A DNA stretch of 64,000 nucleotides, taken from contig CAKPGR010000003.1 in assembly GCA_934155005.1 (NCBI GenBank), positions 13,011 to 77,010 on the forward strand, read 5' to 3'. Every line of letters begins with the position of its first letter. Positions within the stretch are counted from its first letter, which is position 1. Made by a program: the position numbers and the translations under genes. This DNA comes from an uncultured Bacilli bacterium (GTDB lineage: Bacteria > Bacillota_I > Bacilli_A > RF39 > UBA660). The notes beneath the pieces were generated by a model. That model did not search any database, was not told where the DNA came from, and worked only from the letters and a program-made list of their open reading frames with translations. Shown in pieces: positions 1 through 64,000 of this stretch.

Positions 1-516
1 TATCTTGAAAATGATTATTACGGAGCTGTTGCTTCATGTATTAGTATTGAAAAATACATTTTAAATTATGCTTATGTTTGTGATTGTGGAATAACTATAT
101 ATGATAAATTAGGAAATATTAAATTCCAAACGAAAGATGATAAAGAATTATATAGTGATCCATATATTAATAAAATTGGTATTTCTTGGAATTTACCAGA
201 ATCACGAGTAATAGTTAGAAGAGATTATAGAAATAATCCAAATAATATCCAAGATAATAAATGTGTATCTTATGGAGCTATTACGGGTGAAAAATCGGCT
301 ATAGAATTTATAAAAACTGGACAATTTGAAATATCAGATGGTGATATAATAGCAGTATATAGTGATGGTTTTAAAAATTTTTTGCATGATGAGTATTTTA
401 TATTGCAAATACTTCATTTTGAAAAAGATGAATTTGAAAGATATATTGAAACTAAATCTAAACTTGATTATGAAAAATATGGTAAAGAAAAAACTTTAAT
501 ATTATTTAGAAATTAA
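1..516 (+). CDS. 3' portion of a CDS entering from the left window edge; C-terminal part resembles a PP2C/SpoIIE-type phosphatase domain
   Basis: Frame-1 open from nt 1 to TAA 514-516; motif ISDGDIIAVYSDGFKNFL resembles the terminal TDG-type block of PP2C-family phosphatases; followed by a hairpin terminator. Confidence 0.3.
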   Translation, partial: YLENDYYGAVASCISIEKYILNYAYVCDCGITIYDKLGNIKFQTKDDKELYSDPYINKIGISWNLPESRVIVRRDYRNNPNNIQDNKCVSYGAITGEKSAIEFIKTGQFEISDGDIIAVYSDGFKNFLHDEYFILQILHFEKDEFERYIETKSKLDYEKYGKEKTLILFRN

Positions 517-584
517 AGGTTGTTCTACTTCTTCCCTTAAGGCACCATTGAAAAATTAGTCGAACTAATCGACTTCTATATATA

Positions 585-611
585 AGTCAATCAGAAATGA
601 TTGACTTTTTA
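585..611 (+). terminator. Rho-independent terminator (9-bp stem agtcaatca/tgattgact, loop gaaa, T-run)
   Basis: Perfect inverted repeat followed by TTTTT directly downstream of the partial CDS. Confidence 0.6.
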
Positions 612-802
612 GTGCTAAAAAATCATATAAAGGAATTTTTAAAGAAGAAATTGAAATTGAAGAATCTCTAGAATCGAGGTTAAGAGTAATATGTGATTTT
701 TTAATACTACTCCAACAATAATAAATGGAAGCTTTGGATGAATTGATGAAACATTATATTTAAAAAGAAGATTTATGTCAATTATAGATTGGTGTCAATT
801 TT

Positions 803-831
803 TTGACAATTTAAATAATTTATGCTATTAT
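803..831 (+). promoter_or_regulatory. Candidate sigma-A promoter (TTGACA - 17 nt - TATTAT)
   Basis: Consensus -35 at 803-808 and near-consensus -10 at 826-831 with 17-nt spacer; lies in a 900-bp non-coding gap. Confidence 0.4.
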
Positions 832-988
832 CAGTATGTAAGCAAGAGAACTTGCATAAAATAAAAAAGAGGAACATTCGATTCTACAAGTGAATGTCGC
901 CTCTAAAAAACTTAGTATTGACACTCAATCAAAGATGAAAGAGTGTCATATTTTTATTGCTATTACCAATAAGGTAAGGAGTAATAAA

Positions 989-1099
989 ATGATAGCAATA
1001 AGACGAAGGACTTTTATTATAAAAGTTCTTTTCTTCATTGTATCCCTCCTTTCTTTCTCAAGATTGGAGGACGACACTCACATCAAATGTTCCTGTTAA
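989..1099 (+). CDS. Small hydrophobic peptide (36 aa, MIAIRRRTFIIKVLFFIVSLLSFSRLEDDTHIKCSC) with strong RBS; function unknown
   Basis: ATG at 989 preceded by AAGGAGT with 7-nt spacing; same frame as the 890..1099 track ORF, but only this ATG has a ribosome-binding site; upstream hairpin tgacactc/gagtgtca (919-948) plus T-run. Confidence 0.25.
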   Translation: MIAIRRRTFIIKVLFFIVSLLSFSRLEDDTHIKCSC

Positions 1100-1345
1100 A
1101 ATTATATAATAAGTAAATTCATAAAACAAGCGAACAGATGAAAGTTTAATAACATACTTGAAAATTAAAATTAGAAATTCAATTTTAATAAGTAATAATA
1201 TAATGTATATATGTTAAACTTAGAAATAAAAAACTAAAAATCTTTTTAAATTCATGATAGCATTATTAAAAATACTAATGACGATATTTATAAATTAAAA
1301 GACTTTTAATTTATATGAATTTATATTCTATATATTTGGTATTAA

Positions 1346-1374
1346 TTGACATGAAAATTAAATTGTTTTATAAT
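1346..1374 (+). promoter_or_regulatory. Candidate sigma-A promoter for gatCAB (TTGACA - 17 nt - TATAAT)
   Basis: Perfect -35 and -10 hexamers with 17-nt spacer, 75 nt upstream of gatC. Confidence 0.5.
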
Positions 1375-1397
1375 TAATTAGTAATGAAAAGTCAACG

Positions 1398-1436
1398 AAT
1401 CAGTAATTTTAGACTTCTATTACTGATTTTTTTTAT
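1398..1436 (+). promoter_or_regulatory. Leader hairpin plus U-run (terminator/attenuator-like) between the gatC promoter and its RBS
   Basis: 10-bp inverted repeat aatcagtaat/attactgatt with 11-nt loop followed by T8, immediately before AGGAGG of gatC. Confidence 0.4.
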
Positions 1437-1447
1437 AGGAGGCATTT

Positions 1448-1744
1448 ATGAACAAATTTACAAAAGAAATGGTAGTAGATTATGCTGATAAATTATTAAT
1501 CGGATTAACAGAAGAAGAGATAAATATGGTTTTGGATGAATTTGATATTATAGATCAAAATATAGATTTAATTAATGATATTGAAAATATTAATACAGTA
1601 GAACCAATGACACATTGCCTAGATAATTTTGAGTGCGTGATGGGTGAAGATATAGTAGAAGAATCTGTTGATATAGATGATTTACTTTCAAACTGTGATG
1701 ACTATATAAGCGATGAAATAAAAGTTCCAAAGGTGGTTGATTAA
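1448..1744 (+). CDS. gatC: Asp-tRNA(Asn)/Glu-tRNA(Gln) amidotransferase subunit C
   Basis: 98-aa acidic protein immediately upstream of and overlapping gatA; typical GatC size and composition; operon context gatC-gatA-gatB. Confidence 0.85.
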   Translation: MNKFTKEMVVDYADKLLIGLTEEEINMVLDEFDIIDQNIDLINDIENINTVEPMTHCLDNFECVMGEDIVEESVDIDDLLSNCDDYISDEIKVPKVVD

Positions 1745-3191
1745 TATGTATATGAATAAGAGTATTTCCGAAATACACGATGACTTAATTAATAAAAAAG
1801 TTAGCGTTGAAGAATTAATAAATGAGTCATTAGAAAAATCAAAAGAAGTAGAAGAAAAATATAATGCATTCGTTACAATTTTAGATAATGTAGAAGATGT
1901 AGAAATTACAAATGAACTTTTATCAGGAATACCTTATGGGGTAAAAGATAATTATTCGACAAAAGGCATTTTATCAACAGGATCTTCAAATACTTTAAAA
2001 GATTATATACCATTCTTTACAGCAACAGCTATAGAAAATATTAATAAAAAAGGCGCTGTTATGGTTAATAAAACAGCTATGGATGAATTTGGAATGGGTG
2101 GTACAGGTACAACATGTCATACAGGTGTAGTTTTAAATCCTTGGGATAAAACACGTATGTGTGCTGGATCAAGTGCTGGATCTGCTTGTGCTGTTGCGGC
2201 AGGAGTTTATCCATTCGCAACAGGATCTGATACAGGGGATTCTATAAGAAAGCCAGCAGCTTACTGTGGTATTGTAGGGTATAAACCAACTTACGGAATG
2301 ATTTCAAGATATGGACTTTTCCCATTCGCATCAAGTCTAGACCACTGTGGAGTATTAACTCGTTCAGTTAAAGATGCTGCTATTGTCGTAGATGCTATGA
2401 AAGGAAAAGATAAAAACGATATGACTTCTTGGGATTCAAGTAATATTAATTTAACTAACTCTTTAACTGAAAGTATTGAAGGTAAAAAATTATGTTATAT
2501 AAAAGAAATTTGTAATTTAGATAATTATCCAAATGCAAGCCAAGAATTAAAAGAACATTTAATCAACTTTCAAAATAAGATAGAAGAATTTAAAAAACTT
2601 GGAATTCAAATAGATGAAGTCAGCGTTGATAAAAAATTATTAAATGCTATTTCATCAAGTTATGTTGTAATTTCTTGTGCTGAAGCAACATCAAATATGT
2701 CTAATTTAACAGGAATTATTTTTGGACCAAGAGAAAATAAAAATAACTATATTGATATGATGAAGGAATATAGAACTAAAAACTTTTCGCCACTTATAAA
2801 AAGAAGATTTATAATAGGGTCATATGTTTTACAAGCTGAAAATAAAGATAGATACTTCCATAATGCTCAAAGAGTTAGAAGAATGCTAGTTGATGAATGG
2901 AATAAATTATTTGAAAAATATGACGCTGTTATATTACCAGTTGGAAGTGGCCCTGCAAAAAAACTAGATGAAGCAAATGAAATTTTAGAAGAATCAGCTT
3001 TAGAAGAACATTTACAAGTTGGCAATTTTGGTGGCTTTCCATCAATTACAATTCCAGATGGATTTGTAAATAAAATGCCAGTTGCTTTAAATATAACAGG
3101 TAAATGTTATGATGATGCTAATGTTTTAAATATAGCTTATAGTTTAGAAAAACAAATGGATTATAAAAATCAAATAGCAAAGGAGAATTAA
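1737..3191 (+). CDS. gatA: Glutamyl-tRNA(Gln) amidotransferase subunit A (amidase signature enzyme)
   Basis: 484 aa; amidase signature GAGSSAGSACAVAAG and Ser-cisSer-Lys context; overlaps gatC by 8 nt. Confidence 0.95.
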   Translation: MINMYMNKSISEIHDDLINKKVSVEELINESLEKSKEVEEKYNAFVTILDNVEDVEITNELLSGIPYGVKDNYSTKGILSTGSSNTLKDYIPFFTATAIENINKKGAVMVNKTAMDEFGMGGTGTTCHTGVVLNPWDKTRMCAGSSAGSACAVAAGVYPFATGSDTGDSIRKPAAYCGIVGYKPTYGMISRYGLFPFASSLDHCGVLTRSVKDAAIVVDAMKGKDKNDMTSWDSSNINLTNSLTESIEGKKLCYIKEICNLDNYPNASQELKEHLINFQNKIEEFKKLGIQIDEVSVDKKLLNAISSSYVVISCAEATSNMSNLTGIIFGPRENKNNYIDMMKEYRTKNFSPLIKRRFIIGSYVLQAENKDRYFHNAQRVRRMLVDEWNKLFEKYDAVILPVGSGPAKKLDEANEILEESALEEHLQVGNFGGFPSITIPDGFVNKMPVALNITGKCYDDANVLNIAYSLEKQMDYKNQIAKEN

Positions 3192-3192
3192 A

Positions 3193-4653
3193 ATGGAAAA
3201 ATATAAAGTATTAATCGGCCTTGAAATGCACTGTGAAATAAGTAATACAAATACAAAAGTTTTTTCAAGAGCTAGAAATAGTTATAGTACATTACCTAAC
3301 GGAAATATTAATCCTTTGGATATGGGATTTCCTGGAACACTTCCAGTTGTTAATAAAGAAGCTGTAAAAAAATCTCTTATGATGAGTCTAATTTTAAATT
3401 GTAAGCAACCAGAATATTTATATTTTGAAAGAAAAAATTATTATTATCCTGATTTACCAAAAGGATATCAAATTACTCAAGAAACAAAACCAGCGCCAAT
3501 TGGTATATATGGATATTTAAATTATGAATGTAATGGTGAAAATAAATTGGCTAGAATTAATAATCTTCACTTAGAAGAAGATTCAGCAAGTACAGATCAT
3601 TATGATGATTTTTCTTTAATTGACTATAACAGATCAGGAGTACCACTTTTAGAACTTGTAACAGAACCAGATTTTAGAAGCGCTGATGAAGCAGTTGCTT
3701 TTTTAGAAACGATGCGTTCTATTTATCAATATACTAATATAAGTGAAGCAGATAGTAAAAAAGGACAAATTAGATGTGATGTTAATGTTTCTATAATGGA
3801 TAGTGCTTTAGATGAAAAAGATCCTAATAATTGGGGAACTAAAGTTGAAATAAAAAATGTCAATTCATTTGGAGGCGTTAGAGAAGCTATTAATTCTGAG
3901 ATAAAAAGACAAATTGAATTAAAAGAAAATGGTACTTATGATGCTATGGAACAACAAACTAGAAGATATGATGAAGAAACAAATAGTACAATTTATATGA
4001 GAGGAAAAGTTGATGCCATAGACTATAAGTATTTTGTAGAACCAAACATTCCTAAAATAAAAATTGATCCAAATTGGGTTCAAAGTATAAAAAAAGAAAT
4101 TCCAGAACTTGCATATGATAGAAAGAAAAAATATATGAATGAATATAATTTGTCAAATTATGATGCAACAATATTAGTTAAAGATAAAAGTATTTCTGAT
4201 TATTTTGAAGAATGTATAAAATTTGGTTCAACACCAAAGGTGGCTTCGAATTGGATAACAAGTGTTATTTTAGGATTTATAAATAAATATGAAATTAAGA
4301 TTGATAAAATATTTACAACACCAAAAATGCTGACAGAATTAATCCTTTTAGTAGAAAATGGTACAATTTCTTCTAAACAAGCTAAATTAGTTTTAGATAA
4401 ATCATTGACAGAAAATAAAACTCCTACTGACATAGTCGATGAAGAAGGATTAAAACAAATAGAATCCGTTGATGAAATATTAAACGTAATAGTAGAAGTA
4501 TTAGATGAAAATGAAGATGCTATAAAAACATATAAAAATGGACGTACTAATATAGTTGATTATTTAGTTGGACAGGTTATGAAAAAAACAAAAGGAAAAG
4601 CTAATCCTTCGATAACAAGAAGTAAAATGATTGAAGAAATTGAAAAAAGATAG
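3193..4653 (+). CDS. gatB: Aspartyl/glutamyl-tRNA amidotransferase subunit B
   Basis: 486 aa; N-terminal GatB/GatE catalytic core motifs (VLIGLEMHCEI, YDPNGSQ-like) and C-terminal YqeY-like tail; 2 nt after the gatA stop. Confidence 0.95.
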   Translation: MEKYKVLIGLEMHCEISNTNTKVFSRARNSYSTLPNGNINPLDMGFPGTLPVVNKEAVKKSLMMSLILNCKQPEYLYFERKNYYYPDLPKGYQITQETKPAPIGIYGYLNYECNGENKLARINNLHLEEDSASTDHYDDFSLIDYNRSGVPLLELVTEPDFRSADEAVAFLETMRSIYQYTNISEADSKKGQIRCDVNVSIMDSALDEKDPNNWGTKVEIKNVNSFGGVREAINSEIKRQIELKENGTYDAMEQQTRRYDEETNSTIYMRGKVDAIDYKYFVEPNIPKIKIDPNWVQSIKKEIPELAYDRKKKYMNEYNLSNYDATILVKDKSISDYFEECIKFGSTPKVASNWITSVILGFINKYEIKIDKIFTTPKMLTELILLVENGTISSKQAKLVLDKSLTENKTPTDIVDEEGLKQIESVDEILNVIVEVLDENEDAIKTYKNGRTNIVDYLVGQVMKKTKGKANPSITRSKMIEEIEKR

Positions 4654-4670
4654 AACATTCTATCTTTTTT
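4648..4670 (+). terminator. Rho-independent terminator after gatB
   Basis: Stem agataga/tctatct overlapping the gatB stop codon, followed by TTTTT. Confidence 0.7.
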
Positions 4671-4760
4671 AGTTGTAAATAAATTACTTGATTTACGATG
4701 TAAAAGTATTACGCGTAATTTACGAAATGTAAAGGTATTGGCTAATTAGGCACTTTTGTC

Positions 4761-4790
4761 TTGACAATGAAACCGGGGGGGGGTTATAAT
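4761..4790 (+). promoter_or_regulatory. Sigma-A promoter of the T7SS-like locus with a G9 homopolymer in the spacer
   Basis: TTGACA 4761-4766, TATAAT 4785-4790, 18-nt spacer containing GGGGGGGGG (4775-4783); downstream AGGGAGG RBS and ATG 4838. Confidence 0.6.
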
Positions 4791-4837
4791 TTGAATATAG
4801 TAGGAGAACTACTTACTTATTAAAGGGAGGTAAAAAA

Positions 4838-5479
4838 ATGGCAATGACAGGATTTGATCCAAGTGTTGTTGGAACATCAATTAAAGCAGTAGATAATGCA
4901 TATAAAGAATTAGTTAACCAATTAGGTAATGAAATGCAAACAAAATTTGTAAATGGGATGGCTGATAAGTGGGCATGTGTTAATGCACAAACATTTTTTA
5001 GAGATGCTTTCAAACCATCTGTTGATGAATTAATTAATAATTCAAATAGAGTATTTGAAAGTGTTATTCAAGCTATGAATAGTGCTGGAAGAGCTTGGGC
5101 TAGTAGTACTGGTTCTTCATATTCTCAAGTTTCATTTTCAGTAATTGATAAAAAAATGGATATTGGAAATATTAGGGAAAATATTGGTGGAGTTAGAGGT
5201 ATTGATTTACAATCAACAAATTCAGTAATTAATCAATTACCTGTAATAGCTACATCTGCTGGACAAGCTTTAACTAGTGCTCAACAAGCAGTTCAAAATT
5301 GTGGTTTTATTGGTGGAAATCAAGCAAGTAATTTAATTTCATCACTTGGAACTATAAAATCAAGAATTAATTCGGCTGTAACAGATTTAACTAATGAAGC
5401 TAAAAGTGCTATGGAACAAACCGTTTCTACTTATACAGATACTGAAGGTCAAGTTTCAAAAGCTTTTCAAGCTGAATAA
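4838..5479 (+). CDS. 213-aa helical protein, first gene of the T7SS-like locus; candidate secreted substrate (divergent WXG100-superfamily-like, W-x-G degenerate to W-A-C)
   Basis: Position as first gene behind the locus promoter with very strong RBS. MAM... N-terminus and a KWACVNAQTFFRDAF block align loosely to the NWEGQAFSRFEEQF region of EsxA-type proteins. No TM segments. Confidence 0.35.
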   Translation: MAMTGFDPSVVGTSIKAVDNAYKELVNQLGNEMQTKFVNGMADKWACVNAQTFFRDAFKPSVDELINNSNRVFESVIQAMNSAGRAWASSTGSSYSQVSFSVIDKKMDIGNIRENIGGVRGIDLQSTNSVINQLPVIATSAGQALTSAQQAVQNCGFIGGNQASNLISSLGTIKSRINSAVTDLTNEAKSAMEQTVSTYTDTEGQVSKAFQAE

Positions 5480-5481
5480 TC

Positions 5482-5505
5482 TAAGAACTACCTTGGTAGT
5501 TCTTA
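5482..5505 (+). promoter_or_regulatory. Perfect 11-bp stem hairpin directly after the first T7SS gene (transcript stabiliser or partial terminator)
   Basis: taagaactacc/ggtagttctta inverted repeat; weak U-tract, so probably leaky. Confidence 0.5.
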
Positions 5506-5526
5506 AATTATATAAAGGGTGATTTT

Positions 5527-6087
5527 ATGAATATAAAAGTTAGTATATTAAAGACTGAATATGAAAAATTAAATAGATTAATAGAAGACTATAATTTTTC
5601 AATTCTAAATTTATATAATGAATTGTCTTTTTCAGAAAATTATTGGTATGATAAACACTCTTTAACTTTTTTTGACAATGTAAAAGTGGAAAAAAGAAAA
5701 AATTTAAATATGATTTCAGAATTAAATAATATAAAGGATATTTTTGGGTTACTTTTAAACGAATATAGTCAAATTGGTAATAATATTAGTTGCGTTATAG
5801 AAAATAAAAATATGGTTTTAAATCATATTGATGACTATATCAATAGAATTAGAGAAATTATTAACTTATATAATAGATTAAATTTATCTTTTAATCCTAA
5901 GGAAGCTAGTTATTTATATAATCATAAAAATATATTAGAAAATAATTATAGTAATATGCAAAGCATAAGAAACAATGTTAAATATTATTTTGAAAGAATA
6001 GAGAATATTGAACGAGAAGTAAATTTACAATTATCTAGAATTAATATTGAATATTTAAAAGAAACTAATTATAGCGGGGTATTATAA
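5527..6087 (+). CDS. Hypothetical 186-aa soluble helical protein (T7SS locus)
   Basis: Good RBS (AAAGGGTGA); no TM segments; Asn/Ile-rich helical pattern; translationally coupled to the next gene (ATAATG overlap). Confidence 0.5.
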   Translation: MNIKVSILKTEYEKLNRLIEDYNFSILNLYNELSFSENYWYDKHSLTFFDNVKVEKRKNLNMISELNNIKDIFGLLLNEYSQIGNNISCVIENKNMVLNHIDDYINRIREIINLYNRLNLSFNPKEASYLYNHKNILENNYSNMQSIRNNVKYYFERIENIEREVNLQLSRINIEYLKETNYSGVL

Positions 6088-6383
6088 TGAAAAGTATTTT
6101 AAATGAAGAAAATTTAAGACAAAGTATTGAAAAAATTCATATATATCAAAATGATGAAAATAATCAACTATCGAATATTAAAAATATTATGGATGGTATT
6201 GGATATTTTTATTTGTCACAAAATACAAGAAAAATAGATGAAATTAATTTAAATATGAGTAAAAAAATTACAACTATCAAAAATATACATTATAACAATA
6301 TTTATGTTTTAAAGCATAATATATTTAAATATCAAAATATTAAAATACAAGTTGAAAGTAAATTTAACAATATAGTGGGGTAG
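6087..6383 (+). CDS. Hypothetical 98-aa helical protein, WXG100-sized (T7SS locus)
   Basis: Start overlaps the previous stop; RBS AGCGGGGTA; about 100 aa helical, no W-x-G. Confidence 0.45.
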   Translation: MKSILNEENLRQSIEKIHIYQNDENNQLSNIKNIMDGIGYFYLSQNTRKIDEINLNMSKKITTIKNIHYNNIYVLKHNIFKYQNIKIQVESKFNNIVG

Positions 6384-6386
6384 CAT

Positions 6387-6701
6387 ATGAAAAAAGTAAA
6401 AAAGAAAAAGTATATTTCAAAAACTGTGTCTAAAACAAAATATAATATATCAACACCTACAAAAAGCATTAATTATGACAACTATAACAAATTAGCTGTT
6501 GATTTAAACTATATAAGAGTTAAATTTAATGAATTGAATAATAAATATCCAGAAGTTATAAATAATTTAAAGGCTTCAATTTTTATTGATAATCATACAA
6601 TAAATGAAGATAATTTAAATTATATAAATAATGACAATATAAAGATAACTAATGAATTAACAAATATAGTTATTCCATCTATTAAAAATAAAATATATTA
6701 A
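6387..6701 (+). CDS. Hypothetical 104-aa Lys/Asn-rich protein (T7SS locus)
   Basis: RBS AGTGGGGTA similar to that of the preceding gene; no TM. Confidence 0.45.
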   Translation: MKKVKKKKYISKTVSKTKYNISTPTKSINYDNYNKLAVDLNYIRVKFNELNNKYPEVINNLKASIFIDNHTINEDNLNYINNDNIKITNELTNIVIPSIKNKIY

Positions 6702-6759
6702 AAAATTTTAAATTTATTATAAATATTGTTTTTAATTGGAAATAGAAAGGGTGGTAATT

Positions 6760-9700
6760 GTGATAATTTATTTATATTTAGAAGATAAACTATTAACTTT
6801 TAGATTACCTAATCAAATATTAGGAAGTTATTCTTTTGATGAATATGATGAAGAAGAAGATAAACTAATCAATATAGATGCTAAAGATAATAATTGGATT
6901 TTATATTCAACTAAAAATTCACAAATTTTAAATGGAAATAATATTATTCAAAATATTGTTTTAAAGCCTGATAATTTTTATGTTCTAAAAAGAAATAATA
7001 AAAACTATTTGATTTATACAACAAGTAGTTTTAATAATAACAATACACTTTATAAATTTGATGAAAAATTGAATTTGATTGTAGGGAATAGTAATGAATG
7101 TAACATAAATTATCAAATAGGTTTATTAAACGACTGTTTAATAAAAATACACTATGTGAATAATGTTTTAGTCCTAGAAAAAACAGGAAATAGATTAATT
7201 TATATCAATAAAAATGCCTTTAATTTAGCTTCTGTGAGACTTAATTGCGGTACAGAAATTGATATTTATGGTCTTAGAATATATATATTTAATAATATGG
7301 TTTTAATAAACAATCCGGCAAATAGAGTAAAAATAAATGTTCAAGCTTGTTTCTTAACTAATTATTTTATGCCAGAGTTTCAAGAACCTAAAAATATAGA
7401 AATAAAAGATATTGATTTATATAATAAAGATGATTATTTTTTAAAGTCTCCTAGAATTAGAAGATTGATAGAAACAAAAAATATAAAATTAACGTCACCT
7501 CCAAAGACAGAAGAAGAAAAAGATATGCCTTTAATTTTAACCTTAGGACCAATGTTTACTATGGGTATTATCTCCGTTGTTACACTAATAAGTAGTATAT
7601 CAAAAATAATTTCAAAAGAAGCTACTATCGCGGAGTCAATTACATCATTAATTACAGCAGGTGCTATGTTATTATCTATGTTACTTTGGCCCCTGTTAAC
7701 AAATTTTTATAATAAAAAAATTAAATCTAAAAAGTTAAAAGAATCAGTAGATAAATATGAAACATACTTAGAAGAAAAAAGAAAAAGTTTTGAAAAAGAA
7801 GAAAAAATTCAAAGAGATATTTTAAATGAAAATTTACTTTCAACAGAGGAATGTTTCAATATTATAAAAAATAAAAATATTAATTTTTGGAATAAAAGAA
7901 TTGATCAAAATGATTTTTTGAATGTTAGAATTGGTAAAGGTAATCAACTTTTAGATATTAAACTTGATTATCAAGAAGATGATTTTATTTTAGAAAATAA
8001 CACGCTTAGAGAAAAAATAGATAAAATGATTGAAGAATTTAAATATATTGAAAATGTTCCAATAGGTTATTCATTTTACGATAATCCTATAACAGCTATT
8101 ATGGGAAATAGAAATAAATGTATGTCTTTTGTGGATAATTTATTATTACAACTATTATCTTTTTACACATATGAAGACTTAAAAATTGTTTTGTTTACAG
8201 ATTCATTTAAAAAAGATAGATGGGAATATATAAAATATTTAAATCACAATTTTGATAATGAAAGAGATTTTAGATTCTTTTCATCAGACTATGAATCGGC
8301 AAAAACAATAATGGAATATTTAACTTTTGAACTAAATAATAGACTTAGTGTTGAAGGCGCTACATTATATAAGCCACATTATTTCATAGTTGTTGATGGT
8401 TATGATCGTGTAAAACAATTTGATTTTATAAAACAATTAACAGAAACAGATAAAAATCTAGGATTTACTTTGGTAATTATTGAACAAAAAATAGGTAATT
8501 TACCAAGTAAATGTAGTAACTTTATAACTATTGGTCAAAAAACATCAGGACTACTTAAAAACTCATACGAAAAACAAGAAAAAATAGATTTCATAGATGA
8601 AGTAAATAACACCTTTAATATGTTAGATATATCAAAATATTTAGCTAATATTCCAATTGAATTTGAAGAAGGAATTAAACAGTTACCAAATGCTATATCA
8701 TTTTTAGAAATGGAGAAAGTTGGTAAAGTTGAACAATTGAATATACTAAACCGTTGGAATACCAATGACGCTACATCATCACTAAAGGCAGAAGTAGGTG
8801 TGGATGAAAATAATGAATTGATATATCTTGACTTGCATGAAAAATTTCATGGCCCACATGGTTTGATAGCAGGTATGACAGGATCAGGTAAATCAGAATT
8901 TATTATTACTTATATTTTATCTTTAGCTATAAATTATAGTCCTGATGATGTTGAATTTATATTGATAGATTATAAAGGTGGTGGTTTAGCTTTTGCATTT
9001 GAAAATAAAACTACTGGTATGTGTTTACCACATTTAGCTGGGACTATTACAAACTTAGATAAAGCTGAAATGGATAGAACATTAGTAAGTATTGATAGTG
9101 AAATAAAAAGAAGACAAAAAGTATTTAATGATGCTAGAGATAAATTAGGTGAAAGTACAATTGATATATATAAATATCAAAGATTTTATAAAGAAGGTAA
9201 ATTGGATTTACCAGTGCCACATTTATTTATTATTTGTGATGAATTTGCCGAACTAAAAACACAACAACCTGATTTTATGGATAATTTAATTAGTGTAGCT
9301 CGTATTGGTAGATCACTTGGAGTGCATTTGATTTTAGCCACTCAAAAACCAAGTGGTGTTGTTAATGATCAAATTTGGTCAAATACTAAATTTAGAGTTT
9401 GTCTAAAAGTTCAAGATGAATCAGATAGTAAAGAAATGTTAAAAAGACCAGAAGCTGCTAGTTTAAAACAAACAGGTAGATTTTATTTACAAGTTGGATA
9501 TGATGAATTATTCTTATTAGGACAATCAGGGTGGTGTGGCGCTAAATATTACCCATCCGATAAAATAGTAAAGCAAGTTGATAAAAGTATTAATTTTATT
9601 AATGATTGTGGTAATATTATCAGAAGTGCTGAGGCTGGTAGTAATCAAGTTGTTCAAAGTAATGGTGAACAATTATCAGCTATTGTTAATAATATAATTG

Positions 9701-11313
9701 AAGTATCTAATATTACTAATAAAAAAGCTACTAAATTATGGCTTGAAAATATACCTGAGATTATTATTGCTGATGATTTAGAAAAGAAATACAATGTAAA
9801 TTATGAAAGATATAATCCAACAGCTATAATTGGAGAATATGATGCACCTGAAAATCAAGAACAAGGTGTTGTAACTTATAATTTGCTTTCTAATGGTAAT
9901 ACTGTAATTTATGGTATGGATGGTTCCGAAAGAGAGTCATTAATTAATACAATAATTTATTCATCTACTAAAAATTTTAGTGCTGATGAAATAAATTACT
10001 ATATTGTTGATTATGGATCAGAATCATTTAGAAAATATTCAAAATTACCTCATTTAGGTGGAATAGTATTTGCATCAGAAGATGAAAAATATCATAATTT
10101 ATTTAAATTGATAAGAGAAGAATTACAAAAAAGAAAAAAATTATTTGCTGATTTTGGTGGTGAATATACTAACTTTATCCAAAATAGTGAAACTAAATTA
10201 CCAATATATACAATAATACTAAATAACTATGATTCAATTTATGATAGTAATCCTGAAATATATGATGAACTTCCTGATCTTATGAGAGATTCAGAAAGAT
10301 ATGGAATTATCTTTATTATTACTTGTAATGCTGTTAATTCTGTTCAAACTAAATTAACGCAAAATATTAATAATTCATATGCTTTAAAATTAAAAGATTC
10401 ATCTGATTATAGTATGGTATTTGGTAAGAATACAAAAATAATACCAAGAAATATTAATGGTAGAGGATTAGTTATGTTGGATAATATTCACGAATTTCAA
10501 ACTGCTAGCATAGTAAATAAAGACATGGATTTAAATAAATTTATTAATGATTTCATAAATAATGAGAGAATTAAAAATAAAAACAGTATTAATAAAATAC
10601 CTACATTACCAGATATTGTTAGATATAATGATATTTCTAATTATATAAGGGGATTAAATTGTATTCCTATTGGTATCGAAAAAAATGAATTAAACGTTAG
10701 CTTAGTTGATTACACATCTAATATTGGTAATATTATTACTTCAAATAAACTTGTAAATATGGAAAAATTTGTTAAAAGTCTTTTAAATGTTTTCCACAAT
10801 ATAAATAATTTTGACACAATTATTTTTGATGTAAGTAATAGTTTAAAATTAAATAATCAAAATTATCCTAATTATTTTGTAAAAGATGTTGATAAAATGA
10901 TGAATGTTGTAGTTGATTATGTGGAAAAAGAAATTAATAGCGGATCTAGCAAAGAAGGCGTTATTGTTATTTATGGATTAGATAAATTTATGACTAAGCT
11001 ACAAGATAAATCTTTATTAGATAAATTACTTGAAACAGTTAAAAATTATGAACATATGAGTGTGATTATAATTGAAAATGTTTTAAAAATTAAAAAATAT
11101 AATTTTGATACTTGGTTTTCAACATATTTTAATGTTAATGATGGTATATGGATTGGAAGAGGAATAGCTGATCAAAATTTACTTCATTTAGCTTCAATAA
11201 CAAAAGACATGACAGTTGATATTAAAAATGACATGGGATATTATGTCAGCGAAGGAGTAGGCGTTAAAGTTAGATTTATAGATTTTATAACGGAGGATAA
11301 CAATGAAAAATAA
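6760..11313 (+). CDS. essC: Type VII secretion FtsK/SpoIIIE-family ATPase EssC/YukB-like (N-terminal FHA-like region, 2 TM helices, three P-loop domains)
   Basis: About 1517 aa from GTG 6760 (RBS AAAGGGTGG; the track ORF starts at an upstream TTG). TM pair around PLILTLGPMFTMGIISVV...AGAMLLSMLLWPLL. Walker A LIAGMTGSGKSEF in domain 1 (about nt 8875), degenerate IYGMDGSERES in domain 2, and a third NTPase-like domain. Confidence 0.85.
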   Translation: MIIYLYLEDKLLTFRLPNQILGSYSFDEYDEEEDKLINIDAKDNNWILYSTKNSQILNGNNIIQNIVLKPDNFYVLKRNNKNYLIYTTSSFNNNNTLYKFDEKLNLIVGNSNECNINYQIGLLNDCLIKIHYVNNVLVLEKTGNRLIYINKNAFNLASVRLNCGTEIDIYGLRIYIFNNMVLINNPANRVKINVQACFLTNYFMPEFQEPKNIEIKDIDLYNKDDYFLKSPRIRRLIETKNIKLTSPPKTEEEKDMPLILTLGPMFTMGIISVVTLISSISKIISKEATIAESITSLITAGAMLLSMLLWPLLTNFYNKKIKSKKLKESVDKYETYLEEKRKSFEKEEKIQRDILNENLLSTEECFNIIKNKNINFWNKRIDQNDFLNVRIGKGNQLLDIKLDYQEDDFILENNTLREKIDKMIEEFKYIENVPIGYSFYDNPITAIMGNRNKCMSFVDNLLLQLLSFYTYEDLKIVLFTDSFKKDRWEYIKYLNHNFDNERDFRFFSSDYESAKTIMEYLTFELNNRLSVEGATLYKPHYFIVVDGYDRVKQFDFIKQLTETDKNLGFTLVIIEQKIGNLPSKCSNFITIGQKTSGLLKNSYEKQEKIDFIDEVNNTFNMLDISKYLANIPIEFEEGIKQLPNAISFLEMEKVGKVEQLNILNRWNTNDATSSLKAEVGVDENNELIYLDLHEKFHGPHGLIAGMTGSGKSEFIITYILSLAINYSPDDVEFILIDYKGGGLAFAFENKTTGMCLPHLAGTITNLDKAEMDRTLVSIDSEIKRRQKVFNDARDKLGESTIDIYKYQRFYKEGKLDLPVPHLFIICDEFAELKTQQPDFMDNLISVARIGRSLGVHLILATQKPSGVVNDQIWSNTKFRVCLKVQDESDSKEMLKRPEAASLKQTGRFYLQVGYDELFLLGQSGWCGAKYYPSDKIVKQVDKSINFINDCGNIIRSAEAGSNQVVQSNGEQLSAIVNNIIEVSNITNKKATKLWLENIPEIIIADDLEKKYNVNYERYNPTAIIGEYDAPENQEQGVVTYNLLSNGNTVIYGMDGSERESLINTIIYSSTKNFSADEINYYIVDYGSESFRKYSKLPHLGGIVFASEDEKYHNLFKLIREELQKRKKLFADFGGEYTNFIQNSETKLPIYTIILNNYDSIYDSNPEIYDELPDLMRDSERYGIIFIITCNAVNSVQTKLTQNINNSYALKLKDSSDYSMVFGKNTKIIPRNINGRGLVMLDNIHEFQTASIVNKDMDLNKFINDFINNERIKNKNSINKIPTLPDIVRYNDISNYIRGLNCIPIGIEKNELNVSLVDYTSNIGNIITSNKLVNMEKFVKSLLNVFHNINNFDTIIFDVSNSLKLNNQNYPNYFVKDVDKMMNVVVDYVEKEINSGSSKEGVIVIYGLDKFMTKLQDKSLLDKLLETVKNYEHMSVIIIENVLKIKKYNFDTWFSTYFNVNDGIWIGRGIADQNLLHLASITKDMTVDIKNDMGYYVSEGVGVKVRFIDFITEDNNEK

Positions 11314-11566
11314 AGTTTTAGTAAAAGTAATGATGCCAGAAATGGATTTAACATTTGATATTTTTATTCCAGTTAATGAATTAGTTTGGAAAATAAAAAA
11401 ATTGATAATTAAATGTGTTTCAGATATTACCTGTTATCCATTAGATATAAAAGAAGAATATTATTTAGTAAATAAAAGTAATGGTAATTTTTATAATAAT
11501 AATGATGTTGTTATAAATACAGATATTAGAAATAGTACCGAATTAATATTAGTGTCAAAAGTATAA
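11303..11566 (+). CDS. esaB: Small ubiquitin-like (beta-grasp) protein, YukD/EsaB-like
   Basis: 87 aa, overlaps the essC stop by 11 nt; size, alternating beta-strand pattern and position next to essC fit the YukD/EsaB family. Confidence 0.45.
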   Translation: MKNKVLVKVMMPEMDLTFDIFIPVNELVWKIKKLIIKCVSDITCYPLDIKEEYYLVNKSNGNFYNNNDVVINTDIRNSTELILVSKV

Positions 11567-11595
11567 AAAATATTATATAGAAGAGGAGAAATTTT

Positions 11596-11934
11596 ATGAC
11601 TTATGAAAAATTTTTACCAATAGGAACTGTTGTTATATTGAAAGGAGGTTCTAAAAGGTGTATGATTACCGGTTTTTGCGTAACTGGTGATAAAGATGAA
11701 AACATGTATGATTATTGCGGTGTTTTATATCCAGAAGGAGTTTTATCATCTAATCAAACTTTGATGTTTAATCATAATCAAATAGATAAACTTTATCATT
11801 TAGGTTTTATTGATGATGAGGAAAAACAATTTAAATTGAAATTAAATGAAATTATAAATAATACTAAGAGTGATATTTCAAATAATAATCAACAAATAAA
11901 TAATATAACAAATCAATCTAATAATATAAATTAA
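11596..11934 (+). CDS. DUF4176-like protein (T7SS-associated family)
   Basis: N-terminus MTYEKFLPIGTVVILKGGSKRCMITGF matches the LPIGSVV-LK-GG...MI-G signature I associate with DUF4176; Asn/Gln-rich tail. Confidence 0.45.
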   Translation: MTYEKFLPIGTVVILKGGSKRCMITGFCVTGDKDENMYDYCGVLYPEGVLSSNQTLMFNHNQIDKLYHLGFIDDEEKQFKLKLNEIINNTKSDISNNNQQINNITNQSNNIN

Positions 11935-11978
11935 GAAAATATCATTGATTTATAATAAAATAGAAAAGGAAGTGAGTT

Positions 11979-14432
11979 ATGTCTGATGTAAGTAAGATAT
12001 CAGGTAATATAACACCAAATTTGAACAATTTTGGTAATATAGTTAAAAAGTCAATATCTAATAGTGTTACAGGCTTACAAGGCATGCCTCAAGACCAAGT
12101 AACTTCAACAGTGGATTTGTCATCTTTTGTAGATGTTAAAGAAAATATTACTGATGCATTTCAAAAATTCTCTGTTTCTTATGATGAGACGGCTACTAAA
12201 ATAGCTGATAAGGCAGAAAGTAAAATAGGTGAAATGCTTAGAAAACTGGATTCTTATCAAAAAGAAGCTAATGATTGGTGGAACAATGAAGCAAAGCCAT
12301 TCTTTGATAAAGCCGCAAAAAATATTGAAAAGGCATACATAGAGTCAGCTGCTATTCAAACTAGAGTTGATAGTACAGCAGCGACAGCAGTATTATCAGT
12401 TGGTGAAGGTATTTTTAAAGTGGGAGAGTGGGTTGTAGATGGAGGCGCTATAGTTGCAACAGCATGTGATTCCCTTCAAACCTTGGCTATTGATTTAGGA
12501 AAATACGTTGGATGTAAAGTAACTAATCAAGAGTTTGAATCTGAAACAGCTAAAATGTGGAATAATACAAAAGATTTTGTTTCAAATGACTTTGTTGGTG
12601 GAGCATTTGATAAATTTTATGATAATACAAAAGTTGGAAATTATTTAAAGAAAAGTTCCTATGCTTTTGATAATACGCGTGAATTTGGTAAAGGATTTGG
12701 GGAAGCTATTGGTGTAATAGCTATATCTGCTTTAACATTTGGAGCAGGTGGTGCAGCAATAGGAGGTGCAGGTGCAGCTGGATCTGCTGGTGTTTTTGGA
12801 AGTAGTGCAGCGCAACTTGGAGTAACAGCCGGTGCAGTAGGATTTGGTAAAGGATCAGAAAAAGCATGGTCTGATGGTGCTGGTATAGCTGAGGGATTAG
12901 CTACTGGTGCAGCTACTGGTGCTTGGGAAGGATTTCAATGGTTTATTGGTGGTAAAATTGGTGGCTCTAACATTGCTGGTGAGTCTCATAAAGTATTAAA
13001 TAGTTTATCAAGAATTGTTTTAGATGGTATAGATGGTGGTGTGGAAGGATTCACACAACCAGTTATTAATTCAATATATCAAAAAGGATATTATGATGAA
13101 AATGATATTTATGTAGAATTTGATGAAGAAGATAATTATGTTGACAAAGTAAAAGAATTATATGATGATAATGGTGGATGGAATAGTGTTCGTCAAGGAT
13201 TTATAATGGGATCTGTTATGTCTGCACTTGGTGAAGTATCAGGTGGAGTCAAACAACTTAAAAATGAAGGTAAAACAAAACCTAATAAAATTGATAATGA
13301 TGTAAAAATAAAATCAGTTGATAGTGGTCAAAATAAAAATACAATAACATTTGAAGAATATCAAAATATGAAAAAAGAAGTTGATGTTAAATCTTTACAA
13401 GAAAGACTTGATAAATTAAGAAAAATAATTGATACTGATGAATATAGAAGGTATACTGAAAGAAATAAACAACATGAAGCTCAAGTTTTAAGACCTGATT
13501 TTGACAATATAGATAAAGAAATAGCTTCAATTGAGACCAAATTAGCGAGTAATCCTATTTCTAAAAAAATAGAAAAAACATTAAAAGATGAAATCAATTC
13601 TTTGATAAATAAAACTGATGATGTTGAAACAAAAGCTAGAAAATTATATGTTGAATTGAATAAAAGAGTTTCCTATGATTTTAATTATATTAAGGGTAAT
13701 AAGGAAGTACAACAAGAACTTTTAAATAGAAAAGTTACATTTGATAATATGAAAAATAACGAGGTTGTATGTAAGGGTTGGTCAGATTTATTTAATGAAC
13801 TTTTAAAAGATAATGGTATTGATTCTAAAATCGTTTCTACATCTAAAAAATCGCATTATTGGGTTGAAATTAATTTAGAAGATAGTATAATAATTGCTGA
13901 TGCAACAGATGCTTTAGGTATTGGTGGACCGGATTTAAGTAATTGCAAGAATGGATTTTCAACATTGGGGTTTGTTAAGACACATAAAGGTATGTCAAAT
14001 ACAAGATTAAAAAATATGTATGATAATAATCCAGGAGTTGAAGAGGCGGTTAAGAGCCAATGGAAAAAAGTTGATAGTAAAATTGAATATAATAATAATG
14101 GGGCTTATTTAGAAGACATTGTTGAAAAATCAAGAGAATTATTTGGAAAAAATAATTCAAACAATGATACTAGTTTATTTAAACTAGATATTCCAGATAA
14201 ATCAGATGGTTATAGCTTATTTGGTTATTTGAACAAGATGAAAGAAATTACTGGAAATAGTACTGCAAATATAAATTATGGATTTTTCAAAAATGGTAAT
14301 AATTACGAGTTTACAACAATACTTACCGAAAATAATAATTATATGGTATGTAATAATTCAATTGGAAAGAAAATATTTGATAATTTTATAGATTTTGATA
14401 ATTTTCTTCATTCAAATAATATTTCAAGATGA
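11979..14432 (+). CDS. Large T7SS-type polymorphic toxin candidate: N-terminal helical domain, Gly/Ala-rich glycine-zipper segment, C-terminal transglutaminase-like cysteine protease domain
   Basis: 817 aa. Gly-zipper GAGGAAIGGAGAAGSAGVFGSSAAQLGVTAGAVGFGKG at about nt 12700-12990. C-terminal VVCKGWSDLFNELLKDNGIDSKIVS...KSHYWVEINLED...IIIADATDA matches the transglutaminase core pattern C-x-x-[WFY]...G-I...H-x-W-V-E...D-x-T. Confidence 0.6.
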   Translation: MSDVSKISGNITPNLNNFGNIVKKSISNSVTGLQGMPQDQVTSTVDLSSFVDVKENITDAFQKFSVSYDETATKIADKAESKIGEMLRKLDSYQKEANDWWNNEAKPFFDKAAKNIEKAYIESAAIQTRVDSTAATAVLSVGEGIFKVGEWVVDGGAIVATACDSLQTLAIDLGKYVGCKVTNQEFESETAKMWNNTKDFVSNDFVGGAFDKFYDNTKVGNYLKKSSYAFDNTREFGKGFGEAIGVIAISALTFGAGGAAIGGAGAAGSAGVFGSSAAQLGVTAGAVGFGKGSEKAWSDGAGIAEGLATGAATGAWEGFQWFIGGKIGGSNIAGESHKVLNSLSRIVLDGIDGGVEGFTQPVINSIYQKGYYDENDIYVEFDEEDNYVDKVKELYDDNGGWNSVRQGFIMGSVMSALGEVSGGVKQLKNEGKTKPNKIDNDVKIKSVDSGQNKNTITFEEYQNMKKEVDVKSLQERLDKLRKIIDTDEYRRYTERNKQHEAQVLRPDFDNIDKEIASIETKLASNPISKKIEKTLKDEINSLINKTDDVETKARKLYVELNKRVSYDFNYIKGNKEVQQELLNRKVTFDNMKNNEVVCKGWSDLFNELLKDNGIDSKIVSTSKKSHYWVEINLEDSIIIADATDALGIGGPDLSNCKNGFSTLGFVKTHKGMSNTRLKNMYDNNPGVEEAVKSQWKKVDSKIEYNNNGAYLEDIVEKSRELFGKNNSNNDTSLFKLDIPDKSDGYSLFGYLNKMKEITGNSTANINYGFFKNGNNYEFTTILTENNNYMVCNNSIGKKIFDNFIDFDNFLHSNNISR

Positions 14433-14450
14433 TGATAGGGATGATAATTT

Positions 14451-14711
14451 ATGGATAAAATAATTGAACTTTTAGAGCGTAAAAAAGGCAAAATAAATAC
14501 AGATTTAGATTTAGAAAAATATAATCATATAAAAGAAATTATTAAACATGAAGATATATTTTTTTATCTTGATATGTCAACAGTACTTGGGATTTTAGAA
14601 TTTTTAGATGTAGAACCTGATGAAAGATTAAAGTTATATTATTCTTTAACTTCAATGGAAAATTATGAAAAAAATATTCCAAATGTTAGAATTATTAATG
14701 GAAAAAAATAG
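14451..14711 (+). CDS. Small 86-aa protein immediately downstream of the toxin; candidate immunity protein
   Basis: Position only; no TM; acidic. Confidence 0.3.
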   Translation: MDKIIELLERKKGKINTDLDLEKYNHIKEIIKHEDIFFYLDMSTVLGILEFLDVEPDERLKLYYSLTSMENYEKNIPNVRIINGKK

Positions 14712-14715
14712 AAAA

Positions 14716-14738
14716 AAATGGAAATTATTTTTCCATTT
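14716..14738. terminator. Bidirectional terminator between the convergent toxin/immunity operon and the VanY-like genes
   Basis: aaatggaaa/tttccattt stem flanked by an A-run upstream and a T-run downstream. Confidence 0.6.
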
Positions 14739-15399
14739 TTTTATATTCTTCTAATGTTTTATTATTTTCATGTAAATATTTAGCTAATTTCTTTCCAACA
14801 TATCTATAATGCCAAGGTTCATATTTAAACCCTGTAATTCTTTCTTTATTTTTAGGATACCTTAAAATAAAACCATACTTATGAGCATTTTTTATCATCC
14901 AATTAAATTCTTTTGATTCTTCAAATAAATTATAATCATCATTAGACCCCATTACATCAACTGCTAAACCTGTTTGATGCTCAGAGTGACCTGGTTTAGC
15001 AGATGCTTTTAAAGCATAATCTAAGCCTTTTTCTTTTACATAATAATTAAATAATTCATCTTGATATTCATAACTTCTATAAGCGGATACAGCAGTAATA
15101 TTATATTCCTTTTTTTTAGCATCTCTACTTAAAGCTTCAAAATTAATAGCAGCACATCTTCTCAAAAACTTATTTTGATTGGAGTATATAACATCTAATT
15201 TTATTAAATCATCAGGTTTATAATTACTATTTAATTTATTATTTTTATTAACTAAAACATCAATTTTATTAGGGTTATCAATTGTCTTAACATTTTTATA
15301 AAATTTAGGCCCAAAAATATTTAAATCCTTAGTATAAAAAAACAAAATAAGTAAAATGAGAATAAAATAAAAACAAAATTTAAAAAATTTTAAACTCAT
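14725..15399 (-). CDS. Membrane-anchored D-alanyl-D-alanine carboxypeptidase, peptidase M15B/VanY family (paralog 1)
   Basis: N-terminal TM; SAYRSYEYQ, HSEHQTGLAVDV and EPWHYRYVG motifs of VanY-type zinc peptidases. Confidence 0.8.
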   Translation of the reverse strand: MSLKFFKFCFYFILILLILFFYTKDLNIFGPKFYKNVKTIDNPNKIDVLVNKNNKLNSNYKPDDLIKLDVIYSNQNKFLRRCAAINFEALSRDAKKKEYNITAVSAYRSYEYQDELFNYYVKEKGLDYALKASAKPGHSEHQTGLAVDVMGSNDDYNLFEESKEFNWMIKNAHKYGFILRYPKNKERITGFKYEPWHYRYVGKKLAKYLHENNKTLEEYKKMEK

Positions 15400-15438
15400 A
15401 ATCTCACCACTATATTATATGAAAAAATGTTAAGTAGT

Positions 15439-16512
15439 TTACTTAACATAATATTCATAATACTCTTCAAAAGTTAAATTCTTTTCAAATATCATTTTAG
15501 CAGCTTCAATTCCAACGTATCTATAATGCCATGACTCATATATATATCCTGTTATATTAACTTTATCCTTAGGATATCTTAAAATAAAACCATATTTATA
15601 AGCATTCTCTTTTAACCAAGTAAATTCCTTAGTTGTTTCAAAATTTCCAAGAGTTGTAGTAGGAGTAGTAACATCAAAAGCAAGACCTGTTTGATGTTCA
15701 GAATAACCAGGACGAGCTGAATAAGTATCAGCTTTATTATAACCATCAACAGAAGCATAATTTTCATATAATGAATTTTGTGTTTTAAAACTTCTGTAAG
15801 GTGATCTAATATATAGATTTAAATTTTTATTTTTAGCGTCTTTCCACATTTTTTTATAAGCGTCATATACAGTACTATTTAAATACTTACCACTAACTCC
15901 ATAAGTGGATTCTATTTCAACTAAATCACTAGGAATATAGTCATCATCTAACTTGTTATATTTATTAACTAGAATTAAAAAGCCCTTAGATAAATCAGTC
16001 TTTTTAACGTTAGTATAATAATTATAATCTCTACCACTATTAACCATTGTAATAATATTACTTACATCATCACTATCATAAGCTAAATATCTATCTAAAT
16101 TATCCATTTTAAAATATTTGCTTTTCATTAAAGAAATGGTTTTATCAGTATAAGTTATATTTTTATCAAAAAAGTTATTATTAACAACATAAATAATATC
16201 ATCTAAATTAAAATTATATACATTCATAAATTCAATATATTTATCTAAATTATCTTCCTTAAAATCTTTATTTTTTATCAGTTCAATATATTTTTTATTA
16301 TAATCATAATTTAATAATTTCTCTGGATCTTTTAAATTATTTATAATTTTAATATCACTATTAGAATAACCTACATTTTTAAATTTATCGTTTAAAGATA
16401 TAGGTTTATTAGAAATTAAAAAGATGATAATTAAAATAATTAATATAATAACTGGAATAATAAATACACTTTTCTTTAGTTTTCTTTTTTTCATTTTATC
16501 ACTTATCCTCAT
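15439..16512 (-). CDS. Peptidase M15B/VanY family (paralog 2) with extra N-terminal domain
   Basis: N-terminal TM; SPYRSFKTQ, YSEHQTGLAFDV, ESWHYRYVG; shares NLDRYLAY motif with paralog 3. Confidence 0.8.
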   Translation of the reverse strand: MRISDKMKKRKLKKSVFIIPVIILIILIIIFLISNKPISLNDKFKNVGYSNSDIKIINNLKDPEKLLNYDYNKKYIELIKNKDFKEDNLDKYIEFMNVYNFNLDDIIYVVNNNFFDKNITYTDKTISLMKSKYFKMDNLDRYLAYDSDDVSNIITMVNSGRDYNYYTNVKKTDLSKGFLILVNKYNKLDDDYIPSDLVEIESTYGVSGKYLNSTVYDAYKKMWKDAKNKNLNLYIRSPYRSFKTQNSLYENYASVDGYNKADTYSARPGYSEHQTGLAFDVTTPTTTLGNFETTKEFTWLKENAYKYGFILRYPKDKVNITGYIYESWHYRYVGIEAAKMIFEKNLTFEEYYEYYVK

Positions 16513-16636
16513 ATTAAATTATAACACGTATAATAAAAAATGTTAAATAAATATATTAAACAAAATAAAAAAATTTAGAAATTATGTCTATAATATTAAT
16601 AAAATCTAGAAGGTCACAAAAAAAGTTAATTATTTA

Positions 16637-17581
16637 TTAACTTTTTTCAATATAATATGCATAGTATTCATCGTAAGTGATATTTTCTTTATGTATTTTC
16701 AAAGCCATATCTTTTCCAACATATCTATAATGCCAAGGTTCATAATCATATCCAGTTATGTCCTCTTTTCCTTTTGGATATCTTAAAATAAAACCGTATT
16801 TATAAGCATTTTCTTTTAACCATTTACTTTCATTTGAATCATCAAAATTATCCATTGTACTATTATAAGTTACAATATCAAGCGCTAAACCTGTTTGATG
16901 TTCAGAATATCCAGGACGAGCTGCATATAAATCAGCCCATTTTTCACCATTTTTAGTAGCATATCTGTTCCATATACTATCTTGGTCTTCATAAGACCTA
17001 TAAGAAGCATTAACAATTAAATTAAGACCTTTTAATTTAGCTGCTTTATACATTTCTATAAAAGCATCAACAACTTCTTTATTCGCTTTATTATCAGCAA
17101 AAGCATAAGTTGTACCAATATTTATTATGTCAGTAGCTTCATAAGATTTATCTAAATGATAAAATTTATTTATTAACATTAAGTTTCCTAAACTTGTATC
17201 AGTTTCTTTAATAGCGTCTTCATCATACCATTCATAGTCTGCTCCTACATTAACAATACTTACAACATGTGACATTTTATCATTTTTATTTTCTTTATAA
17301 TAAGCCAAATATCTATCTAAATTTTTATATAAAAAGTATTTTTGTTTTACAAAAGAAACTAGTGATTTACTATATTTTTTTGTTAAAACGTCATCAATTT
17401 CTTTATCTTTAAGTTTAAGTATTATTTTTATTTCACTATCATCATAACCAATTTTACCTAATTTATATTCATAACTATTTATATATTTTATGTATTTAAA
17501 ACATCCAATACTTGCTATTATGATAAAAATAATAAGTCCAATTAAAATATAAAATGATTTTTTTAATCTTCTTTTTTTCAT
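16637..17581 (-). CDS. Peptidase M15B/VanY family (paralog 3) with extra N-terminal domain
   Basis: N-terminal TM; ASYRSYEDQ, YSEHQTGLALDI, EPWHYRYVG. Confidence 0.8.
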   Translation of the reverse strand: MKKRRLKKSFYILIGLIIFIIIASIGCFKYIKYINSYEYKLGKIGYDDSEIKIILKLKDKEIDDVLTKKYSKSLVSFVKQKYFLYKNLDRYLAYYKENKNDKMSHVVSIVNVGADYEWYDEDAIKETDTSLGNLMLINKFYHLDKSYEATDIINIGTTYAFADNKANKEVVDAFIEMYKAAKLKGLNLIVNASYRSYEDQDSIWNRYATKNGEKWADLYAARPGYSEHQTGLALDIVTYNSTMDNFDDSNESKWLKENAYKYGFILRYPKGKEDITGYDYEPWHYRYVGKDMALKIHKENITYDEYYAYYIEKS

Positions 17582-17667
17582 AGTATCACCTAATTTAATT
17601 ATAACAAATATTTAAAATAATACAATAAATTTTATAAATAAAGCCATAATATGAATAGGTGAAAAAT

Positions 17668-18186
17668 ATGAATTTAATTTTTTTATGTATAAAAATATTT
17701 TTTGTAAGAATTTTAGATGTATCACTTGGAACAGTAAGATCAATTGTAACTATAAAAGGACAAATTAAAGTAGCTAGTATAATTGGTTTTATTGAAGTCT
17801 TTGTATGGTTTGTAGTTGTAAAAGAAGCTTTGAGCACAACAAATAATAGTATTTTTATAGCTATATCATATGCTTTTGGCTTTGCAACAGGAACATATAT
17901 TGGTGGTTTAATATCTAATCGTTTTATAAAAATTAAACTTGGTATTACAGCTATATTATCAAAAAAAGATAATGAATTAGTTAAAATGATTAGAAAAAAT
18001 GGCTTTGCTGTTAGCGTTATAGATGTTAAAGGACAAAATTTATTAGATTCAAAATATATGCTTTTTATTGAAATAGAAAGTGATAGGTATAATGAATTAA
18101 CTAAATTAATAAAAAATTTAGACAATAATGCTTTTATTGTTGTAAATGAAACTAAATATGTTCATAATGGTTATTTTGCTAAATAA
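17668..18186 (+). CDS. UPF0316/DUF2179-family small membrane protein
   Basis: N-terminal LDVSLGTVRSIVTIKG and 3-4 TM helices followed by a GFAVSVIDVKGQN...MLFIEIE C-terminal domain typical of UPF0316 proteins; ATG 17668 with AGGTGA RBS. Confidence 0.5.
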   Translation: MNLIFLCIKIFFVRILDVSLGTVRSIVTIKGQIKVASIIGFIEVFVWFVVVKEALSTTNNSIFIAISYAFGFATGTYIGGLISNRFIKIKLGITAILSKKDNELVKMIRKNGFAVSVIDVKGQNLLDSKYMLFIEIESDRYNELTKLIKNLDNNAFIVVNETKYVHNGYFAK

Positions 18187-18254
18187 TAATTGATTTAATC
18201 TTAAAAAAATGTTAAAATTACTTTGTAAAGCAATTATGAAAGATAAGTAATAAA

Positions 18255-18420
18255 TATGTTATTTAATAGAGAGTTAGTGTTAGGTGGAAACTAATAGTAA
18301 TAATTTATGAAATCTACTTTCTAGTGAAATTAATCATTTCCGGGTAAAACCGTTATCTAAATTAAGCTATTAGTAGGATGGTACCGCATTTTTTATGCTC
18401 CTATACTGATAGCTTTTTTG
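18255..18420 (+). promoter_or_regulatory. T-box riboswitch-like leader (candidate Ser specifier) upstream of the GNAT-serS pair
   Basis: AGAGAG stem-I-like element at about 18268; candidate specifier UCU-A in gaaatctac; T-box-like sequence attagtaggatggtaccgc at 18364-18387 matching AAnnnGGGTGGnACCGCG; U-run at 18388-18393. Confidence 0.45.
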
Positions 18421-18432
18421 TAGGAGGAAATT

Positions 18433-18906
18433 ATGAGTGATGGAATAGTAACCTTAATTAGAAATAGTACATTATCTGAAAATGATGATTTATCTATTAG
18501 TCAAGCAGAATGTTTTGATATTATGGTTGGTAATAAATTTGTTGGTGTTATCTCTTATAGATATCATGGTGACTTACATTATATTGATTATGGAGGTAAT
18601 ATTAATTACCGGATTATAGAAAAAGAAAGAGGACATGGTTACGCTAAAAGAGCTTTAAAAATTATGCTTAATATTTTGAAGTATAATACAAAGTTTGATG
18701 AACCTTTATATGTTGCATCAACTACATATAATGATGACTATTTAAATGTGGCAACCGAGTGTGGTGGTAAATTAATATATGAAGGTCTTGTTCCAGATAA
18801 TTTAATATCACCTAAAATAGATCAAGAAATGAAAAATATAAAATTATATGAATTTGTAATTGAAAAAGAAAGGAAGAAAGAAAATGATAGACATAAAGTT
18901 AATTAG
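18433..18906 (+). CDS. GNAT-family N-acetyltransferase-like protein
   Basis: 157 aa; ERGHGYAKRALKIMLN resembles the GNAT motif A (R-x-x-G-x-G/A); RBS AGGAGG. Confidence 0.45.
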   Translation: MSDGIVTLIRNSTLSENDDLSISQAECFDIMVGNKFVGVISYRYHGDLHYIDYGGNINYRIIEKERGHGYAKRALKIMLNILKYNTKFDEPLYVASTTYNDDYLNVATECGGKLIYEGLVPDNLISPKIDQEMKNIKLYEFVIEKERKKENDRHKVN

Positions 18907-20161
18907 AGAAAATAAGGAATTAGTAAAAGAAAATATAAAGAAAAAATTTCAAAATCATAAATTAGTTCTTGTTGATGAAATATATGATTTAGATTTAGAA
19001 TTTAGAAAAGTTAAACAAGAAGTGGAAAAATTAAAAAGTGATAAAAATAACAAAAGTAGCGAAATAGGATCTTTAATGCGTGAAGGAAAAAAAGACGAGG
19101 CAAATAAAATAAAAGAAGAAATAGTAGCTTATAATGAAAAAATTAATGAATTAGATGAAAAACAAGTTTCACTTGAAAAAGAAATAAAAGAAAAAATGAT
19201 GGTTATTCCAAATATAATTGACTCTTCTGTACCAATTGGTGAAGATGATACTAAGAATGTCGAAATTGAAAAATTTGGTGAGCCAGTTGTTCCAGACTAC
19301 GAAATTCCATATCATGCTGATATTATAAATGCATTAAATGGAATGGATAAGGATGCTGCTGGAAGAACAAGTGGTCAAGGTTTTTATTATTTACTAGGAA
19401 ATATAGCAAGACTTCATGAAGCAATGCTTGCTTATGCTAGAGATTTTATGATTGATAAGGGATTTACGTATGCAATACCACCATTTATGATTAGAAAAAA
19501 TGTTGTAGAAGGCGTTATGAGTTTTGAAGAAATGGATGCTATGATGTACAAAATTGAAGGTGAAGATTTATATTTAATTGGTACTAGTGAACATTCTATG
19601 ATTGGTAAATTTAAAGATCAAATAATAAAAGAGGAAGAACTTCCTATTGCTATGACTTCATATTCTCCATGCTTTAGAAAAGAAGGTGGATCTCATGGAC
19701 TTGAAGAAAGAGGACTTTATAGAGTTCACCAATTTGAAAAACAAGAAATGATTGTTTTATGTAAAGAAGAAGATGCAATGAATTTTTATAATAAGATGTG
19801 GAAATATACAGTTGACTTTTTCAGAAGCTTAGATGTTCCTGTTAGAACACTTGAATGTTGTAGTGGTGATCTTGCTGATCTTAAAGTAAAATCTTGTGAT
19901 GTTGAAGCATGGAGCCCAAGACAACAAAAATATTTTGAAGTTGGATCTTGTTCTACATTAGGTGATGCACAAGCTAGAAGACTTGGAATAAGAGCTAAAG
20001 GTAAAGATGGAAATTATTATGTAAATACCTTAAACAATACTGTTGTAGCAACTCCAAGAGGGTTAATTGCTGTTATTGAAAACAATTATCAAAGTGATGG
20101 ATCTATAAAAGTTCCAAAAGTATTACAACCTTATATGGGAGGAATAGAGGTTATAAAATAA
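18884..20161 (+). CDS. serS: Seryl-tRNA synthetase
   Basis: About 425 aa from ATG 18884 (the track ORF begins at an upstream TTG). N-terminal coiled-coil arm, class II motifs (FRKEGGSHGLEERGLYRVHQFEKQE; motif 3 GSCSTLGDAQARRLGIRAK). Confidence 0.85.
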   Translation: MIDIKLIRENKELVKENIKKKFQNHKLVLVDEIYDLDLEFRKVKQEVEKLKSDKNNKSSEIGSLMREGKKDEANKIKEEIVAYNEKINELDEKQVSLEKEIKEKMMVIPNIIDSSVPIGEDDTKNVEIEKFGEPVVPDYEIPYHADIINALNGMDKDAAGRTSGQGFYYLLGNIARLHEAMLAYARDFMIDKGFTYAIPPFMIRKNVVEGVMSFEEMDAMMYKIEGEDLYLIGTSEHSMIGKFKDQIIKEEELPIAMTSYSPCFRKEGGSHGLEERGLYRVHQFEKQEMIVLCKEEDAMNFYNKMWKYTVDFFRSLDVPVRTLECCSGDLADLKVKSCDVEAWSPRQQKYFEVGSCSTLGDAQARRLGIRAKGKDGNYYVNTLNNTVVATPRGLIAVIENNYQSDGSIKVPKVLQPYMGGIEVIK

Positions 20162-20218
20162 AGTATAATATGTTAAATAGATAAAAATTCGTAAGAGATT
20201 ATTATTTGACATCAAAAA

Positions 20219-20238
20219 AAAGATATTAATTTATCTTT
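20219..20238. terminator. Bidirectional terminator between serS and the convergent kinase-like gene
   Basis: aaagata/tatcttt stem flanked by A8 and T9 runs; contains the stop codon of the minus-strand gene. Confidence 0.55.
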
Positions 20239-21202
20239 TTTTTGTTAAAATTTTTACATCGTGATTTAAATTAGCTTCTATATTTTTGCTTTGCTCGAAG
20301 AATAAATAATTCTCTATGCTTTCTGCTTCTAAATATTTAATCATGTTAGTAATACTATCATAGTTTTTATAAATATCATATAAAGGTAGACTTAAATTAT
20401 CAAAAAAACTATATATGGATTCTAATTCTTCATTATATAAGCTTTTATTTATTTCAATTATAATTTTAGAATCAGTCAAATTAACAAGGTTTTTAATATA
20501 TAACATATTTGTTAAATTTATGTCTTTGACATTTAAAATAATAATAGGACTATTAATGTCAATACTATCTAGAAAGGTATTAATTTTTTTATAATTTTTT
20601 AAAAGACTTTCTTTTAATTCTATTGCTGCTTTATATTTATCTAATTTTGGATATAGGTATAAGCTATTATTGTTTTCAACAAAAGATAATATAGTATTGC
20701 TAAGTTTATTAAAACATATATTTAGATAAATAGAATTTTTAAAATTAGTTAATTTAGTAAAAGGATCATCTAAATCAATTATTACAATATCACCATTAGG
20801 ACGACATATAATATTATTTAGTTTGTAATCAAGGGGATAAATTTTTTTATCAGTTAAGTTTTTAGAAGCTTTTACTATATTCCTAGAAATTTTTATTTTT
20901 TCTTTCTTATTATATTTATTCATGACTTTATCTAAAGTTTCTCCTTCTACAAAATCATAATTAGTTGCCGCTATTTTATCGTTAATATAAATAAAGTTAT
21001 TTATGTGATAACATCCATCTATTTTATTTATTCTTGATTTTAATTTGTTTAATTTATATTTATTGACATAAAAAGTACATCTGTGATAATCTTTTTCCCA
21101 TTCTTTATAATATATTTTAAATGCTTGGTTTCCGGATTTATACACTTTTCCATATGAACCTGACCCTATATACTTTAAATTATCCGTTTTAAATGTTTCC
21201 AT
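20231..21202 (-). CDS. Minimal eukaryotic-type protein kinase-like N-domain (about 170 aa) fused to an uncharacterised C-terminal domain
   Basis: Gly-loop IGSGSYGKVYK, beta3 AFKI, catalytic-loop analogue LDYKLNNII (D-x-K-x-x-N) and VIIDLDD (DLD in the DFG position). Confidence 0.5.
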   Translation of the reverse strand: METFKTDNLKYIGSGSYGKVYKSGNQAFKIYYKEWEKDYHRCTFYVNKYKLNKLKSRINKIDGCYHINNFIYINDKIAATNYDFVEGETLDKVMNKYNKKEKIKISRNIVKASKNLTDKKIYPLDYKLNNIICRPNGDIVIIDLDDPFTKLTNFKNSIYLNICFNKLSNTILSFVENNNSLYLYPKLDKYKAAIELKESLLKNYKKINTFLDSIDINSPIIILNVKDINLTNMLYIKNLVNLTDSKIIIEINKSLYNEELESIYSFFDNLSLPLYDIYKNYDSITNMIKYLEAESIENYLFFEQSKNIEANLNHDVKILTKKR

Positions 21203-21317
21203 AACAAATGTTCCTTCCGTTTATGAATAGATATTATAACACATATCTTGAAAAAATAAATAATTATTGATATAATTTAGAAACATTCATGAATATAATA
21301 TAAAAGAGGCGAGATTT

Positions 21318-22169
21318 ATGAATATTACAACAAAATCACTGCTTAAAAGTTTTATAGTTAACCTTTTTTTATCAATTGTCAAAGTAATTTCAGGAATATG
21401 TGGTAAATCTAGTGCTTTAATAGCTGATGGAATTCATTCTTTTAGTGATTTATCTACAGATGCAGTTGCCATTTTTGGAAATAAATATGCTTTAAAACCA
21501 GCAGATAAAGAACATCCATTTGGACATGGTAAAATAGAATATTTAACTTGTTTAATTATAGGAACAGTTATTTTAATTTTAGGAATAAATATAATTTTAT
21601 CATCATTTAAAATAGATATTGTAAAACCTAGTTATATAGTTATTTTAGTTAGTATATTTACAATTATTGTTAAGGTTTTTTTGTATAAATATCTATTAAA
21701 AATAGGCTATAAATATAATAATGCTATTTTAATTACAAGTGGCAAAGAAAGTAGTGCAGATGTAATTAGTTCTATATTTGTTTTAATATCTAGTATTTTA
21801 ATGCAATTTGATAACAAAATTTTAAATTATTCCAATATTATAGCTACTATAATTGTTGGAGCATTTATTGTAAAAACAGGAATAATTATTTTAAATGAAA
21901 ATATAAGTACTATATTAGGAGAAAGAGAAATTAGTGTTGATGATATGATAGAAGTTATAAATCAAGATCAAAATATAGATTCCATTGATAATTTTATTGT
22001 TATAAAAAATGGACCATATTTTCAAATAACAGGTGAAGTTAGTATGAATCCGAATTTAAAACTTAAAGAAGTTCATGATGTTGTTGATAATATTGAACAA
22101 AAATTAAAAGATATAGATTCAAGAGCTAGATATATAAATATTCATGTTAATCCAACAAAGGAGTCTTAA
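21318..22169 (+). CDS. Cation diffusion facilitator (CDF) family divalent-metal efflux transporter
   Basis: Six TM helices; ADGIHSFSDLSTD and HPFGHGKIEYL motifs; C-terminal cytoplasmic domain. Confidence 0.8.
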   Translation: MNITTKSLLKSFIVNLFLSIVKVISGICGKSSALIADGIHSFSDLSTDAVAIFGNKYALKPADKEHPFGHGKIEYLTCLIIGTVILILGINIILSSFKIDIVKPSYIVILVSIFTIIVKVFLYKYLLKIGYKYNNAILITSGKESSADVISSIFVLISSILMQFDNKILNYSNIIATIIVGAFIVKTGIIILNENISTILGEREISVDDMIEVINQDQNIDSIDNFIVIKNGPYFQITGEVSMNPNLKLKEVHDVVDNIEQKLKDIDSRARYINIHVNPTKES

Positions 22170-22171
22170 TT

Positions 22172-22987
22172 ATGCCAGAATTACCAGAAGTAGAAACTGT
22201 AAAAAATAAATTAAAACAATTAGTATTAAATAAACAAATAGTTAAAGTTAATGTATTATACCCAAAAATTATAGAATATCCAGATGTTTCTAAATTTAAG
22301 AAACAACTAGAAAAACAAACTATAAAAGATATAAAAAGAAGAGGAAAATGGTTAATGTTTGAACTTAATGATTATTATCTATTAAGTCATCTAAGGATGG
22401 AAGGTAAGTACGTTATTAGAAATAAAGATGATGTTTATGATAAGCATGAACATGTAGAATTTGTTTTCTCTGATAATAAAACTTTAAGATATAAAGATAC
22501 AAGAAAATTTGGAAGAATGTATTTATATAAAAAAGATGAAGTTTTAAATAATAAACCTTTAAATGAACTTGGACTAGAACCATGGGACTCTAATTTAACG
22601 ATTAATTATTTAAGAAAGAAAATGGCTAAAAAAAGATTACCTATAAAAACATTACTTTTAGATCAAAGTATAATGGTAGGACTTGGTAATATATATGTTG
22701 ATGAAGTTTTATTTTTATCATCACTTAATCCTAATTTAAAATATAATGAATTAACAGATGCTGATTTAGAAAAAATTATTGATAATTCAAAAATAGTTTT
22801 AGAAAAAGCTATAAAAATGGGTGGTACTACTATTAGAACATATGAATCAAGTGAAGGTGTTCATGGAATGTTTCAAGATAAGTTGTTAGTTCATAATCAA
22901 CAAGTGTGTAAAAAGTGTGGTAGTGAAATTGTGAAAACCAGAATTGGTGGTAGAGGAACTTATTATTGTCCTAAATGTCAAAAATAA
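22172..22987 (+). CDS. mutM: Formamidopyrimidine-DNA glycosylase
   Basis: N-terminal MPELPEVE; C-terminal zinc finger CKKCGSEIVKTRIGGRGTYYCPKCQ. Confidence 0.9.
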   Translation: MPELPEVETVKNKLKQLVLNKQIVKVNVLYPKIIEYPDVSKFKKQLEKQTIKDIKRRGKWLMFELNDYYLLSHLRMEGKYVIRNKDDVYDKHEHVEFVFSDNKTLRYKDTRKFGRMYLYKKDEVLNNKPLNELGLEPWDSNLTINYLRKKMAKKRLPIKTLLLDQSIMVGLGNIYVDEVLFLSSLNPNLKYNELTDADLEKIIDNSKIVLEKAIKMGGTTIRTYESSEGVHGMFQDKLLVHNQQVCKKCGSEIVKTRIGGRGTYYCPKCQK

Positions 22988-23015
22988 AAAACTATGAAAT
23001 CTACATAGAAAAATT

Positions 23016-23040
23016 AGTCTAGTTTTTGCTAGACTTTTTT
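23016..23040 (+). terminator. Rho-independent terminator after mutM
   Basis: agtctag/ctagact stem plus TTTTTT. Confidence 0.65.
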
Positions 23041-23088
23041 CTTTATAAGAATTAAAATTTATGATAAAATTATAGATAGGTGAATATG

Positions 23089-24288
23089 ATGGATAGAATA
23101 ATTATGCATATAGATGTTAATAATGCTTTTTTATCTTGGACAGCAGTTTATCTACTTCAAAATGGTTCAAAATATGATATTAGAAATAGTTATGCTGTTA
23201 TAGGTGGTGATGAAAAAGCTAGAAGAGGTGTAGTTTTAGCTAAGTCAATGCCTGCAAAAAAACTTGGTATTAAAACAGGTGAAACATTATATACTGCAAG
23301 AAAAAAATGCAAAGCATTAAAGACTTACCCTATGAATTATTCTTTTTATCAAAAAATGTCTAAGTCATTATTTGATTTAATAAGAAATTATTCACCAGAC
23401 ATAGAACAAGCTTCTATAGATGAATGTTATCTAGATTATACTAATGTAAGAAATTTATATGGGAATCCATATGAATTTGCTCAAAGATTGAAAAAAGAGG
23501 TAAATGAAAAATTGGGTTTTACAATTAATATTGGAATTGCTAATAATAAACTATGTGCTAAAATGGCTAGCGATTTTGAAAAGCCCAATAAAATTCATAC
23601 CTTATATAATTATGAAGTAAAAGAAAAAATGTGGCCTCTTCCTATTAATGAATTATTTGGAATAGGAAAAAAATCCACAGAAAAACTTTTAAAATTGAAT
23701 ATTAAAACAATTTCTGATTTAGCTAATGCCGATATAAAAAAATTAATTCCCTATTTTAAAAATCAATCTAGGTTAATGATCGATTGGGCTAATGGAATAG
23801 ATGATAGAAAAGTTATAACAAAAGAAGTGGCATATAAAGGTATGAGTAATGAAATAACTTTACAAAGTGATATAACAGAAAAAACTAAACTATATGAACA
23901 CCTATTATTTTTGTCAGATAAATTAGCGCTTAGAATAAGAAAAGAAAATAAATATGCAACAGTAATATCGGTAACATTAAAAGATAAATACTTTAAAAGA
24001 AGAAGTCATCAAAAAAAGATTGATAAACCTGCTAATACAACTGAGGCAATATATGAAAATGCTAAAAAAATATTAGATGAGATGTGGAATGATGATTCAG
24101 TTAGATTAATAGGTATTAGACTTGATAAATTAACTGATAAAATTGTTATTCAAAAATCTCTTTTTGATGATGAAATAAAAGAAGATAATTTAAATTTAGA
24201 AAAAACAGTTGATAAATTAAAAGAAAAATATGGGATGAAAGTTATAGGAAGAGCATCCCTAAAAGATAGAAAAGACGTGAGAAGATGA
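23089..24288 (+). CDS. dinB: Y-family DNA polymerase IV
   Basis: IMHIDVNNAFLS (cf. ILHVDMDAFFAS), catalytic SIDECYLD; start ATG 23089 preferred (RBS AGGTGA); the track ORF begins at an upstream GTG. Confidence 0.85.
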   Translation: MDRIIMHIDVNNAFLSWTAVYLLQNGSKYDIRNSYAVIGGDEKARRGVVLAKSMPAKKLGIKTGETLYTARKKCKALKTYPMNYSFYQKMSKSLFDLIRNYSPDIEQASIDECYLDYTNVRNLYGNPYEFAQRLKKEVNEKLGFTINIGIANNKLCAKMASDFEKPNKIHTLYNYEVKEKMWPLPINELFGIGKKSTEKLLKLNIKTISDLANADIKKLIPYFKNQSRLMIDWANGIDDRKVITKEVAYKGMSNEITLQSDITEKTKLYEHLLFLSDKLALRIRKENKYATVISVTLKDKYFKRRSHQKKIDKPANTTEAIYENAKKILDEMWNDDSVRLIGIRLDKLTDKIVIQKSLFDDEIKEDNLNLEKTVDKLKEKYGMKVIGRASLKDRKDVRR

Positions 24289-26429
24289 ATCAAGATATAA
24301 TTGTAGAAATAAGTAAAAATTTAAATTTAAAGGTTAGTCAAGTTGAAAAAACACTTAATTTACTAATGGAAGGAAATACAATTCCTTTTATAGCAAGATA
24401 TAGAAAAGAAGTAACAGGAGCATTAAGTGAAGATGAAATTAGAAGTATTAACGAAGTATACGAATATCAAGTTAATTTGTTAAAGAGAAAAGAAGATGTT
24501 ATAAGATTAATTGATGAGAAAGGACTACTTACAAAAGAGTTAGAAGATAAAATAATGTCTTGTTTTAATCTAGTTGAAGTAGAAGACTTATATAGACCAT
24601 ATAAAGAAAAGAAAAAGACCAAAGCAACCGATGCTATTAATAATGGACTAGAACCACTTGCTAAGATAATCATGTCTGGTAAAGAAAAAAACATAGAAGA
24701 AGTTGCTAAAAGATTTGTTAATGATAAAGTAAAAACTATTAGTGATGCTATAGTGGGGGCAACATATATTATTGCTGAATGGATTAGTGATAATGCTTAT
24801 TATAGAAAATGGATAAGAAATTATACATTTAGAAATGGCAAAATAGTTACCAAAGTAAAAAAAGATAATAATGATATAAATAAAGTTTATGAAATGTACT
24901 ATTCTTATGAAGAAGAAATAAAAAGAATAAAACATCATAGAGTTTTAGCAATTAATAGAGCAGAAAAAGAGAAAGTTATAACTGTAAATATAGATGTAAA
25001 TAAAGAAGACATATTTACATATTTAGAAAGTAAACTTGTTAAAGAAAAAAATGCTTCATATCAAATTATTGTGGATGCTATAAAAGATAGCTATAAAAGA
25101 TTAATATTTCCATCAATTGAAAGAGAAATTAGAAGTTATTTAACTGAAAAAGCTGTGGAAAAAGCTATCGAAAATTTTGGACAAAATTTAGAATCTTTAT
25201 TATTAACACCACCAATAAAAGAAAAGATAGTATTAGCTTTTGATCCAGGGTATGTAAATGGATGTAAAATAGCTGTAATTGATAAAACAGGTAAATATCT
25301 TGATTCTACGGTAATAAAACCATTTTTAAAAAATAAAACAGATTTAACAAAAGATAAAGAAGAAATTGTTAAATTAATAAAAAAATATAATGTTGATATT
25401 ATAGCAATTGGGAATGGGACAGCTTCTCGTGAATCAGAAAAATTTTGCTCAGAATTAATTAAAGAAAATAATTTAAATACAAAATATGTTATTGTATCAG
25501 AAGCAGGAGCCTCTATTTATAGTGCATCAGAACTTGCTATAAAAGAATTTCCAGACTTAGCTGTTGAAAAAAGAAGTGCTGTTAGTATTGGAAGAAGATT
25601 ACAAGATCCACTTTCAGAGCTTGTTAAAATACCTCCTGATGGAATAGGAGTTGGATTATATCAACATGATATAGCAGGTAAAAAATTATCAGAAAGTTTA
25701 GATTTTGTTGTTTCTAAGGTAGTAAATAGTGTAGGAGTTAATATTAATACAGCATCCCCTTCCATTTTAAAATATATATCTGGTATCACTAAAAAAAATA
25801 TTGACAAAATTATTTCATATAGAGAAGATGCTGGTGAAATAAAATCAAGAGATGAAATAAAAAAGAAAAAAATATTAAGTGATAAAGTATATGAACAAGC
25901 AATTGGTTTTTTAAGAATTACAAATGGGGATAACATCTTAGATCAAACAGCTATCCATCCAGAAAGATATGAAACAGTTATGGAATTTTTAAAACTTCTA
26001 GACTTAAATATCTCTCATATAGGAACAAAAGAATTAATAAATAAATTAGATAATATTGATTTAGAAGAATATACTAAAAAATTAAATATAGATATATATA
26101 CTTTAACAGATATTATAGAAGATTTAAAAAAACCAAATAGAGATCCACGTGATTTAATAGATGCTCCAATTTTGAAGAGTGATGTTTTAGAATTAAAAGA
26201 TTTAAAATTAGGAATGAAGTTACAAGGTACTGTTCGTAATGTAACACCTTTTGGAGCATTTATAGATATTGGACTTCATGATGATGGACTTGTTCATATA
26301 TCGAAAATGTCAAAACAATATATTAAAGATCCAACTGATGTAGTTAGTGTTGGTGATATAGTTGATTGCTATGTAATAGATATAAATCAAGAAAAAGAAA
26401 AGGTTTCTTTAAGTTTAATTGAAGAATAA
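24285..26429 (+). CDS. tex: Tex-family transcription accessory protein (HTH, YqgF, HhH, S1 domains)
   Basis: 714 aa; N-terminal ISKNLNLKVSQVEKTLNLLMEGNTIPFIARYRKE; C-terminal S1 domain GTVRNVTPFGAFIDIG; ATGA overlap with dinB. Confidence 0.85.
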   Translation: MNQDIIVEISKNLNLKVSQVEKTLNLLMEGNTIPFIARYRKEVTGALSEDEIRSINEVYEYQVNLLKRKEDVIRLIDEKGLLTKELEDKIMSCFNLVEVEDLYRPYKEKKKTKATDAINNGLEPLAKIIMSGKEKNIEEVAKRFVNDKVKTISDAIVGATYIIAEWISDNAYYRKWIRNYTFRNGKIVTKVKKDNNDINKVYEMYYSYEEEIKRIKHHRVLAINRAEKEKVITVNIDVNKEDIFTYLESKLVKEKNASYQIIVDAIKDSYKRLIFPSIEREIRSYLTEKAVEKAIENFGQNLESLLLTPPIKEKIVLAFDPGYVNGCKIAVIDKTGKYLDSTVIKPFLKNKTDLTKDKEEIVKLIKKYNVDIIAIGNGTASRESEKFCSELIKENNLNTKYVIVSEAGASIYSASELAIKEFPDLAVEKRSAVSIGRRLQDPLSELVKIPPDGIGVGLYQHDIAGKKLSESLDFVVSKVVNSVGVNINTASPSILKYISGITKKNIDKIISYREDAGEIKSRDEIKKKKILSDKVYEQAIGFLRITNGDNILDQTAIHPERYETVMEFLKLLDLNISHIGTKELINKLDNIDLEEYTKKLNIDIYTLTDIIEDLKKPNRDPRDLIDAPILKSDVLELKDLKLGMKLQGTVRNVTPFGAFIDIGLHDDGLVHISKMSKQYIKDPTDVVSVGDIVDCYVIDINQEKEKVSLSLIEE

Positions 26430-26446
26430 AAAATTGTTAAAAAAAT

Positions 26447-26470
26447 ACTAGGCTTTAATACCTAGTTTTT
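26447..26470 (+). terminator. Terminator after tex (short stem actagg/cctagt plus T-run)
   Basis: Inverted repeat followed by TTTTT. Confidence 0.45.
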
Positions 26471-26520
26471 ATTAGGATTATGATTAAATGTAAATAATTG
26501 TCAACAAAAATTAATAATGT

Positions 26521-26549
26521 TTGATAATTATAAATTTTGGTGTTATACT
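26521..26549 (+). promoter_or_regulatory. Candidate promoter of the T4SS-like island (TTGATA - 17 nt - TGTTATACT extended -10)
   Basis: -35 at 26521-26526, TG-extended -10 at 26541-26549, then GGTGGTG RBS. Confidence 0.45.
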
Positions 26550-26585
26550 AAAAATGTAATATAAAATCGTAAAGGTGGTGAAATA

Positions 26586-26759
26586 ATGAAAGAAGCTACA
26601 GGAGAAGCAAACATGACAGTAGTAACAATTATCTTAATTGCGGCAATTGTTGCAATCGCTACACCATTAATAACTAATATGATGAATAGCACAAAACAAA
26701 AAGCGGAATGCATGAGTAATGGTGGTGTTTGGGAAAATAACACATGTAAAAATTCATAA
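26586..26759 (+). CDS. 57-aa pilin-like protein (Flp-like size): MKEATG N-terminus, hydrophobic helix, C-terminal Cys-x12-Cys
   Basis: Not in the ORF track (below the cut-off). ATG 26586 with RBS AAAGGTGGTG. Sequence MKEATGEANMTVVTIILIAAIVAIATPLITNMMNSTKQKAECMSNGGVWENNTCKNS. Confidence 0.5.
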   Translation: MKEATGEANMTVVTIILIAAIVAIATPLITNMMNSTKQKAECMSNGGVWENNTCKNS

Positions 26760-26774
26760 AATGAGGTATAAAAT

Positions 26775-27200
26775 ATGAAAGAAGCGATAGGTAGTATTCC
26801 ATTATACAATTTTATAATTATATTTATAGTCATTACCTTTGGCTTTTTATCTGCTACACTTATGTACTACAAAGCTTTCAAGTTAAATAGTAAAATAGCT
26901 TATTCCTTAGAAAAATATGAAGGGTATAATGATTTATCTTCTAAGGAAATTAATAAAAATTTGGGAACATTAGGATATCGCGTTGGTAGTACTAATGATT
27001 GTCCTGTTAAACAAGGAAATAGAATAGGTACATCAGGAATTAATTATCCTATTTGTATTTATGAAATAACTAGAAAAGATAGTGCATATTTTAATTATGG
27101 GATAATTACATATATCTATTTAGATATTCCTCTTATAGGAGGTACCTTTAAAATCCCAGTATATACTGAATCTGAAAAGATTTTTAAATTTTCAAGTTAG
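26775..27200 (+). CDS. 141-aa pseudopilin-like protein (M-K-E-A-I-G N-terminus, TM helix, extracellular domain with Cys pair); paralog of the next gene
   Basis: MKEAIGSIPLYNFIIIFIVITFGF...; conserved LGTLGYRVGS...C-x20-C...YGIITYIYLDIPLIGG block shared with the 27213 gene. Confidence 0.55.
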   Translation: MKEAIGSIPLYNFIIIFIVITFGFLSATLMYYKAFKLNSKIAYSLEKYEGYNDLSSKEINKNLGTLGYRVGSTNDCPVKQGNRIGTSGINYPICIYEITRKDSAYFNYGIITYIYLDIPLIGGTFKIPVYTESEKIFKFSS

Positions 27201-27212
27201 AGTGGTGAATTT

Positions 27213-27671
27213 ATGAGAGAAGCAATAGGAACAACATATGTACTAAATTTTATTATTGTATTTTTTGTAATATTCATTGCTTTTTTTGTTGGTAGCATGG
27301 TATATACAAAAGCTTTTAAAGTAAAAAATAAAATAATAGATATAATTGAATATTATGATGGTGAGGTAGTAGATGGATCTAATAGTTTAAAATCAGGACC
27401 ACTTACTGATATTAATAATAAATTAGGATCAATAGGATATAGAATAGCTAATAACAATCAAAATAATTGTGATAATAATAGATTTACGGATAAAGGTGGT
27501 CAAATAGTTAATAAAGGTAATTCTAATTATAGATATTGTATATATAAATTTAAAGAAAATAGAGGAACATATTATGGAGTTGTAACATATATGTATTTTG
27601 AAGTGCCAATTATAGGTGCTAAATTAGAACTTCCAATATATGGTGAAACGAGAACATTTATTAAATTATAA
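27213..27671 (+). CDS. 152-aa pseudopilin-like protein (M-R-E-A-I-G N-terminus), paralog of the 26775 gene
   Basis: MREAIGTTYVLNFIIVFFVIFIAFF...LGSIGYRIAN...C...C...YGVVTYMYFEVPIIGA. Confidence 0.55.
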   Translation: MREAIGTTYVLNFIIVFFVIFIAFFVGSMVYTKAFKVKNKIIDIIEYYDGEVVDGSNSLKSGPLTDINNKLGSIGYRIANNNQNNCDNNRFTDKGGQIVNKGNSNYRYCIYKFKENRGTYYGVVTYMYFEVPIIGAKLELPIYGETRTFIKL

Positions 27672-27684
27672 AAGGGGTGATTAG

Positions 27685-28692
27685 ATGAACGTAATTATTT
27701 CTAATAGATATCAATCTGTTTTAGAACAACTAGACATTGATGTTATAAAAACATTGAATGGTGAATTTGATGTAGATGACATAATAAATCAATTTCAAAA
27801 TTTTTTCTTTCAAAGAATGATTTTAGATATAACAGCTATTAAAGGATATAAAGATATTAAAACACTACAAAAGTTGTCTATATCATTAGATATGGATAAA
27901 GTAATATTACTTTTAGATGATTCAGTTGATGATGGGTCAGGTGACTTTTTATCAAAATTAATATCAATGGGTATATACAACTTCACTAAAAATGTTGAAG
28001 GAATAATGTATTTATATAATAACCCTAATTCATATCGTGATGTAGCGCATATTCAACAACTTGATCAAACAAGTGGTGGACAAGTTGTTGTAGAACACTA
28101 TGAAAATGCAGCTATTCAAAAAGGTGTTAGAGTTATAGGTGTTAAAAACGTTACTAAACAAAGTGGTGCTACAACACTCATTTATATGATGAAAAAACAA
28201 TTAGAAAAACATTATAGTGTTGTTGCTATTGAAGTAGATAAAAATGATTTTAAATTTTTTAATGACAAAAATATGTATTCAACAACAAGTGTTGAAATAG
28301 GAAATTTAGTAGCTAAATATAATGATCAAGATGTGATATTAGTTGATGTAAATGATAGTCAATCAGCTGAAAATTTATGCCATGAAATGCTTTATTTAGT
28401 TGAACCATCAATGATTAAATTAAATAAACTTATGCTTACAAATAATAAAGTATTTAAAGATTTAAAGGGCAAAAAAATAATATTAAATCAAAGTATATTA
28501 AGTACTAAGGATGTATTAGAATTTGAATATGAATCCAATTCAAAGGTATTCTTTAATATGCCACCTTTAGATGAAAGAGAAAGAAGTATTCATATTTTAA
28601 ATAAATTTTTATTTATGATGGGATTCTCAAAACAACAAACTACAGAAGAAGAACAAAAAAAGTTTAGTATATTAGGTCTTTTTGGAAAATAG
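27685..28692 (+). CDS. TadZ/CpaE-like architecture: N-terminal pseudo-receiver-like domain plus C-terminal ParA/MinD-like domain with degenerate Walker A
   Basis: RVIGVKNVTKQSGATTLIYMM aligns to the deviant Walker A xIAVxSxKGGVGKTT but has lost the Gly-rich P-loop; DVILVDVND at the Walker-B-like position. Confidence 0.4.
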   Translation: MNVIISNRYQSVLEQLDIDVIKTLNGEFDVDDIINQFQNFFFQRMILDITAIKGYKDIKTLQKLSISLDMDKVILLLDDSVDDGSGDFLSKLISMGIYNFTKNVEGIMYLYNNPNSYRDVAHIQQLDQTSGGQVVVEHYENAAIQKGVRVIGVKNVTKQSGATTLIYMMKKQLEKHYSVVAIEVDKNDFKFFNDKNMYSTTSVEIGNLVAKYNDQDVILVDVNDSQSAENLCHEMLYLVEPSMIKLNKLMLTNNKVFKDLKGKKIILNQSILSTKDVLEFEYESNSKVFFNMPPLDERERSIHILNKFLFMMGFSKQQTTEEEQKKFSILGLFGK

Positions 28693-28721
28693 TTGACAAA
28701 ATAAGGAAAATAAAGTATATT
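28693..28721 (+). promoter_or_regulatory. Internal sigma-A promoter (TTGACA - 17 nt - TATATT) dedicated to the VirB2-like gene
   Basis: Consensus -35 at 28693-28698 and -10 at 28716-28721; RBS AGGAGGT upstream of ATG 28770. Confidence 0.55.
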
Positions 28722-28769
28722 ATTTATAGAAAGCAATAAAATTATTTATTGAAATAGGAGGTTTTGTTT

Positions 28770-29141
28770 ATGTTAAATATATTAACTGATTTAACTTGTG
28801 AAGGATTAACAATCCCAGGATTAATTGTAAACTTAGTTTATTATGCTATTTTAGCTATAAAAATATTTGTACCATTAGTTTTAATTGTTTTTGGTATGAT
28901 GGATTTAGCAAAAGCTGTTATGGCACAAGATGACAAAATAATGAAAGAATCACAAAAAAGATTAATTAGTAGAATTATTTATGCTGTATTAGTTTTCTTA
29001 ATTATTTCATTAGTTCAAATGGTATTTACTTTCTTAGGAAATGCTGATAAAGATAGTGAAACAGGACAAAGTGGTTCTATGAAATGTGTATCATGTTTAA
29101 TTAATGGTAAAACAGGTGCAGCAAATAGCTGTGGTAGATAA
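28770..29141 (+). CDS. Small two-TM membrane protein, candidate T4SS pilin (VirB2/TrbC-like topology) with Cys-containing C-terminal tail
   Basis: Two hydrophobic helices separated by a conserved loop GMMDLAKAVMAQDDKIMKESQKRLISRII; own promoter and own terminator (monocistronic); ATG 28770 (the track ORF starts at an upstream TTG). Confidence 0.45.
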   Translation: MLNILTDLTCEGLTIPGLIVNLVYYAILAIKIFVPLVLIVFGMMDLAKAVMAQDDKIMKESQKRLISRIIYAVLVFLIISLVQMVFTFLGNADKDSETGQSGSMKCVSCLINGKTGAANSCGR

Positions 29142-29168
29142 GACATTAAATTGTCTTATTTTTTTTAT
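29140..29168 (+). terminator. Rho-independent terminator right after the VirB2-like gene
   Basis: aagaca/tgtctt stem, loop ttaaat, followed by ATTTTTTTT. Confidence 0.6.
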
Positions 29169-29230
29169 AAAAAAGCCATTTTAATTGAAAATAAAAGACT
29201 TTATATGTTATAATTGTTGTAGGTGATAAT

Positions 29231-30145
29231 ATGAAAAATATTAAAAAACTATCAAAAATTTTATTTTTATTCATAATATGCTTTGGATTTGGAATTAACG
29301 CAAAGGCTGCAACAAAAGCTTGCTTAATTGATAGTAATGGAAAATTATCTTGGGATGATATAAATGTTTTAAAATCCAATACAGCTGGTTATTTTGGTAC
29401 TGCTAATAAAACAAAAGCTAATTGTAAAGGATATTTAGAATTGACTTGTGTATATAAAAAAGAAGGAAGTAATAACGTAAAATGGACGTTTACTCAAAAT
29501 TCAAAAGGTGTTAAGAAATTAATTAACCAGGATGGAAAAGAAGCAGAAGCTTCTAAAAAAAATCAATTGACTTTTCCAGGTGATGATTGTCGTACGAAAG
29601 TATACTATGTTAAGGAAGACTGTGGAAAAGGAATTTTTAAAGATGGTTCGTCAAAAGGATGGACTTGGTTAGATATTAGAAAATGTGAAAGCAATCAATA
29701 CAACACTTATACTCTTGTAACGGAAGAAAGTAAGAGTGATACTGATGCAACAGTTATTAACAATGGTCAACATAAGGTGGATACTAAAGAGGATATTATT
29801 AATAAAGATAATTCTTCAAATTCAACTCCATCGACTGCTGATCCGATAACTTCTTGTGATTCTTTGCCTAAGACAATGGAATTGTTAAAGAAGATATATA
29901 ATTTTCTAAAATATATGGTCCCAGTTATAATAATAGGACTTGGAATGTTAGATTTTATAAAAGCTATAACAAGTGATGATGAAAAAGTATTTAAAGAAGC
30001 TTGGAATAAATTGATGAAGAGAATAATTGTAGGAGTTATAATTCTTATTTTGCCAGTAATATTAGAATTTTTAATAAATATAAGTGGAGTAATTAATGAA
30101 GAAGGATTAGACAAAAATAATTTATTCTGTATATTTACAAAATAA
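29231..30145 (+). CDS. Secreted/membrane protein: signal peptide, Cys-rich extracellular domain (8 Cys), C-terminal two-helix domain paralogous to the VirB2-like gene
   Basis: Signal peptide MKNIKKLSKILFLFIICFGFGINAKA; C-terminal GMLDFIKAITSDDEKVFKEAWNKLMKRIIVGVIILILPV aligns with GMMDLAKAVMAQDDKIMKESQKRLISRIIYAVLVFLI of the 28770 gene. Confidence 0.55.
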   Translation: MKNIKKLSKILFLFIICFGFGINAKAATKACLIDSNGKLSWDDINVLKSNTAGYFGTANKTKANCKGYLELTCVYKKEGSNNVKWTFTQNSKGVKKLINQDGKEAEASKKNQLTFPGDDCRTKVYYVKEDCGKGIFKDGSSKGWTWLDIRKCESNQYNTYTLVTEESKSDTDATVINNGQHKVDTKEDIINKDNSSNSTPSTADPITSCDSLPKTMELLKKIYNFLKYMVPVIIIGLGMLDFIKAITSDDEKVFKEAWNKLMKRIIVGVIILILPVILEFLINISGVINEEGLDKNNLFCIFTK

Positions 30146-30224
30146 AAGCAATTAATATTTTATATTGCTTTTTTTTATGTTATAATATAAGGGTAATATT
30201 GTAATTAAAAATGGAGGTAATAAT

Positions 30225-32300
30225 ATGAATGCATCTTTCTTTATGGACGGGGTCAGAAATTTATTTGGTTTAATCGATTCTGGAATATATAATTTAATAT
30301 CAATAGTTTACGAATTAATCATTAAATTATCTAATATAACTTTTTTCTCAGAAGCTAATATAAGAGAATTTAGGGATAGAATTTATGTATTCTTAGCTGT
30401 TTTTATGTTATTTAAAGTTACAATTTCATTAATTACATATTTAGTTGATCCCGATTCTATGGGGGATAAAACTAATGGAATAGGCAATGTTGCTAAAAAT
30501 GTTGTTATTACCTTATTTTTAATTATTATTGTACCTTTTGGATTTGATTTATTATATGAAGCTCAAAATGCTATTATAAGTGATAATTTAATTCCAAGAG
30601 TTATTCTTGGTACTAAGGGTGATGGAAGTAATGTTAATGAATCTTATACAATGGATCCTAATGCTTGTAAAGATGGTGATACATTCGTTACAACAACCAT
30701 TAATAGTGATGGCGATTTAATGGCTTATTTGGCTTTTAGACCATTTTATCAAACATATAAAGATGCTGATATTTCAAGCATTAAAAATGATTATTGTTCT
30801 GCTAATAGTGTTTCAAACTTATTAACTTCGGATATTTATAATGCTGAATCAGGAACTCATAATAGTGGTCAATATTTAATTAATTATCAAATACTTTTAT
30901 CAACAGCATGTGGTATTTTAGTCTTTTTATTACTTTTGAACTTTGCATTTGATATAGCTGCAAGGACAATCAAATTAGGATTCTTAGAGATTATTGCTCC
31001 TATTCCAATTTTGTCTTATATAGATCCTAAATCAGCAAAAGATGGACCATTTAAAAAATGGTTATCAGAAGTAGGAAAAACATGGGCTAGTTTATTTATT
31101 CGTTTAGCCATTGTTTATTTTGCAATATATGCAATAAAATTAATTCCATCCGCACTTGAAGAAGCCAAAGATGAAAATGGTATATGGGTTTCATTATTCT
31201 TACTTATCGGTATATTAATATTTGCTAAAAATGCTATACCACTTATTGAAAACTTATTTGGAATTAAATTCGATCATACAGTTCAATTAAATCCATTTAA
31301 GAAAATAAGTGAACAAGCATTAGGAGGAACAGTAGCCGCTGGACTTGGAGCAGCAGCACTTGGAAGTGGTGCTAGTGGTATTTCACAAGCTGCATCAAAT
31401 GGGTATAATTTTGCAAGAAATAAGCAAAATTTAAAGAAAGCTATAGATTTAGAAAAAGACGAAGGAAAAAAAGCAAAATTGCAACGACAATATGATTCAA
31501 TGAATGCTAGAAAATTTGTTGGAACAACATTTGGTGGACTTGCTGGTGGAGCTTTAAATGGTGCTAAGTCTGGTTATGCAACTGGAGCCAAAGGAAGTGG
31601 AAATGTATTTAAAAATGTTAAAGATGATTTAAAGAAGGGAAATACAAGTAGAAATAATAGACAAAATATTAGTGATTACAATAGAGAAGCAAGATGGCAA
31701 TTTGATAAAACAAGTAAAGAATTGAATGAGGAAAGAGAAGCTATTTTAAATGATAGTAGTTTAACATCTGAGCAAAGAAAAGAAAAATTAAATAATATAG
31801 CTGAAAAAATTATTAAAAATAAAAATAATTATGATAATGCACGTTATGGTTGGGTTGAAAGAAATATTACAGAAAATCTTGACAAAAATTCAGGAGTTAA
31901 AAATGATTTTGGTGGTTATGGATATTACAACAAAAAGATTGAAAAATTAAATAAGGATATTGAAAATAATGATCAAAGAGAAGCAGCATTTAGGACATCT
32001 TTATCACAATTCTGTGTTTCAAATTCAATTGATCAACTTGCAATTGAAGAATTACATAAGAAATTGGTTGATGCTAGAACCGAAAGTAACGCTACTATAA
32101 AAGCAAATATGATAGCACAAGCTTATACAGAAATAAGTACTAAGCATAATATTGATAGCGATAAGCTTAAGAATTCCTATGCTAGTGTTGAAACAACATT
32201 AAATAATATTGATACAGTTGATGAACAAACTAAACAATTTAAAGCAGAGAGAGCTAATTATAAAGAAATGATGGCAGCTCGTGAAGATGTAAAAAAATAA
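30225..32300 (+). CDS. VirB6-like polytopic membrane protein (TcpH/ConG/Tn916 Orf15-like) with long C-terminal soluble coiled region
   Basis: 691 aa; at least 6 TM helices in the first 350 aa, then a charged helical C-terminal half; position upstream of the VirB3-VirB4 pair. Confidence 0.55.
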   Translation: MNASFFMDGVRNLFGLIDSGIYNLISIVYELIIKLSNITFFSEANIREFRDRIYVFLAVFMLFKVTISLITYLVDPDSMGDKTNGIGNVAKNVVITLFLIIIVPFGFDLLYEAQNAIISDNLIPRVILGTKGDGSNVNESYTMDPNACKDGDTFVTTTINSDGDLMAYLAFRPFYQTYKDADISSIKNDYCSANSVSNLLTSDIYNAESGTHNSGQYLINYQILLSTACGILVFLLLLNFAFDIAARTIKLGFLEIIAPIPILSYIDPKSAKDGPFKKWLSEVGKTWASLFIRLAIVYFAIYAIKLIPSALEEAKDENGIWVSLFLLIGILIFAKNAIPLIENLFGIKFDHTVQLNPFKKISEQALGGTVAAGLGAAALGSGASGISQAASNGYNFARNKQNLKKAIDLEKDEGKKAKLQRQYDSMNARKFVGTTFGGLAGGALNGAKSGYATGAKGSGNVFKNVKDDLKKGNTSRNNRQNISDYNREARWQFDKTSKELNEEREAILNDSSLTSEQRKEKLNNIAEKIIKNKNNYDNARYGWVERNITENLDKNSGVKNDFGGYGYYNKKIEKLNKDIENNDQREAAFRTSLSQFCVSNSIDQLAIEELHKKLVDARTESNATIKANMIAQAYTEISTKHNIDSDKLKNSYASVETTLNNIDTVDEQTKQFKAERANYKEMMAAREDVKK

Positions 32301-32316
32301 AAAGGGGATGAAATAA

Positions 32317-32637
32317 ATGAATAATACATATTTAATACCAGCTAATAGTAAAAAATCATTAATGATATTTGGATTATTTTATCCATTTGATTTAATGCTA
32401 TTTGGTACAGGACTAGGTATAACATTACTTTTACTTATGGTACTTCCACTTGAAAGTTTAACAATGTCTATTATTGCCATAGCTCCTGGGTTAGTTACTG
32501 GATTACTTGTTTTTCCAGTCCCTAACTACCATAATCTATTAACTGTTTTAATGGAAATTTGGATATTTTTTACAACAAGGCAAAGATATGTATGGAAAGG
32601 TTGGTGTGTGAATAATGGCGAAAGCGATAAAAAGTAA
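32317..32637 (+). CDS. VirB3-like small two-TM protein (Tn916 Orf17/ConD/PrgI analogue)
   Basis: 106 aa, two TM helices; immediately upstream of and overlapping the VirB4 N-terminal fragment. Confidence 0.5.
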   Translation: MNNTYLIPANSKKSLMIFGLFYPFDLMLFGTGLGITLLLLMVLPLESLTMSIIAIAPGLVTGLLVFPVPNYHNLLTVLMEIWIFFTTRQRYVWKGWCVNNGESDKK

Positions 32638-33163
32638 ATATACAAATGAAAGTTTTGTACCAGTTAAAAGTATTACGAATGGTATGATAATTTTAGATAA
32701 TAACGAAAAAGTTTGTGGTATTAAAATAATGCCAAGAAATATTTTTATAGCAGATTATGATACACAAAATGCTATAATAGCTAATTTAAAAAATGTTTAT
32801 AATATGATAGATTATGAATTCTGGATTATTGCAGCTGATAGACCAGTTGATATCAATGTTTTCTTATCACAACTTCAACTTTTATATAATTCAGTTAGTG
32901 ATCAAGCTAAAAGAAAACTAATAATGGAAGATATAAATAAAGCTAATTTATTTATGAATAACAATATTGTTGATACTGAATATTTCTTACTATTTAAAGA
33001 AAAAAATCAAGATACAATACAAAAGAGAATTAGACAACTTATTAATGCTTTTGCAAGTGCTGGATTAAATTCTCATCAAGTGTCTAATGAAGATTTAAGA
33101 ATTATATTAGATAACTTCTTAAATGGTGGACAAACTACTACATTTGGGACGGTGATTGGATAA
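32615..33163 (+). CDS. VirB4-family ATPase, N-terminal domain fragment (split gene, part 1)
   Basis: 182 aa; FVPVKSITNGMIILDNNEKVCGIKIMPRNIF resembles the N-terminal domain of Gram-positive VirB4 proteins (Tn916 Orf16/TcpF/PrgJ); stop overlaps the next start as TAATG. Confidence 0.6.
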   Translation: MAKAIKSKYTNESFVPVKSITNGMIILDNNEKVCGIKIMPRNIFIADYDTQNAIIANLKNVYNMIDYEFWIIAADRPVDINVFLSQLQLLYNSVSDQAKRKLIMEDINKANLFMNNNIVDTEYFLLFKEKNQDTIQKRIRQLINAFASAGLNSHQVSNEDLRIILDNFLNGGQTTTFGTVIG

Positions 33164-34947
33164 TGGATATAAAAGCTCAAATAGCGCCTAAGGGACTAGA
33201 ATTTAAACCAAGTAGTTTTATTATTAGTGATAAATATGCAACTATTTTAACAGCTATATCTTATCCAAGATATATAAATCCAGGATATTTATCATCTTTA
33301 ACTAGTATGTCAGGTATCAAAGTTGTTATAAAACATATACCACTTCCATTTAGTTCAATTAGTAAAATGTTAAACAAAGAAATAGCTGACTTAAAGCAAA
33401 GATATCAAGAAGAACATGATAGAACACTTCAAGAAAGAATTAGACAAGATTATGAATCACTTGAACAATTTATTCAACAATTAGCTGCTTCACAATCAAA
33501 AATTTATGACTTTCAAATGCATATCATGATTACGGCTAATAGTGAAGAAGAATTAAATAGTAAAAAATTTCAAGTAAAAAATTATTTAGAAGCGATGGAA
33601 ATTAGAGCTTTACCACTTAGATTTGAACAAGAAAAAGTTTTAAAATCTATATTACCAATATATGAAAAACAAGATATTGAAGATAGAATAGGTACACCAA
33701 TTCCATCACCAACACTAGCAGCAATGTATCCTTTTATATTTGATAGTATCAAAGATCCAGGACTTTCAACTTTACTTGGAGTTGATTTCTCTGGTGGAGT
33801 TATTTTATTTAACCAATTCTTATATCAAATAAAAAAAGAACACAATCGTAATAATGCTAACATGATTATTTTAGGTACATCTGGTAGTGGTAAATCAACA
33901 GCAGCTAAAATATTACTTAGAACACATATTAGAAACAATTGTCAACTAGTTTTAATTGACCCAGAAGGTGAATTAGAAGAAATGACAAAACGTTTTGGTG
34001 GAGATTTTATTGATTTAGGTAAAGGTGGAGAATTCGGAATGATAAATCCACTTGAAGTTGTAATCGATGCTGATGAAGATGAAATAGAAAATGGTTTAGG
34101 TTATACTGTTTTAACTAGAACTCTTCAAAGTGTAAAAGCTTTTATGAAATATTATGATCCATCAATTGAAGAAGATGTACTTAATATGTTTAGTGAAGTT
34201 TTACAAGAAACATATAGAAGATTTGGAATTAGCTTCGAAGCTGATTTTACTAAGTTTACTTCAAGAGATTATCCAACTTTTAAAGATGTTTATGCAACAA
34301 TTCGTGGTCGTCTTACATCAATGACAGAAAAAACACAAGAAAGAGATGTAATGGAAAGACTAGAACTTAAAATAAGACCAATAGTAAAAGAATTAAAATA
34401 TTACTTTGATGGCCATACAACTATAACAAGTTCTAGTGATTTTATAACATTTAATATTAGAGAAATTATGAATGCTGATGAAAATATTCGTAATGCTTTA
34501 TTCTTTAATATATTAAAATATGCATGGGGATTAACTTTAAATAAAAATGTTAATACTATTTTACAAGTAGATGAAGCTCATGTATTATTGTCAGGAAATA
34601 ATACTCTTGGGGCTGACTTTTTAGCGCAAATTCAAAGACGTTCTAGAAAATATAATACTGGAACAATTATTATAACTCAACAACCAAGTGATTTCTGTGA
34701 TCCACATGTTATAACACAAGGTAAAGCTATATTTGATAATGCATCATACTATTTAGTTATGGGTCTTAAAAAACAAGCTGTTGAAGACTTAGCTAAATTA
34801 GTTGATTTAAATGATAATGAAAAAGAGAATATTAAAGGATTTAGTCAAGGAGAAGCATTACTTGTTTGTGGTTCTAGAAGAATGCGTATTAATATTATTG
34901 CTACTGAGCAAGAATTAGATTCATTTGGAAGTGGCGGAGGATTTTAA
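33163..34947 (+). CDS. VirB4-family ATPase, central and C-terminal ATPase part (split gene, part 2)
   Basis: 594 aa; Walker A ILGTSGSGKST (about nt 33880), Walker B ILQVDEAHVLL; about 20 aa sampled across this ORF follow the VirB4 pattern. Confidence 0.8.
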   Translation: MDIKAQIAPKGLEFKPSSFIISDKYATILTAISYPRYINPGYLSSLTSMSGIKVVIKHIPLPFSSISKMLNKEIADLKQRYQEEHDRTLQERIRQDYESLEQFIQQLAASQSKIYDFQMHIMITANSEEELNSKKFQVKNYLEAMEIRALPLRFEQEKVLKSILPIYEKQDIEDRIGTPIPSPTLAAMYPFIFDSIKDPGLSTLLGVDFSGGVILFNQFLYQIKKEHNRNNANMIILGTSGSGKSTAAKILLRTHIRNNCQLVLIDPEGELEEMTKRFGGDFIDLGKGGEFGMINPLEVVIDADEDEIENGLGYTVLTRTLQSVKAFMKYYDPSIEEDVLNMFSEVLQETYRRFGISFEADFTKFTSRDYPTFKDVYATIRGRLTSMTEKTQERDVMERLELKIRPIVKELKYYFDGHTTITSSSDFITFNIREIMNADENIRNALFFNILKYAWGLTLNKNVNTILQVDEAHVLLSGNNTLGADFLAQIQRRSRKYNTGTIIITQQPSDFCDPHVITQGKAIFDNASYYLVMGLKKQAVEDLAKLVDLNDNEKENIKGFSQGEALLVCGSRRMRINIIATEQELDSFGSGGGF

Positions 34948-34969
34948 TATAAAGTAAGGTGGTGTTGCT

Positions 34970-36592
34970 ATGAATGAAGATTTAGATGATTTAGAAATAA
35001 TTGATTTAGAAGAAGAACCTGAAAAAGATAATATTGTCATAGATGAAGCAACATTACCTAAAAAGGAAGAATCTAAGGAGCAACCAAAAGAAAAACCAAA
35101 AAAAGAAGAATATCATAATTTTAATTTACCTAAAATAAATAGAGGTAAAAATGATAATTCTTTAAATCAAAAAAAAGATAATTTAGATAACGGAAATAAT
35201 AATTTAAATAAAGAAAATAGTAATTTAAATAATAGAAAAAATCCATTAGGTAATAATTTTTTAAATAAAAATAATAATACTGAAAAAAATACCATAAATA
35301 AATTAAATAATATTAGAAATACAAATAGAGTTATACCGCCAATTAATAGTCAAACTTTAAGTAATCAAAGTACTGAAAATAACGATTCTAAAGAAGAAGT
35401 TAAAGAAAATATAGACAAAAAAATTGGTGGAGCGGCTTTAACAGCTGCTACTGGTGGCGCTGTAAGGGGAAAGCAAGCGGAAAAACTATCAGGATTTTTT
35501 AAAGAAGCTATTAAAAAAAATTTTAAATTAAAAATTATGCTTATAGCTGCTATTTCTGTTATTGTATTTATATTATTAATTATACTTTCATTTGGAGCAA
35601 GCAGTGATAGTGGTTTAGGTAAGGATACTAATAGTTATATTACTGGGCAAATGACTGATGATGAATTATATGATGAATTAAGTTATTATGGTTACTGTAA
35701 AGATAAAAGTTCATGTAAGAAAAAAGGTGTTTATAAAGTATTTACAAAATTAAAAAATCTATCAGAAGAATACAAAAAGCCTTGTAGTAATGTTTCAAAT
35801 AATAAACCATGTGGTGTTAATTTAAATACAGGATTAATTATTGAAACAATTAATTATTATCGTAATTCATCTGATCAATTTGATTTAGTAGAATTAACAG
35901 ATGAAGAAGAACAAGATGAAAATGTTTTGAAAAAAATGATAGGAAATGTAAAAACATATTTTAAGAGAAAAAGTGAATTAAATAGTTTACTTGATGATAT
36001 TGATAATCTTGCTCTAGCACAAGCTGAATATGTAGAAAATAAATGCGGTAATAAATACTATCAAATAAGTTTTAATAAATATATTTCATATTTAAAATAT
36101 GGAAATACGAGTACACATCCAAATTATAGTGGTAATTCAGTTTCTGTTGATACTTGTTCTGGACCTAAAAATGATTATATACAAACATCATATAATCAAG
36201 ATGGAAATACTAATATAACATCAATAACAGGGTCAGGCGTTGGTACCGAAATTGTTAATTATGCCTTACAATTTGTTGGGGGTAAATATGTATGGGGTGG
36301 TACAGATTTAAATAAAGGTGTTGACTGTTCAGGATTTACTATGAAAGTTATGGAACATTTTGGAATAAAATTACCTCATAGTGCTAAAGCTCAGCTTACA
36401 GCAGGTGGTACAAATGTTGGAACAGATATTACCTTAGCTTTGCCAGGGGACTTGATTATTTATAATGGACATGTTGCTATATATATGGGTAATAATCAAA
36501 TAGTCCATGCGGCAGATGAAAAACATGGTATTATTGTTTCTAAGAATGCTTCATATTCTAAAATAAAAGGAATTGTTAGATATTGGAACTAG
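34970..36592 (+). CDS. T4SS-associated cell-wall hydrolase: disordered Asn/Lys-rich cytoplasmic N-terminus, one TM, C-terminal NlpC/P60 domain
   Basis: C-terminal DCSGFTMKVMEHFG...GDLIIYNGHVAIYMG...HAAD gives the Cys-His-His triad of NlpC/P60; TM IMLIAAISVIVFILLIILSF. Confidence 0.8.
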   Translation: MNEDLDDLEIIDLEEEPEKDNIVIDEATLPKKEESKEQPKEKPKKEEYHNFNLPKINRGKNDNSLNQKKDNLDNGNNNLNKENSNLNNRKNPLGNNFLNKNNNTEKNTINKLNNIRNTNRVIPPINSQTLSNQSTENNDSKEEVKENIDKKIGGAALTAATGGAVRGKQAEKLSGFFKEAIKKNFKLKIMLIAAISVIVFILLIILSFGASSDSGLGKDTNSYITGQMTDDELYDELSYYGYCKDKSSCKKKGVYKVFTKLKNLSEEYKKPCSNVSNNKPCGVNLNTGLIIETINYYRNSSDQFDLVELTDEEEQDENVLKKMIGNVKTYFKRKSELNSLLDDIDNLALAQAEYVENKCGNKYYQISFNKYISYLKYGNTSTHPNYSGNSVSVDTCSGPKNDYIQTSYNQDGNTNITSITGSGVGTEIVNYALQFVGGKYVWGGTDLNKGVDCSGFTMKVMEHFGIKLPHSAKAQLTAGGTNVGTDITLALPGDLIIYNGHVAIYMGNNQIVHAADEKHGIIVSKNASYSKIKGIVRYWN

Positions 36593-36600
36593 GTGATTAA

Positions 36601-37224
36601 ATGAATGAAACATTAAAAAGAAAAATTCTTATTATTTCTTTTTTACTACTTACTGTTATATTCCTTTTCTTTATAATTTTAAACAATAAAAAAAATAAAA
36701 TGAATACATTTGATGTTAATAGTGAAAATGTTGATTATATTGATAATTTTCTAATTAATTTAGAAAGTAATTTAAAAGAAAAAAATATTGATTTTGTAAG
36801 TGAAAAAGCAAAAAATAAAGATATATATTCAATTCTTGTTGTAATGGAAGATAGTGATGAAGATATAAAATCAAATAACTATTTATCATATAACATAAAT
36901 ATAAAAACAAAAAAAGTTATGAATAATGAAGAGGTTGCTAATTCATTTGGGTATTCATTAGATGATATTTTTAAAGCAATAAATAAAAGACTAGAAGATT
37001 TATATCAAGATGAGATAAAAGAAGGATTTGTAGAAAAAAATGAATGTGACTTTGAATGTTATAAATCTTATTATAGAGGAATTGAAAATATAGAAGATAT
37101 TTATAGTTTATACGTTAAAGATAATAAACTATATATTTATGTTTCAATTAAGGTTATATCAGCAGCATCTGATGAAGATTATTTCAAAAAGTTAAATTAT
37201 AATCCATATAAAATAGAGCTATAA
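36601..37224 (+). CDS. Bitopic membrane protein (N-terminal TM plus about 170-aa soluble domain); possible VirB8-like component
   Basis: Topology and position (after the hydrolase, as Tn916 Orf13/TcpC/ConB) only; no motif recognised. Confidence 0.3.
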   Translation: MNETLKRKILIISFLLLTVIFLFFIILNNKKNKMNTFDVNSENVDYIDNFLINLESNLKEKNIDFVSEKAKNKDIYSILVVMEDSDEDIKSNNYLSYNINIKTKKVMNNEEVANSFGYSLDDIFKAINKRLEDLYQDEIKEGFVEKNECDFECYKSYYRGIENIEDIYSLYVKDNKLYIYVSIKVISAASDEDYFKKLNYNPYKIEL

Positions 37225-37237
37225 TCGAGGTGGTAGT

Positions 37238-38755
37238 ATGAAAAGATTTTATAAAATAATAGATAAAATAAATATATCATTATTTGTTTTTCTTTTCATA
37301 TTCTCTTTTTCATATTTTCTACCTAAAAATATAGTCATTTCAAAAAAAATATATTTAGATAAAAATTCATTCATAAGCCAAATGTCAGAAGCTGCCGTAC
37401 AAGATATGAAAGAAACAGGTGTATTTGCTAGTGTTACAATTGGACAAGCAGCAGTTGAGTCTGGTTGGGGAAAAGATGAAATTTCAACAACTTATAATAA
37501 CTATTTCGGTATGAAAGCTGGAGGAGATATATATGTAAATGGTATTAAAACAAAATGTGACTCTAGTAATAGAAAAGTTATTGGTAAATCTAATAATCAA
37601 AATTCCTTTTGGGGTGGATATGCTGTTTGTTTATCTGCATCAGAAGGTGGGGGATCATGGTTTAGAGTTTATGATAGTGTTTTAAATTCAATTAAAGATC
37701 ATTCTAGAAATTTTTGGTGTAATACTAGTGGTAGATATATAAAAAATGGTGTTTTTGCATCACCTAATCCAGAAGTTCAACTTTATACTATTGCTAAGTC
37801 AGGGTATGCTGTTGATGGTAGTGGTAATATTACAACTATCGGTGGTCTTAGATATGACCAACATATATATCAAAAAATAATAATTCCAAATAATTTAACT
37901 AAATATGATAATGTGTATCAAAGTGGAGTTAAACCGGCATATGCAGAGACTTGTACAGATGCCGTTTATACAGGATCAACTCCTACTATTGATACATCAT
38001 CTTCATCTAATTTAAATGGAGTTAGTGATTTTAAAACAACATATAGTGGAGATGTAAAAGAAGGATATATTTATAAAACACAAAAAAATAATGCCTTAAA
38101 AGTAACAGAAAAAACAGTTACTGAAAAAATAGATGAAAATATAAATTCCATTATAAAAAGTATATTTACAACGACAGGTGAATATTCTGATGGAAAAATA
38201 GGCGCTAGTGCATATACGGCAAATGTTACATATGTAAATGGTAGTTTTAAAAATAAAGTTGTTTATTATAATCAAAATGATTATAAAAGTTATCCATATG
38301 GTAGCTATGGTACTATAGCATCTCATGGTTGTGGTACAACATCAATGGCAATTGTTATTTCTAGTTTTTTAGGAAGAGAAGTAAGTCCTGTTGAAACTAC
38401 TAATTGGGCATGTTCAAATGGTTATTGTACTTCTAGTGGATCTTCTCACTCTGTAATTCCAGGACTTGCAGCACAATATGGATTAAATAGTACTAATGAA
38501 ATATCTTCAAGTTCTAATTTACAACCAGTTGTCGATGCCCTAGCAAGTGGTAATTCGTTAGTTGTTGTTTTAGCTAAGTCAGGAGAATTTACAAATAGTG
38601 GTCACTTCCTTGTTTTGACAGGAGTTGATGCAAGTGGTAATATTTCAGTAGCAGATCCTGCAAGTAGAAAGAAAACAGAAAAAACATATACATTAGATTT
38701 CTTAATAAATCCAACACAAGGACATATCGTTAAATTCTGGATTATAAGTGGGTGA
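37238..38755 (+). CDS. Secreted bifunctional peptidoglycan hydrolase: N-terminal GH73 glucosaminidase-like domain plus C-terminal papain-like (CHAP/C39-like) domain
   Basis: Signal/TM N-terminus; GVFASVTIGQAAVESGWGKDE...YNNYFGMKAGG (GH73 signature); C-terminal ASHGCGTTSMAIV...SGHFLVLTGVD (Cys-His dyad). Confidence 0.7.
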   Translation: MKRFYKIIDKINISLFVFLFIFSFSYFLPKNIVISKKIYLDKNSFISQMSEAAVQDMKETGVFASVTIGQAAVESGWGKDEISTTYNNYFGMKAGGDIYVNGIKTKCDSSNRKVIGKSNNQNSFWGGYAVCLSASEGGGSWFRVYDSVLNSIKDHSRNFWCNTSGRYIKNGVFASPNPEVQLYTIAKSGYAVDGSGNITTIGGLRYDQHIYQKIIIPNNLTKYDNVYQSGVKPAYAETCTDAVYTGSTPTIDTSSSSNLNGVSDFKTTYSGDVKEGYIYKTQKNNALKVTEKTVTEKIDENINSIIKSIFTTTGEYSDGKIGASAYTANVTYVNGSFKNKVVYYNQNDYKSYPYGSYGTIASHGCGTTSMAIVISSFLGREVSPVETTNWACSNGYCTSSGSSHSVIPGLAAQYGLNSTNEISSSSNLQPVVDALASGNSLVVVLAKSGEFTNSGHFLVLTGVDASGNISVADPASRKKTEKTYTLDFLINPTQGHIVKFWIISG

Positions 38756-38759
38756 TTAG

Positions 38760-39446
38760 ATGAAAAAAATAAAATTATTAATGTGTAGTATTTTTATCAT
38801 AATGTTAACAGGCTGTAATACTGATTATACTATTAATGTAAATAATGATTTATCAGTAGATGAAAAAGCTTCCATTGAAGAAACATATTACTATTTTGAA
38901 GAAAATTATACATATTATCATAGCAGTGAAGTTTTAGATCTTTTATGGGATCAATTTAGTGATAAATACAAAGATAATAGTTATACATACACACATAATA
39001 GTAGTGAAACAGGAATATATGTAAAAACTAGTTATAAAAATATAGACGAATTTGTTAATAAAAATAAAATATATAATCAGTTTTTTGAAAAAATTGATTA
39101 TACAAAAAAACAAAATCAAATAACACTAGAAACAAAAGGTGAGTTTTATCCATATAATGAACAAGATCCAGAAAAGTTTGCTATCGAATCTACTAAAATT
39201 AATATAGTAGTACCATTTAAAGTTATATCTAATAACGCTGATCAAGTAAGTGGTAATAAATATACATGGTATATTAATAAAGATACAAAAGATAAAAAAA
39301 TTAAAATTACATTTGATACTTCTAATAGTCAAATAAAAAAACAATCAAAAAATTATTATTTGATTATTATTGGAATAGGAATATTTATTGGTATTATTAT
39401 TTTATATATTAGTTATAAAATAAAAAGAGCTGATAATGAAATATAG
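38760..39446 (+). CDS. Lipoprotein with C-terminal TM anchor
   Basis: Lipobox IIMLTGC at the N-terminus; C-terminal hydrophobic helix LIIIGIGIFIGIIILYI. Confidence 0.55.
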   Translation: MKKIKLLMCSIFIIMLTGCNTDYTINVNNDLSVDEKASIEETYYYFEENYTYYHSSEVLDLLWDQFSDKYKDNSYTYTHNSSETGIYVKTSYKNIDEFVNKNKIYNQFFEKIDYTKKQNQITLETKGEFYPYNEQDPEKFAIESTKINIVVPFKVISNNADQVSGNKYTWYINKDTKDKKIKITFDTSNSQIKKQSKNYYLIIIGIGIFIGIIILYISYKIKRADNEI

Positions 39447-39455
39447 GAGGTTTTT

Positions 39456-41435
39456 ATGAAATTAAAATTAAAAGCAGAAGCAAGAGATTGGATTATTTTC
39501 GTTATATATGCCGTTTTTCTATTTTTCTTGATTTGTGTTGCTGTTGTAAATTTAGGAACGTTTGCAACTGAATCAAGATTTTCAGGATTTAATCCTTTCT
39601 TAGCATTTCAAAGAGATTATATTGGACCAACAATGGTATTTTACCTTGGTGCTTTAATAGCTTCATTTGTTAGTGTTCAAAATCATTTTTTTGAGAGAGA
39701 AAAAGGAATTGGATTTAGTGTAGGAGCAAAAAAGGAAAAAGGATACTCAAGATGGGCTACTGATAAAGAATTTAAAAAGGATCTAGAAAAAATATTACCC
39801 GATCAAGAAAAATGTGAAAAAGGTGGTATTCCTTTAATTAATAGTGGAAAAGAAATTTGGGTTGATCCAAGTGGATATCATAATATGATTATAGGATCAA
39901 CAGGATCAGGTAAATCACAAGCTATATCAAAGCCATTTATTAGAGTTATGGCCAAGGCAGGAGAATCAATGATTGTAACCGATCCAAAAGGAGAACTTTA
40001 CGAAGATACTTCACTTGAATTAAAAGCAAGAGGATATAACATAATTGTTTTAAACTTCCGTGATCCTCAAAAAGGTAATTGTTGGAATCCATTTTCCTTA
40101 CCATATAAATTATACAAAGAAGGAAACATTGATAAGGCAACTGAATTACTAGAAGATTTAGCAAAAAATATTCTATATGATGAATCAAGCAAAGGTCAAG
40201 ACCCATTTTGGGAAAATACATCAGCTGATTATTTTACAGGATTATCACTTGCTTTATTTGATGATGCTAAGGAAGATGAAATAAATATTAATAGTATAAA
40301 TTTAATGAGTACAGTTGGTGAAGATAAAATAGGTGGTACAACTTATATAAAAGAATATTTTAGTGATAAAGATCAATCTAGCGGTGCTTATGTAAACGTT
40401 TCAAGTACTTTGATGGCTCCTAGTGATACAAAAGGAAGTATTTTATCAGTATTTAAACAAAAAATAAAATTATTCTCATCACGTGAAAATTTGTCTGAAA
40501 TGTTATCACATAGTGATTTTGATATTGAAGATATTGGACGTGAAAAAACAGCTGTTTTTATTGTTATTCAAGATGAAAAAAAGACATATCATCCATTAGT
40601 TACAATTTTCTTAAAACAATGTTATGAAACATTAGTTAGAGTAGCTCAAGAAAATGGCAGTAAACTTAAATATAGAACTAATTTCTTACTAGATGAATTT
40701 GCTAATATGCCTCCTTTAACAGATGTTGATGCAATGGTTTCAGCAGCGCGTTCTAGAAATATTAAATTATCATTTATCATACAAAACTTCTCACAATTGA
40801 ATGATGTTTATGGTAAAGAAAAGGCAGAAACAATAAGAGGTAACTGTGGTAATACAATTTATATTTTATCAACAGAACTTTCAGCATTAGAAGAAATTAG
40901 TAAGATGTGTGGAGATGTAAAATCTAAAAAAGATGATAAGACTGATTCGAGGCCATTAGTTACTGTTTCTGATCTTCAAAAACTAAAAGAAGAAGAAGCT
41001 ATAATTTTAAGATCAAGAATGAATCCTTATAAGACAAAATTAAAATTTGATTATAAAATTGATTGGGGTAAAAAATACGAAAAAGCTAAATACCCAAATA
41101 GAGAAAAGATTAAAGTAACTACTTTTGATTTAAAAGGATATGTTAATAAAAAAAGAGATAAGAAAATAAATGACATGTTAGGTGGAAATTCTTCTAAGAT
41201 TCCTTCTATGCCAAATATATTCGGACCTAAACCAGGTGCACCTGATTTAGATAGCATAGTAAAAAGGATAGATGCTAAAATAGCTGAAATGGAAGCTGAA
41301 GAAAGAAAAGAACAAGAAAAAAGACAAGCTAAAAAACAAGTCACACCTGAACAAAAAGAACAACCTAAAAAAATTAATCTTGAAGAAGTTACTGATGATC
41401 AATTCTTTGATGATTTCTTTAATGATGAAGAATAG
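39456..41435 (+). CDS. Type IV coupling protein, VirD4/TraG/TcpA-like ATPase with N-terminal TM helices and acidic/aromatic C-terminal tail
   Basis: Walker A MIIGSTGSGKSQ (about nt 39900), Walker B FLLDEFANMPP; two N-terminal TM helices; C-terminal EEVTDDQFFDDFFNDEE. Confidence 0.8.
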   Translation: MKLKLKAEARDWIIFVIYAVFLFFLICVAVVNLGTFATESRFSGFNPFLAFQRDYIGPTMVFYLGALIASFVSVQNHFFEREKGIGFSVGAKKEKGYSRWATDKEFKKDLEKILPDQEKCEKGGIPLINSGKEIWVDPSGYHNMIIGSTGSGKSQAISKPFIRVMAKAGESMIVTDPKGELYEDTSLELKARGYNIIVLNFRDPQKGNCWNPFSLPYKLYKEGNIDKATELLEDLAKNILYDESSKGQDPFWENTSADYFTGLSLALFDDAKEDEININSINLMSTVGEDKIGGTTYIKEYFSDKDQSSGAYVNVSSTLMAPSDTKGSILSVFKQKIKLFSSRENLSEMLSHSDFDIEDIGREKTAVFIVIQDEKKTYHPLVTIFLKQCYETLVRVAQENGSKLKYRTNFLLDEFANMPPLTDVDAMVSAARSRNIKLSFIIQNFSQLNDVYGKEKAETIRGNCGNTIYILSTELSALEEISKMCGDVKSKKDDKTDSRPLVTVSDLQKLKEEEAIILRSRMNPYKTKLKFDYKIDWGKKYEKAKYPNREKIKVTTFDLKGYVNKKRDKKINDMLGGNSSKIPSMPNIFGPKPGAPDLDSIVKRIDAKIAEMEAEERKEQEKRQAKKQVTPEQKEQPKKINLEEVTDDQFFDDFFNDEE

Positions 41436-41479
41436 TAACAAATTTTAGTATTTAACATATAATATTTTAGGGTGATTAT

Positions 41480-41767
41480 ATGGTATCCAATATATCTGTT
41501 GATGAAATAGATAAAATTAATGGAATTAATATAATTGATATTAGAAGTATACAAAGTTATAATAATAATCATATTCCAAATGCAATTAATATCCCATACG
41601 AGAAATTATTAATAAATTTTAGAGAATATCTATCTTCAAATCAAAAATATATATTATATTGTCAAAAAGGTTTTACTAGTAAAAGATTATGCCAAATATT
41701 AAATAATTATGGTTATAAAACAATAAATCTAGAAGGTGGATATGAAGAATGGATAATGAAGAATTGA
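41480..41767 (+). CDS. Single-domain rhodanese-like protein
   Basis: 95 aa; active-site loop YCQKGFTSKR. Confidence 0.6.
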   Translation: MVSNISVDEIDKINGINIIDIRSIQSYNNNHIPNAINIPYEKLLINFREYLSSNQKYILYCQKGFTSKRLCQILNNYGYKTINLEGGYEEWIMKN

Positions 41768-41807
41768 AAAAATTCTTCTTTTTTTGTATAATGAAATTGG
41801 TGATAAA

Positions 41808-42986
41808 ATGCGAAAAAAAATAATTATTATTTTAATAGCCGTACTTTTAAGTTTTTCTATATATAAAATATATAGTTACATTAGAATAAAAACAGCTAAA
41901 ATAGAAATTGTTTTAGTTGATGATTTAAAATTAGAATTTAATGAAAAAAAGAAAGTATCTGATTTTATAAAATCAATAAATGGTAAAATAACTGATGACT
42001 ATATTATTGATTCAAGTAAATTAGGTAAAAAAGATGTAAAATTTGAATTTATAAACAATGATAATATAAAGTTACAATATACTTTTCAAATAGAAGTTGT
42101 TGATACGGTAAGTCCACTTATATGGTTAGGAAATAATTATAATGTTAAGGTTGGTAGTGATATTGATTTAACAAAAAAAATATTATGTGGCGATAATTAT
42201 GATTCAAAACCTAAATGTTATATTGAAGGAGTCTATGATTTAAATAAAGAAGGTAGTTATGATCTAGTATTTAAAGCAGAAGATAATAGTGGCAATATTG
42301 AAGAAAAAGCTTTTACTTTAAATGTATATGAACCAGTTCAAAATGATAACAAAATAGAGCCTGTTTATACTAATTTTAATGAAGTAAAAGAAAATTATAA
42401 AAATGATAAAACAGTAGTAGGGTTAGATATATCTTCACACCAAGGTGAAATAGATTTTAAAAAATTAAAAGAACAAGGTGTTGAATTTGTTATGATTAGA
42501 GTTGGCTATGGCTATAATTCTAAATATACACTTGATAAAAATTTCAAAAAAAATATAGAAGAAGCAAACAAAAATAATATTAAAGTTGGAATCTATTTTT
42601 ATTCATATGCTAAAACTAATAAAGAAGCAATTAATGATGCTAAATGGGTTTTAAAACAAATAAAAAAATATAAAGTTGATTTACCAATTGCCTTTGACTG
42701 GGAAGAATGGGCTAATTTTAATGAATATAATTTATCATTCTTTGGACTTACAAACATGGCTGATGTTTTTATAAAAGAAATAGAAAAAAATGGATATGAT
42801 GGTATGCTTTATAGTAGTAAAACTTATCTAGATAATATTTGGCTGGAAAATGATTATGATATTTGGTTAGCACAATACAATAATAAAATAACATATACTG
42901 GTGCTGTCAAAATGTGGCAAATATGTGATAATGGTAAAATAGATGGTATAGATAAAACTGTTGATATAGATATTATGTATAAATAA
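41808..42986 (+). CDS. Membrane-anchored GH25 muramidase (lysozyme) with N-terminal TM and middle beta-rich domain
   Basis: C-terminal VVGLDISSHQGEIDFKKLKEQGVEFVMIRVGYG...VGIYFYSYA...FDWEEW (GH25 signature); ATG 41808 with extended -10 TTGTATAAT upstream (the track ORF starts at a TTG inside the promoter). Confidence 0.7.
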   Translation: MRKKIIIILIAVLLSFSIYKIYSYIRIKTAKIEIVLVDDLKLEFNEKKKVSDFIKSINGKITDDYIIDSSKLGKKDVKFEFINNDNIKLQYTFQIEVVDTVSPLIWLGNNYNVKVGSDIDLTKKILCGDNYDSKPKCYIEGVYDLNKEGSYDLVFKAEDNSGNIEEKAFTLNVYEPVQNDNKIEPVYTNFNEVKENYKNDKTVVGLDISSHQGEIDFKKLKEQGVEFVMIRVGYGYNSKYTLDKNFKKNIEEANKNNIKVGIYFYSYAKTNKEAINDAKWVLKQIKKYKVDLPIAFDWEEWANFNEYNLSFFGLTNMADVFIKEIEKNGYDGMLYSSKTYLDNIWLENDYDIWLAQYNNKITYTGAVKMWQICDNGKIDGIDKTVDIDIMYK

Positions 42987-43314
42987 AAAAATATTGAAAC
43001 TTATCAATGTTTTTTTTAATAAGAAGGAAAAAAAGTATATTAATATTAGAAAGATACCGTAAAGTGTTACGGATTATTTCCTTACGGGAGGAGTAAGGTT
43101 TTTATGAGAAGAGATAAAATAAATTTAACTTTAATTCTATTTAATAGCATTAATAATAATCATAAAGTAATTAAATAAAAATAATCCCTAATATCACAGG
43201 GTCATTAGGGATTTTCAAAAACAAAAATAGGAAATAACCTAATACTCATTAGGTATTTCTCTAAACTTATTATATGCAAAAATGAATAAAAAACCAATAA
43301 TTTTTATAAATAAA

Positions 43315-45243
43315 TTATTGTTCTTTAATAGTAGGTATTGAATCTTCCTTGTGTTCACTAAAAGGTTGTGTACCTTTTATATAATATAAAATTTTTGTTT
43401 TAGTATCATTTTCATTTGCTAATTCTCCAGTTATAGGATTAGTTAAAACACCAACTACATTTTCGGGTTTTTTATACCAATTATCCTTTTTATCTTTCAA
43501 ATATTCTTCCATTGTGTCAACCCATAAATTTTTCATATTAGACCCTATATTAACACTAGTATCTCTATTATCATCATATCCTATCCATATTCCTGTAATG
43601 GCATCTTTATTATATCCAAATATCAAATGGTCTGTATCAGTAGTACCAGTTTTAACTGCATATCTTTTACTCATTTTAGCAGCTATTGAAAGACAAGTTG
43701 GAGTATTATAATCAACTAAGTTTGAATCATAACTACTTGTTAATAATTCATTTAAGATGTAAACATCACTTTTATTTAAAATACTTTTTTTCTTTTCTTT
43801 ATATTTATATAAAGTATTACCATTTATATCCTCAACTTTTTTTATAAAATGAGGATTTATAGAATAACCTTCATTAGCAAATGTACTATATGCTTTCATC
43901 ATTTCTAAAATGTTTATTTCTTCTGTTCCAAGTGCAAGAGAAGGAATAGCAGACATTTTAGATGTTATACCAAGTCTATTTGCAGTATCAACTAATGTTT
44001 GTTCTCCTAAAAAAATATGAGTTTTTACGGCATATATATTATCAGAATAAGCAATAGCAGCTGACATACTTATATTTTTATTGCCATAAATATCATTATA
44101 ATTTTTTGGACTATATGTTTTAGAACCAAGATTGAAAGTAGTTTTTTCACTTGTAAAAACACTAGATGCGGTAAAACCATTTTCTAAGGCAGCATAATAT
44201 AGAATAGGTTTTATTGTAGAACCAACTTGTCTTTTACTATCAGTAACACGATTGAATTCACTTTTGCTGTAATCTGTACCACCAGCAATAGCCTTAATTT
44301 CTCCATTATTTGGGTTCATTATAACAGCTGCAACTTGTAAGTTATTAGTTACATATTTTTTAATGTTATTTTCTAAAATATTTAAGGCATTTTTATCCAA
44401 TGTAGTATATATTTTAAGTCCACCAGTTTCAATTAAAGAGTCTGGAATAGAAGAAATACCTTTTAATTCTTTATATACAGCATCTTCAAAATATTTAATT
44501 AAATTAGAATTATTTTCATTTAAAGATCCTACAAATTTTAAATCTTCCTTATAAGCATCATTCATCTCTCTTTTAGTTATATATCCATTATTTACCATAG
44601 AATTTAAAATTAATTTTTGTCTTTCTTTCGCTTTTTTATAATTAGATATTGGTGAATAATTACTAGGTGATTTAGGAATTCCAGCTAAAATTGATGCTTC
44701 TGCTAAATCAAGTTCACTCGCTTTTTTGCCAAAATAATAATTAGCTGCATTTTCAATTCCAAAAATACCACCATAGTTAATAGTATTTAAATAACCCTCT
44801 AAAATTTCTTTTTTAGAATAATGGGCTTCAAGTCTTAGTGTTAAAATAGCTTCTTCAGCTTTTCTAGACCATTTTTTATCAAAAGATAAAAATAAGTTTT
44901 TAGCATATTGTTGAGTTATAGTAGATGCTCCTTGACTATTTTCTTTCTTTTTAATATTAGTAAATAAAGCTTTAATAATTCTAAAATAATCAAATCCATG
45001 ATGCTTATAAAAATTTTTATCTTCGATAGAAATAGTAGCATCAATTATATAATCAGACATATTATTTAAACTAGTCCATTCATTTTTTCCACTAAATAAA
45101 TTTTCTTTATCATCATACATATAATAACTATTCGCACTTTTTATAGGAAGTTTACTCGCCATTTTAGCGTATCCTAATAAGCATAAATAAAAAACAATTA
45201 AAAGTATAATAAAAATAATTAAAAATTTGAATATCTTTTTCAA
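43315..45243 (-). CDS. Class A penicillin-binding protein (GT51 transglycosylase plus transpeptidase)
   Basis: TM anchor; GT51 motifs ISIEDKNFYKHHGFD, RLEAHYSKKEILEGYLN; transpeptidase motifs GSTIKP, YSDN, KTGTT. Confidence 0.85.
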   Translation of the reverse strand: MKKIFKFLIIFIILLIVFYLCLLGYAKMASKLPIKSANSYYMYDDKENLFSGKNEWTSLNNMSDYIIDATISIEDKNFYKHHGFDYFRIIKALFTNIKKKENSQGASTITQQYAKNLFLSFDKKWSRKAEEAILTLRLEAHYSKKEILEGYLNTINYGGIFGIENAANYYFGKKASELDLAEASILAGIPKSPSNYSPISNYKKAKERQKLILNSMVNNGYITKREMNDAYKEDLKFVGSLNENNSNLIKYFEDAVYKELKGISSIPDSLIETGGLKIYTTLDKNALNILENNIKKYVTNNLQVAAVIMNPNNGEIKAIAGGTDYSKSEFNRVTDSKRQVGSTIKPILYYAALENGFTASSVFTSEKTTFNLGSKTYSPKNYNDIYGNKNISMSAAIAYSDNIYAVKTHIFLGEQTLVDTANRLGITSKMSAIPSLALGTEEINILEMMKAYSTFANEGYSINPHFIKKVEDINGNTLYKYKEKKKSILNKSDVYILNELLTSSYDSNLVDYNTPTCLSIAAKMSKRYAVKTGTTDTDHLIFGYNKDAITGIWIGYDDNRDTSVNIGSNMKNLWVDTMEEYLKDKKDNWYKKPENVVGVLTNPITGELANENDTKTKILYYIKGTQPFSEHKEDSIPTIKEQ

Positions 45244-45343
45244 AAGGTAGTCACCTCGCTATAATTATTATTAGAAAAAAAGTTAAAAATATAACAAAAA
45301 ATAGTAAAGTATGGTATAATTACGAAAGGAAATGAGTGATTAA

Positions 45344-45661
45344 ATGTCAAAGGTAAAAATTCATTATATTCTAAATGAAAAAGAAGAACATTTAAAAGGT
45401 ATAAAAAGAAAAAATAAATTAATATTTTATGATCAAAAAATAAAAACAGAAATTGATATAGAAAATAAAATAATAAGAAGAAATAATGATGAATATGAAA
45501 TAGAACTTAATTTAAAAAATAATACAGGTTTTTATAAAACAATAGAGGGAAATTTTATTTTAGAACCTAAATTAATAAAATATGATAATTTAGATACTTT
45601 GACAATTATTTATGAACTTAATGGACAAACATTTAAATTTAATATAGAGGTGGTAGAATGA
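45344..45661 (+). CDS. Hypothetical 105-aa protein upstream of argS
   Basis: ORF with RBS GAAAGGAAATGAG; ends at ATGA overlap with the argS start. Confidence 0.4.
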   Translation: MSKVKIHYILNEKEEHLKGIKRKNKLIFYDQKIKTEIDIENKIIRRNNDEYEIELNLKNNTGFYKTIEGNFILEPKLIKYDNLDTLTIIYELNGQTFKFNIEVVE

Positions 45662-47337
45662 TTATAGATTTACTTTCCAAAAAACTAAATGAAATATTAG
45701 ATTATGACTATGAATTTAGTGTTATAAAATCTAATAGACCAGAATTATGTGATTATCAATGTGATGATGTTTTTAAACTATGTAAAAAAATAGGTAAGAA
45801 TCCTATTCAACTTGGCGAAGAAATAGTAAACAAAATAAATGAACAAAATTGTTATTATTTTAAAGAAGTAACTTTTGTAAAACCAGGATTTATTAATATA
45901 ACTATCTCAGACAAATTATTAAATGAGACTTTATATTATATGGCAAATAATGAAAAGTTTGGTTTAAAAAAAGAAGAGAGTAAAACATTCTTTTTAGATT
46001 ATGGTGGACCTAATGTAGCTAAACCATTACATGTTGGGCATATGAGAACAGCAATAGTAGGTGAATCCATTAAAAGAATTATTAATTATATGGGGCATAA
46101 AACAATATCAGATGTTCATCTAGGTGACTACGGGCTTCAAATAGGACAAGTTATATACGGAATAGAAAAAGATAACTTAAAAAAAGAAGATATTACATTA
46201 GAATATTTAGAAAATATTTATCCTAAAATAAGTGGTTTGTGTAAAACTAATGAAGAAATAAAAGAAAAGTGTGCTTTAATAACTAAAAAATTACAAGATG
46301 GTGATAAAGAATATCAAGATCTTTGGAAGATAATTTTAGAAATTTCAGGGAATGATATAAAAAGATTATATAGTTATTTAGGTGTATCTTTTGATGTATG
46401 GCAAGGTGAAAGTGATGCATATAAATATATAGAAGATACAAAAAAATATTTAAAGCAAAAAGAAATGTTAAAAGAGAGTGAAGGAGCTTTAATTGTTGAT
46501 GTAAAAAAAGAAGATGATACAAAAGAAATACCACCTTTTATATTTGAAAAAAGTAATGGCGCTTATTTATATTCAACAACTGATTTAGCGACTATTTATG
46601 AACGTGTTAATAAATATAATCCAGATTATATTTTATATATTGTTGATAATAGACAATCATTACATTTTGAACAAGTATTTAGAGTATGCGAAATGTCTGA
46701 TTTAACTAAAAATACAAAGTTAGAATTTTTAGGATATGGTACAGTAAATGGATTAGATGGTAAACCATATAAAACAAGAAGTGGTGATGCTCCTAAATTA
46801 GATAATTTATTTAAAGAAGTAAAAGATATTTTTATGTCAAAGAAAGAAGAAAATAAAAATATGACGGATACTGACTTAGATAAAATTGTTAATTCAATAT
46901 TAAAATTTGCTGATCTAAGTAATGCAAGAGAAAGAGATTATATATTTGATATAAATAAATTTTCAAATGTTGTTGGTAAAACAGGACCATATATTTTATA
47001 TACATATGTTAGAATTAATAAAATATTAGAAAAAGAAAAATTTGATAACAAAATTAGTAATGACATATATAATGATGTTGATCGTAATTTAAGAATTAAA
47101 TTAACAGAATTTAATATTGCTTTAAATAATGCCTTTATAGAGAGAAAACCACATTATATAGCTGATTATATATATAATTTAGCTGTTTTAGCAAATAATT
47201 TTTATCAAACTAACCATGTTAGTAATGAGGAAAATCAAATTAAGAAAAATGATTGGTTATTTATTTTAAATTTAACTAACAATATGATTCAACAACTTTT
47301 AGATTTAATTATTATTGAAATTCCATCAATTATGTAA
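45658..47337 (+). CDS. argS: Arginyl-tRNA synthetase
   Basis: 559 aa; class I HIGH motif PNVAKPLHVGHMR; C-terminal DALR-type anticodon-binding region. Confidence 0.9.
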   Translation: MIIDLLSKKLNEILDYDYEFSVIKSNRPELCDYQCDDVFKLCKKIGKNPIQLGEEIVNKINEQNCYYFKEVTFVKPGFINITISDKLLNETLYYMANNEKFGLKKEESKTFFLDYGGPNVAKPLHVGHMRTAIVGESIKRIINYMGHKTISDVHLGDYGLQIGQVIYGIEKDNLKKEDITLEYLENIYPKISGLCKTNEEIKEKCALITKKLQDGDKEYQDLWKIILEISGNDIKRLYSYLGVSFDVWQGESDAYKYIEDTKKYLKQKEMLKESEGALIVDVKKEDDTKEIPPFIFEKSNGAYLYSTTDLATIYERVNKYNPDYILYIVDNRQSLHFEQVFRVCEMSDLTKNTKLEFLGYGTVNGLDGKPYKTRSGDAPKLDNLFKEVKDIFMSKKEENKNMTDTDLDKIVNSILKFADLSNARERDYIFDINKFSNVVGKTGPYILYTYVRINKILEKEKFDNKISNDIYNDVDRNLRIKLTEFNIALNNAFIERKPHYIADYIYNLAVLANNFYQTNHVSNEENQIKKNDWLFILNLTNNMIQQLLDLIIIEIPSIM

Positions 47338-47435
47338 AAATTTTATATAATAGCATATTATGTATTGACATGTAGATATAATATGGTAAAATTAATCACG
47401 AGTATAATACTCAATAATGTTATAGGAGGATTATT

Positions 47436-47861
47436 ATGGATTTAGCAAATTTAACCCCAGAAGAATTAGAACTAATGTCTTATACAGACTTAACTTATAT
47501 GTTATTAAAAGAAAATAAAAAATCAATGAATACAGCAACTGTTTTTAAAGAAATTTGTAAATTATTAGAATATACAGATGAAGATTATGCAAATAAAATA
47601 GGAGATTATTATACATCATTAACAATTGATAAAAGATTTGTTTTACTTCCTAATAACGAATGGGATATTAGAGACAATCATTCTGTTCAAATTGTAGTAG
47701 AAGAAGATGAAGAGGAGCCAGAAGAAGTAGAAGACGAAGAAGATGTAGTAGAAGAAGAAACTGATGATGACACTCTTTATGATGATGAAAGTGAATTAGA
47801 TGATGACGATGATTTATCAGATTTATCAATAGTTGATGATGAAGAAATAGATGCTGAATAA
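47436..47861 (+). CDS. rpoE: RNA polymerase delta subunit (N-terminal HARE-HTH plus poly-acidic tail)
   Basis: 141 aa; N-terminus MDLANLTPEELELMSYTDLTYMLLKENKKSMN... and a 50-aa Asp/Glu tail, as in Firmicutes RpoE. Confidence 0.7.
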   Translation: MDLANLTPEELELMSYTDLTYMLLKENKKSMNTATVFKEICKLLEYTDEDYANKIGDYYTSLTIDKRFVLLPNNEWDIRDNHSVQIVVEEDEEEPEEVEDEEDVVEEETDDDTLYDDESELDDDDDLSDLSIVDDEEIDAE

Positions 47862-47866
47862 AAAAA

Positions 47867-49021
47867 CTATCCTTGAATTGGATAGTTTTTATATTCACTT
47901 TCAATCAATTTAACTTTATCTTGTTCATTTAATATAGAAGCATAACAACAAGTACTTCTAAATTCAATATCAAGCATTTTATTTTTAATAGTTGAGAAAT
48001 TAGTTATAATAGGTATATTGATAGAATCTTTGATATTCTTTAAAAATAAACGACCGTTATTTGAAAAACCTAGTATCCTAATATATTCAATATGATCAAA
48101 ATTTTTTATTTCTTCTTTTGTTATATTACACATTATATGAATAAACATTCTATTTAATTTATTATAAGTATATCTTTTTGTTTTAATTTTTAAAATAAGT
48201 TCATCTAATGATTTAGCTTTAACAATAAATTTGTTAATTCTATTATCAATTCCTTCGTCAACAGTTAGAAATTTATCAAGATTATCTCTATTAATTAAAA
48301 TATTATATTTTATTAGTGGAAAATAATCATCTGTAAAATGAAGTTTTTGATTTAAAAAATTTAGTGTATAAATAGGAACTTGATTTTCAACATTTTCATT
48401 ATTTTTTAATGCATATCTTATACTTGTCGCACTACTCATAAAGTCAGATAATTCAGTACAATTATAGTTATCGTTTCTTTTAATAGTTATAGGTTTTATT
48501 TTACTTTTTCTTTTTAAAATTTCTCTAATATAAGTTATACCTAATATATCATTAGGTTTAGATATACTAGTTCCAGTTAAATCGGTTAAAGCCTTAGATA
48601 AAGCAGTAGGATAATTAATACCCTCATTTAAATATTCTTTTACAAGATAATTATATTTTTTATTTTCTAGTTGAATTTTAGCTAAATTAGTTAATTTTTC
48701 TACATCATTTGATTCACTTCCAAATACTAAATAATCAATATTTAATGTATCTAAAATTTCAATACTCGCTTTTGCAAAAACATCCGCACTTTGAACAGCA
48801 AAAACAAAAGGTAATTCAACAACTAAATCAACTCCATAATGAAGTGCGATAGCTGTTTTATCCCATTTATTAATAACGCTAACATCTCCTCTTTCAGTAA
48901 AATTACCACTCATTACAAGTATTATATTAGATTTAGGAAACATTTCTTTTATTTTTTTTAGATGAAATAAATGTCCATTATGAAATGGATTATATTCACA
49001 AATAATTCCAACATTAACCAT
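47867..49021 (-). CDS. tmcAL: tRNA(Met) cytidine acetate ligase TmcAL (YlbM/UPF0348 nucleotidyltransferase-like)
   Basis: MVNVGIICEYNPFHNGHLFHLKK N-terminus with HxGH motif typical of the family. Confidence 0.65.
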   Translation of the reverse strand: MVNVGIICEYNPFHNGHLFHLKKIKEMFPKSNIILVMSGNFTERGDVSVINKWDKTAIALHYGVDLVVELPFVFAVQSADVFAKASIEILDTLNIDYLVFGSESNDVEKLTNLAKIQLENKKYNYLVKEYLNEGINYPTALSKALTDLTGTSISKPNDILGITYIREILKRKSKIKPITIKRNDNYNCTELSDFMSSATSIRYALKNNENVENQVPIYTLNFLNQKLHFTDDYFPLIKYNILINRDNLDKFLTVDEGIDNRINKFIVKAKSLDELILKIKTKRYTYNKLNRMFIHIMCNITKEEIKNFDHIEYIRILGFSNNGRLFLKNIKDSINIPIITNFSTIKNKMLDIEFRSTCCYASILNEQDKVKLIESEYKNYPIQG

Positions 49022-49083
49022 ACTATCACCTACACATATTTTAACACATAACTTAAAACTTATAAAGTTAGTAAAAATATTTT

Positions 49084-50013
49084 CTAACTAACTTTATCAC
49101 CTTGATAAATATTTCTTTTAACCATTTCCTTATCAATATTATTTAGGACACAAAACTTTTTAACTAACCAATTAGGTTCAATTAAATCTTCTTTTTTTGG
49201 ATCGCCTGTTATTCTATTAATAACAATTTCAGGCCTTAGATATTCTAGTTGTGTGCAAACAATATCTACATATTCATCAATTGTTAGAACATGAAAGGGG
49301 TTTTCTTTGTACATCTTTTCTAATTTAGTTTTTTTAACAATAGATAACATATGTATTTTAATTCCTTGAATATCTAATTTATTTAAATATTTAACTGTTT
49401 CAATCATCATTTCTTTTGTTTCATAAGGAAGCCCATTAATGATATGAACAACAACATTAATATTTCTTTTTCTAAGTTCTAAAACGCAATCATAAAAACA
49501 TTTTAAAGAGTGACATCTATTAATTAAAATGGAAGTTTGCTCGTGAATTGTTTGAAGACCAAGTTCAATAGTTAAATAAGTTCTTTTACTAAGATCTTCT
49601 AAGTAATCATAACATTCAGGCGTTATAGCATCAGGTCTTGTAGCAATATTAATTCCAACAACTCCTTCTAGTTTAATAACACTCTCAAACTTTTCTTTTA
49701 AAATATCAACAGGGGCATATGTATTAGTATTAGCTTGAAAATAGGCTATATATTTATTGCTATCCCATTTATTTTTCATCATATTTTTAATATCATTGAA
49801 TTGTTTGATTAAACTATCATTTTTATTGCCTGCAAATTCACCACTACCATTAGAGCAATAAATACAGCCACCACTTCCAACAGTGCCATCAATGTTTGGA
49901 CAAGAAAATCCAGCATTAAGACTAACTTTAAATACCTTAGAATTAAATTTGTTTTTATAAAAATAATCTAAGGTATGATATCTTTTATTAGAATTACTAT
50001 AAATAAAAGTCAT
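49084..50013 (-). CDS. Radical SAM protein, TIGR01212 (YhcC-like) family
   Basis: Cys cluster CPNIDGTVGSGGCIYCSN with the family-specific non-canonical spacing. Confidence 0.65.
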   Translation of the reverse strand: MTFIYSNSNKRYHTLDYFYKNKFNSKVFKVSLNAGFSCPNIDGTVGSGGCIYCSNGSGEFAGNKNDSLIKQFNDIKNMMKNKWDSNKYIAYFQANTNTYAPVDILKEKFESVIKLEGVVGINIATRPDAITPECYDYLEDLSKRTYLTIELGLQTIHEQTSILINRCHSLKCFYDCVLELRKRNINVVVHIINGLPYETKEMMIETVKYLNKLDIQGIKIHMLSIVKKTKLEKMYKENPFHVLTIDEYVDIVCTQLEYLRPEIVINRITGDPKKEDLIEPNWLVKKFCVLNNIDKEMVKRNIYQGDKVS

Positions 50014-50113
50014 AAAATCACCACATATTTATTATAATATATAAATTGAAGTTTTTGTGAAAAAACTTTATAAAAACAAATAATTTTGATATAATTATAG
50101 AGGAGGTAATAAT

Positions 50114-51508
50114 ATGAAAAAAAATAGCTTTTTAAAAGCACTAGTAATTGTTTTTTTAGTTTATGTTGTTCTTAGTTGGATAATTCCAGTTGGATATTTT
50201 AGCAGTGGTAAATTAGTTACTGATGCAACTTCACCTGTTGGAATATTTGATTTAATACTTTATCCAATTATAGCTGGAACAAGTTCTGTTTTCTTACTTA
50301 CAGCCATAGTTATTCTACTTATGGGTGGATTATATGGTGTTTTAAATAAGACAGGTGCTTATTCAAAAATAACAGAAGGTATAGCAAAAAAATTCAAAGG
50401 TAAAGAAAAAAGAGTTTTAGTATTTATTACTTTATTCTTTGTTATTTTAACATCTTTTACAGGGTTAACTTTGCCAATGTTTATGTTAGTTCCATTTATG
50501 GCAACTGTATTGATGTTATTAGGTTATAGTAAATTTACATCTTGTCTTTCAACAATAGGTGGTATTTTGATTGGTAATTTAGCTTCAACTTATGGATTTA
50601 ATGTTGCAGGTTATATATCTTATTTAACTGAAAACATTAATGATTCTATAATTTTTAGAGTTTTATTATTAGTAGTTGTATCAGGTGTCTTAATTTATAC
50701 ATTACTTAAAACATCTAAAATTAATAAGAAAAAAGAAGAAAATATTCCATTATATGAAAAAAATATTGATAAAAATGCAAATACTAAACCAATAGTTATC
50801 TTATCAATTATTTCATTTATTTTAGTATTAGTTGGAATGATAAATTGGAACGCTGTATTTGGAATTGAATTATTTGAAAATATTCATAAATCTATTACAG
50901 AGTTTGAAATAGGTGGATATACATTATTTGGTAATTTAATTGGAACATTACCTGCTATTGGATCGTGGACAAATTATGAATTAGCTCTAATATTAATTAT
51001 CTTATCATTTGTTATTGGAAAAATTTATAAAATGAAATTTAATGAAATATTAGATGGAATGGTAGATGGAATGAAAGAAGTAGTTCCTGTTGCCCTTGTA
51101 GCTATTATAGCAAATATTATATTCTTACTTATGAATTCTAATACTAGTGGATATACAATATTCGCACCAATAAGCAATTACTTATTAAATTTAACTAAAA
51201 ATTTAAATGTTGTAACAATGTCTATAACATCAATAATTGGAAGTATTTTCTATAATGATTTTCCATATATGCTAAGTTCTATGTATTCTCCAATTACAAC
51301 TTTATACGAAAGTTATTCTGTTATTGGATTTATAGCTCAATCGATGCATGGGTTAGTTCAGTTAGTAGCGCCTACAAGTGTTGTTTTAGTAGCTGGATTG
51401 ACATTGTTTAATATTGATTATAAAGAATGGCTAAAAAATTTATGGAAACTATTTATTCTTTTATTATTAGCTATTTTAGTTATTATAATTATAATGAGTA
51501 TTATTTAA
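50114..51508 (+). CDS. Polytopic membrane transporter (about 12 TM), possibly YfcC/DcuC-like anaerobic carrier family
   Basis: 464 aa, strongly hydrophobic throughout; family assignment tentative. Confidence 0.3.
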   Translation: MKKNSFLKALVIVFLVYVVLSWIIPVGYFSSGKLVTDATSPVGIFDLILYPIIAGTSSVFLLTAIVILLMGGLYGVLNKTGAYSKITEGIAKKFKGKEKRVLVFITLFFVILTSFTGLTLPMFMLVPFMATVLMLLGYSKFTSCLSTIGGILIGNLASTYGFNVAGYISYLTENINDSIIFRVLLLVVVSGVLIYTLLKTSKINKKKEENIPLYEKNIDKNANTKPIVILSIISFILVLVGMINWNAVFGIELFENIHKSITEFEIGGYTLFGNLIGTLPAIGSWTNYELALILIILSFVIGKIYKMKFNEILDGMVDGMKEVVPVALVAIIANIIFLLMNSNTSGYTIFAPISNYLLNLTKNLNVVTMSITSIIGSIFYNDFPYMLSSMYSPITTLYESYSVIGFIAQSMHGLVQLVAPTSVVLVAGLTLFNIDYKEWLKNLWKLFILLLLAILVIIIIMSII

Positions 51509-51581
51509 GAAGATATTAAAATCTTCTTTTTTGTTATAAAAAAATATGTTATACTATTCATTAGAATAGGAGGTATATATT

Positions 51582-52145
51582 ATGGGAGATTTTATAGAAA
51601 AAATAAATATGGCTATCGATTTTTCTAGGCAAAACATTGAAAAAATCAATAATAATATAAAAAATACCTCTAGGAAAGCAACTGAACTTTTAAATGAAAA
51701 AAATGTCAACACAGAAGAATACAGAATTGAAATTCAAAAATATAATTATATTTTGTTAAAATATAATCATTTAATAGAACAATACAATTTATATATTGAA
51801 AGATGTAATATATATTTAGAATATATAAAAGTATTAAATTTAAAAGATGAAATATTAATTAAACATTTAGAATATAAACTAATCAAAAATATCCAAGAAG
51901 AATATATATATAAGATTAAAAGTGACATATCAGAATTAAAAGAAAAAAAATTATTTATGGATGAAAATATAGATTCAATTTTAGAAAAGATAATTGAAAA
52001 TAAAAATAAATATTATGAAAGGTTTATAGATGGAAATTATTTTATAGACCAAACCAAAGTATTTAGCAATGAATATTTAAATTTTGAAATTTATTCTTTA
52101 ATAACAAAAATTTATCCTAATAAATATAAAAGAAAAATAAATTAG
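51582..52145 (+). CDS. Hypothetical 187-aa coiled-coil protein
   Basis: ORF with RBS AGGAGGT; Ile/Asn/Glu-rich helical. Confidence 0.4.
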   Translation: MGDFIEKINMAIDFSRQNIEKINNNIKNTSRKATELLNEKNVNTEEYRIEIQKYNYILLKYNHLIEQYNLYIERCNIYLEYIKVLNLKDEILIKHLEYKLIKNIQEEYIYKIKSDISELKEKKLFMDENIDSILEKIIENKNKYYERFIDGNYFIDQTKVFSNEYLNFEIYSLITKIYPNKYKRKIN

Positions 52146-52153
52146 GTGATTAT

Positions 52154-52786
52154 ATGAATTTTAAAATAGATGATGAAGATTATAAGGTTATAATTGTTAG
52201 AAAAAACAATAAAAATACTTATATTAAAATAAAAGAGGATTTAAATATCTATGTTACAACAAACTATTTAGTTTCTACTAGACAAATAGAAAGACTACTC
52301 GAAGATAATTTAAATTATTTAAGAAAAACATTGAATAAATTAAAAGAAAAAAATGCTAAGGAAGAAATGTTCTATTATTTAGGACATAAATATGATATAA
52401 TAATATATAGAAATAAAGATATAGAAATTATAGGCGATAGAATATATGTTAAAAGTTATGACTATTTAAATAGATGGTATAATAAAAAAATGAAAAGTTT
52501 ATTTAAAGAACGTTTAGATTATAACTATAACTTGTTTAAAGAAAATATTCCATATCCTAAACTTAGAATTAGATTAATGAAAACAAGATGGGGCGTGTGT
52601 AATAGAAGTAATATGACTATTACATTAAATTCTAATTTAATGAGATATGACATTGAAAAATTAGATTATGTCATTATTCATGAATTATCGCATCTAGTTC
52701 ATTTTGATCATTCTAAATATTTTTGGAATGTTGTTTCAAAGTATTGTCCTGAATATAAGAGAATAAGAAAAGAATTAAGAGATTAA
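52154..52786 (+). CDS. YgjP-like metal-dependent hydrolase (DUF45/M48-like HExxH protein)
   Basis: VIIHELSHLVHFDHS zinc-binding HExxH motif near the C-terminus, 210 aa. Confidence 0.55.
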   Translation: MNFKIDDEDYKVIIVRKNNKNTYIKIKEDLNIYVTTNYLVSTRQIERLLEDNLNYLRKTLNKLKEKNAKEEMFYYLGHKYDIIIYRNKDIEIIGDRIYVKSYDYLNRWYNKKMKSLFKERLDYNYNLFKENIPYPKLRIRLMKTRWGVCNRSNMTITLNSNLMRYDIEKLDYVIIHELSHLVHFDHSKYFWNVVSKYCPEYKRIRKELRD

Positions 52787-52797
52787 AGAGGTAAAAT

Positions 52798-54003
52798 ATG
52801 AAGAAAAAAATAAGCTTTTTATTATTTTTATTGCTACTAATCCCATTTAATGTAAGTGCGATAACAATTAATGAGTTTGAACAACAAGTAAAGAAATATA
52901 CTGATGAGCTTACTGAAAAACAAAATAAAATAGCTAAAAATGATAAGGAAGTAGCAGAAGTTAAAGCAAAGATAAATGAAATACAAAATCAAATGGCTGA
53001 GATAGAAGCTGACATGATTAGACTTCAAAAAGATATTGATGATGGAAATGAAAAAATTAAAGAAAAAAATAAAGAAATAAAAAATTTAATTAAATATTCC
53101 CAAGTTGTTGATAGTAAAAATTCATACTTAGAATATATTTTTGGAGCAGAATCATTTACTGATTTAATATTTAGATTATCTGTTATTGAACAGTTAGCAG
53201 ATTATGATAAAAAAGTAACAAATGAATTACAAGAATTAATAAAAGCAAATAATGAAAAAAAAGAAGAATTAAAAAATAAACAATCAGATTTAGATAAATT
53301 AAAAGATAAATTATCTGATGAAAAATCACGTATTGAAGCGGATACAGATGCTATTAGAGAATCAATGCCATCAATTGAAGAAAGAATTAAAGAAGCAAAA
53401 ACAAACCTTGAATATTATAAAAAATTAGGTTGTGGAAAAAGCGAAGATATTCAAGCCTGTCAATATCGTATCGAACAATCTCATAGTTCTGTTTCTATTC
53501 CAGCAGCAGAAGGATTTAGAAAGCCAACAGATCAAGGTAAAATTTCACAAGCATATAGAGGAATTAGTCATTTAGGTTATGATATTGTAAGTACAACTTC
53601 AAATAAAAGTATTCCAATTTATCCAGTTGCAAATGGACAAGTATTTAAAATTTATTATGATAATTGTACATCTGGTAATTGGTGTTCAGCTATAGGACAT
53701 AGTTGTAATGGAAATGCTCTTGTAGTAAAGATAAGACATAATATTGGTGGACGTTATATTTACTCAACATATGCACATTTTAGTTCATTTGGTAATATCA
53801 AAGAAGGTCAATTAGTTACAACTTCAACTATTATAGGTTATATGGGAACAACTGGATGCTCAACAGGACCTCACCTTCATCTTGAATTAACAAAATGTGA
53901 TTGGCACACGGGTGGTGGATGTACATATGATACTTATCAAAAATCATCTATTAATCCAGCACTTTATATAGGTATTCCTAATACTTATGGATACACTTGG
54001 TAA
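52798..54003 (+). CDS. Secreted coiled-coil plus M23 (LytM) metallopeptidase, EnvC-like architecture
   Basis: Signal peptide, about 200-aa coiled coil, C-terminal GISHLGYDI...GYMGTTGCSTGPHLHLEL (H-x3-D and HxH zinc ligands). Confidence 0.65.
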   Translation: MKKKISFLLFLLLLIPFNVSAITINEFEQQVKKYTDELTEKQNKIAKNDKEVAEVKAKINEIQNQMAEIEADMIRLQKDIDDGNEKIKEKNKEIKNLIKYSQVVDSKNSYLEYIFGAESFTDLIFRLSVIEQLADYDKKVTNELQELIKANNEKKEELKNKQSDLDKLKDKLSDEKSRIEADTDAIRESMPSIEERIKEAKTNLEYYKKLGCGKSEDIQACQYRIEQSHSSVSIPAAEGFRKPTDQGKISQAYRGISHLGYDIVSTTSNKSIPIYPVANGQVFKIYYDNCTSGNWCSAIGHSCNGNALVVKIRHNIGGRYIYSTYAHFSSFGNIKEGQLVTTSTIIGYMGTTGCSTGPHLHLELTKCDWHTGGGCTYDTYQKSSINPALYIGIPNTYGYTW

Positions 54004-54029
54004 GAACTCTTTTGAGTTCTTTTTTTTTG
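54002..54029 (+). terminator. Rho-independent terminator after the M23 gene
   Basis: aagaactc/gagttctt stem, loop tttt, T9 run. Confidence 0.7.
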
Positions 54030-54075
54030 ACATAATATTTAATTATATATTGCTATTATTTATTTGGTGATTTTT

Positions 54076-54243
54076 GTGAAAGTAAAAATATTTGATGAAG
54101 AAAGTGAACTAGATTTAGAAGAAGATATTAATAAATTTATCAAAGAGGTAGAAGTAATAGATATAAAATATCAAGTAGCTTTAAGTGTTTTTAGTGAAGA
54201 ACAAATATATTCTTTTTCAGCTATGATAATTTATAAATCATAA
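54076..54243 (+). CDS. Small Cse60-like sporulation-associated protein (about 55 aa), below the ORF-track size cut-off
   Basis: VKVKIFDEESELDLEEDINKFIKEVEVIDIKYQVALSVFSEEQIYSFSAMIIYKS matches the pattern KVK-FDE-HE-DLE...IDI-YQ...QIY-FSAMI-Y that I recall for the Cse60 family; GTG start, weak RBS. Confidence 0.35.
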   Translation: MKVKIFDEESELDLEEDINKFIKEVEVIDIKYQVALSVFSEEQIYSFSAMIIYKS

Positions 54244-54321
54244 AAAAATATTGTCTATTTTTTTTAACTAATTCGACTTATTTTTATAACTCTATCGCAT
54301 AGAATAAAAATGGGTGATAAA

Positions 54322-56625
54322 ATGTTTAGTAATTTTAATGAAGAAGCTAGAGTTATAATTGTAAATGCTAAAATGGAAATGCAAAAATTAAAACATCCAT
54401 ATATAGGAAGCGAACATCTACTTTTAGCTATTTTAAAAGATAAAAATAGTGTTAGTGATAAATTAAAAAAATATGATTTAACATATGATAGATTCAAAAA
54501 GGAATTAATCGATGTAGTTGGTATAGGATCAAAAGAAAGTAATTTATTTCTATATACACCCTTACTAAAAAGAATTTTAGAAACAGCTATTATTGACAGT
54601 AAAGAAAATAATAATGGTGAAGTTACTATAAATCATTTATTTTCTAGTTTATTAGAAGAAGGTGAAGGTATAGCAATTAGAATTCTTATGGGGATGGATA
54701 TAAATATAGATGAATTATACAGTGATTTTATGTATAAAGTAATTCATTCTAAAAAAAATAAAGAAAACTTATTAATAGAAAAAATAGGCGTTAATTTAAA
54801 TCAAAAAGCTTTAAATAATGAGTTAGATCCTGTTATTGGAAGAGAAAAAGAATTAAAAAGAATACTAGAAATTTTATCTAGAAGAACAAAAAACAATCCT
54901 ATTTTAATAGGAGAAGCTGGTGTTGGTAAAACAGCTATTGTAGAAGAATTAAGTCGTATGATAGCTTATGGTGAAGCTCCTCTCAGTCTTAAAAATAAAA
55001 AGATAATAAGTTTGGATATGGCTTCCCTTGTAGCTGGTACAAAATATCGTGGAGAATTTGAAGAAAGAGTAAAAAAAATACTTGATGAAGTAGAAGAAAA
55101 TGAAGATATTATTTTATTTATAGACGAGATTCATACCCTAGTAGGCGCAGGTGGAGCAGAAGGAGCAATAGATGCTTCTAATATTTTTAAACCTGCCTTA
55201 GCTAGAAATAAATTTAGATGTATAGGCGCTACAACAATTAAAGAATATAAACAATTTATAGAAAAAGATAGTGCCTTAGATAGAAGATTTCAAAAGGTAA
55301 ACATAGAAATTCCTACCAAAGAAGAAACAAAAACAATTATTAGGAAAATAAAACCTCTATATGAAAAATACCATCTAGTTAATATTGATGATAATATTAT
55401 AGATTTAATTGTTGATTTATCAGAAAAATATGTATATGACAGAAATCAACCAGATAAATCACTTGATATATTAGACGAGGTATGCGCTAAGGTAAGCATT
55501 AATGAAAATAAAGAGATAAAAGATTATAAAAAACTAAAAAATGAATATGAAAATATTATTAAAATAAAAAAAGAAGCTGTTTTAAATAATAATTTCAAAA
55601 TGGCTACAAAATATAAAGATGAAGAAAATATTATTATGGATAAAATTAATAATTTTGAATTCAATATGTATAAGAAAAAAAATAAAACAGTTACCAAAGA
55701 AGATGTGGCGTATGTTATTTCTTCAAAGACAAAAATACCTGTATATGAACTACTTAAAAATAATAAAGAAATAGTAAAAAATGTTGAAAATAATTTAAAA
55801 AATATATTAGTTGGTCAAGATAAAGCCTTAAATGAAGTAACTGCGCTAGCAAAAAAAATTAAATTAGGTTTTAAAGATAACAAATGTTACTCTATGATGT
55901 TTGTGGGACCAAGTGGCGTGGGTAAAACTTTATTAGCTAAAAAGTTTGGAGAATTGTTGGTTGGTAATAATGTTATAAAATTAGATATGGGAGAATATTC
56001 AGAGGCACATTCTGTAAGTAAAATTATAGGTTCGCCACCTGGTTATGTTGGTTATGATGACTATAATAATATTTTGGAAGATATAAGATGTAATCCATAT
56101 TCTGTTTTAATATTAGATGAAATCGAAAGAGCGCATCCTAATGTTATTAATTTATTTTTTAACATTTTAGATGAAGGAAAAGTAAAAGACAGTAGTGGTA
56201 GATTAGTTAGATTTGATAATGTTGTTGTTATAATGACATCTAATATTGGATTTGATGATATTCATATAGGATTTAACGAAAAACAAAATAGTGTAATTAT
56301 GAATAAACTAAAAGATCATTTTAATACATCATTTTTAAATAGAATAGATAACACTATTATTTTTAATAAATTATGTGATAAAGATATTGAAAAATTAATT
56401 AATAAAAAATTAAAAAAATTGAAAGATGAATATAAAGAATATAATTTAAAAATTAACAATAAAGTTATAGATGAAATAAAAGAAAAATCTGACTTTAAAA
56501 ATTATGGAGCTAGAAAAATAGACAAAATAATAAAAGATGATGTGTTAAGTATTATCATAGATAATATTCTAGATGATAATAAAAATATAAATATTGACAG
56601 TATAAAAAAAGAAAGTTTAGTTTAA
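54322..56625 (+). CDS. clpC: Clp/Hsp100-family AAA+ chaperone ATPase, ClpC-like (Clp_N repeats plus two AAA domains)
   Basis: Clp_N repeat ARVIIVNAKMEMQKLKHPYIGSEHLLLAIL; Walker A GEAGVGKTA (D1) and GPSGVGKT (D2); ATG 54322 preferred (RBS GGGTGA). Confidence 0.75.
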   Translation: MFSNFNEEARVIIVNAKMEMQKLKHPYIGSEHLLLAILKDKNSVSDKLKKYDLTYDRFKKELIDVVGIGSKESNLFLYTPLLKRILETAIIDSKENNNGEVTINHLFSSLLEEGEGIAIRILMGMDINIDELYSDFMYKVIHSKKNKENLLIEKIGVNLNQKALNNELDPVIGREKELKRILEILSRRTKNNPILIGEAGVGKTAIVEELSRMIAYGEAPLSLKNKKIISLDMASLVAGTKYRGEFEERVKKILDEVEENEDIILFIDEIHTLVGAGGAEGAIDASNIFKPALARNKFRCIGATTIKEYKQFIEKDSALDRRFQKVNIEIPTKEETKTIIRKIKPLYEKYHLVNIDDNIIDLIVDLSEKYVYDRNQPDKSLDILDEVCAKVSINENKEIKDYKKLKNEYENIIKIKKEAVLNNNFKMATKYKDEENIIMDKINNFEFNMYKKKNKTVTKEDVAYVISSKTKIPVYELLKNNKEIVKNVENNLKNILVGQDKALNEVTALAKKIKLGFKDNKCYSMMFVGPSGVGKTLLAKKFGELLVGNNVIKLDMGEYSEAHSVSKIIGSPPGYVGYDDYNNILEDIRCNPYSVLILDEIERAHPNVINLFFNILDEGKVKDSSGRLVRFDNVVVIMTSNIGFDDIHIGFNEKQNSVIMNKLKDHFNTSFLNRIDNTIIFNKLCDKDIEKLINKKLKKLKDEYKEYNLKINNKVIDEIKEKSDFKNYGARKIDKIIKDDVLSIIIDNILDDNKNINIDSIKKESLV

Positions 56626-56681
56626 ATTTTGACAAATATGTAAATAAGTGATAATATTTACTTACTTTGGAGGTATAAGAA

Positions 56682-57149
56682 GTGAGTAATTATTATTTGA
56701 TTGATTTAGATGATATTTCAAATGATGATGAAAGTTATCAATCATTTATTGAATTAAACTTTCCAGAATTATTAAATTTATATCAAATGAAACATTTATT
56801 AAAATCACATCAAGAAGATTTAAAAGGTAAATTACGTTTATTAAAATGCGAGTTAGAAATTAAATATCAATTAAGAAAATATAATATGCCTGTAAAATTA
56901 TTATTTGAAGTAAATGATAAATCTATTGTCAAAAATAGAAAAATAACAAGCTTAATATCTGTTTATGAAGTAAATAGTGATATTTCAATTGATGTAGAAA
57001 TTAGTAAACTAAAAAAATATAACATAAGTAGAGATGCTGCAGAATTATATATGTTAAGTCTTTCTAACTCTCAAAAAACAATGATACAAGATAAAATGGA
57101 AGAATATGAAAATTCTAAATTATCAAAAATTAAAAGAATAGCTATTTAA
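56682..57149 (+). CDS. Hypothetical 155-aa protein
   Basis: GTG start with RBS GGAGGT; no motif recognised. Confidence 0.35.
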   Translation: MSNYYLIDLDDISNDDESYQSFIELNFPELLNLYQMKHLLKSHQEDLKGKLRLLKCELEIKYQLRKYNMPVKLLFEVNDKSIVKNRKITSLISVYEVNSDISIDVEISKLKKYNISRDAAELYMLSLSNSQKTMIQDKMEEYENSKLSKIKRIAI

Positions 57150-57199
57150 GCTTTCTTTTTTTTGTTAAAGAAATATGATATAATTAATTAGGTGATATT

Positions 57200-58321
57200 A
57201 TGGTTTATTTAGATTATTCAGCCACAACAAAAGTAGATAAAGAAGTTTTAAATAGCTTTGTAATGGTAAATGAAAAATATTTTGCTAATCCAAATTCTCT
57301 TCATAAATTAGGAATTGAAGCAAAAAAATTAAGTGATGCTGCAACAGAGCAAATTAAAAAAATAATTAATATTCCAGATTCAGAAATTATATATACAAGT
57401 TGTTCTAGTGAATCCAATAATTTAGCAATTATTGGAACATGTCTTAGGAATCAAAAAAAGGGTAAGCATATAATAACAACTAACTTAGAACATTCATCAA
57501 TATATGGCCCTATTAGTTATTTACAAAAACTTGGCTTTGATGTTGATTTTGTAAAAACTAAGGATGGTTTAGTTGATATAGATGATTTAAAAAGACTAAT
57601 AAAAGATGATACTATATTAGTAACTATTGGAGCTGTCAATTCAGAAACAGGTGTTAAACAAAATATTGAAGAAATTTCTAAATTACTAAAAAATTATAAA
57701 TGTTATTTTCATGTAGATGCGACTCAAAGTGTTGGTAAAGTTAGAATTAATTATAAAGATGTTGATTTACTAAGTTTCACTGCTCATAAATTTTATGGGT
57801 TAAAAGGTATAGCTTGCTTAATAAAAAAGAATAATTTAAAAATGGAACCAATGATTCATGGAGGTAAATCTACAACAATATATAGAAGTGGTACTCCAGC
57901 TTTACCATTAATAGTATCAATATCAAAAGCGCTAAGATTAATTGATATTAAAATGGATGATTATTATAAATCAGTTTTATATTTAAATAGTTATATAAAA
58001 GAGGCTTTAAAAAAATATGATAATGTTAGAATTAATAGTAATATGTATTCTATACCTCATATTTTAAATATTAGTGTTTTAAATGTTAAACCAGAAACTT
58101 TACAGCATGCTCTTGAAGAATATGATATATATATTTCAACACAAAGTGCCTGTTCAAGTAATAATCAAGTAAGTAAATCAGTCTTAGAAGTTACTAAAGA
58201 TGAAAAAAGCGCTAGTCATAGCGTTAGAATTAGTTTATCAGGACTTACAACAAAAGAAGAAATTGATTATTTTCTAGATAAGTTTGATAAATGTATAGAA
58301 AAATTTAATAATTTGAGGTGA
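57200..58321 (+). CDS. Cysteine desulfurase-like class V aminotransferase (NifS/IscS family)
   Basis: PLP lysine context SFTAHKFYGLKG; catalytic Cys in STQSACSS. Confidence 0.7.
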   Translation: MVYLDYSATTKVDKEVLNSFVMVNEKYFANPNSLHKLGIEAKKLSDAATEQIKKIINIPDSEIIYTSCSSESNNLAIIGTCLRNQKKGKHIITTNLEHSSIYGPISYLQKLGFDVDFVKTKDGLVDIDDLKRLIKDDTILVTIGAVNSETGVKQNIEEISKLLKNYKCYFHVDATQSVGKVRINYKDVDLLSFTAHKFYGLKGIACLIKKNNLKMEPMIHGGKSTTIYRSGTPALPLIVSISKALRLIDIKMDDYYKSVLYLNSYIKEALKKYDNVRINSNMYSIPHILNISVLNVKPETLQHALEEYDIYISTQSACSSNNQVSKSVLEVTKDEKSASHSVRISLSGLTTKEEIDYFLDKFDKCIEKFNNLR

Positions 58322-58325
58322 ATTT

Positions 58326-58592
58326 ATGGAAATCATAAGAATTAGTGCTACTTGGTGTTCTAGTTGTTTAATTACTTATAAATCATATAAAAAATTAAAA
58401 GAAAAATATTTGGATATTAAATTTTCAGAATATGACTATGATGAAGATGACATAGATAAATTTAATGTAGGAAATATTTTGCCAGTTATAATAATTTATA
58501 AAGATGATAAAGAAATAAAAAGAATTATTGGAGAAAAGAGTGAAGAAGAATTATTTAAGGAAGTAGAGGATTGTTATGAAGAAAATAAATAG
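58326..58592 (+). CDS. Small thioredoxin-fold protein (WCxxC)
   Basis: ATWCSSCL active-site-like motif, 88 aa. Confidence 0.45.
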   Translation: MEIIRISATWCSSCLITYKSYKKLKEKYLDIKFSEYDYDEDDIDKFNVGNILPVIIIYKDDKEIKRIIGEKSEEELFKEVEDCYEENK

Positions 58593-59793
58593 ATTAATAT
58601 TTTTATTTATTTTTACATTACTTTTAATACCAACAGTAAATGCTAAGGAAATTACTATAAATTTATTTTATAGTAAAACTTGTCCACATTGTGCAAGTGA
58701 ATTAGAATTTTTGAATAATTATAAAGAAGAAAATAGTAATGTTAAGCTTAATTTATACGAGGTTACAGAAAATGAAGATAATTCAAAACTATTAGATTTG
58801 GTTAAAGAATCATTAGATTGTACTCATAATTACGTTCCTTATACCGTTATTGGAGAAATTGGTCTTACAGGTTTTAGTGATAATATAGAGTCACAAATAA
58901 AACACTTTGTAGATAAATATCAAAATGAAGATTATATTGATTTAGTTAGTGAAGTAGAAAATAAAGGAACTAGTATAAAAATTAACGAAATTGATGGGGA
59001 TGAAACAAAAGAAACAGATAATGAAAAAATTGATAATGAAACAGTTTCAGTACCATTACTTGGAGAAGTAGATTCTAAAAATGTTTCCTTACCACTTATA
59101 GCTGCTATTATAGGATTTGTAGATGGCTTTAATCCATGTGCTATGTGGATATTAATTTTTTTAATTAGTATGTTATTAGGTAGTAAAAATAAAAAAAGAA
59201 TGATATCATTAGGCATTATATTCTTGGTATCATCAGCTTTTGTTTATTTATTATTTATGATGGCTTGGTTAAAAATTATGATTTCAACTATGCAAATAAA
59301 TATAATAAAAATAATAATAGGTATAGTAGCTTTAATAGGTGCTATATGGAATTTTAAAAGTTATTATGATGATAAGAAAAAAGATGTTGGTTGTGAAGTT
59401 GTAAATAAAAATAAAAGAAAAAGATTAATTGATAAAATCAAAAAAATTGTTTCTGAAAAAAGTTTCATCATAGCAGCTATTGGAATGATAATATTAGCTT
59501 TTTCTGTTAATTTAATTGAATTTGCTTGTTCAGCAGGATGGCCTGTTATATTTACAGAAATATTAGCTATTAATAATTTAAATAAATTAAGTTATTTTAT
59601 ATATATTTTAATTTATATATTATTCTATATGTTGGATGATATAATTATTTTTATAATTGCTATGGTTACATTAGAAGTAACTGGAATATCAAATAAATAT
59701 AATAAATATTCACATTTAATTGGTGGAATTATGATGCTTATAATAGGCTTACTTATGTTATTTAAGCCAGAGTGGTTAATGTTTAATTTTTAA
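58576..59793 (+). CDS. Fusion of extracytoplasmic thioredoxin-like domain (CPHC) and DsbD/CcdA-type transmembrane thiol-disulfide transporter
   Basis: Signal peptide, YSKTCPHCASEL, then six TM helices with FNPCAMW and CSAGWP Cys motifs. Confidence 0.55.
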   Translation: MKKINRLIFLFIFTLLLIPTVNAKEITINLFYSKTCPHCASELEFLNNYKEENSNVKLNLYEVTENEDNSKLLDLVKESLDCTHNYVPYTVIGEIGLTGFSDNIESQIKHFVDKYQNEDYIDLVSEVENKGTSIKINEIDGDETKETDNEKIDNETVSVPLLGEVDSKNVSLPLIAAIIGFVDGFNPCAMWILIFLISMLLGSKNKKRMISLGIIFLVSSAFVYLLFMMAWLKIMISTMQINIIKIIIGIVALIGAIWNFKSYYDDKKKDVGCEVVNKNKRKRLIDKIKKIVSEKSFIIAAIGMIILAFSVNLIEFACSAGWPVIFTEILAINNLNKLSYFIYILIYILFYMLDDIIIFIIAMVTLEVTGISNKYNKYSHLIGGIMMLIIGLLMLFKPEWLMFNF

Positions 59794-59852
59794 TCACTCT
59801 TTTTTTTTTAATCTTTTTATTGTATAATAATGAAATTGAAAGGGAGATTTAT

Positions 59853-60476
59853 ATGAAAACAAATTATCAACTTAAATTAGAAGAAATTTTAAATAGTCTA
59901 AATTATACTCCAAAATTATTACTTCATACTTGTTGTGCTCCGTGTAGTAGTTATTGTATAGAGTATTTATCTAATTATTTTGATATAACAGTTTTATATT
60001 ATAATCCTAATATTTCTCCAATTCAGGAATACGAAAAAAGAAAAAAAGAACAAATTCGTTTTTTAAAAGAATTTAAATCAAAAAATAAGTTAGATTTTAT
60101 GGATTGTGATTATAATTATGATGATTTTTTAAATATAGCTAAGGGTTTAGAAAACCTAAAAGAAGGTGGAGAAAGATGTTTTAAATGTTATAATTTACGA
60201 TTAGAAAAAACAGCTTTGGTAGCCATCCAAAATCATTTTGATTATTTTGGTACAACTCTAACCGTAAGTCCTTATAAAAATAGTGAAAAATTAAATGAAA
60301 TAGGATCTTTATTAGAAAAAAAATATGGTATTAAATATTTATATTCAGATTTTAAAAAGAAAAATGGTTATAAAAAAAGTATTGAACTTTCTAAGAAATA
60401 TAATTTATATAGACAAGATTATTGTGGCTGTATTTATTCTAAAATAGAAAGGATAAAGAAAAATGAAGGTAAATAA
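59853..60476 (+). CDS. queH: Epoxyqueuosine reductase QueH (DUF208)
   Basis: LLLHTCCAPCSSY, CFKCY, DYCGC Cys clusters; ATG 59853 with RBS AAGGGAG (the track ORF starts at an upstream TTG inside a TTGTATAAT -10 element). Confidence 0.6.
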   Translation: MKTNYQLKLEEILNSLNYTPKLLLHTCCAPCSSYCIEYLSNYFDITVLYYNPNISPIQEYEKRKKEQIRFLKEFKSKNKLDFMDCDYNYDDFLNIAKGLENLKEGGERCFKCYNLRLEKTALVAIQNHFDYFGTTLTVSPYKNSEKLNEIGSLLEKKYGIKYLYSDFKKKNGYKKSIELSKKYNLYRQDYCGCIYSKIERIKKNEGK

Positions 60477-61089
60477 AAAAATATTTATTTTATTATTAAG
60501 TGGTGTTGTTTTAGTTAGTGGCTGTGGAAAAGAAAATACTAATAATAAAATTGTGGAAAATAATATAAATCAAGATGAAGATAATATAGAAAAAGAAAAT
60601 AATAAACAAAATATTGAAAATGATTGTATTCAGGATAATACCAGCATTGAAAATGAAATTGTAGATTATATAACAAATCCTGATAATGCGTTAGATAGTG
60701 AACAGAATAAAGAAAAACTTAATGAAACAAAAGAAAAATTAATAAAAAAAATGATTATATTAGTTGATTTTATATTTTATGGTACGGATATAAATGGTAT
60801 TACATTTGATAGCCTTTCTAATAGTGCGAAAGAAAATATTTTGAATTTATTTTATAAATTAGATAATGTTTTAGAAACTAATTATCCAGGTTATAAAGAT
60901 AGCTTAGAAGAAAAATATAGCAGTGCAATTGATAAAATAAAAGATACATATTCAAGTAAAGTTAGTGAAGAAAAAAGAGAAGAAATAAAGAATATTAAAG
61001 ATAATGCTACTTCTAAAACAAAAGAAGTTTATGAAAATAGTAAAGTAAAAGTTAAGTCTTGGTACGAAGATTTAAAAAAACAATATTAA
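60463..61089 (+). CDS. Lipoprotein, 208 aa, acidic
   Basis: Lipobox LVSGCG after an N-terminal hydrophobic segment. Confidence 0.5.
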   Translation: MKVNKKIFILLLSGVVLVSGCGKENTNNKIVENNINQDEDNIEKENNKQNIENDCIQDNTSIENEIVDYITNPDNALDSEQNKEKLNETKEKLIKKMIILVDFIFYGTDINGITFDSLSNSAKENILNLFYKLDNVLETNYPGYKDSLEEKYSSAIDKIKDTYSSKVSEEKREEIKNIKDNATSKTKEVYENSKVKVKSWYEDLKKQY

Positions 61090-61092
61090 ACC

Positions 61093-61422
61093 CTAGTCTT
61101 TGACTAGAGTTTTTTCTTTTTTTCCTTTTAGCTCATAGAGAGTGTAATTAATATCTGTGTTTTCAAGTTCTTTATAAAAATATTTTAAAACTCTCATAAA
61201 ATGATTAATTTCAACATCAGTTAAATTTTTAAAAACCAAATAATTTGTATCATCAACTATATAATAACAATCTATATTGAATAAAAATTTATTTAATAAA
61301 TCATTACTTTTAGTTTTGCATTTTACAATGTATACAATAATTTCATAGTCTGATGTATCGCTATCAATTTCAAATTTGTAATTGGGATACATATTATTTA
61401 ATATACTTTCAAAAACTTCCAT
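61093..61422 (-). CDS. Hypothetical 109-aa protein
   Basis: ORF with RBS GGAGGGATTAATATG on the minus strand. Confidence 0.4.
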   Translation of the reverse strand: MEVFESILNNMYPNYKFEIDSDTSDYEIIVYIVKCKTKSNDLLNKFLFNIDCYYIVDDTNYLVFKNLTDVEINHFMRVLKYFYKELENTDINYTLYELKGKKEKTLVKD

Positions 61423-61481
61423 ATTAATCCCTCCTAAATAAAAATTCTAGTTTTGTCGAAAATGTTATATATAACTATTAT

Positions 61482-61727
61482 ATGTGTTATAGTACATATG
61501 GTGATACTATGAAAACAAACATTGTTTATACTGATAATAAATTATATGTAAATACTAGTGGAAATATAGACAAAGATAATTATAATAGCTTAAAAGAAAA
61601 AGTAAATTATATTATTAATGAATATAATATAAATGATGTTATTTTTGATTTTAAAGACTCTAATATTGAAAATGAATTTTTAAATGATGTAAATAACAAT
61701 TTTAATAATGTTAAAATCATAAAGTAA
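61482..61727 (+). CDS. Hypothetical small protein (probable start MKTNIVY at 61509)
   Basis: ORF only. Confidence 0.3.
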   Translation: MCYSTYGDTMKTNIVYTDNKLYVNTSGNIDKDNYNSLKEKVNYIINEYNINDVIFDFKDSNIENEFLNDVNNNFNNVKIIK

Positions 61728-61774
61728 TTTGAAAAAATTTTAATAAGTGATACAATTATATTGGAGGTAATAAA

Positions 61775-62326
61775 ATGAAGAATATGTTTTCGAATTTTCT
61801 AAAATTATCTATTTTATCTTCAATTATATTTATACTTTTTGGATTACTTTTATTTATTAATCCAGATGGTGTTATTACATCAATTTCTTTAATAATAGGT
61901 TTAATTCTACTAATTATTGGTATAGTAGAGTTAGTTTGCTATTTTAAGGATCGTATTAATTATCAAAATATATTAATGCTTAGTTTATTTTTTATAGCAA
62001 CAGGAATTATTTTGATAAGTAACCCTAATATTATAGCAACAATTATTCCAATATTTATAGGAGTATGTATGTTAGCACTTGGAATCCAAAAAATTGATAT
62101 AGCTATGTTAATTAAAGGAACAGGTAGATGGGCTTATATTTTAATAACAGGTATAATAACTTTATTATGTGGTATATTATTAATTGTAAATCCAATTAAA
62201 GGTGCTTTTATAGCTACAAAAATGATTGGTTTAATTATTATGATATATTCTGTTTTAGATATAATTGATTGTTTAGTATTGAAGAAAAATGTTAAAGAGA
62301 TAAATAAGATAATTGAGGTAGAATAA
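61775..62326 (+). CDS. DUF308/HdeD-like six-TM membrane protein
   Basis: Three internal repeats of paired TM helices, 183 aa. Confidence 0.45.
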   Translation: MKNMFSNFLKLSILSSIIFILFGLLLFINPDGVITSISLIIGLILLIIGIVELVCYFKDRINYQNILMLSLFFIATGIILISNPNIIATIIPIFIGVCMLALGIQKIDIAMLIKGTGRWAYILITGIITLLCGILLIVNPIKGAFIATKMIGLIIMIYSVLDIIDCLVLKKNVKEINKIIEVE

Positions 62327-62327
62327 T

Positions 62328-62543
62328 ATGCTAGAATTCAAAAAAGGCTTTTCTAAAAAAGAAGAAACTAGAATTGTATCTAATTATATTCCTATGACTG
62401 AGAGTGAAAAAATAGAACGTATTAGAAATCAAATGACAGGTGTTTATCAAAAAACAAAACCTATTTCAAATACACCTATTATAGAAAATAAAAAAATGCA
62501 TAAGGATAGAATAGATGCTTTCAAGAATATAAAAAAAGACTAA
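62328..62543 (+). CDS. Hypothetical 71-aa protein
   Basis: ORF immediately downstream, overlapping the next stop. Confidence 0.3.
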   Translation: MLEFKKGFSKKEETRIVSNYIPMTESEKIERIRNQMTGVYQKTKPISNTPIIENKKMHKDRIDAFKNIKKD

Positions 62544-63385
62544 TTACTTAGTCTATATAAATTAATAGAAGGTCTATTGAATAATCTAAATTGATAATCT
62601 TCTATTCCAATACCGCCTGATACATATAAGGTGGTATTTTTTAATTGGTACTTTGTGTCATAATATTTTTTTCCATAATTAGGTTTAATTAAACCACCTA
62701 TAAATGGTATTTTTACTTGTCCATTCAAAGAATGACCTGCTAAAACTAAATTAAATTTAGAATAATTAATATTATCGATAACATCTGGTTCATGCATTAT
62801 CAAGATACTATAATTAGGTTTATTTTCATTTAAAAATTGATTGATATTTTTCATTTTTTCATCGATATTTTTATCTAATATATGAGAGCTTATTCCAGCT
62901 AGCATAATATATTCATTGTTATTATTATAAATTAAATCATATGAATTATCTAAATCGATAAATCCAGAACTATCCATAATAAATTTATAAGTATCGTTAT
63001 TATCATGATCTCCTTTTATATAATAACTTCCCATATTGGAATCAATTTTAGCTAAAATAGATATTATCATATCTCTTTCAGTATCATTAATAGTTGTATT
63101 TTTATCGATTAAATCTCCCGTAAAAACAACAATATCAGGTTTTGTTAAATTAACTTTTTTTACTAGACTTTTTAACTCTTTTTTTGTAATCATTTTGCCA
63201 TAATGAATATCTGATATTTGAACAATTTTTAAGCCATAAAAATTATCATTTTTAATTTTATATTCATTTGTTATAAGACCAGTAGTACCAATATAATGAC
63301 TGTATAATAGAACAATACATGGAAGTAAAATAAATATTATAAAAAGATTTAAAGTTTTTTTAAATGGTTTTTTCTTTTTTTTCAT
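62540..63385 (-). CDS. Membrane-anchored calcineurin-like metallophosphoesterase (YkuE-like)
   Basis: VFTGDLID, IMHEPD, AGHSLNGQV phosphoesterase motifs. Confidence 0.65.
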   Translation of the reverse strand: MKKKKKPFKKTLNLFIIFILLPCIVLLYSHYIGTTGLITNEYKIKNDNFYGLKIVQISDIHYGKMITKKELKSLVKKVNLTKPDIVVFTGDLIDKNTTINDTERDMIISILAKIDSNMGSYYIKGDHDNNDTYKFIMDSSGFIDLDNSYDLIYNNNNEYIMLAGISSHILDKNIDEKMKNINQFLNENKPNYSILIMHEPDVIDNINYSKFNLVLAGHSLNGQVKIPFIGGLIKPNYGKKYYDTKYQLKNTTLYVSGGIGIEDYQFRLFNRPSINLYRLSN

Positions 63386-63436
63386 ACCATCACCTTAGTT
63401 AATTATAACATAGAAGAAAAAAAAAGACACGAGTCT

Positions 63437-63982
63437 TTATGAAAAAAGTAAAACTAAAAATTGTAAAGCTACTAAAAGTCCATTATGTATAAAATGAAAT
63501 CCCATTGAAACGAAAATATTATCTGTTTTATATAACATATATGCGAATGCAATTCCTAAAGAAGAGTATGGAATTATAAATAAAATGTCAGTAATTGAAT
63601 TAATATTAGATACAACATGCATACCACCGAAAATAAATCCTGATACAAGAATAAAAATAATATTTCTTCCTAATATATTTCTTATTCCTTGTCTAAAAAC
63701 TAATTCTTCAATAATTGGGGCAAATATAACGGAGGCAAGGTAGATGTATAATGGATTAGTTTTTAATAGTGATCTTATTTGTTCTTCATTTCCTGCCATT
63801 TCATTATTAAATCCAAACATAATAATAGAATTACTGATAACCATAACTAAAAGTCCAATTAACCAATATTTTATATATTTAGAGTAGTATTCTTTATGAT
63901 TTTTTAGAATATCTTTTAAATCTTTTTCTATTTTTTTATTAAAAATTAAAAGAAGACTTGAAGCAATTAAAACTTCATACAT
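63437..63982 (-). CDS. CPBP-family intramembrane glutamic endopeptidase (CAAX protease-like)
   Basis: EELVFRQG, FGGMH, HFIHN motifs. Confidence 0.65.
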   Translation of the reverse strand: MYEVLIASSLLLIFNKKIEKDLKDILKNHKEYYSKYIKYWLIGLLVMVISNSIIMFGFNNEMAGNEEQIRSLLKTNPLYIYLASVIFAPIIEELVFRQGIRNILGRNIIFILVSGFIFGGMHVVSNINSITDILFIIPYSSLGIAFAYMLYKTDNIFVSMGFHFIHNGLLVALQFLVLLFS

Positions 63983-64000
63983 AACTAAATATAGTGTTTT

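What the first reader, a model, noticed from the sequence alone, without database searches (positions are those of the whole stretch)
26521..42986. Orphan type IV secretion-like island without relaxase, integrase or replication functions
Between the core genes tex and a PBP lies a 16-kb same-strand cluster. It has a VirB3-like gene, a split VirB4, a VirB6-like gene, a VirD4-like coupling ATPase, a bitopic VirB8-like candidate, a lipoprotein and three peptidoglycan hydrolases: the gene repertoire of a Gram-positive conjugation (MPF-FA/FATA) apparatus. Nothing in the window looks like a relaxase (no HUH or Rep_trans motifs seen), a tyrosine/serine recombinase, or an oriT-associated accessory gene. 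Candidates include a degraded or cis-mobilisable element, a relaxase recruited in trans, or a T4SS repurposed for non-conjugative export or DNA uptake or release.
Basis: partly seen in the sequence, partly recalled or inferred. Interest (0 to 1): 0.75.

Follow-up and report, generated by a model that had tools for sequence, protein, structure and literature searches.

The report
Core secretion machine of RF39 bacteria
What looked like an orphan mobile island is a conjugation-type (type IV) secretion machine with pilus genes. It is inherited vertically and kept under strong selection in hundreds of uncultured, genome-reduced gut bacteria (order RF39), which suggests it was repurposed for the cell's own use, much as in the ultrasmall Patescibacteria.

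Summary
The gene cluster is real. It holds VirD4, a two-gene VirB4 (TrsD-like N-domain plus ATPase), VirB3/PrgI-like and VirB6-like proteins, two VirB2-like pilin paralogs, cell-wall hydrolases and a lipoprotein. No relaxase, recombinase, att repeats or tRNA occur in the 64-kb window or about 8-10 kb beyond either end.

It is not an island. At least 568 species-representative genomes, all RF39-like gut MAGs where checked, carry it with conserved gene order. VirB4 is 79-92% identical among them but at most 34% identical to anything else. Divergence tracks that of flanking chromosomal genes, dN/dS is 0.05-0.09 for the ATPases, and GC3 equals the host's.

The first four genes are a type-IV-filament module (one small pilin, two minor pilins, a ParA/MinD-fold protein). 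In most relatives this module continues upstream with CpaB, a CpaF-type ATPase and two membrane proteins. That half is missing at this locus in the window's species.

The same composite occurs, with a MobP3 relaxase, on Bacillus plasmid pBMB68. The nearest named relative is a Thomasclavelia ICE with a serine recombinase.

The "VirB8-like" protein has an RsiV/DUF3298 fold instead.

Best reading: a domesticated monoderm T4SS, parallel to the relaxase-less chromosomal T4SS of Patescibacteria. Its substrate is unknown.

The parts
26447..26466 (.). Terminator-like hairpin after tex; upstream boundary of the transcription unit
   Evidence: Consensus scan only, so weak evidence.
26521..26549 (+). Promoter-like site (TTGATA-17-TATACT with TG) ahead of the first pilin gene
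   Evidence: Promoter-like matches are not above chance in this AT-rich DNA, so this is a suggestion only.
26586..26759 (+). 57-aa small pilin-like protein. Leader MKEATG, then a hydrophobic helix and a Cys-containing tail.
   Evidence: The leader motif M[KR]E[AS]x[G] is present in 24 of 25 orthologs. The gene was called in same-species contigs. 82% identical to the 62-aa gene that follows the CpaF/membrane-protein genes in L092.
26775..27200 (+). 141-aa minor-pilin-like protein with the same leader plus one N-terminal TM segment
   Evidence: leader in 97 of 120 family members. 40% identical to its paralog. Only weak hits to DUF4320/Tad families.
27213..27671 (+). 152-aa minor-pilin-like paralog
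27685..28692 (+). 335-aa cytoplasmic protein: N-terminal alpha/beta domain plus a ParA/MinD-type (SIMIBI) NTPase-fold domain with a degenerate Walker A. Candidate TadZ/CpaE analogue.
   Evidence: No Pfam, NCBIfam or PDB sequence hit. In the AF2 model the C-domain has pLDDT about 85. Foldseek finds MeaB/HypB/ParA/MinD (E 2.5e-4 to 1e-2). Weak HMM hit to the AAA ATPase of pBMB68 that lies between SAF and CpaF (0.025). The family has 6,802 members (90%-identity clusters), all unannotated. dN/dS is 0.09.
28764..29141 (+). 125-aa VirB2-like T4SS pilin (two TM helices, Cys-rich tail)
   Evidence: Same family as the next gene. 32 of 80 family members hit PF18895 T4SS_pilin, best 1.6e-6. Topology.
29231..30145 (+). 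304-aa protein: signal peptide, Cys-rich ectodomain, C-terminal VirB2-like pilin domain
   Evidence: PF18895 0.002. NCBIfam Mbov_0395 pilin-like conjugal transfer protein 0.016. Relatives carry 1-6 paralogs per locus.
30225..32300 (+). 691-aa polytopic VirB6-like protein with a long hydrophilic C-terminal tail
   Evidence: hhalign 97.4%, E 1e-11 to the VirB6-position protein of a Thomasclavelia ICE. Weak match to pBMB68 TrbL. Fast-evolving, dN/dS 0.42.
32317..32637 (+). 106-aa VirB3/PrgI-like membrane protein
   Evidence: 8e-4; E 1.7e-4, prob 49.5%. Shares the N-terminal YLIPxNxK motif with the PrgI-family protein. Sits directly before VirB4.
32615..33163 (+). 182-aa TrsD-like protein: the VirB4 N-terminal domain encoded as a separate gene
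   Evidence: NCBIfam VirB4_plasma positions 99-276 of 894, 1e-15. PF26593 TraC-like. HMM 4.5e-20 to the 227-aa protein upstream of VirB4 on pBMB68. Present in all 82 loci. dN/dS 0.047.
33163..34947 (+). 594-aa VirB4 ATPase (C-terminal motor part)
   Evidence: Walker A is intact in 83 of 83 orthologs. dN/dS 0.05.
34970..36592 (+). 540-aa membrane-anchored NlpC/P60 peptidoglycan endopeptidase (VirB1-type role)
   Evidence: (5e-19). In relatives the hydrolase slot is variable: M23+CHAP or glucosaminidase.
36601..37224 (+). 207-aa bitopic protein with an RsiV/DUF3298-like ectodomain (not VirB8-like). Possible hydrolase-binding partner.
37238..38755 (+). 505-aa secreted glucosaminidase plus papain-like (C39_2) peptidase
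38760..39446 (+). 228-aa lipoprotein with a C-terminal TM anchor; a fast-evolving surface component
   Evidence: The family occurs in 52 loci just upstream of virD4. dN/dS 0.48.
39456..41435 (+). 659-aa VirD4-type coupling protein with two N-terminal TM segments and an acidic tail
   Evidence: At most 31% identical to any plasmid homolog. Walker A intact in 76 of 76. dN/dS 0.09.
41480..41767 (+). 95-aa single-domain rhodanese. A conserved downstream neighbour (62 loci); its role in the system is unknown.
41784..42986 (+). 400-aa GH25 muramidase. Species-specific neighbour, not part of the conserved system.
   Evidence: Present in only 3 of 82 loci.
43057..43098 (+). Two terminator-like hairpins ending the co-directional block

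Best explanation
SHOWN
- The locus is a chromosomal, vertically inherited, lineage-wide apparatus of RF39-type genome-reduced gut Bacilli. It is not a mobile island.
- It derives from the monoderm conjugation machinery that on plasmids and ICEs comes with a relaxase or recombinase. The same composite of T4SS plus CpaB/CpaF-type pilus module is on Bacillus plasmid pBMB68. The same VirB6-VirB3-TrsD-VirB4-hydrolase core is on a Thomasclavelia ICE.
- The RF39 version has no linked relaxase, recombinase, primase or SSB.
- Its ATPases are under purifying selection as strong as neighbouring housekeeping-type genes.
- Its surface parts (VirB6 tail, lipoprotein, pilins) evolve fast and the pilins are multiplied.

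INFERRED MECHANISM
- The hydrolases open the cell wall.
- VirB3, VirB6 and TrsD/VirB4 form the membrane channel.
- VirB2-like pilins build an external fibre or conduit.
- The type-IV-filament module helps to make contact with a partner cell.
- VirD4 feeds a macromolecular substrate into, or receives it from, the channel.
- The system works for the bacterium's own benefit, through contact-dependent exchange with a neighbouring bacterial or host cell. This could be acquisition of nucleic acids or other macromolecules, or delivery of effectors. It does not serve to spread an element. This parallels the relaxase-less chromosomal T4SS of Patescibacteria.
- The substrate and its direction are not known.
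For: Distribution
- At least 568 species-representative genomes encode a relative, and the best 80 are 79-92% identical.
- All RF39-type VirB4s collapse into one 50%-identity cluster. The next hits are 44%, 42%, then at most 34%.
- The named outgroups are Erysipelotrichales.

Synteny
- Order is conserved across 82 loci: CpaB, CpaF-like ATPase, two membrane proteins, pilin, two minor pilins, the 335-aa protein, 1-6 VirB2-like pilins, VirB6, VirB3, TrsD, VirB4, hydrolases, lipoprotein, VirD4, rhodanese, then rmuC.

Vertical descent
- VirB4 pairwise identity tracks RmuC with Pearson 0.78. RmuC against DUF2238 gives the same 0.78.
- GC3 is 0.108 against 0.109.

Selection
- dN/dS is 0.05 for VirB4, 0.047 for TrsD, 0.09 for VirD4 and 0.059 for RmuC.
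- Walker A is intact in every ortholog.

No mobility genes
- None in the window (three short flank ORFs not scanned).
- None in the precomputed annotation beyond its ends.
- None among flanking gene families recurring in at least 3 loci.

Ancestry
- One-to-one HMM matches to pBMB68, which carries MobP3 next to VirD4.
- A Thomasclavelia ICE carries SSB, Toprim and a serine recombinase.

Precedent
- Patescibacteria have a chromosomal, mostly relaxase-less MPF-FATA-derived T4SS with TrsD, PrgI, VirB6, VirB2-like pilin arrays and hydrolases after virB4. It is essential for epibiotic growth (PMC12102498; PMC12857230).

Host biology
- RF39 is entirely uncultured, genome-reduced and reported to lack de novo nucleotide synthesis (PMC9606305; PMC13155120).
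Against: - No function was tested. No substrate, effector or partner organism is known.
- VirD4 is retained and conserved. This is what a DNA-transferring system would also show. In Patescibacteria, by contrast, the T4CP is usually unlinked and dispensable.
- The whole genome could not be searched, so a relaxase elsewhere is not excluded.
- The related Mycoplasma ICE machinery mediates chromosomal DNA transfer, so absence of a linked relaxase does not by itself exclude DNA transfer.
- The window's own species lacks the CpaB/CpaF half of the system within about 82 kb. Either that half lies elsewhere or the pilus part is incomplete here.
- All genomes are MAGs. Prevalence within RF39 as a percentage was not measured.
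- Assignment of the window to RF39 rests on relatives, for example Ca. Fimihabitans, and on record titles.
Confidence: 0.55

Rival explanations
1. It is still a conjugation machine. It is fixed in the chromosome and exports DNA to other RF39 cells, either as chromosomal 'sex' like Mycoplasma chromosomal transfer or by mobilising other elements. It would use a relaxase encoded elsewhere or an unrecognised one.
For: - VirD4 with full T4SS-DNA_transf, TrwB and TraG-D_C domains is conserved and linked.
- All closest characterised relatives are conjugative.
- There are NCBIfam links to Mycoplasma ICE proteins, whose machinery also moves chromosomal DNA.
- rmuC, a recombination-associated gene, is a conserved neighbour.
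Against: - No relaxase, SSB, primase or recombinase lies near the locus in this window or recurs across the 82 loci.
- Single-copy, syntenic, order-wide retention in reduced genomes under dN/dS of about 0.05 is unlike selfish conjugative elements, which are patchy.
- Multiplied, divergent VirB2-like pilins are features of host-interaction T4SSs.
Confidence: 0.25
2. It is a dedicated nucleic-acid import machine, competence-like as in ComB of Helicobacter or Ced of Sulfolobales. It would supply nucleotides to organisms that cannot make them.
For: - RF39 is reported to lack de novo nucleotide synthesis (PMC13155120).
- T4SS-like tubes are linked to host RNA uptake in a cultivated Patescibacterium (bioRxiv 10.64898/2026.06.21.733656).
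- A type-IV-filament module is attached to the locus.
Against: - ComB-type uptake systems lack VirD4, by established knowledge of that family.
- No ComEC or DNA-receptor gene is seen in the locus.
- In Southlakia the essentiality of the T4SS is independent of ComEC-mediated transformation.
- The idea is purely inferential here.
Confidence: 0.12
3. It is a decaying remnant of an ICE that lost its relaxase and integrase and is drifting towards loss.
For: - Mobility genes are absent.
- The upstream half of the system is missing at this locus in the window's species.
- The hydrolase and lipoprotein slots are variable.
Against: - ORFs are intact in 82 loci.
- Walker A is intact in 83 of 83 VirB4 and 76 of 76 VirD4.
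- dN/dS is 0.05-0.13 for the core genes.
- VirB4 is more conserved than the neighbouring RmuC, at 82% against 73% median identity.
Confidence: 0.03
4. It is an ordinary ICE or genomic island recently inserted between tex and the PBP gene, with its relaxase and integrase just outside the window.
For: The tex/PBP context is unique to this species among the loci examined.
Against: - 26 kb upstream and 21 kb downstream within the window are housekeeping genes, as are about 8-10 kb beyond each end.
- There are no att-like repeats and no tRNA.
- GC3 is identical to the host's.
- The same cluster is present in hundreds of related species.
Confidence: 0.02

Closest known systems
Chromosomal T4SS of Patescibacteria/CPR (e.g. 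Southlakia epibionticum; Quinonero-Coronel et al. 2025, PMC12102498; Wang et al. 2023 as cited in PMC12857230)
   Same: - Monoderm MPF-FATA-derived gene set on the chromosome of a genome-reduced lineage.
- Conserved across the lineage and lacking a relaxase.
- A separate TrsD-like gene precedes VirB4.
- PrgI/VirB3 and VirB6 are present.
- Arrays of divergent VirB2-like (PF18895) pilins.
- Peptidoglycan hydrolases lie downstream of virB4 (searches compared).
   Different: - A different phylum (Bacillota, order RF39) and apparently an independent origin. The nearest VirB4 relatives are Erysipelotrichales elements at 33-34% identity, and no Patescibacteria were seen among the named top representatives. 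No phylogeny was built.
- VirD4 is tightly linked and conserved here, but usually unlinked and dispensable there.
- A CpaB/CpaF-type pilus module is fused to the locus here.
- Essentiality is unknown.
Conjugation region of Bacillus thuringiensis plasmid pBMB68 (NZ_CP010581.1; MOBP, annotated conjugative)
   Same: One-to-one counterparts:
- VirD4 (2.5e-85).
- The 227-aa TrsD-like protein (4.5e-20).
- VirB4/DUF87 (2e-87).
- PrgI (8e-4).
- NlpC/P60.
- SAF/CpaB (5e-32).
- T2SSE ATPase (4e-38).
- The two membrane proteins after it (4e-8, 7e-11).
- DUF5411 before CpaB.
   Different: - pBMB68 has a MobP3 relaxase directly upstream of VirD4, and replication and primase genes.
- Identities are only about 27-31%.
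- Module order differs: on pBMB68 the T4SS comes before the pilus module.
- No VirB2-like pilin array is annotated there.
Thomasclavelia ramosa ICE (loci L084-L086), nearest named VirB4 relative
   Same: Same core order: 704-aa VirB6-like, 121-aa VirB3-like, 225-aa TrsD-like, 606-aa VirB4, then a glucosaminidase-type hydrolase. The VirB6 profile match is 97.4%.
   Different: - The ICE carries SSB, a Toprim primase, a large serine recombinase and sortase-dependent SpaA pili.
- It carries none of the RF39 pilin or type-IV-filament genes.
- VirB4 is only about 34% identical.
Mycoplasma integrative conjugative elements (ICEA/MICE: CDS5 VirD4, CDS16 VirB6-like, CDS17 VirB4)
   Same: - NCBIfam models built on MICE proteins are the best database hits for the TrsD-like (1e-15), VirB6-like (1.7e-6, 2.4e-5) and pilin-like (0.016) proteins.
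- They occur in the same order, Mbov_0395-0396-0397.
- The host is a related genome-reduced Bacilli lineage.
   Different: - MICE are mobile, multi-copy, bounded by inverted repeats and carry a DDE transposase.
- They lack VirB1-like hydrolases.
- All hits here are below the curated cut-offs.
- RF39 has a cell wall and hydrolases.
Tad/Flp (type IVc) pilus systems
   Same: - Relatives carry CpaB/RcpC (Pfam 6.5e-8).
- A CpaF-type T2SSE ATPase (2.5e-25), named CpaF by sources.
- Two polytopic proteins in the TadB/TadC position.
- A small pilin plus two larger pilin-like proteins with a shared short leader.
- A ParA/MinD-fold protein.
   Different: - There is no T2SSF signature in the two membrane proteins.
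- The leader is MKEAxG followed by E, not the Flp G/xxxxEY motif.
- No prepilin peptidase was seen.
- The ATPase half is absent from this window.

Membership tests
Integrative conjugative element / conjugative island | Relaxase (MOB) gene linked to the T4SS | tested here: not met
   No relaxase family in Pfam scans of 51 of the window's 54 ORFs of at least 100 aa, in the precomputed annotation of genes beyond the ends or in recurrent flanking families of 82 related loci. The whole genome was not searchable.
Integrative conjugative element / conjugative island | Integrase/recombinase and flanking attachment repeats, often at a tRNA | tested here: not met
   No recombinase domains (same calls). 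No tRNA. Only chance-level AT-rich repeats at the boundaries.
Integrative conjugative element / conjugative island | Patchy, insertion-like distribution and atypical composition | tested here: not met
   At least 568 species carry it. Synteny is conserved. It co-diverges with flanks. GC3 is 0.108 against 0.109.
Monoderm (MPF-FATA-type) type IV secretion system | VirB4 ATPase | tested here: met
   AAA_10 and P-loop_TraG. 2e-87 to pBMB68 VirB4. Walker A in 83 of 83.
Monoderm (MPF-FATA-type) type IV secretion system | VirD4-type coupling protein | tested here: met
   T4SS-DNA_transf 2e-57, well above the Pfam cut-off.
Monoderm (MPF-FATA-type) type IV secretion system | VirB3/PrgI-like and VirB6/PrgH-like membrane proteins next to virB4 | tested here: met
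   VirB6-like: hhalign 97.4% to an ICE counterpart, NCBIfam 1.7e-6, at least 5 TM segments. VirB3-like is weaker: E 8e-4 and 1.7e-4 to a PrgI-family protein.
Monoderm (MPF-FATA-type) type IV secretion system | VirB1-type cell-wall hydrolase | tested here: met
   NlpC/P60 and glucosaminidase plus C39_2, directly after virB4.
Monoderm (MPF-FATA-type) type IV secretion system | VirB8-like (NTF2-fold) bitopic protein | tested here: not met
Patescibacteria-type exapted chromosomal T4SS | Chromosomal, lineage-wide, without relaxase; TrsD plus VirB4; VirB2-like pilin paralogs | tested here: met
   compared with the description in PMC12102498.
Patescibacteria-type exapted chromosomal T4SS | VirB4 belongs to the monophyletic Patescibacteria clade | tested here: not met
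   The nearest named representatives are Erysipelotrichales at 33-34% identity. No tree was built, so this indicates a separate origin but does not prove it.
Patescibacteria-type exapted chromosomal T4SS | Required for growth or host interaction | not testable with these tools
   RF39 has no cultured member (PMC9606305).
Tad/Flp type IVc pilus | CpaF/TadA ATPase with TadB/TadC platform proteins | tested here: inconclusive
   The ATPase and CpaB are present in relatives but absent from this window and its extensions. The two membrane proteins show no T2SSF signal.
Tad/Flp type IVc pilus | Flp-type prepilin with G/xxxxEY processing motif and a TadV peptidase | tested here: not met
   The leader is M[KR]E[AS]xG followed by E/S/T. 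No peptidase gene was seen in any locus.
Mycoplasma ICE (MICE) | Curated NCBIfam cut-offs for CDS16/CDS17-type proteins; DDE transposase; terminal inverted repeats | tested here: not met
   All NCBIfam scores are far below the cut-offs: 56.6 against 590, 27.6 against 90. There is no transposase and no bounding inverted repeats.

The most novel reading that the evidence does not exclude
RF39 bacteria are an entire uncultured order of genome-reduced gut Bacillota reported to lack nucleotide biosynthesis. On this reading they depend on a core, relaxase-less T4SS with a VirB2-like fibre and a type-IV-filament module to attach to partner cells (other gut bacteria or host cells) and to exchange or extract macromolecules. 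This would be a second, independently evolved case of the Patescibacteria strategy and the first in classical Gram-positive bacteria.
Probability: 0.3. Interest if true: 0.85.

Novelty: new variant of a known kind. Interest (0 to 1): 0.7.

Why it matters
A 2025 review (PMC12857230) makes two relevant points. It calls the Patescibacteria T4SS unique among monoderms, both for being needed by the cell and for possibly building a pilus. It also calls the existence of non-conjugative T4SS functions in Gram-positives a long-standing open question.

This locus suggests that the same kind of domesticated machine is a conserved, strongly selected feature of RF39. RF39 is a widespread, never-cultured gut order with reduced genomes. 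If confirmed, three things follow:
- It gives a concrete molecular handle on how these organisms live, including partner dependence, attachment and nutrient or nucleic-acid acquisition.
- It provides a marker locus for them.
- It provides a second natural experiment on how conjugation machines are exapted.

It also shows that a T4SS without a relaxase in MAG annotations need not be a broken ICE.

Tried and rejected
1. Recent island or ICE. Rejected: no repeats or tRNA, host-like GC3, core genes for tens of kb on each side, and presence in hundreds of species.
2. Pseudogenised VirB4. Rejected: the two-gene arrangement with overlapping stop and start is present in all 82 loci and on pBMB68 and the Thomasclavelia ICE. 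It corresponds to the TrsD/VirB4 arrangement described in PMC12102498.
3. VirB8-like identity of the 207-aa protein. Rejected by structure. Sequence profiles of it and of the f21 family found nothing in PDB.
4. TadZ identity of the 335-aa protein by sequence. There were no hits. Structure gives only the general ParA/MinD (SIMIBI) fold, and TadZ itself was not among the top hits.
5. T2SSF/TadB-C identity of the two membrane proteins of relatives. No Pfam or PDB support, so it rests on position and topology only.
6. Sister relationship to the Patescibacteria VirB4 clade. Not supported by the nearest representatives.
7. Locating the missing CpaB/CpaF half in the window's own species. It is not in the window or its extensions. 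The CpaF family is too uniform (80-95% identity) to pick out the right ortholog from a database hit list.
8. Full Pfam scan of single-copy flanking ORFs of the 82 loci. Only families recurring in at least 3 loci were scanned.
9. Literature. No paper in the held library links RF39 to a T4SS.

Full report
**1. What is in the window**

The window is about 25% G+C. Tex (24285-26429) and a class A PBP (43315-45243, minus strand) bracket a block of co-directional genes.

Pfam gives strong, unambiguous hits:
- a VirD4 coupling protein at 39456-41435 (T4SS-DNA_transf 2e-57)
- a VirB4-type ATPase at 33163-34947
- an NlpC/P60 hydrolase
- a glucosaminidase plus papain-like peptidase
- a rhodanese
- a GH25 muramidase

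The 182-aa ORF before VirB4 matches the N-terminal part (positions 99-276 of 894) of the Mycoplasma-ICE VirB4 model (NCBIfam, 1e-15). It also carries a TraC-like Pfam hit in the precomputed annotation. Its stop codon overlaps the VirB4 start (TAATG).

The 691-aa protein has at least five TM segments. It hits Mycoplasma ICE conjugal-transfer membrane-protein models below threshold (1.7e-6 and 2.4e-5). Its family profile matches the VirB6-position protein of a Thomasclavelia ICE (hhalign 97.4%, E 1e-11).

The 106-aa protein matches a PrgI-family protein weakly.

The 125- and 304-aa proteins belong to one family. Of 80 members scanned, 32 hit PF18895 (T4SS pilin), best 1.6e-6.

The rest of the window is housekeeping. 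It includes gatAB, a T7SS-like EssC locus, three VanY paralogs, serS, fpg, dinB, argS, clpC and iscS. Pfam was run on 51 of the 54 ORFs of at least 100 aa. Three short downstream-flank ORFs (56682-57149, 60463-61089, 61775-62326) were not scanned.

There is no tRNA. There are no att-like repeats at the boundaries. No relaxase or recombinase family appears in the scanned ORFs or in the precomputed annotation of the genes about 8-10 kb beyond either end of the window.

**2. Two corrections to the gene list**

First, the start of the block is a pilin module, not T4SS.
- A 57-aa ORF (26586-26759) and the 141- and 152-aa proteins share a short leader, M[KR]E[AS]xG, followed by one hydrophobic helix.
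- The motif is present in 24 of 25 and 97 of 120 orthologs respectively.
- The next gene, of 335 aa, has no sequence-level annotation. Its model has a well-predicted C-terminal domain with a ParA/MinD/HypB-type NTPase fold.

Second, the bitopic 'VirB8-like' candidate (36601-37224) gave a confident model (pLDDT 90.5).
- It lies between the two hydrolase genes, so a hydrolase-binding role is a reasonable guess. It is only a guess.

**3. It is not an island**

A scan of one genome per species found at least 568 stretches encoding a relative of this VirB4. The best 80 are 79-92% identical.

Their record titles are uncultured Bacilli, 'Tenericutes' or Mollicutes gut MAGs. One of them, Ca. Fimihabitans intestinipullorum, is assigned to GTDB order RF39 (PMC8035907).

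Across 82 fetched loci the order of genes is conserved:
- CpaB/RcpC
- a CpaF-type ATPase
- two polytopic proteins
- the small pilin
- two minor pilins
- the 335-aa protein
- one to six VirB2-like pilins
- VirB6, VirB3, TrsD-like, VirB4
- hydrolase(s)
- lipoprotein or other bitopic proteins
- VirD4
- rhodanese
- usually a DedA/VTT gene, rmuC and a DUF2238 gene

In a library clustered at 50% identity, all these VirB4s fall into a single full-length cluster. The next hits are at 44%, 42% and then at most 34% identity. No plasmid homolog exceeds 29-31%.

Pairwise VirB4 identity between species correlates with that of the neighbouring rmuC (Pearson 0.78). This is as good as the correlation between two non-T4SS neighbours (0.78). 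VirB4 is the more conserved of the two, with median identity 82% against 73%.

dN/dS values:
- VirB4 0.05
- TrsD-like 0.047
- VirD4 0.09
- the 335-aa protein 0.09
- RmuC 0.059
- VirB6 0.42, lipoprotein 0.48, small pilin 0.59

dS is rough in such AT-rich DNA, so the comparison between genes is what counts.

Walker A is intact in every VirB4, VirD4 and CpaF-like ortholog. GC3 of the cluster equals that of the rest of the window.

None of the flanking gene families that recur in at least three loci is a relaxase or recombinase.

**4. What is special about this species**

The tex/PBP context is found only in same-species contigs. The upstream half of the system is absent from the window and from the 8-10 kb extensions. 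That half comprises three large genes, DUF5411, CpaB, CpaF and two membrane proteins, about 9 kb in L092.

The pilin genes that remain are intact. So the missing half is probably elsewhere in the genome. I could not show this.

**5. Where it comes from**

Bacillus thuringiensis plasmid pBMB68, typed as conjugative with a MOBP relaxase, carries the same composite. Its order is MobP3 relaxase, VirD4, TrbL, PrgI, a 227-aa protein, VirB4, NlpC/P60 and then, further on, DUF5411, SAF/CpaB, an AAA ATPase, a T2SSE ATPase and two unannotated membrane proteins. Profiles of the RF39 families match these proteins one to one.

The nearest named VirB4 relatives are from Erysipelotrichales. In Thomasclavelia ramosa the same VirB6-VirB3-TrsD-VirB4-hydrolase core sits in a typical ICE with SSB, a Toprim primase and a large serine recombinase.

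The RF39 machine is therefore a descendant of monoderm conjugation machinery that has lost, or was never linked to, the DNA-processing and integration genes. The separate TrsD-like gene is an ancestral arrangement, not a broken VirB4.

**6. Comparison with what is known**

The closest functional parallel is the chromosomal T4SS of Patescibacteria. According to PMC12102498 and PMC12857230, that system is:
- MPF-FATA-derived and mostly without a relaxase
- equipped with TrsD, PrgI, VirB6 and arrays of 2-11 divergent VirB2-like pilins
- followed by hydrolases downstream of virB4
- essential for epibiotic growth of Southlakia

The review states that VirB2-like subunits and a cell-essential T4SS are so far unique to Patescibacteria among monoderms.

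The RF39 system shares these traits but differs in three ways:
- its VirB4 is nearest to Erysipelotrichales elements (no tree was built)
- VirD4 is tightly linked and conserved
- a CpaB/CpaF-type filament module is attached

RF39 is entirely uncultured (PMC9606305), genome-reduced with many auxotrophies (as cited in PMC12306168) and reported to lack de novo nucleotide synthesis (PMC13155120). I found no paper in the held library that links RF39 to a T4SS.

**7. Mechanism**

Shown:
- the parts list
- its ancestry
- its vertical inheritance and the strength of selection on it
- the fast evolution and multiplication of the surface parts

Inferred:
- the hydrolases open the wall
- VirB3, VirB6 and TrsD/VirB4 form the channel
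- the VirB2-like pilins form an external fibre
- the type-IV filament promotes contact
- VirD4 couples a macromolecular substrate to the channel
- the system serves the cell rather than a mobile element

The substrate and direction are open.

The main rival is DNA export between RF39 cells with a relaxase in trans or of a new kind, like Mycoplasma chromosomal transfer. I cannot exclude it, because VirD4 is conserved and the whole genome could not be scanned.

A pure uptake system is possible but has no direct support. A decaying remnant or an ordinary ICE is excluded by the data above.

**8. Verdict**

The 'island' interpretation is not supported. The 'repurposed T4SS' option is the best supported.

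Novelty: a new variant of a known kind, namely a second and apparently independent lineage-wide domesticated monoderm T4SS.

Caveats:
- all genomes are MAGs
- the prevalence within RF39 is a lower-bound count, not a percentage
- local HMM E-values were computed for a nominal database size of 5,000
- promoter and terminator calls are consensus matches only

Noticed in passing
window 4838-14432: A type VII (T7SSb)-like secretion locus. It holds a 1525-aa EssC-like FtsK/SpoIIIE ATPase (6736-11313), a DUF4176 protein (11596-11934), an 817-aa protein with a weak transglutaminase-core hit, and several small unannotated ORFs upstream (4838-6701). The same arrangement occurs in same-species contigs L089 and L090.
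   Followed up: partly
window 14725-17581 (minus strand): Three tandem VanY-type D-Ala-D-Ala carboxypeptidase paralogs (224, 357 and 314 aa) in a row.
   Followed up: no
window 26430-26585 compared with L092:1521-10808: In this species the T4SS/pilin locus starts right after tex. About 9 kb that precedes it in most relatives is missing from the window and from about 10 kb beyond each end. The missing genes are 524-, 215- and 976-aa proteins, DUF5411, CpaB/RcpC, a CpaF-type ATPase and two membrane proteins.
   Followed up: partly
window 36601-37224: The bitopic protein between the two peptidoglycan hydrolase genes has an RsiV/DUF3298-like fold (RsiV binds lysozyme). It may bind or regulate the neighbouring hydrolase. 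Only 12 homologs exist in the 5.8-billion-protein collection.
   Followed up: partly
L087:2672-3694 (minus strand; about 7 kb beyond the window's right end, same species): A 340-aa protein with a prepilin N-methylation signal (N_methyl) plus DUF6273. DUF6273 proteins (family f17) sit inside the VirB2-like pilin arrays of many related loci, which hints at a link between the two.
   Followed up: no
L087:8037-8243: A 68-aa gene with a precomputed SSPI (small acid-soluble spore protein) Pfam hit, in a lineage generally regarded as non-sporulating.
   Followed up: no
L003:2354-3262 and L019: An ORF6N/Rha-type (phage antirepressor-like) gene is inserted between the membrane-protein genes and the pilin genes in L003, a close relative. 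The same family recurs between virD4 and the rhodanese gene in L019. The locus therefore tolerates small insertions.
   Followed up: no
L084:16636-21821: The Thomasclavelia ramosa ICE with the nearest named VirB4 relative ends in a serine recombinase about 2.7 kb from that genome's tex gene. In the window the T4SS locus also abuts tex. This is probably a coincidence.
   Followed up: no
window 26543-26833 (minus strand): A 96-aa antisense ORF overlaps the small pilin gene and the start of the next gene. It recurs in relatives only because the sense genes are conserved, so it is most likely not a gene.
   Followed up: yes
window 41480-41767 and related loci: A single-domain rhodanese gene follows virD4 in 62 of the related loci, usually followed by rmuC. 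Whether it is part of the operon's function is unknown.
   Followed up: partly

Follow-up and report, generated by a model that had tools for sequence, protein, structure and literature searches.

We identify four consecutive genes (ORF1 to ORF4), found in a 64,000-nucleotide stretch of DNA from an uncultured Bacilli bacterium (hereafter, the window), as the probable distal half of a Tad-like (type IVc-like) pilus operon that has diverged strongly, a reading that follows from the gene context of their relatives. This operon is conserved on the chromosomes of a lineage of uncultured, low-GC gut Bacilli/Mycoplasmatota. Relatives of the quartet are present in 581 or more species genomes of this lineage, which are labelled Bacilli, Tenericutes, or Mycoplasmatota bacteria at NCBI. 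The lineage that carries these loci, which is common in human and animal guts, uncultured, and endowed with small genomes, probably corresponds to GTDB order RF39. The features on which the analysis bears are the following.

26447-26466, plus strand: terminator-like hairpin (stem-loop and T run) at the end of the upstream tex gene
26521-26549, plus strand: promoter-like site 5' of ORF1, TTGATA-17-TATACT with a TG extension
26586-26759, plus strand: ORF1, 57 aa, candidate major pilin, Flp-sized
26775-27200, plus strand: ORF2, 141 aa, candidate minor pilin/pseudopilin, paralogue of ORF3
27213-27671, plus strand: ORF3, 152 aa, candidate minor pilin/pseudopilin
27685-28692, plus strand: ORF4, 335 aa, TadZ/CpaE-like by architecture
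28144-28176, plus strand: degenerate P-loop K-N-V-T-K-Q-S-G-A-T-T, ORF4 residues 154-164
28693-28721, plus strand: promoter-like site in the gap between ORF4 and the T4SS genes, TTGACA-17-TATATT, 11/12 matches, a consensus match only
28764-41435, plus strand: T4SS-like cluster, outside the module, recognized by family matches

The four ORFs have the coordinates, the lengths, the MKEATG, MKEAIG, and MREAIG starts, the hydrophobic helix, and the Cys pair that the initial annotation had attributed to them. All are on the plus strand with intergenic spacings of 12 to 15 nt, each is preceded by a Shine-Dalgarno-like sequence, and the hairpin that closes tex, a gene identified with Pfam, forms the 5' boundary of the module. 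The promoter-like site upstream of ORF1 is a consensus match only, a chance-frequency event in such AT-rich DNA. The order tex, ORF1 to ORF4, T4SS genes is seen again in other assemblies of the window's species, with tex confirmed in two of the five assemblies concerned (L165 and L166). In that species, all four genes are under purifying selection, as indicated by pN/pS values of 0 for ORF1, 0 to 0.04 for ORF2, 0.18 for ORF3, and 0 to 0.018 for ORF4 (0.03 to 0.11 for tex). The possibility that the module is borne by an ICE was rejected on the basis of its housekeeping flanks, its vertical-looking conservation, and the lack of an integrase or relaxase match. In agreement with the initial annotation, tblastn detected no gene for a CpaF/TadA-like ATPase or for a platform protein within the 64-kb window.

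In most relatives, genes of this kind lie directly upstream of the quartet. A CpaF-like ATPase gene was found upstream and on the same strand in 60 of the 68 loci that were chosen by their ORF4 and that had at least 7 kb of upstream sequence, and nearly all of these share one arrangement: DUF5411, the CpaB-like gene, the ATPase gene, two membrane genes, and then ORF1 to ORF4 in that order. When loci were chosen independently by their ATPase, ORF4 was found downstream in 23 of the 24 that had enough downstream sequence. A YfhO gene is sometimes inserted 5' of ORF1 in the relatives' loci. In most relatives, though not in the window, the tadC-like gene is immediately followed by ORF1. Permuted loci are also found: in L157 and L153, DUF5411 is separated from the CpaB-like gene by ORF2 and ORF3, and in L157 and L158, ORF4 sits directly 3' of the tadC-like gene, showing that the quartet shuffles within the Tad gene set. 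The functional analogy to Flp, TadE, TadF, and TadZ that had been drawn for the window is therefore borne out by the presence, in most relatives, of the quartet beside a CpaB-like gene, a CpaF-like T2SSE ATPase gene, and two membrane genes. We suggest that a rearrangement in the window's species placed tex upstream of ORF1 and that the motor genes presumably reside elsewhere in this genome.

The ATPase, of about 360 aa, matches T2SSE above the Pfam cut-off (E 3e-26). Among solved structures, CpaF is its best relative (E 3.5e-17, residues 3-258), and an archaeal GspE-type ATPase and FlaI are the other best ones, the N-domain being covered too, whereas two of three VirB11 chains match the core only (residues 136-262). 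The 133-aa protein is a DUF5411 protein (E 4e-54), and the 290-aa protein matches the RcpC/CpaB models PF16976 and TIGR03177, each at about E 2e-5 and both under the curated cut-offs. The 301-aa and 263-aa membrane proteins have no match to T2SSF (PF00482) or to any other Pfam, NCBIfam, or PDB-profile entry and no detectable paralogy to each other, and they resemble TadB and TadC in position and multihelix topology only. We propose that the CpaF-like ATPase and these two polytopic proteins would constitute the motor and platform, with the CpaB-like protein and DUF5411 as accompanying proteins.

One could also consider that the ATPase is of the VirB11/TrbB type and that the genes from DUF5411 to VirD4 encode a single, expanded conjugation-type apparatus, with ORF1 to ORF4 as lineage-specific accessories. 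The best NCBIfam matches of the ATPase are indeed VirB11 (E 7e-31) and TrbB (E 5e-27), but the TadA-family model comes nearly equal (E 1e-26) and all of these scores are far below the cut-offs (107 vs 250 bits). The size of the ATPase is VirB11-like and the block is colinear with the T4SS genes, on one strand, in most loci; nevertheless, the affinity to CpaF, GspE, and FlaI over the N-domain, the CpaB/RcpC-like gene located 5' of the ATPase, and the two polytopic membrane genes located 3' of it, as tadB and tadC are, all argue against a VirB11 identity, and one locus (L148) contains the Tad block and ORF1 to ORF4 with no T4SS gene after them. We thus consider a single expanded T4SS to be very unlikely.

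Similar observations bear on the proposal, made in the initial annotation, that the module was grafted onto a T4SS as part of a hybrid pilus/T4SS. The neighboring cluster comprises two VirB2/T4SS_pilin-like genes, a VirB6-like gene, a split VirB4 gene, and a VirD4 gene, as well as an NlpC/P60 hydrolase and a glucosaminidase with a C39-like domain; no match to a relaxase was obtained in the 28764-41435 interval. In a true hybrid, ORF1 to ORF4 would work with the T4SS, for instance as a filament or adhesin assembled or used by VirB4/VirD4, and no Tad motor would be needed in the window's species. The gene order is compatible with such a partnership, since 63 of 66 loci (14 of 17 for the ATPase-chosen loci) have T4SS genes downstream of ORF4 in the same orientation, but the partnership is not obligatory, given that the T4SS is missing after the quartet and Tad block of L148 and that ORF2 and ORF3 are interleaved with the Tad block in L157 and L153. 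Five other loci (L140, L145 to L147, and L149) also have no T4SS match after ORF4, on shorter downstream sequence. At the junction itself, ORF4 is separated from the first T4SS-side gene by 71 nt in which no terminator was found, as a hybrid might have it, yet this gap holds the strong promoter-like site (11/12 matches). A hybrid might further be invoked for the window and the seven other loci that have no Tad ATPase within 10 kb upstream, for L001 and L004, whose ORF4 is identical to that of L002 while the upstream ATPase block of L002 is missing from both, and for the purifying selection that acts on the module in the window's species; however, an ATPase missing within 10 kb is not the same as an ATPase missing from the genome. 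Moreover, the T4SS has VirB2-like pilin candidates of its own, which match PF18895 and Mbov_0395. Since the motor genes lie directly upstream in most relatives, there is probably no new pilus/secretion hybrid to be recognized here, and we judge the hybrid improbable. As a neighbor of the quartet, the VirB4/VirB6/VirD4 cluster is thus usual yet dispensable; it is probably a separate machine, which as a rule, though with exceptions, forms the next transcription unit. The pilus and the T4SS could function together without being required to do so, one option being that the pilus makes contacts and the T4SS transfers.

A divergent Tad-like operon should contain divergent pilins, and the sequences fall outside of all the families expected for them. 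HMM scans of the four families gave no support to a membership in Flp_Fap, TadE, Tad-like, CpaE, or ParA families, and no pilin, TadE, CpaE, or ParA model of Pfam and NCBIfam matches ORF1 to ORF4 or their aligned family members. The first three proteins gave no match to a conjugation family, such as the TcpD/TcpE or VirB3-like kind, in the same two libraries either. The four protein families are new and are missed by current domain libraries, which explains why such loci are unannotated in thousands of metagenome-assembled genomes.

ORF1, the putative major, Flp-sized pilin, is absent from the ORF track of the window, but the initial annotation was right to consider it a gene. A threshold of E ≤ 0.1 yields 335 homologues, and other assemblies have it annotated as a gene, so that a spurious small ORF was rejected. 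Members of the family are 54 to 87 aa long with a single N-terminal hydrophobic helix, and in ORF1 itself, a short polar MKEATGEAN segment leads into this helix, of about 22 residues, which is followed by a tail of variable sequence. The protein is 65 to 82% identical to 26 aligned homologues, with a conservation that peaks in the N-terminal 27 residues, and 27 homologues retain C42, C54, and Gly6 without exception (Gly6 in 71/78 across loci). We read this pattern of conservation as pilin-like. ORF1 is also present in two to three copies in several relatives' loci. Flp_Fap (PF04964) did not match ORF1 at E ≤ 1 or the 27 homologues at E ≤ 0.1, and matches of two homologues to the archaeal Pilin_N, at E 0.028 or weaker, are not significant. 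The Flp processing motif G/XXXXEY, with Glu at +5, is absent from ORF1, which reads MKEATG-EANMTV with T and V at +5/+6.

ORF2 and ORF3 were described as mutual paralogues, and this holds: they share 35% identity (E 2e-20). Each of the two, like ORF1, has exactly two Cys after the helix, and both Cys are invariant in 41 homologues of the ORF2/ORF3 family (C86 and C109 in ORF3 numbering). The predicted structure of ORF3 shows two helices, a long N-terminal one (residues 3-47) and another at residues 61-74, and a sheet of three strands. Neither ORF2 nor ORF3 nor any of the 41 family members matched TadE (PF07811) or Tad-like (PF13400), sequence and profile searches of solved structures with the family returned nothing, and Foldseek found no significant match of the ORF3 model in the PDB. 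We suggest that ORF2 and ORF3 are paralogous minor pilins, which would prime or cap the fiber.

The start common to ORF1, ORF2, and ORF3, which precedes the hydrophobic helix in each, is not due to chance. Across about 80 species, its consensus is M-K-E-A-[AT]-G-E-A-N in ORF1, M-[RK]-[EQ]-[SAG]-I-G in ORF2, and M-[RK]-E-[AS]-I-[GAS] in ORF3, so the M-[KR]-E-A-[IT]-G pattern noted in the window is real, with the amendment that Gly6 of ORF3 is not invariant (58/83). DUF5411 is the fourth protein with an MKE-type start, which was not found in the neighboring membrane proteins, namely, the CpaB-like protein, ORF4, and O5. Because hhalign comparisons among the ORF1, ORF2/ORF3, and DUF5411 families aligned only the first 16 to 17 residues, with a low probability, common descent beyond this start is unproven. 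We propose that the M-[KR]-E-[AS]-x-G start and the hydrophobic helix may together serve, in the manner of a class III signal, as a shared element of recognition and assembly. A crude regular-expression scan for the prepilin peptidase motif (GxGD-K in ORFs with multiple transmembrane segments) found no such peptidase in 170 loci or in the window, the only matches being chance ones in VirB6-like ORFs.

ORF4 is the most conserved of the four proteins, its homologues being 69 to 99% identical among the matches listed, and its C-domain adopts the ParA/MinD fold that the initial annotation had recognized, without a functional Walker A. Residues 152-167 read GVKNVTKQSGATTLIY. The degenerate Walker A reported for the window is a family trait: Ala162 replaces the P-loop Lys, the Gly-Gly pair is missing, and 32 homologues show no variation at I151, G152, K154, N155, T157, K158, Q159, G161, A162, T163, and T164, such that the K-N-V-T-K-Q-S-G-A-T-T segment varies only at V156 and S160. 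In the AF2 model, this segment sits between a strand (150-155) and a helix (161-173). The N-domain, a pseudo-receiver according to the initial annotation, is highly conserved. The model, with pLDDT values below 50 at residues 70-146, gives no confirmation of this assignment, and an alternating strand/helix pattern is only suggested. Comparison of the ORF4 profile with CheY or Escherichia coli MinD by hhalign gave no signal, with approximate query sequences and an alignment of low diversity (Neff 1.6); sequence and profile searches of solved structures returned nothing, and ParA, CbiA, AAA_31, and CpaE models did not match the family. ORF4 likewise fails the Walker-A-like consensus of TadZ, K/RGGXGXS/T (bioRxiv 10.64898/2026.07.08.737194). 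A standard plasmid-partition ParA, which would have an intact deviant Walker A (KGGxGKT/S) and usually a ParB partner and a centromere, was rejected in view of the dead P-loop with its invariant Ala162 and of the lack of a ParB-like gene next to ORF4. The gene follows the pilin genes rather than preceding the ATPase gene, and it belongs to a Tad-like locus in 60 of 68 relatives. We propose that ORF4 is a TadZ/CpaE-like organizer that has lost ATP hydrolysis and that would recruit or position the machine.

The dead P-loop, the missing family matches, and the Foldseek result could also be accommodated without any filament, if the small proteins were ordinary bitopic or secreted proteins with a shared targeting start and if ORF4 positioned or scaffolded something else, for example, in the envelope or in division. 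The genes downstream of the quartet in L148, which by sequence alone have the look of housekeeping genes of the DivIVA, RodZ, PgsA, and RecA types, would suit this idea as far as DivIVA and RodZ are concerned. On the other hand, ordinary membrane proteins would not account for the tight linkage, conserved in hundreds of species, to genes for a T2SSE ATPase and a CpaB-like protein, nor for the pilin-like conservation and the multiple copies of ORF1, and the shared start is limited to the pilin-sized proteins of the locus. We therefore give this explanation little credit and favor the Tad-like pilus, from which we infer that the gene products assemble into a filament.

Compared to canonical Tad/Flp (type IVc) systems, flp-tadV-rcpCAB-tadZABCDEFG in Aggregatibacter and cpa in Caulobacter, the locus of the relatives has a small pilin, a pair of pseudopilin-sized paralogues (like TadE and TadF), a CpaB/RcpC-like protein, a ParA/MinD-fold organizer without the P-loop Lys (as TadZ/CpaE), and a CpaF/TadA-like ATPase followed by two membrane proteins (as TadB and TadC). 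It differs in that the pilin, the minor pilins, the TadZ-like protein, and the platform proteins have no detectable sequence homology to their counterparts, the G/XXXXEY motif is absent, no prepilin peptidase was detected in the locus, the ATPase is short (about 360 aa), and the TadZ-like gene comes after the pilins and not before tadA. Secretin and outer-membrane parts are lacking, as expected for a monoderm-type envelope.

Two systems of gut Firmicutes are also among the closest known ones. In Roseburia, Ruminococcus, and Eubacterium, DUF5411 has been reported as part of a predicted but uncharacterized type IV pilus-like system (Miller et al. 2022, PMC9523054). This system of Gram-positive gut Clostridia further includes a CpaF-family ATPase, a PilC/GspF-type membrane protein, and several small genes that cannot be annotated, and the window's relatives likewise have DUF5411, a CpaB-like gene, and then a CpaF-like ATPase. 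They differ from it by their uncultured Bacilli/Mycoplasmatota hosts and by two membrane proteins without a T2SSF match, and the passage that describes it mentions no T4SS neighbor. The Tad-like cluster of the TANB77 gut clade contains CpaB-, TadZ-, CpaE-, TadA-, and TadB/C-like proteins and a run of one-helix proteins of 143 to 237 aa that are pilin-like by context and topology only (PMC11680825). Its host is also an uncultured, reduced-genome gut Firmicute lineage, but one of the class Clostridia, its TadZ and CpaE are encoded upstream of TadA, its TadB and TadC are fused, and no T4SS neighbor is described.

As regards the T4SS, type IV pilus loci are known to adjoin conjugative T4SS in IncI/R64 (thin pilus), PAPI-1 (type IVb), and pYR4, and the PAPI-1 pilus is reported to recognize recipient cells, leading to the start of transfer (PMC10286972, PMC5297154, PMC6232867). 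As is proposed for the window, type IV pilus genes stand there beside a VirB4/VirD4-type transfer system; however, those are type IVb pili on Gram-negative mobile elements with relaxases, whereas the pilus considered here is Tad-like, chromosomal, and vertically conserved, with no detectable relaxase. The statement that the arrangement in the window had not been described must consequently be narrowed: type IV pili beside conjugative T4SS are known, but a Tad-like locus beside a T4SS without a detectable relaxase on Gram-positive-type chromosomes was absent from the literature searched. The papers retrieved on type IV secretion, pili, or Tad systems of RF39 likewise contained nothing on this locus. 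Weak NCBIfam matches link the pilin-like, VirB6-like, and VirB4 genes of the neighboring cluster to the Mollicutes ICE (Mbov_0395, Mbov_0396, and Mbov_0397); all of these scores are under the cut-offs, ORF1 to ORF4 have no counterpart among these models, and the comparison concerns the neighboring cluster only.

The recipient recognition reported for the PAPI-1 pilus provides a working model for the usual adjacency of pilus and T4SS in these genomes. It is conceivable, although we find it rather doubtful, that the Tad-like pilus and the T4SS, in which no relaxase was detected, form one conserved contact-and-transfer apparatus of this reduced-genome lineage, with pilins whose new, very short MKE-x-G start dispenses with a classical prepilin peptidase and, in genomes such as the window's, a quartet able to work without a Tad motor of its own; if so, the pilus would first grip a partner cell, leaving the VirB4/VirD4 machine to move DNA or proteins. 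More generally, the motor that seemed to be missing from the window probably reflects a synteny break in one species and not a novel type of machine. The conservation of ORF4 would make it a good marker gene for such loci. Retained in 581 or more species genomes and usually adjacent to a secretion system without a detectable relaxase, the pilus locus is a strong candidate for a role in attachment to, and exchange of material with, hosts or partner bacteria.

The four genes under study, ORF1 to ORF4, lie in a chromosomal region of about 25% GC, between housekeeping genes on the upstream side (gatA/gatB, serS, fpg, dinB and tex) and on the downstream side (class A PBP and argS). Their immediate setting is as follows:

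26447-26466, terminator-like hairpin, ends the upstream tex gene
26521-26549, promoter-like site (consensus match) between the tex hairpin and ORF1
26586-28692, + strand, ORF1-ORF4, encoding 57, 141, 152 and 335 aa and spaced by 12-15 nt

The four ORFs described in the initial annotation are real, and their positions, starts, helices and Cys pairs, read from the sequence, are as described. ORF1 (MKEATG), ORF2 (MKEAIG) and ORF3 (MREAIG) each have a single hydrophobic helix after the start and then exactly two Cys; ORF2 and ORF3 are paralogues (35% identity, E 2e-20), and the P-loop position of ParA-type proteins is occupied in ORF4 by GVKNVTKQSGATT. Judged by their homologues, all four genes are real and conserved. 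The search with ORF1 gave 335 homologues (E <= 0.1), with an almost invariant stretch of 27 N-terminal residues, a variable tail and invariant C42 and C54. The ORF2/ORF3 family comprises 1450 clusters (50% identity, E <= 0.001); both Cys are invariant in it, and the motif Y-T-K-A-F-K-V-K-N is conserved beyond the helix. For ORF4, homologues number more than 6800; the 120 matches listed show 69-99% identity, and none of these is annotated or carries a Pfam domain. When one genome per species was scanned, ORF4 was encoded in at least 581 species genomes, all from uncultured 'Bacilli', 'Tenericutes', 'Mollicutes' or 'Mycoplasmatota' bacteria and including Acholeplasma sp. CAG:878 and Candidatus Fimihabitans, a lineage that we take to correspond to the GTDB order RF39.

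Family models lent no help to the proposed Flp/TadE/TadF/TadZ-like identity, as Flp_Fap, TadE, Tad-like, CpaE, ParA and CbiA matched neither the four proteins nor aligned members of their families. The alternative that the first three belong to a known conjugation family also fell away, since conjugation-family models matched none of the four proteins and no aligned family member, and profile searches with the ORF4 and ORF2/ORF3 families against all PDB sequences gave no match. At the sequence level, the quartet is built from four previously unannotated protein families. Fold evidence is suggestive only: the ORF3 model is good (pLDDT 83.8; helix 3-47, helix 61-74 and a three-stranded sheet), and the ORF4 model is poor overall (pLDDT 59), with residues 150-320 at about 80. 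In the latter, the P-loop site K-N-V-T-K-Q-S-G-A-T-T sits between a strand (150-155) and a helix (161-173), and, apart from V156 and S160, none of its residues varies among 32 homologues. Because the P-loop Lys is replaced by Ala and the Gly-Gly pair is missing, ORF4 fails even the relaxed Walker-A-like consensus of TadZ, K/RGGXGXS/T (bioRxiv 10.64898/2026.07.08.737194). The N-domain is the most conserved part of ORF4, which we infer to be a non-hydrolysing scaffold. Residues 70-146 are modelled at pLDDT below 50, and the pseudo-receiver fold proposed for this domain in the initial annotation is a possibility.

Genomic context settles the assignment of the quartet. We placed 17 window proteins and six proteins of L002, a homologous locus, on 84 loci from relatives chosen by ORF4. 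Of these loci, 68 extend 7 kb or more upstream of ORF4, and 60 of the 68 have an ATPase gene there on the strand of ORF4; the order in nearly all of the 60 is DUF5411 (133 aa), CpaB-like (about 270-290 aa), T2SSE ATPase (about 360 aa), two polytopic membrane proteins (about 300 and 262 aa), ORF1, ORF2, ORF3 and ORF4, with all genes of the mapped block and the quartet on one strand. A second, independent scan of metagenomes, seeded with the ATPase, gave 80 further loci; 24 of these have enough sequence downstream, and ORF4 follows the ATPase in 23 of them. Three loci (L157, L153 and L158) are permuted, with the order DUF5411, ORF2, ORF3, CpaB-like, ATPase, two membrane genes and ORF4. T4SS genes follow ORF4 in 63/66 ORF4-chosen and 14/17 ATPase-chosen loci; in L148, the block and ORF1-4 are followed by DivIVA-, RodZ-, PgsA- and RecA-type genes (by sequence appearance alone) and by no T4SS gene, and L140, L145-147 and L149 have no T4SS match after ORF4, on shorter downstream sequence. 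This synteny, together with the permuted and T4SS-less loci, makes the quartet part of a Tad-like gene set and supports the Tad-like reading; the T4SS is a frequent but dispensable neighbour. The hybrid pilus/T4SS that had been proposed from the missing motor is not supported, as most relatives have the motor block upstream and L148 has no T4SS after the quartet.

The ATPase matches T2SSE above the cut-off (E 3e-26), and among solved structures its best matches are CpaF (E 3.5e-17, residues 3-258), an archaeal GspE-type ATPase and FlaI, with two of three VirB11 chains aligning to its core alone (residues 136-262). The NCBIfam VirB11, TrbB and TadA-family models score far below their cut-offs. 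The 290-aa protein reaches about E 2e-5 against RcpC/CpaB in both Pfam and NCBIfam, under the cut-offs; the two membrane proteins, for which profile searches of Pfam, NCBIfam and the PDB gave no match, resemble TadB/TadC in position and topology only.

Across species, the proteins start with M-K-E-A-[AT]-G-E-A-N (ORF1), M-[RK]-[EQ]-[SAG]-I-G (ORF2), M-[RK]-E-[AS]-I-[GAS] (ORF3) and M-K-E-S-F-W (DUF5411), and this MKE-type start is absent from the CpaB-like protein, ORF4 and O5, the first gene product on the T4SS side. Profiles of the families that share it align over the first 16-17 residues only, and alignment limited to the N-terminus is usual among type IV pilins, whose type IVa leaders a six-residue start ending in Gly resembles. 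These starts lack both a Glu at +5 and the E-Y pair of Flp, and a motif scan found the A24 peptidase motif in none of the loci. One locus without ORF2-4 and T4SS encodes, directly after an ORF1-like gene, a 926-aa protein with a canonical prepilin start (KMGFTLIELL; L110:7513-10293), and therefore at least this organism should have a classical prepilin peptidase.

A few ORF4-chosen loci have, between the tadC-like gene and ORF1, an inserted YfhO-family glycosyltransferase-like gene, which may encode a pilin-modifying enzyme; a further copy of ORF1 accompanies it in some but not all of them (L002:5915-8772, with the copy; L018, L027, L037, L039, L093 and L095). In L001, L003 and L004, with no ATPase block nearby, a YfhO and ORF1-copy pair lies immediately upstream of ORF1. 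Just upstream of DUF5411, the two loci examined (L016:1780-4647 and L002:17-796) encode a large secreted protein (955 aa) that is rich in Cys, is conserved in its C-terminal region, has no family match and may be a pilus-associated adhesin.

The Gram-positive-type T4SS cluster downstream of ORF4 has the following features:

28764-41435, two VirB2-like genes, VirB6-like, split VirB4, NlpC/P60 hydrolase, glucosaminidase with C39-like domain, VirD4
32615-34947, VirB4 as two overlapping ORFs (182 aa and 594 aa)
28693-28721 and 29185-29214, promoter-like sites (11/12 matches, near-consensus) in the gaps before the first two T4SS-side genes

The cluster bears a weak resemblance to Mollicutes ICE families, and no relaxase or integrase match was found in it; its flanks are housekeeping genes, and its synteny is kept across many species. 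Its substrate could be DNA, taken up or released, or effectors. The two promoter-like sites suggest that the T4SS genes could be transcribed independently of ORF1-4. VirB4 is split in the same way in every related locus examined, which rules out a frameshift error and indicates a conserved two-gene VirB4. Homologues of the VirB2-like genes (28764-29141 and 29231-30145) are amplified downstream of ORF4, up to at least five copies, in L077, L081, L084, L161 and L134. Two further loci occur in the window:

4838-14432, type VII secretion-like cluster, including a transglutaminase-like protein (817 aa)
6736-11313, EssC-like FtsK/SpoIIIE protein (1525 aa) of this cluster
11596-11934, DUF4176 protein of this cluster
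14725-17581, - strand, three tandem VanY-type D-Ala-D-Ala carboxypeptidase paralogues (224, 357 and 314 aa)

Mapping of the L002 proteins placed no Tad motor block within the 64-kb window. The order tex, ORF1-4, T4SS recurs in other assemblies of the same species (L165-L169), with tex confirmed upstream in L165 and L166 and the remaining three contigs ending inside the upstream gene. Against these strains the quartet shows many synonymous and few non-synonymous changes (ORF4, 13 versus 0-1, pN/pS <= 0.018; ORF1, 0; ORF2, <= 0.04; ORF3, 0.18; for comparison, tex 0.03-0.11), counts that are small, though consistent, and this substitution pattern indicates that the module is maintained in the window's species. 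The ORF4 proteins of L001 and L004 are identical to that of L002, but these loci are without its upstream ATPase block, so the break can arise within one species-level group; a Rpn/PDDEXK_2 recombination-nuclease-like gene at the junction (about 4970-5810 in L001, L002 and L004; present as two ORFs in L001) is a candidate for having caused the rearrangement. We consider the quartet likely to be the distal half, here orphaned, of a divergent Tad-like pilus operon.

Our literature search found no description of this locus in this lineage. Among described cases, the predicted DUF5411-CpaF-PilC/GspF system of gut Clostridia (PMC9523054) comes closest to the locus of the relatives, and next is the Tad-like cluster, annotated by context, of the uncultured TANB77 clade (PMC11680825). 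The locus parallels the parts list of canonical Tad/Flp systems, but the family HMMs match none of its pilin, minor pilins, TadZ-like and platform proteins, and several motif tests are negative as well. Type IV pilus loci adjoin conjugative T4SSs in IncI plasmids, PAPI-1 and pYR4 (PMC10286972, PMC5297154 and PMC6232867), and by analogy these pairs may serve as a model for co-function here. Together, our results describe a Tad-like gene set found widely across an uncultured gut lineage of importance; that it habitually sits beside a T4SS having no detectable relaxase is notable.

Follow-up and report, generated by a model that had tools for sequence, protein, structure and literature searches.

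Gene A and gene B, neighbouring genes in a 64,000-nucleotide stretch of DNA from an uncultured Bacilli bacterium (here called the window), probably encode two forms of one PF18895-type membrane hairpin that serves the chromosomal, monoderm-type T4SS lying directly downstream. On sequence grounds, the best reading is that gene A supplies an abundant VirB2-like subunit and gene B a minor, target-binding variant of it. An earlier observation on this pair, the proposal in a first-pass annotation of a pilin and a pilin-fused adhesin, is partly confirmed by the analysis described here. The features of the two genes are as follows.

28693-28721, plus strand: sigma-70-type promoter of gene A (TTGACA at 28693-28698, 17-nt spacer, TATATT at 28716-28721)
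28756-28761, plus strand: ribosome-binding site of gene A, AGGAGG, 8 nt before the ATG, read from the sequence
28770-29141, plus strand: gene A, a 123-aa pilin-like membrane hairpin without signal peptide (ORF and homologues)
29136-29166, plus strand: intrinsic terminator of gene A; a 10-bp hairpin (29136-29161) takes in the stop codon and is followed by T8
29185-29214, plus strand: promoter-like site of gene B (TTGAAA, 18 nt, TG-n-TATAAT)
29231-30145, plus strand: gene B, a 304-aa paralogue of A (ORF)
29231-29308, plus strand: signal peptide of gene B, aa 1-26, Sec-type (MKNIKK...INAKA/A)
29314-29826, plus strand: replaceable cassette in gene B, the mature N-terminal domain, aa ~29-199 (blastn comparison)
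29855-30142, plus strand: pilin-like module of gene B, aa 209-304, flanked by C209 and C300
30144-30176, plus strand: hairpin and T-run 3' of gene B, a weaker terminator (-8.9 kcal/mol, z = -2.5)

Minus-strand open reading frames also occur at 28590-28736, 29015-29146, 29146-29379 and 29767-30114, and all homology support falls on the plus-strand frames. An Rfam search over 26300-30400 gave no match at E<=1.

The first-pass annotation had credited gene A with its own promoter and terminator, and took from these that it encodes a highly expressed structural subunit. The promoter scores 11/12 and is the top sigma-70-like site within 26-33 kb. A scan of that interval is not enriched over shuffles (54 sites versus 60 expected in this AT-rich DNA), so the site alone is no proof, and it is the comparison across loci that supplies it. 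Exact TTGACA occurs in 38 of 40 distinct intergenic regions 5' of gene A orthologues, with a spacing of 17-18 nt, and a score of at least 11/12 is reached by 85% of gene A upstream regions versus 0.4% of shuffles and 25% of other intergenic regions. The ribosome-binding site likewise has a GAGGAGG or GGAGG at the equivalent place in related loci. The terminator (fold of -10.3 kcal/mol, z = -3.6) was overlooked by a consensus scan because its stem holds only 2 G-C pairs, and here too a hairpin with a T-run follows 38 of 40 gene A orthologues, with stems that differ or are unrelated in sequence. The same combination is found after 0-8% of the 335-aa, VirB6-like, 106-aa, VirB4 and other core cluster genes, after 18% of long B-type genes, and after 45% of signal-peptide-bearing A paralogues. 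Both signals were thus borne out, and a near-consensus promoter joined to an intrinsic terminator suggests that gene A is expressed far above the machine genes. Their conservation strengthens the case that gene A is likely a high-expression structural subunit. The promoter-like site of gene B is not generally conserved, with 3 of 30 upstream regions of B-type genes reaching 11/12; its 15-nt extended -10 block recurs at 30172-30186, before the VirB6-like gene.

The two-helix core said to be common to A and the C-terminus of B stands up to alignment. BLASTP aligns the cores at 38% identity over 39 aa (E=2e-9), and hhalign of A 21-107 against B 217-301 returns 99.1% (E=9e-19, 85 columns). C209 and C300 of gene B are the counterparts of C10 and C106 of gene A, the C300-C106 pairing being given by hhalign, and judged by these alignments gene B keeps a two-cysteine form of the module that it has in common with A. 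The suggestion that the pair is domain-swapped, with the cysteine segment moved from one end to the other, had to be given up: the cysteine tail of gene A has no similarity to the N-terminal domain of gene B and is part of the conserved module.

By homology to member proteins, the A/B core appears to belong with PF18895 (VirB2-like) as a divergent branch, an assignment that holds at family level. The C-terminus of gene B matches PF18895 T4SS_pilin at residues 217-281 with 18.6 bits (E=0.002), which is under the gathering score of 26.6, and gene A itself gave no PF18895 match at E<=0.1. Of the 150 relatives that score best against the A profile, 88 match PF18895 at E<=0.01 (best 3.6e-8), and relatives with a precomputed PF18895 annotation include P0025, P0101, P0175, P0182 and P0209. 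The model NF045849 (Mbov_0395) is matched by 12 of these 150 relatives at E<=0.01 and by gene B with 14.9 bits (E=0.016) against a cut-off of 40 bits; gene A does not match it. Pilin-like therefore describes the pair at the level of this family and its T4SS neighbours. The PF04956 TrbC/VirB2 family named by the first-pass annotation is not the right one by sequence, since an HMM search at E<=0.1 found no match for A or B, and it is absent from the 25 most frequent of the 70 families matched by the 150 A relatives. Both proteins also lack a type IV/Flp prepilin leader, that is, a short, charged, Gly-ended segment followed by one hydrophobic helix. Neither PHROGs, queried with A, B and the four genes upstream, nor a tblastn search of 72,556 plasmids with A and the B core returned a match. 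The A family comprises 7651 cluster representatives, and some members are fused to NlpC/P60, CHAP or esterase domains, which shows that the module displays outside-facing domains.

What A and B have in common is predicted to be a small PF18895-type module of two hydrophobic helices and a short charged loop. The AF2 model of gene A is a helical hairpin (helices at about 17-51 and 55-95, pLDDT 64.6), a fold that we regard as generic: a PDB fold search with this model gave generic helical hairpins at best (E=2.7) and no similarity to solved pilins, and the A-family profile against all PDB sequences produced a single chance GPCR match (E=7.3) and no solved pilin. Gene A starts with an acidic N-terminal tail containing Cys10, continues into the hairpin, whose basic loop spans 52-68, and ends in a tail that carries C106-x-x-C109...C121. 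Residues 1-16 are acidic and free of K/R, a signal peptide is absent, and hydropathy and charge give K/R values of 0.14 for the N-tail versus 5 for the loop, a positive-inside pattern. C106, C109 and C121 are nearly invariant among 150 relatives. Across 314 family proteins, cysteines are arranged as 1+3 (N-terminal plus C-terminal) in 200, as 1+1 in 41 and as 0+0 in 2, and the 1+1 members lack C109 and C121 together. As cysteines are lost in pairs, the N- and C-terminal external flanks of the gene A module may be held together by a disulfide staple. In A paralogues that carry a signal peptide, the cysteine is kept 2-4 residues past the predicted Sec cleavage site, which places the N-terminal cysteine in the mature protein.

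Gene B bears out the predicted signal peptide and Cys-rich extracellular domain, with a Sec-type signal followed by an N-terminal domain containing 6 Cys, then a linker rich in S/T/N/D, and the pilin-like module behind this variable region. AF2 is confident only for the helices at 214-247 and 251-285 of gene B, and the N-terminal domain has a pLDDT below 50. By blastn, this domain does not align to the loci of three near-identical strains (L004, L005 and L006), with ~98% identity on both flanks. Between species the same contrast is seen within the protein: among 25 B-type proteins the N-terminal domains form 11 clusters and similarity is detectable in 20 of 300 pairs, versus 296 of 300 pairs for the C-terminal modules of the same proteins. 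As far as sequence comparison can tell, the N-terminal domain of gene B is a cassette, exchanged between near-identical strains and hypervariable between species. The idea of a pilin-fused adhesin gains support from this combination of a cassette-like, hypervariable N-terminal domain with a conserved pilin module.

The genes around A and B that bear on their role are these.

26586-26759, 26775-27200 and 27213-27671, plus strand: three prepilin-like genes with the common leader M(K/R)EA(I/T)G
27685-28692, plus strand: conserved 335-aa gene (synteny)
30225-32300, plus strand: VirB6-like gene (matches NF045848/NF045889)
32317-32637, plus strand: 106-aa membrane protein in the VirB3 position (synteny)
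32615-33163 and 33163-34947, plus strand: split VirB4 (N-part matches NF045975)
34970-36592, plus strand: NlpC/P60 (Pfam)
37238-38755, plus strand: glucosaminidase and C39-like (Pfam)
39456-41435, plus strand: VirD4 (Pfam)

The VirB4 part shares 27-29% identity with the VirB4 proteins of 1701 Gram-positive plasmids, and the order pilin-like gene, VirB6-like gene, small membrane protein, VirB4 recurs in ~37 species-level loci. Related loci can carry paralogue arrays of 2-6 A-type genes, and their hosts are uncultured gut Bacilli, Erysipelotrichaceae-like or Mycoplasmatota-like MAGs. Upstream of gene A the gene order is kept in ~50 loci and is usually preceded by an RcpC/CpaB-like gene, a T2SSE ATPase and two TadB/C-sized genes. 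A PDB search with the 335-aa neighbour found nothing. The locus in the window, like those of L004-L006, retains A, B and the T4SS but has no genes for the Tad ATPase and platform. In another subgroup (L041-L058), an A-like gene closes an operon of CpaB, T2SSE ATPase, TadB/C and Flp-like genes and is followed by an LtaS-like sulfatase, with no VirB4 or VirB6 within 10 kb of it. This arrangement implies that the pilin module can exist without an adjacent T4SS, and the A-like gene is linked to the Tad/Flp-like prepilin module at least as tightly as to VirB4. The Tad/Flp-like linkage is a point that the first-pass annotation had missed. The gene A/B cluster is chromosomal and is not an ICE: the same housekeeping genes flank it in related strains, and no relaxase or integrase domain, nor a DDE transposase, was found in a scan of 57 ORFs, out of the 65 in the window that are 90 aa or longer.

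Three other explanations have to be weighed against a VirB2-like subunit and its variant. A and B could be integral parts of the T4SS translocon, pilin-like and non-polymerising, that form a lining or support for the channel where membrane and wall meet, with B anchoring an accessory wall-facing domain. Unlikely as we judge this to be, it draws on family and synteny evidence identical to that for the preferred explanation; VirB2 is needed even in T4SSs without a pilus, no Gram-positive pilus is known (PMC12857230), and the fusions to NlpC/P60 or CHAP resemble membrane-anchored enzymes more than fibre subunits. It fits less well with the promoter and terminator kept in 95% of loci, which imply a stoichiometry far above that of the machine genes and so more typical of a polymer subunit, or with the paralogue arrays of 2-6 genes, which resemble the pilin arrays of Patescibacteria (PMC12102498).

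The Tad/Flp-like linkage raises the question of whether the A-type proteins are instead an accessory or second fibre subunit of the adjacent Tad/Flp-like machine and merely neighbours of the T4SS. The A-type gene or array comes directly after the prepilin-like and 335-aa genes in every locus, and in L041-L058 the A-like gene that ends the Tad-like operon, with T4SS genes not nearby, also keeps its promoter and terminator. We nevertheless consider this very unlikely, because PF18895 and the pilin-like family of Mycoplasma ICEs are T4SS-associated without a known Tad role, because the window and L004-L006 keep A, B and the T4SS while the Tad ATPase and platform genes are gone, and because A and B do not have the M(K/R)EAxG prepilin-type leader of the three upstream genes. 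It is extremely improbable that gene A is unrelated to these machines and just happens to lie in the cluster, encoding some small membrane-active protein (for instance a holin, a VirB3 equivalent, or a bacteriocin or immunity protein). A small gene with two hydrophobic helices, a Cys-containing tail and its own promoter and terminator would suit a toxin/immunity cassette, a C39-like peptidase domain is encoded at 37238-38755, and many homologues have a G-G near residue 11-12. Against these stand a cluster position fixed across ~50 species, clear homology to PF18895-positive proteins and the lack of a PHROGs match. A VirB3 role was set aside since the 106-aa gene already holds that position beside VirB4, and we rejected a double-glycine leader cut by the C39-like domain because gene A has E-G rather than G-G and the Cys upstream is conserved as the N-terminal Cys of mature paralogues.

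If A and B are the two forms of a VirB2-like subunit, a mechanism can be sketched. Gene A, with its own promoter and terminator, would be produced far in excess of the machine genes and would enter the membrane without a signal peptide, with both termini outside and the basic loop on the cytoplasmic side, an orientation suggested by the acidic, K/R-free N-tail and the five K/R of the loop. Disulfides C10-C106 and C109-C121, proposed from the co-loss of cysteines only, would staple the external flanks and could serve the function that head-to-tail cyclisation has in T-pilin and TrbC. If VirB2 is a guide, the VirB6-like platform and VirB4 ATPase may draw on this membrane pool to build a putative pilus or short wall-spanning conduit, for which the NlpC/P60, glucosaminidase and GH25 enzymes would open the peptidoglycan. 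Gene B might co-assemble at low stoichiometry, for example by entering first and hence occupying the tip, and its exchangeable N-terminal domain would set what the structure binds.

A bolder reading, which we think quite improbable, is that the uncultured gut Bacilli with this locus, whose genomes are reduced, use a chromosomal, relaxase-less hybrid of Tad/Flp-like and monoderm T4SS modules that builds a disulfide-stapled VirB2-like fibre, with B at the tip bearing strain-specific, exchangeable binding cassettes. Firmicutes would then have their own version of the essential apparatus in which epibiotic Patescibacteria combine T4SS, pilin array and type IV pilus, and a VirB2-type pilus would be known for the first time from a classical Gram-positive lineage. 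In a stronger version, a Tad-type machine may assemble the VirB2-like subunit in the subgroup without a T4SS.

The pair is notable because reviews deny VirB2 homologues to Gram-positive T4SSs outside Patescibacteria. According to a 2025 review, homologues of VirB2 and VirB5 are absent from Gram-positive T4SSs save those of Patescibacteria, which are called unique among monoderms in their potential for conjugative pili, and a pilus has yet to be demonstrated for a monoderm bacterial T4SS (PMC12857230). Here, PF18895-type pilin genes lie in bona fide Bacilli, in ~50 related loci, beside an MPF-FATA-like VirB4/VirB6/VirD4 set, together with the expression architecture of a major subunit, a cysteine pattern suggesting covalent N-C stapling, and a paralogue with a cassette that might decide which targets are bound. 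The T4SS_pilin family is already named in Pfam, the hosts are uncultured, and all function of A and B is inferred. These loci are relevant to how DNA or proteins get past the thick wall in Gram-positive T4SSs. If they make filaments, monoderm T4SS pili could be studied in a second setting, phylogenetically independent of the first, and the loci would bear on whether Patescibacteria gained their pilins together with a monoderm T4SS.

Among known systems, the arrays of VirB2-like PF18895 proteins that adjoin relaxase-less, monoderm-type T4SSs in Patescibacteria (PMC12102498; PMC12857230) are a natural comparison. Both involve small two-helix proteins of a homologous family, encoded in related loci as tandem divergent paralogues beside VirB6, VirB3 and VirB4, on the chromosome with no relaxase nearby and with a type-IV-pilus-like module alongside the T4SS. 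They differ in that the hosts of genes A and B are gut Bacilli-type MAGs, the window proteins fall under the Pfam threshold, and the main copy has no signal peptide. The Mycoplasma ICE family Mbov_0395/MMCAP2_0565, named as a pilin-like conjugal transfer protein, offers the same order of pilin-like gene, large TM protein (Mbov_0396) and VirB4 (Mbov_0397), and the window VirB6-like protein and VirB4 N-part match NF045848/NF045889 and NF045975. All of these window matches are far under the NCBIfam cut-offs, however, and the window cluster is not an ICE and belongs to an organism with peptidoglycan enzymes.

TrbC/VirB2 pilins lose a long signal peptide to give a mature pilin of ~70-100 aa that is often cyclised or N-acetylated, and T-pilin and TrbC are cyclised head to tail. 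With this PF04956 group (T-pilin, RP4 TrbC, F TraA), A and B have in common a predicted two-helix hairpin with a basic loop and both ends outside, genes that accompany VirB6, VirB4 and VirD4, probable high expression of gene A, and an N-to-C disulfide staple in gene A that would mimic head-to-tail cyclisation. Unlike them, A and B have no PF04956 match and come from a monoderm cell without VirB5, B7, B9 or B10; gene A has no long leader, while B and paralogues elsewhere carry ordinary Sec signal peptides; and polymerisation of A and B into a pilus is putative. Finally, gene B is not homologous to the VirB5-type tip adhesins and minor pilins, as it fuses the pilin module itself to an N-terminal domain (AF2 pLDDT < 50), but as a functional analogy that applies to gene B alone, it would likewise be a low-abundance, target-binding part with a variable surface region, made beside a major subunit and VirB6.

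Gene A encodes a pilin-like membrane hairpin, and its neighbor gene B encodes a paralogue in which the same two-helix module follows an additional N-terminal domain.

Features of the gene A and gene B cluster (window positions)
26586-27671: three prepilin-like genes (57, 141 and 152 aa) with a common leader, M(K/R)EA(I/T)G, and a hydrophobic stretch
27685-28692: conserved 335-aa gene, after the three prepilin-like genes
28693-28721, plus strand: predicted promoter of gene A, TTGACA-17-TATATT, from a sigma-70-like scan (11/12)
28756-28761, plus strand: ribosome-binding site of gene A, AGGAGG, read in the sequence
28770-29141, plus strand: gene A, ORF of 123 aa counted from ATG
29136-29161, plus strand: predicted terminator hairpin of gene A, 10 bp, followed by T8 (fold -10.3 kcal/mol, z = -3.6)
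29200-29214 and 30172-30186: 15-nt direct repeat with an extended -10, TTT(A/T)TATGTTATAAT (TGTTATAAT), one copy just 5' of gene B and the other just 5' of the VirB6-like gene, both straight after a terminator-like hairpin
29231-30145, plus strand: gene B, ORF of 304 aa
29314-29826: exchanged segment 1, mature N-domain of B as far as the linker, with no alignment in the closely related metagenome contigs L004, L005 or L006
30144-30176, plus strand: weaker hairpin and T-run after gene B (fold z = -2.5)
31328-32294: segment 2, C-terminal third of the VirB6-like protein, with no nucleotide alignment in L004 or L006 and the window version kept in L005
32615-33163 and 33163-34947: split VirB4, two ORFs of 182 and 594 aa

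The core common to A and the C-terminus of B, noticed in the first-pass annotation, is real. BLASTP aligns the two over 39 residues (E = 2e-9, 38% identity), and profile-profile comparison of the two families, both of them small, gives 99.1% probability (E = 9e-19, 85 columns), pairing residues 21-107 of A with 217-301 of B and C106 of A with C300 of B. The "ML" start residues of A also begin its homologues. In B, a Sec-type signal peptide (ending AKA/A) and a Cys-containing domain (six cysteines in about 130 aa) come first, then an S/T/N/D-rich linker and last the core; a signal peptide and Cys-rich domain ahead of the core had likewise been described.

Gene A has no meaningful match in Pfam, and the hit of B to PF18895 (T4SS_pilin), over residues 217-281 with E = 0.002, reaches 18.6 bits against a gathering score of 26.6 bits. 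Word-indexed searches returned only 21 relatives for A and 5 for B. An exhaustive profile search with the A family yielded 7651 cluster representatives at E <= 1e-3, of which 2943 also pass E <= 1e-10; they are proteins of 86-583 aa with the module at the C-terminus, at the N-terminus or in the middle. Of the 150 top-scoring relatives, 88 have a PF18895 hit at E <= 0.01 (best 3.6e-8) and 12 a hit to the "Mbov_0395 pilin-like" family of Mycoplasma ICEs. A few carry the module joined to an NlpC/P60, CHAP, esterase or S9 peptidase domain, and TrbC/VirB2 is absent from the 25 most frequent of the 70 families matched. These Pfam and profile matches indicate that A and B form a branch of the PF18895 family that is both divergent and unannotated; the proposal of a VirB2-like pilin thus holds at the level of the T4SS pilin family and fails as membership of PF04956.

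A sequence search of solved structures found none related, and a fold search with the model of A returned generic hairpins only. AF2 models A as a helical hairpin (residues 17-51 and 55-95, mean pLDDT 64.6) and the C-terminus of B similarly (214-247 and 251-285, pLDDT 70-78), with no confident model for the N-domain of B. Across the A family the N-tail is acidic, averaging 0.14 Lys/Arg, and the inter-helix loop always has five, so by the positive-inside rule the loop is probably cytoplasmic with both ends outside; the short N-tail of A would then cross the membrane without a signal peptide. Signal-peptide-bearing paralogues in related loci carry the conserved cysteine 2-4 residues past the predicted cleavage site, so the N-terminal cysteine is part of the mature protein. 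C10, C106, C109 and C121 of A are nearly invariant in the 150 relatives. One N-flank cysteine with a C-x-x-C...C pattern occurs in 200 of 314 distinct family proteins; another 41 have exactly one cysteine in each flank, positions C109 and C121 being lost jointly, and 2 have neither. B-type proteins have the two-Cys form (C209 and C300 in B). The simplest reading of this covariation is two disulfides in A, C10-C106 and C109-C121, the former of which would tie the N-flank to the C-flank on the outer side of the membrane. Since the Cys tail of A belongs to the Cys pattern of the module and shows no similarity to the N-domain of B in the BLASTP comparison of A and B, it is not a displaced copy of that domain, and the description of the pair as "domain-swapped" has to be dropped.

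A scan for the A family using one genome per species found 52 loci, all in metagenome-assembled genomes from gut and rumen sources, labeled uncultured Bacilli, Erysipelotrichaceae, "Clostridium sp. CAG:1000" or "CAG:524", or Mycoplasmatota. ORFs were called in these and in six metagenome loci and labeled by jackhmmer with the cluster proteins of the window. Some related species (L014 6742-11683, L027 6385-11621 and similar loci) have arrays of 4-6 pilin-like paralogues, several with Sec signal peptides and some with long N-domains, and, inserted ahead of the signal-peptide-less copy, a TM protein that is itself conserved (about 365 aa).

The predicted promoter of gene A directly abuts the stop codon of the 335-aa gene and is the top-scoring sigma-70-like site within 26-33 kb. 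One such match is by itself no evidence, since the DNA is AT-rich and the scan yields fewer sites (54) than shuffles (60). It is conservation across related loci that gives good support to the earlier claim of an own promoter and terminator for A as a conserved, predicted feature. An exact TTGACA lies upstream of signal-peptide-less A orthologues in 38/40 distinct intergenic regions, versus 20/224 other intergenic regions, and 85% of the regions upstream of A orthologues score at least 11/12, versus 0.4% of shuffles and 25% of other intergenic regions, the last figure being partly due to other pilin paralogues. The terminator hairpin takes in the stop codon of A and was missed by the consensus scan because it has just two G-C pairs. 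A hairpin with five or more pairs and a folding energy of -3 kcal/mol or lower, directly adjoined by a T-run, follows 38 of 40 signal-peptide-less A orthologues, 45% of signal-peptide-bearing A paralogues, 18% of long B-type genes, and 0-8% of the 335-aa, VirB6-like, 106-aa, hydrolase and prepilin-like genes and both VirB4 parts. Stem sequences are unrelated between lineages.

The N-domain of B is a cassette that is replaced between strains. L004-L006 share the housekeeping flanks of the window and are about 98% identical to it over 26400-33200 except in segments 1 and 2. Among 25 distinct B-type proteins, each encoded immediately upstream of a VirB6-like gene, similarity is detectable between C-terminal modules in 296 of 300 pairs and between N-domains in 20 (11 clusters), variability as expected for an exposed, target-binding part. 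The part of the VirB6-like protein in segment 2 may be a second exchangeable surface part.

Downstream of B, the VirB6-like protein matches the Mycoplasma ICE families MMCAP2_0566 and Mbov_0396. Next come a membrane protein of 106 aa that takes the VirB3 position, the split VirB4, an NlpC/P60 hydrolase, a glucosaminidase that also has a C39-like domain, and a VirD4 (T4SS-DNA_transf, E = 2e-57). The 182-aa VirB4 part corresponds to the N-part of Mycoplasma VirB4 and also hits Pfam TraC-like. The 594-aa part, the ATPase, shares 27-29% identity with VirB4 from 1701 Gram-positive plasmids; the split is kept in about 37 related loci and is therefore not a pseudogene. Of the 65 ORFs in the window that reach 90 aa, 57 were scanned, and none of these showed a relaxase or integrase domain. 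The cluster is flanked by housekeeping genes common to related strains. Elsewhere in the window, a type VII secretion-like region (4838-14432) encodes an FtsK/SpoIIIE (EssC-like) protein of 1525 aa, a transglutaminase-like protein of 817 aa, a DUF4176 protein and small ORFs of WXG size (98 and 104 aa). On the minus strand, 14725-17581 holds three consecutive paralogues of VanY-type D-Ala-D-Ala carboxypeptidases (224, 357 and 314 aa).

Upstream, the three short genes look like prepilins of the Flp/TadE kind by their leaders; no prepilin peptidase was seen. In most related loci RcpC/CpaB-like, T2SSE ATPase and two TadB/C-sized genes precede the prepilin-like and 335-aa genes; in the window these are missing and Tex lies directly upstream. 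The pairing of T4SS and Tad modules recurs in the lineage of the Mycoplasmatota plasmid CP074574.1 (L059, cold seep), where the neighbors of a VirB4 homologue are SAF/CpaB, CpaF and TadB/C-like genes together with a canonical Flp pilin (G/SPSLEY). An ORF of 112 aa with two helices there (3640-3978) looks pilin-like and does not match the A-family HMM. The idea that A-type proteins belong to a Tad-like machine gains support from loci L041-L058, in which a single A-like gene (PF18895, E = 0.0018), promoter and terminator kept, follows the 335-aa gene and closes a Tad-like operon, with an LtaS-like sulfatase next and no VirB4 or VirB6 within 10 kb. The link of the module to the prepilin-like genes is thus no looser than its link to the T4SS. 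We consider the Tad-like reading improbable.

On balance we lean towards A being an abundant VirB2-like subunit of this monoderm T4SS. It would be expressed as a separate transcription unit and kept in reserve as a hairpin, N-out/C-out and with its ends stapled, for the VirB6-like and VirB4 machine to assemble into a pilus or a conduit across the wall. B would co-assemble as a minor subunit and display an exchangeable binding domain, perhaps at the tip, as first proposed. Homology, gene context, expression signals, Cys covariation and replacement of the cassette are observed; topology, disulfides, polymerization and tip location are inferred. A non-polymerizing translocon component is an unlikely but serious alternative. 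An unrelated small membrane-active protein, to be set against the PF18895 matches, seems very improbable.

In Patescibacteria, PF18895 pilin arrays adjoin relaxase-less monoderm-type T4SSs (PMC12102498), whose authors state that virB2 homologues are absent from Gram-positive T4SS classes; according to a 2025 review, Gram-positive T4SSs have no VirB2 or VirB5 outside Patescibacteria (PMC12857230). Features worth testing are the signal-peptide-less major copy, four-Cys pattern, conserved monocistronic unit, cassette-bearing paralogue and Tad-like neighbor. Related proteins of Mycoplasma ICEs have already been noticed by curators in Mollicutes (the NCBI "pilin-like" family). PF18895 pilins beside a monoderm T4SS are already known, and this locus adds a further case, in uncultured gut Bacilli.
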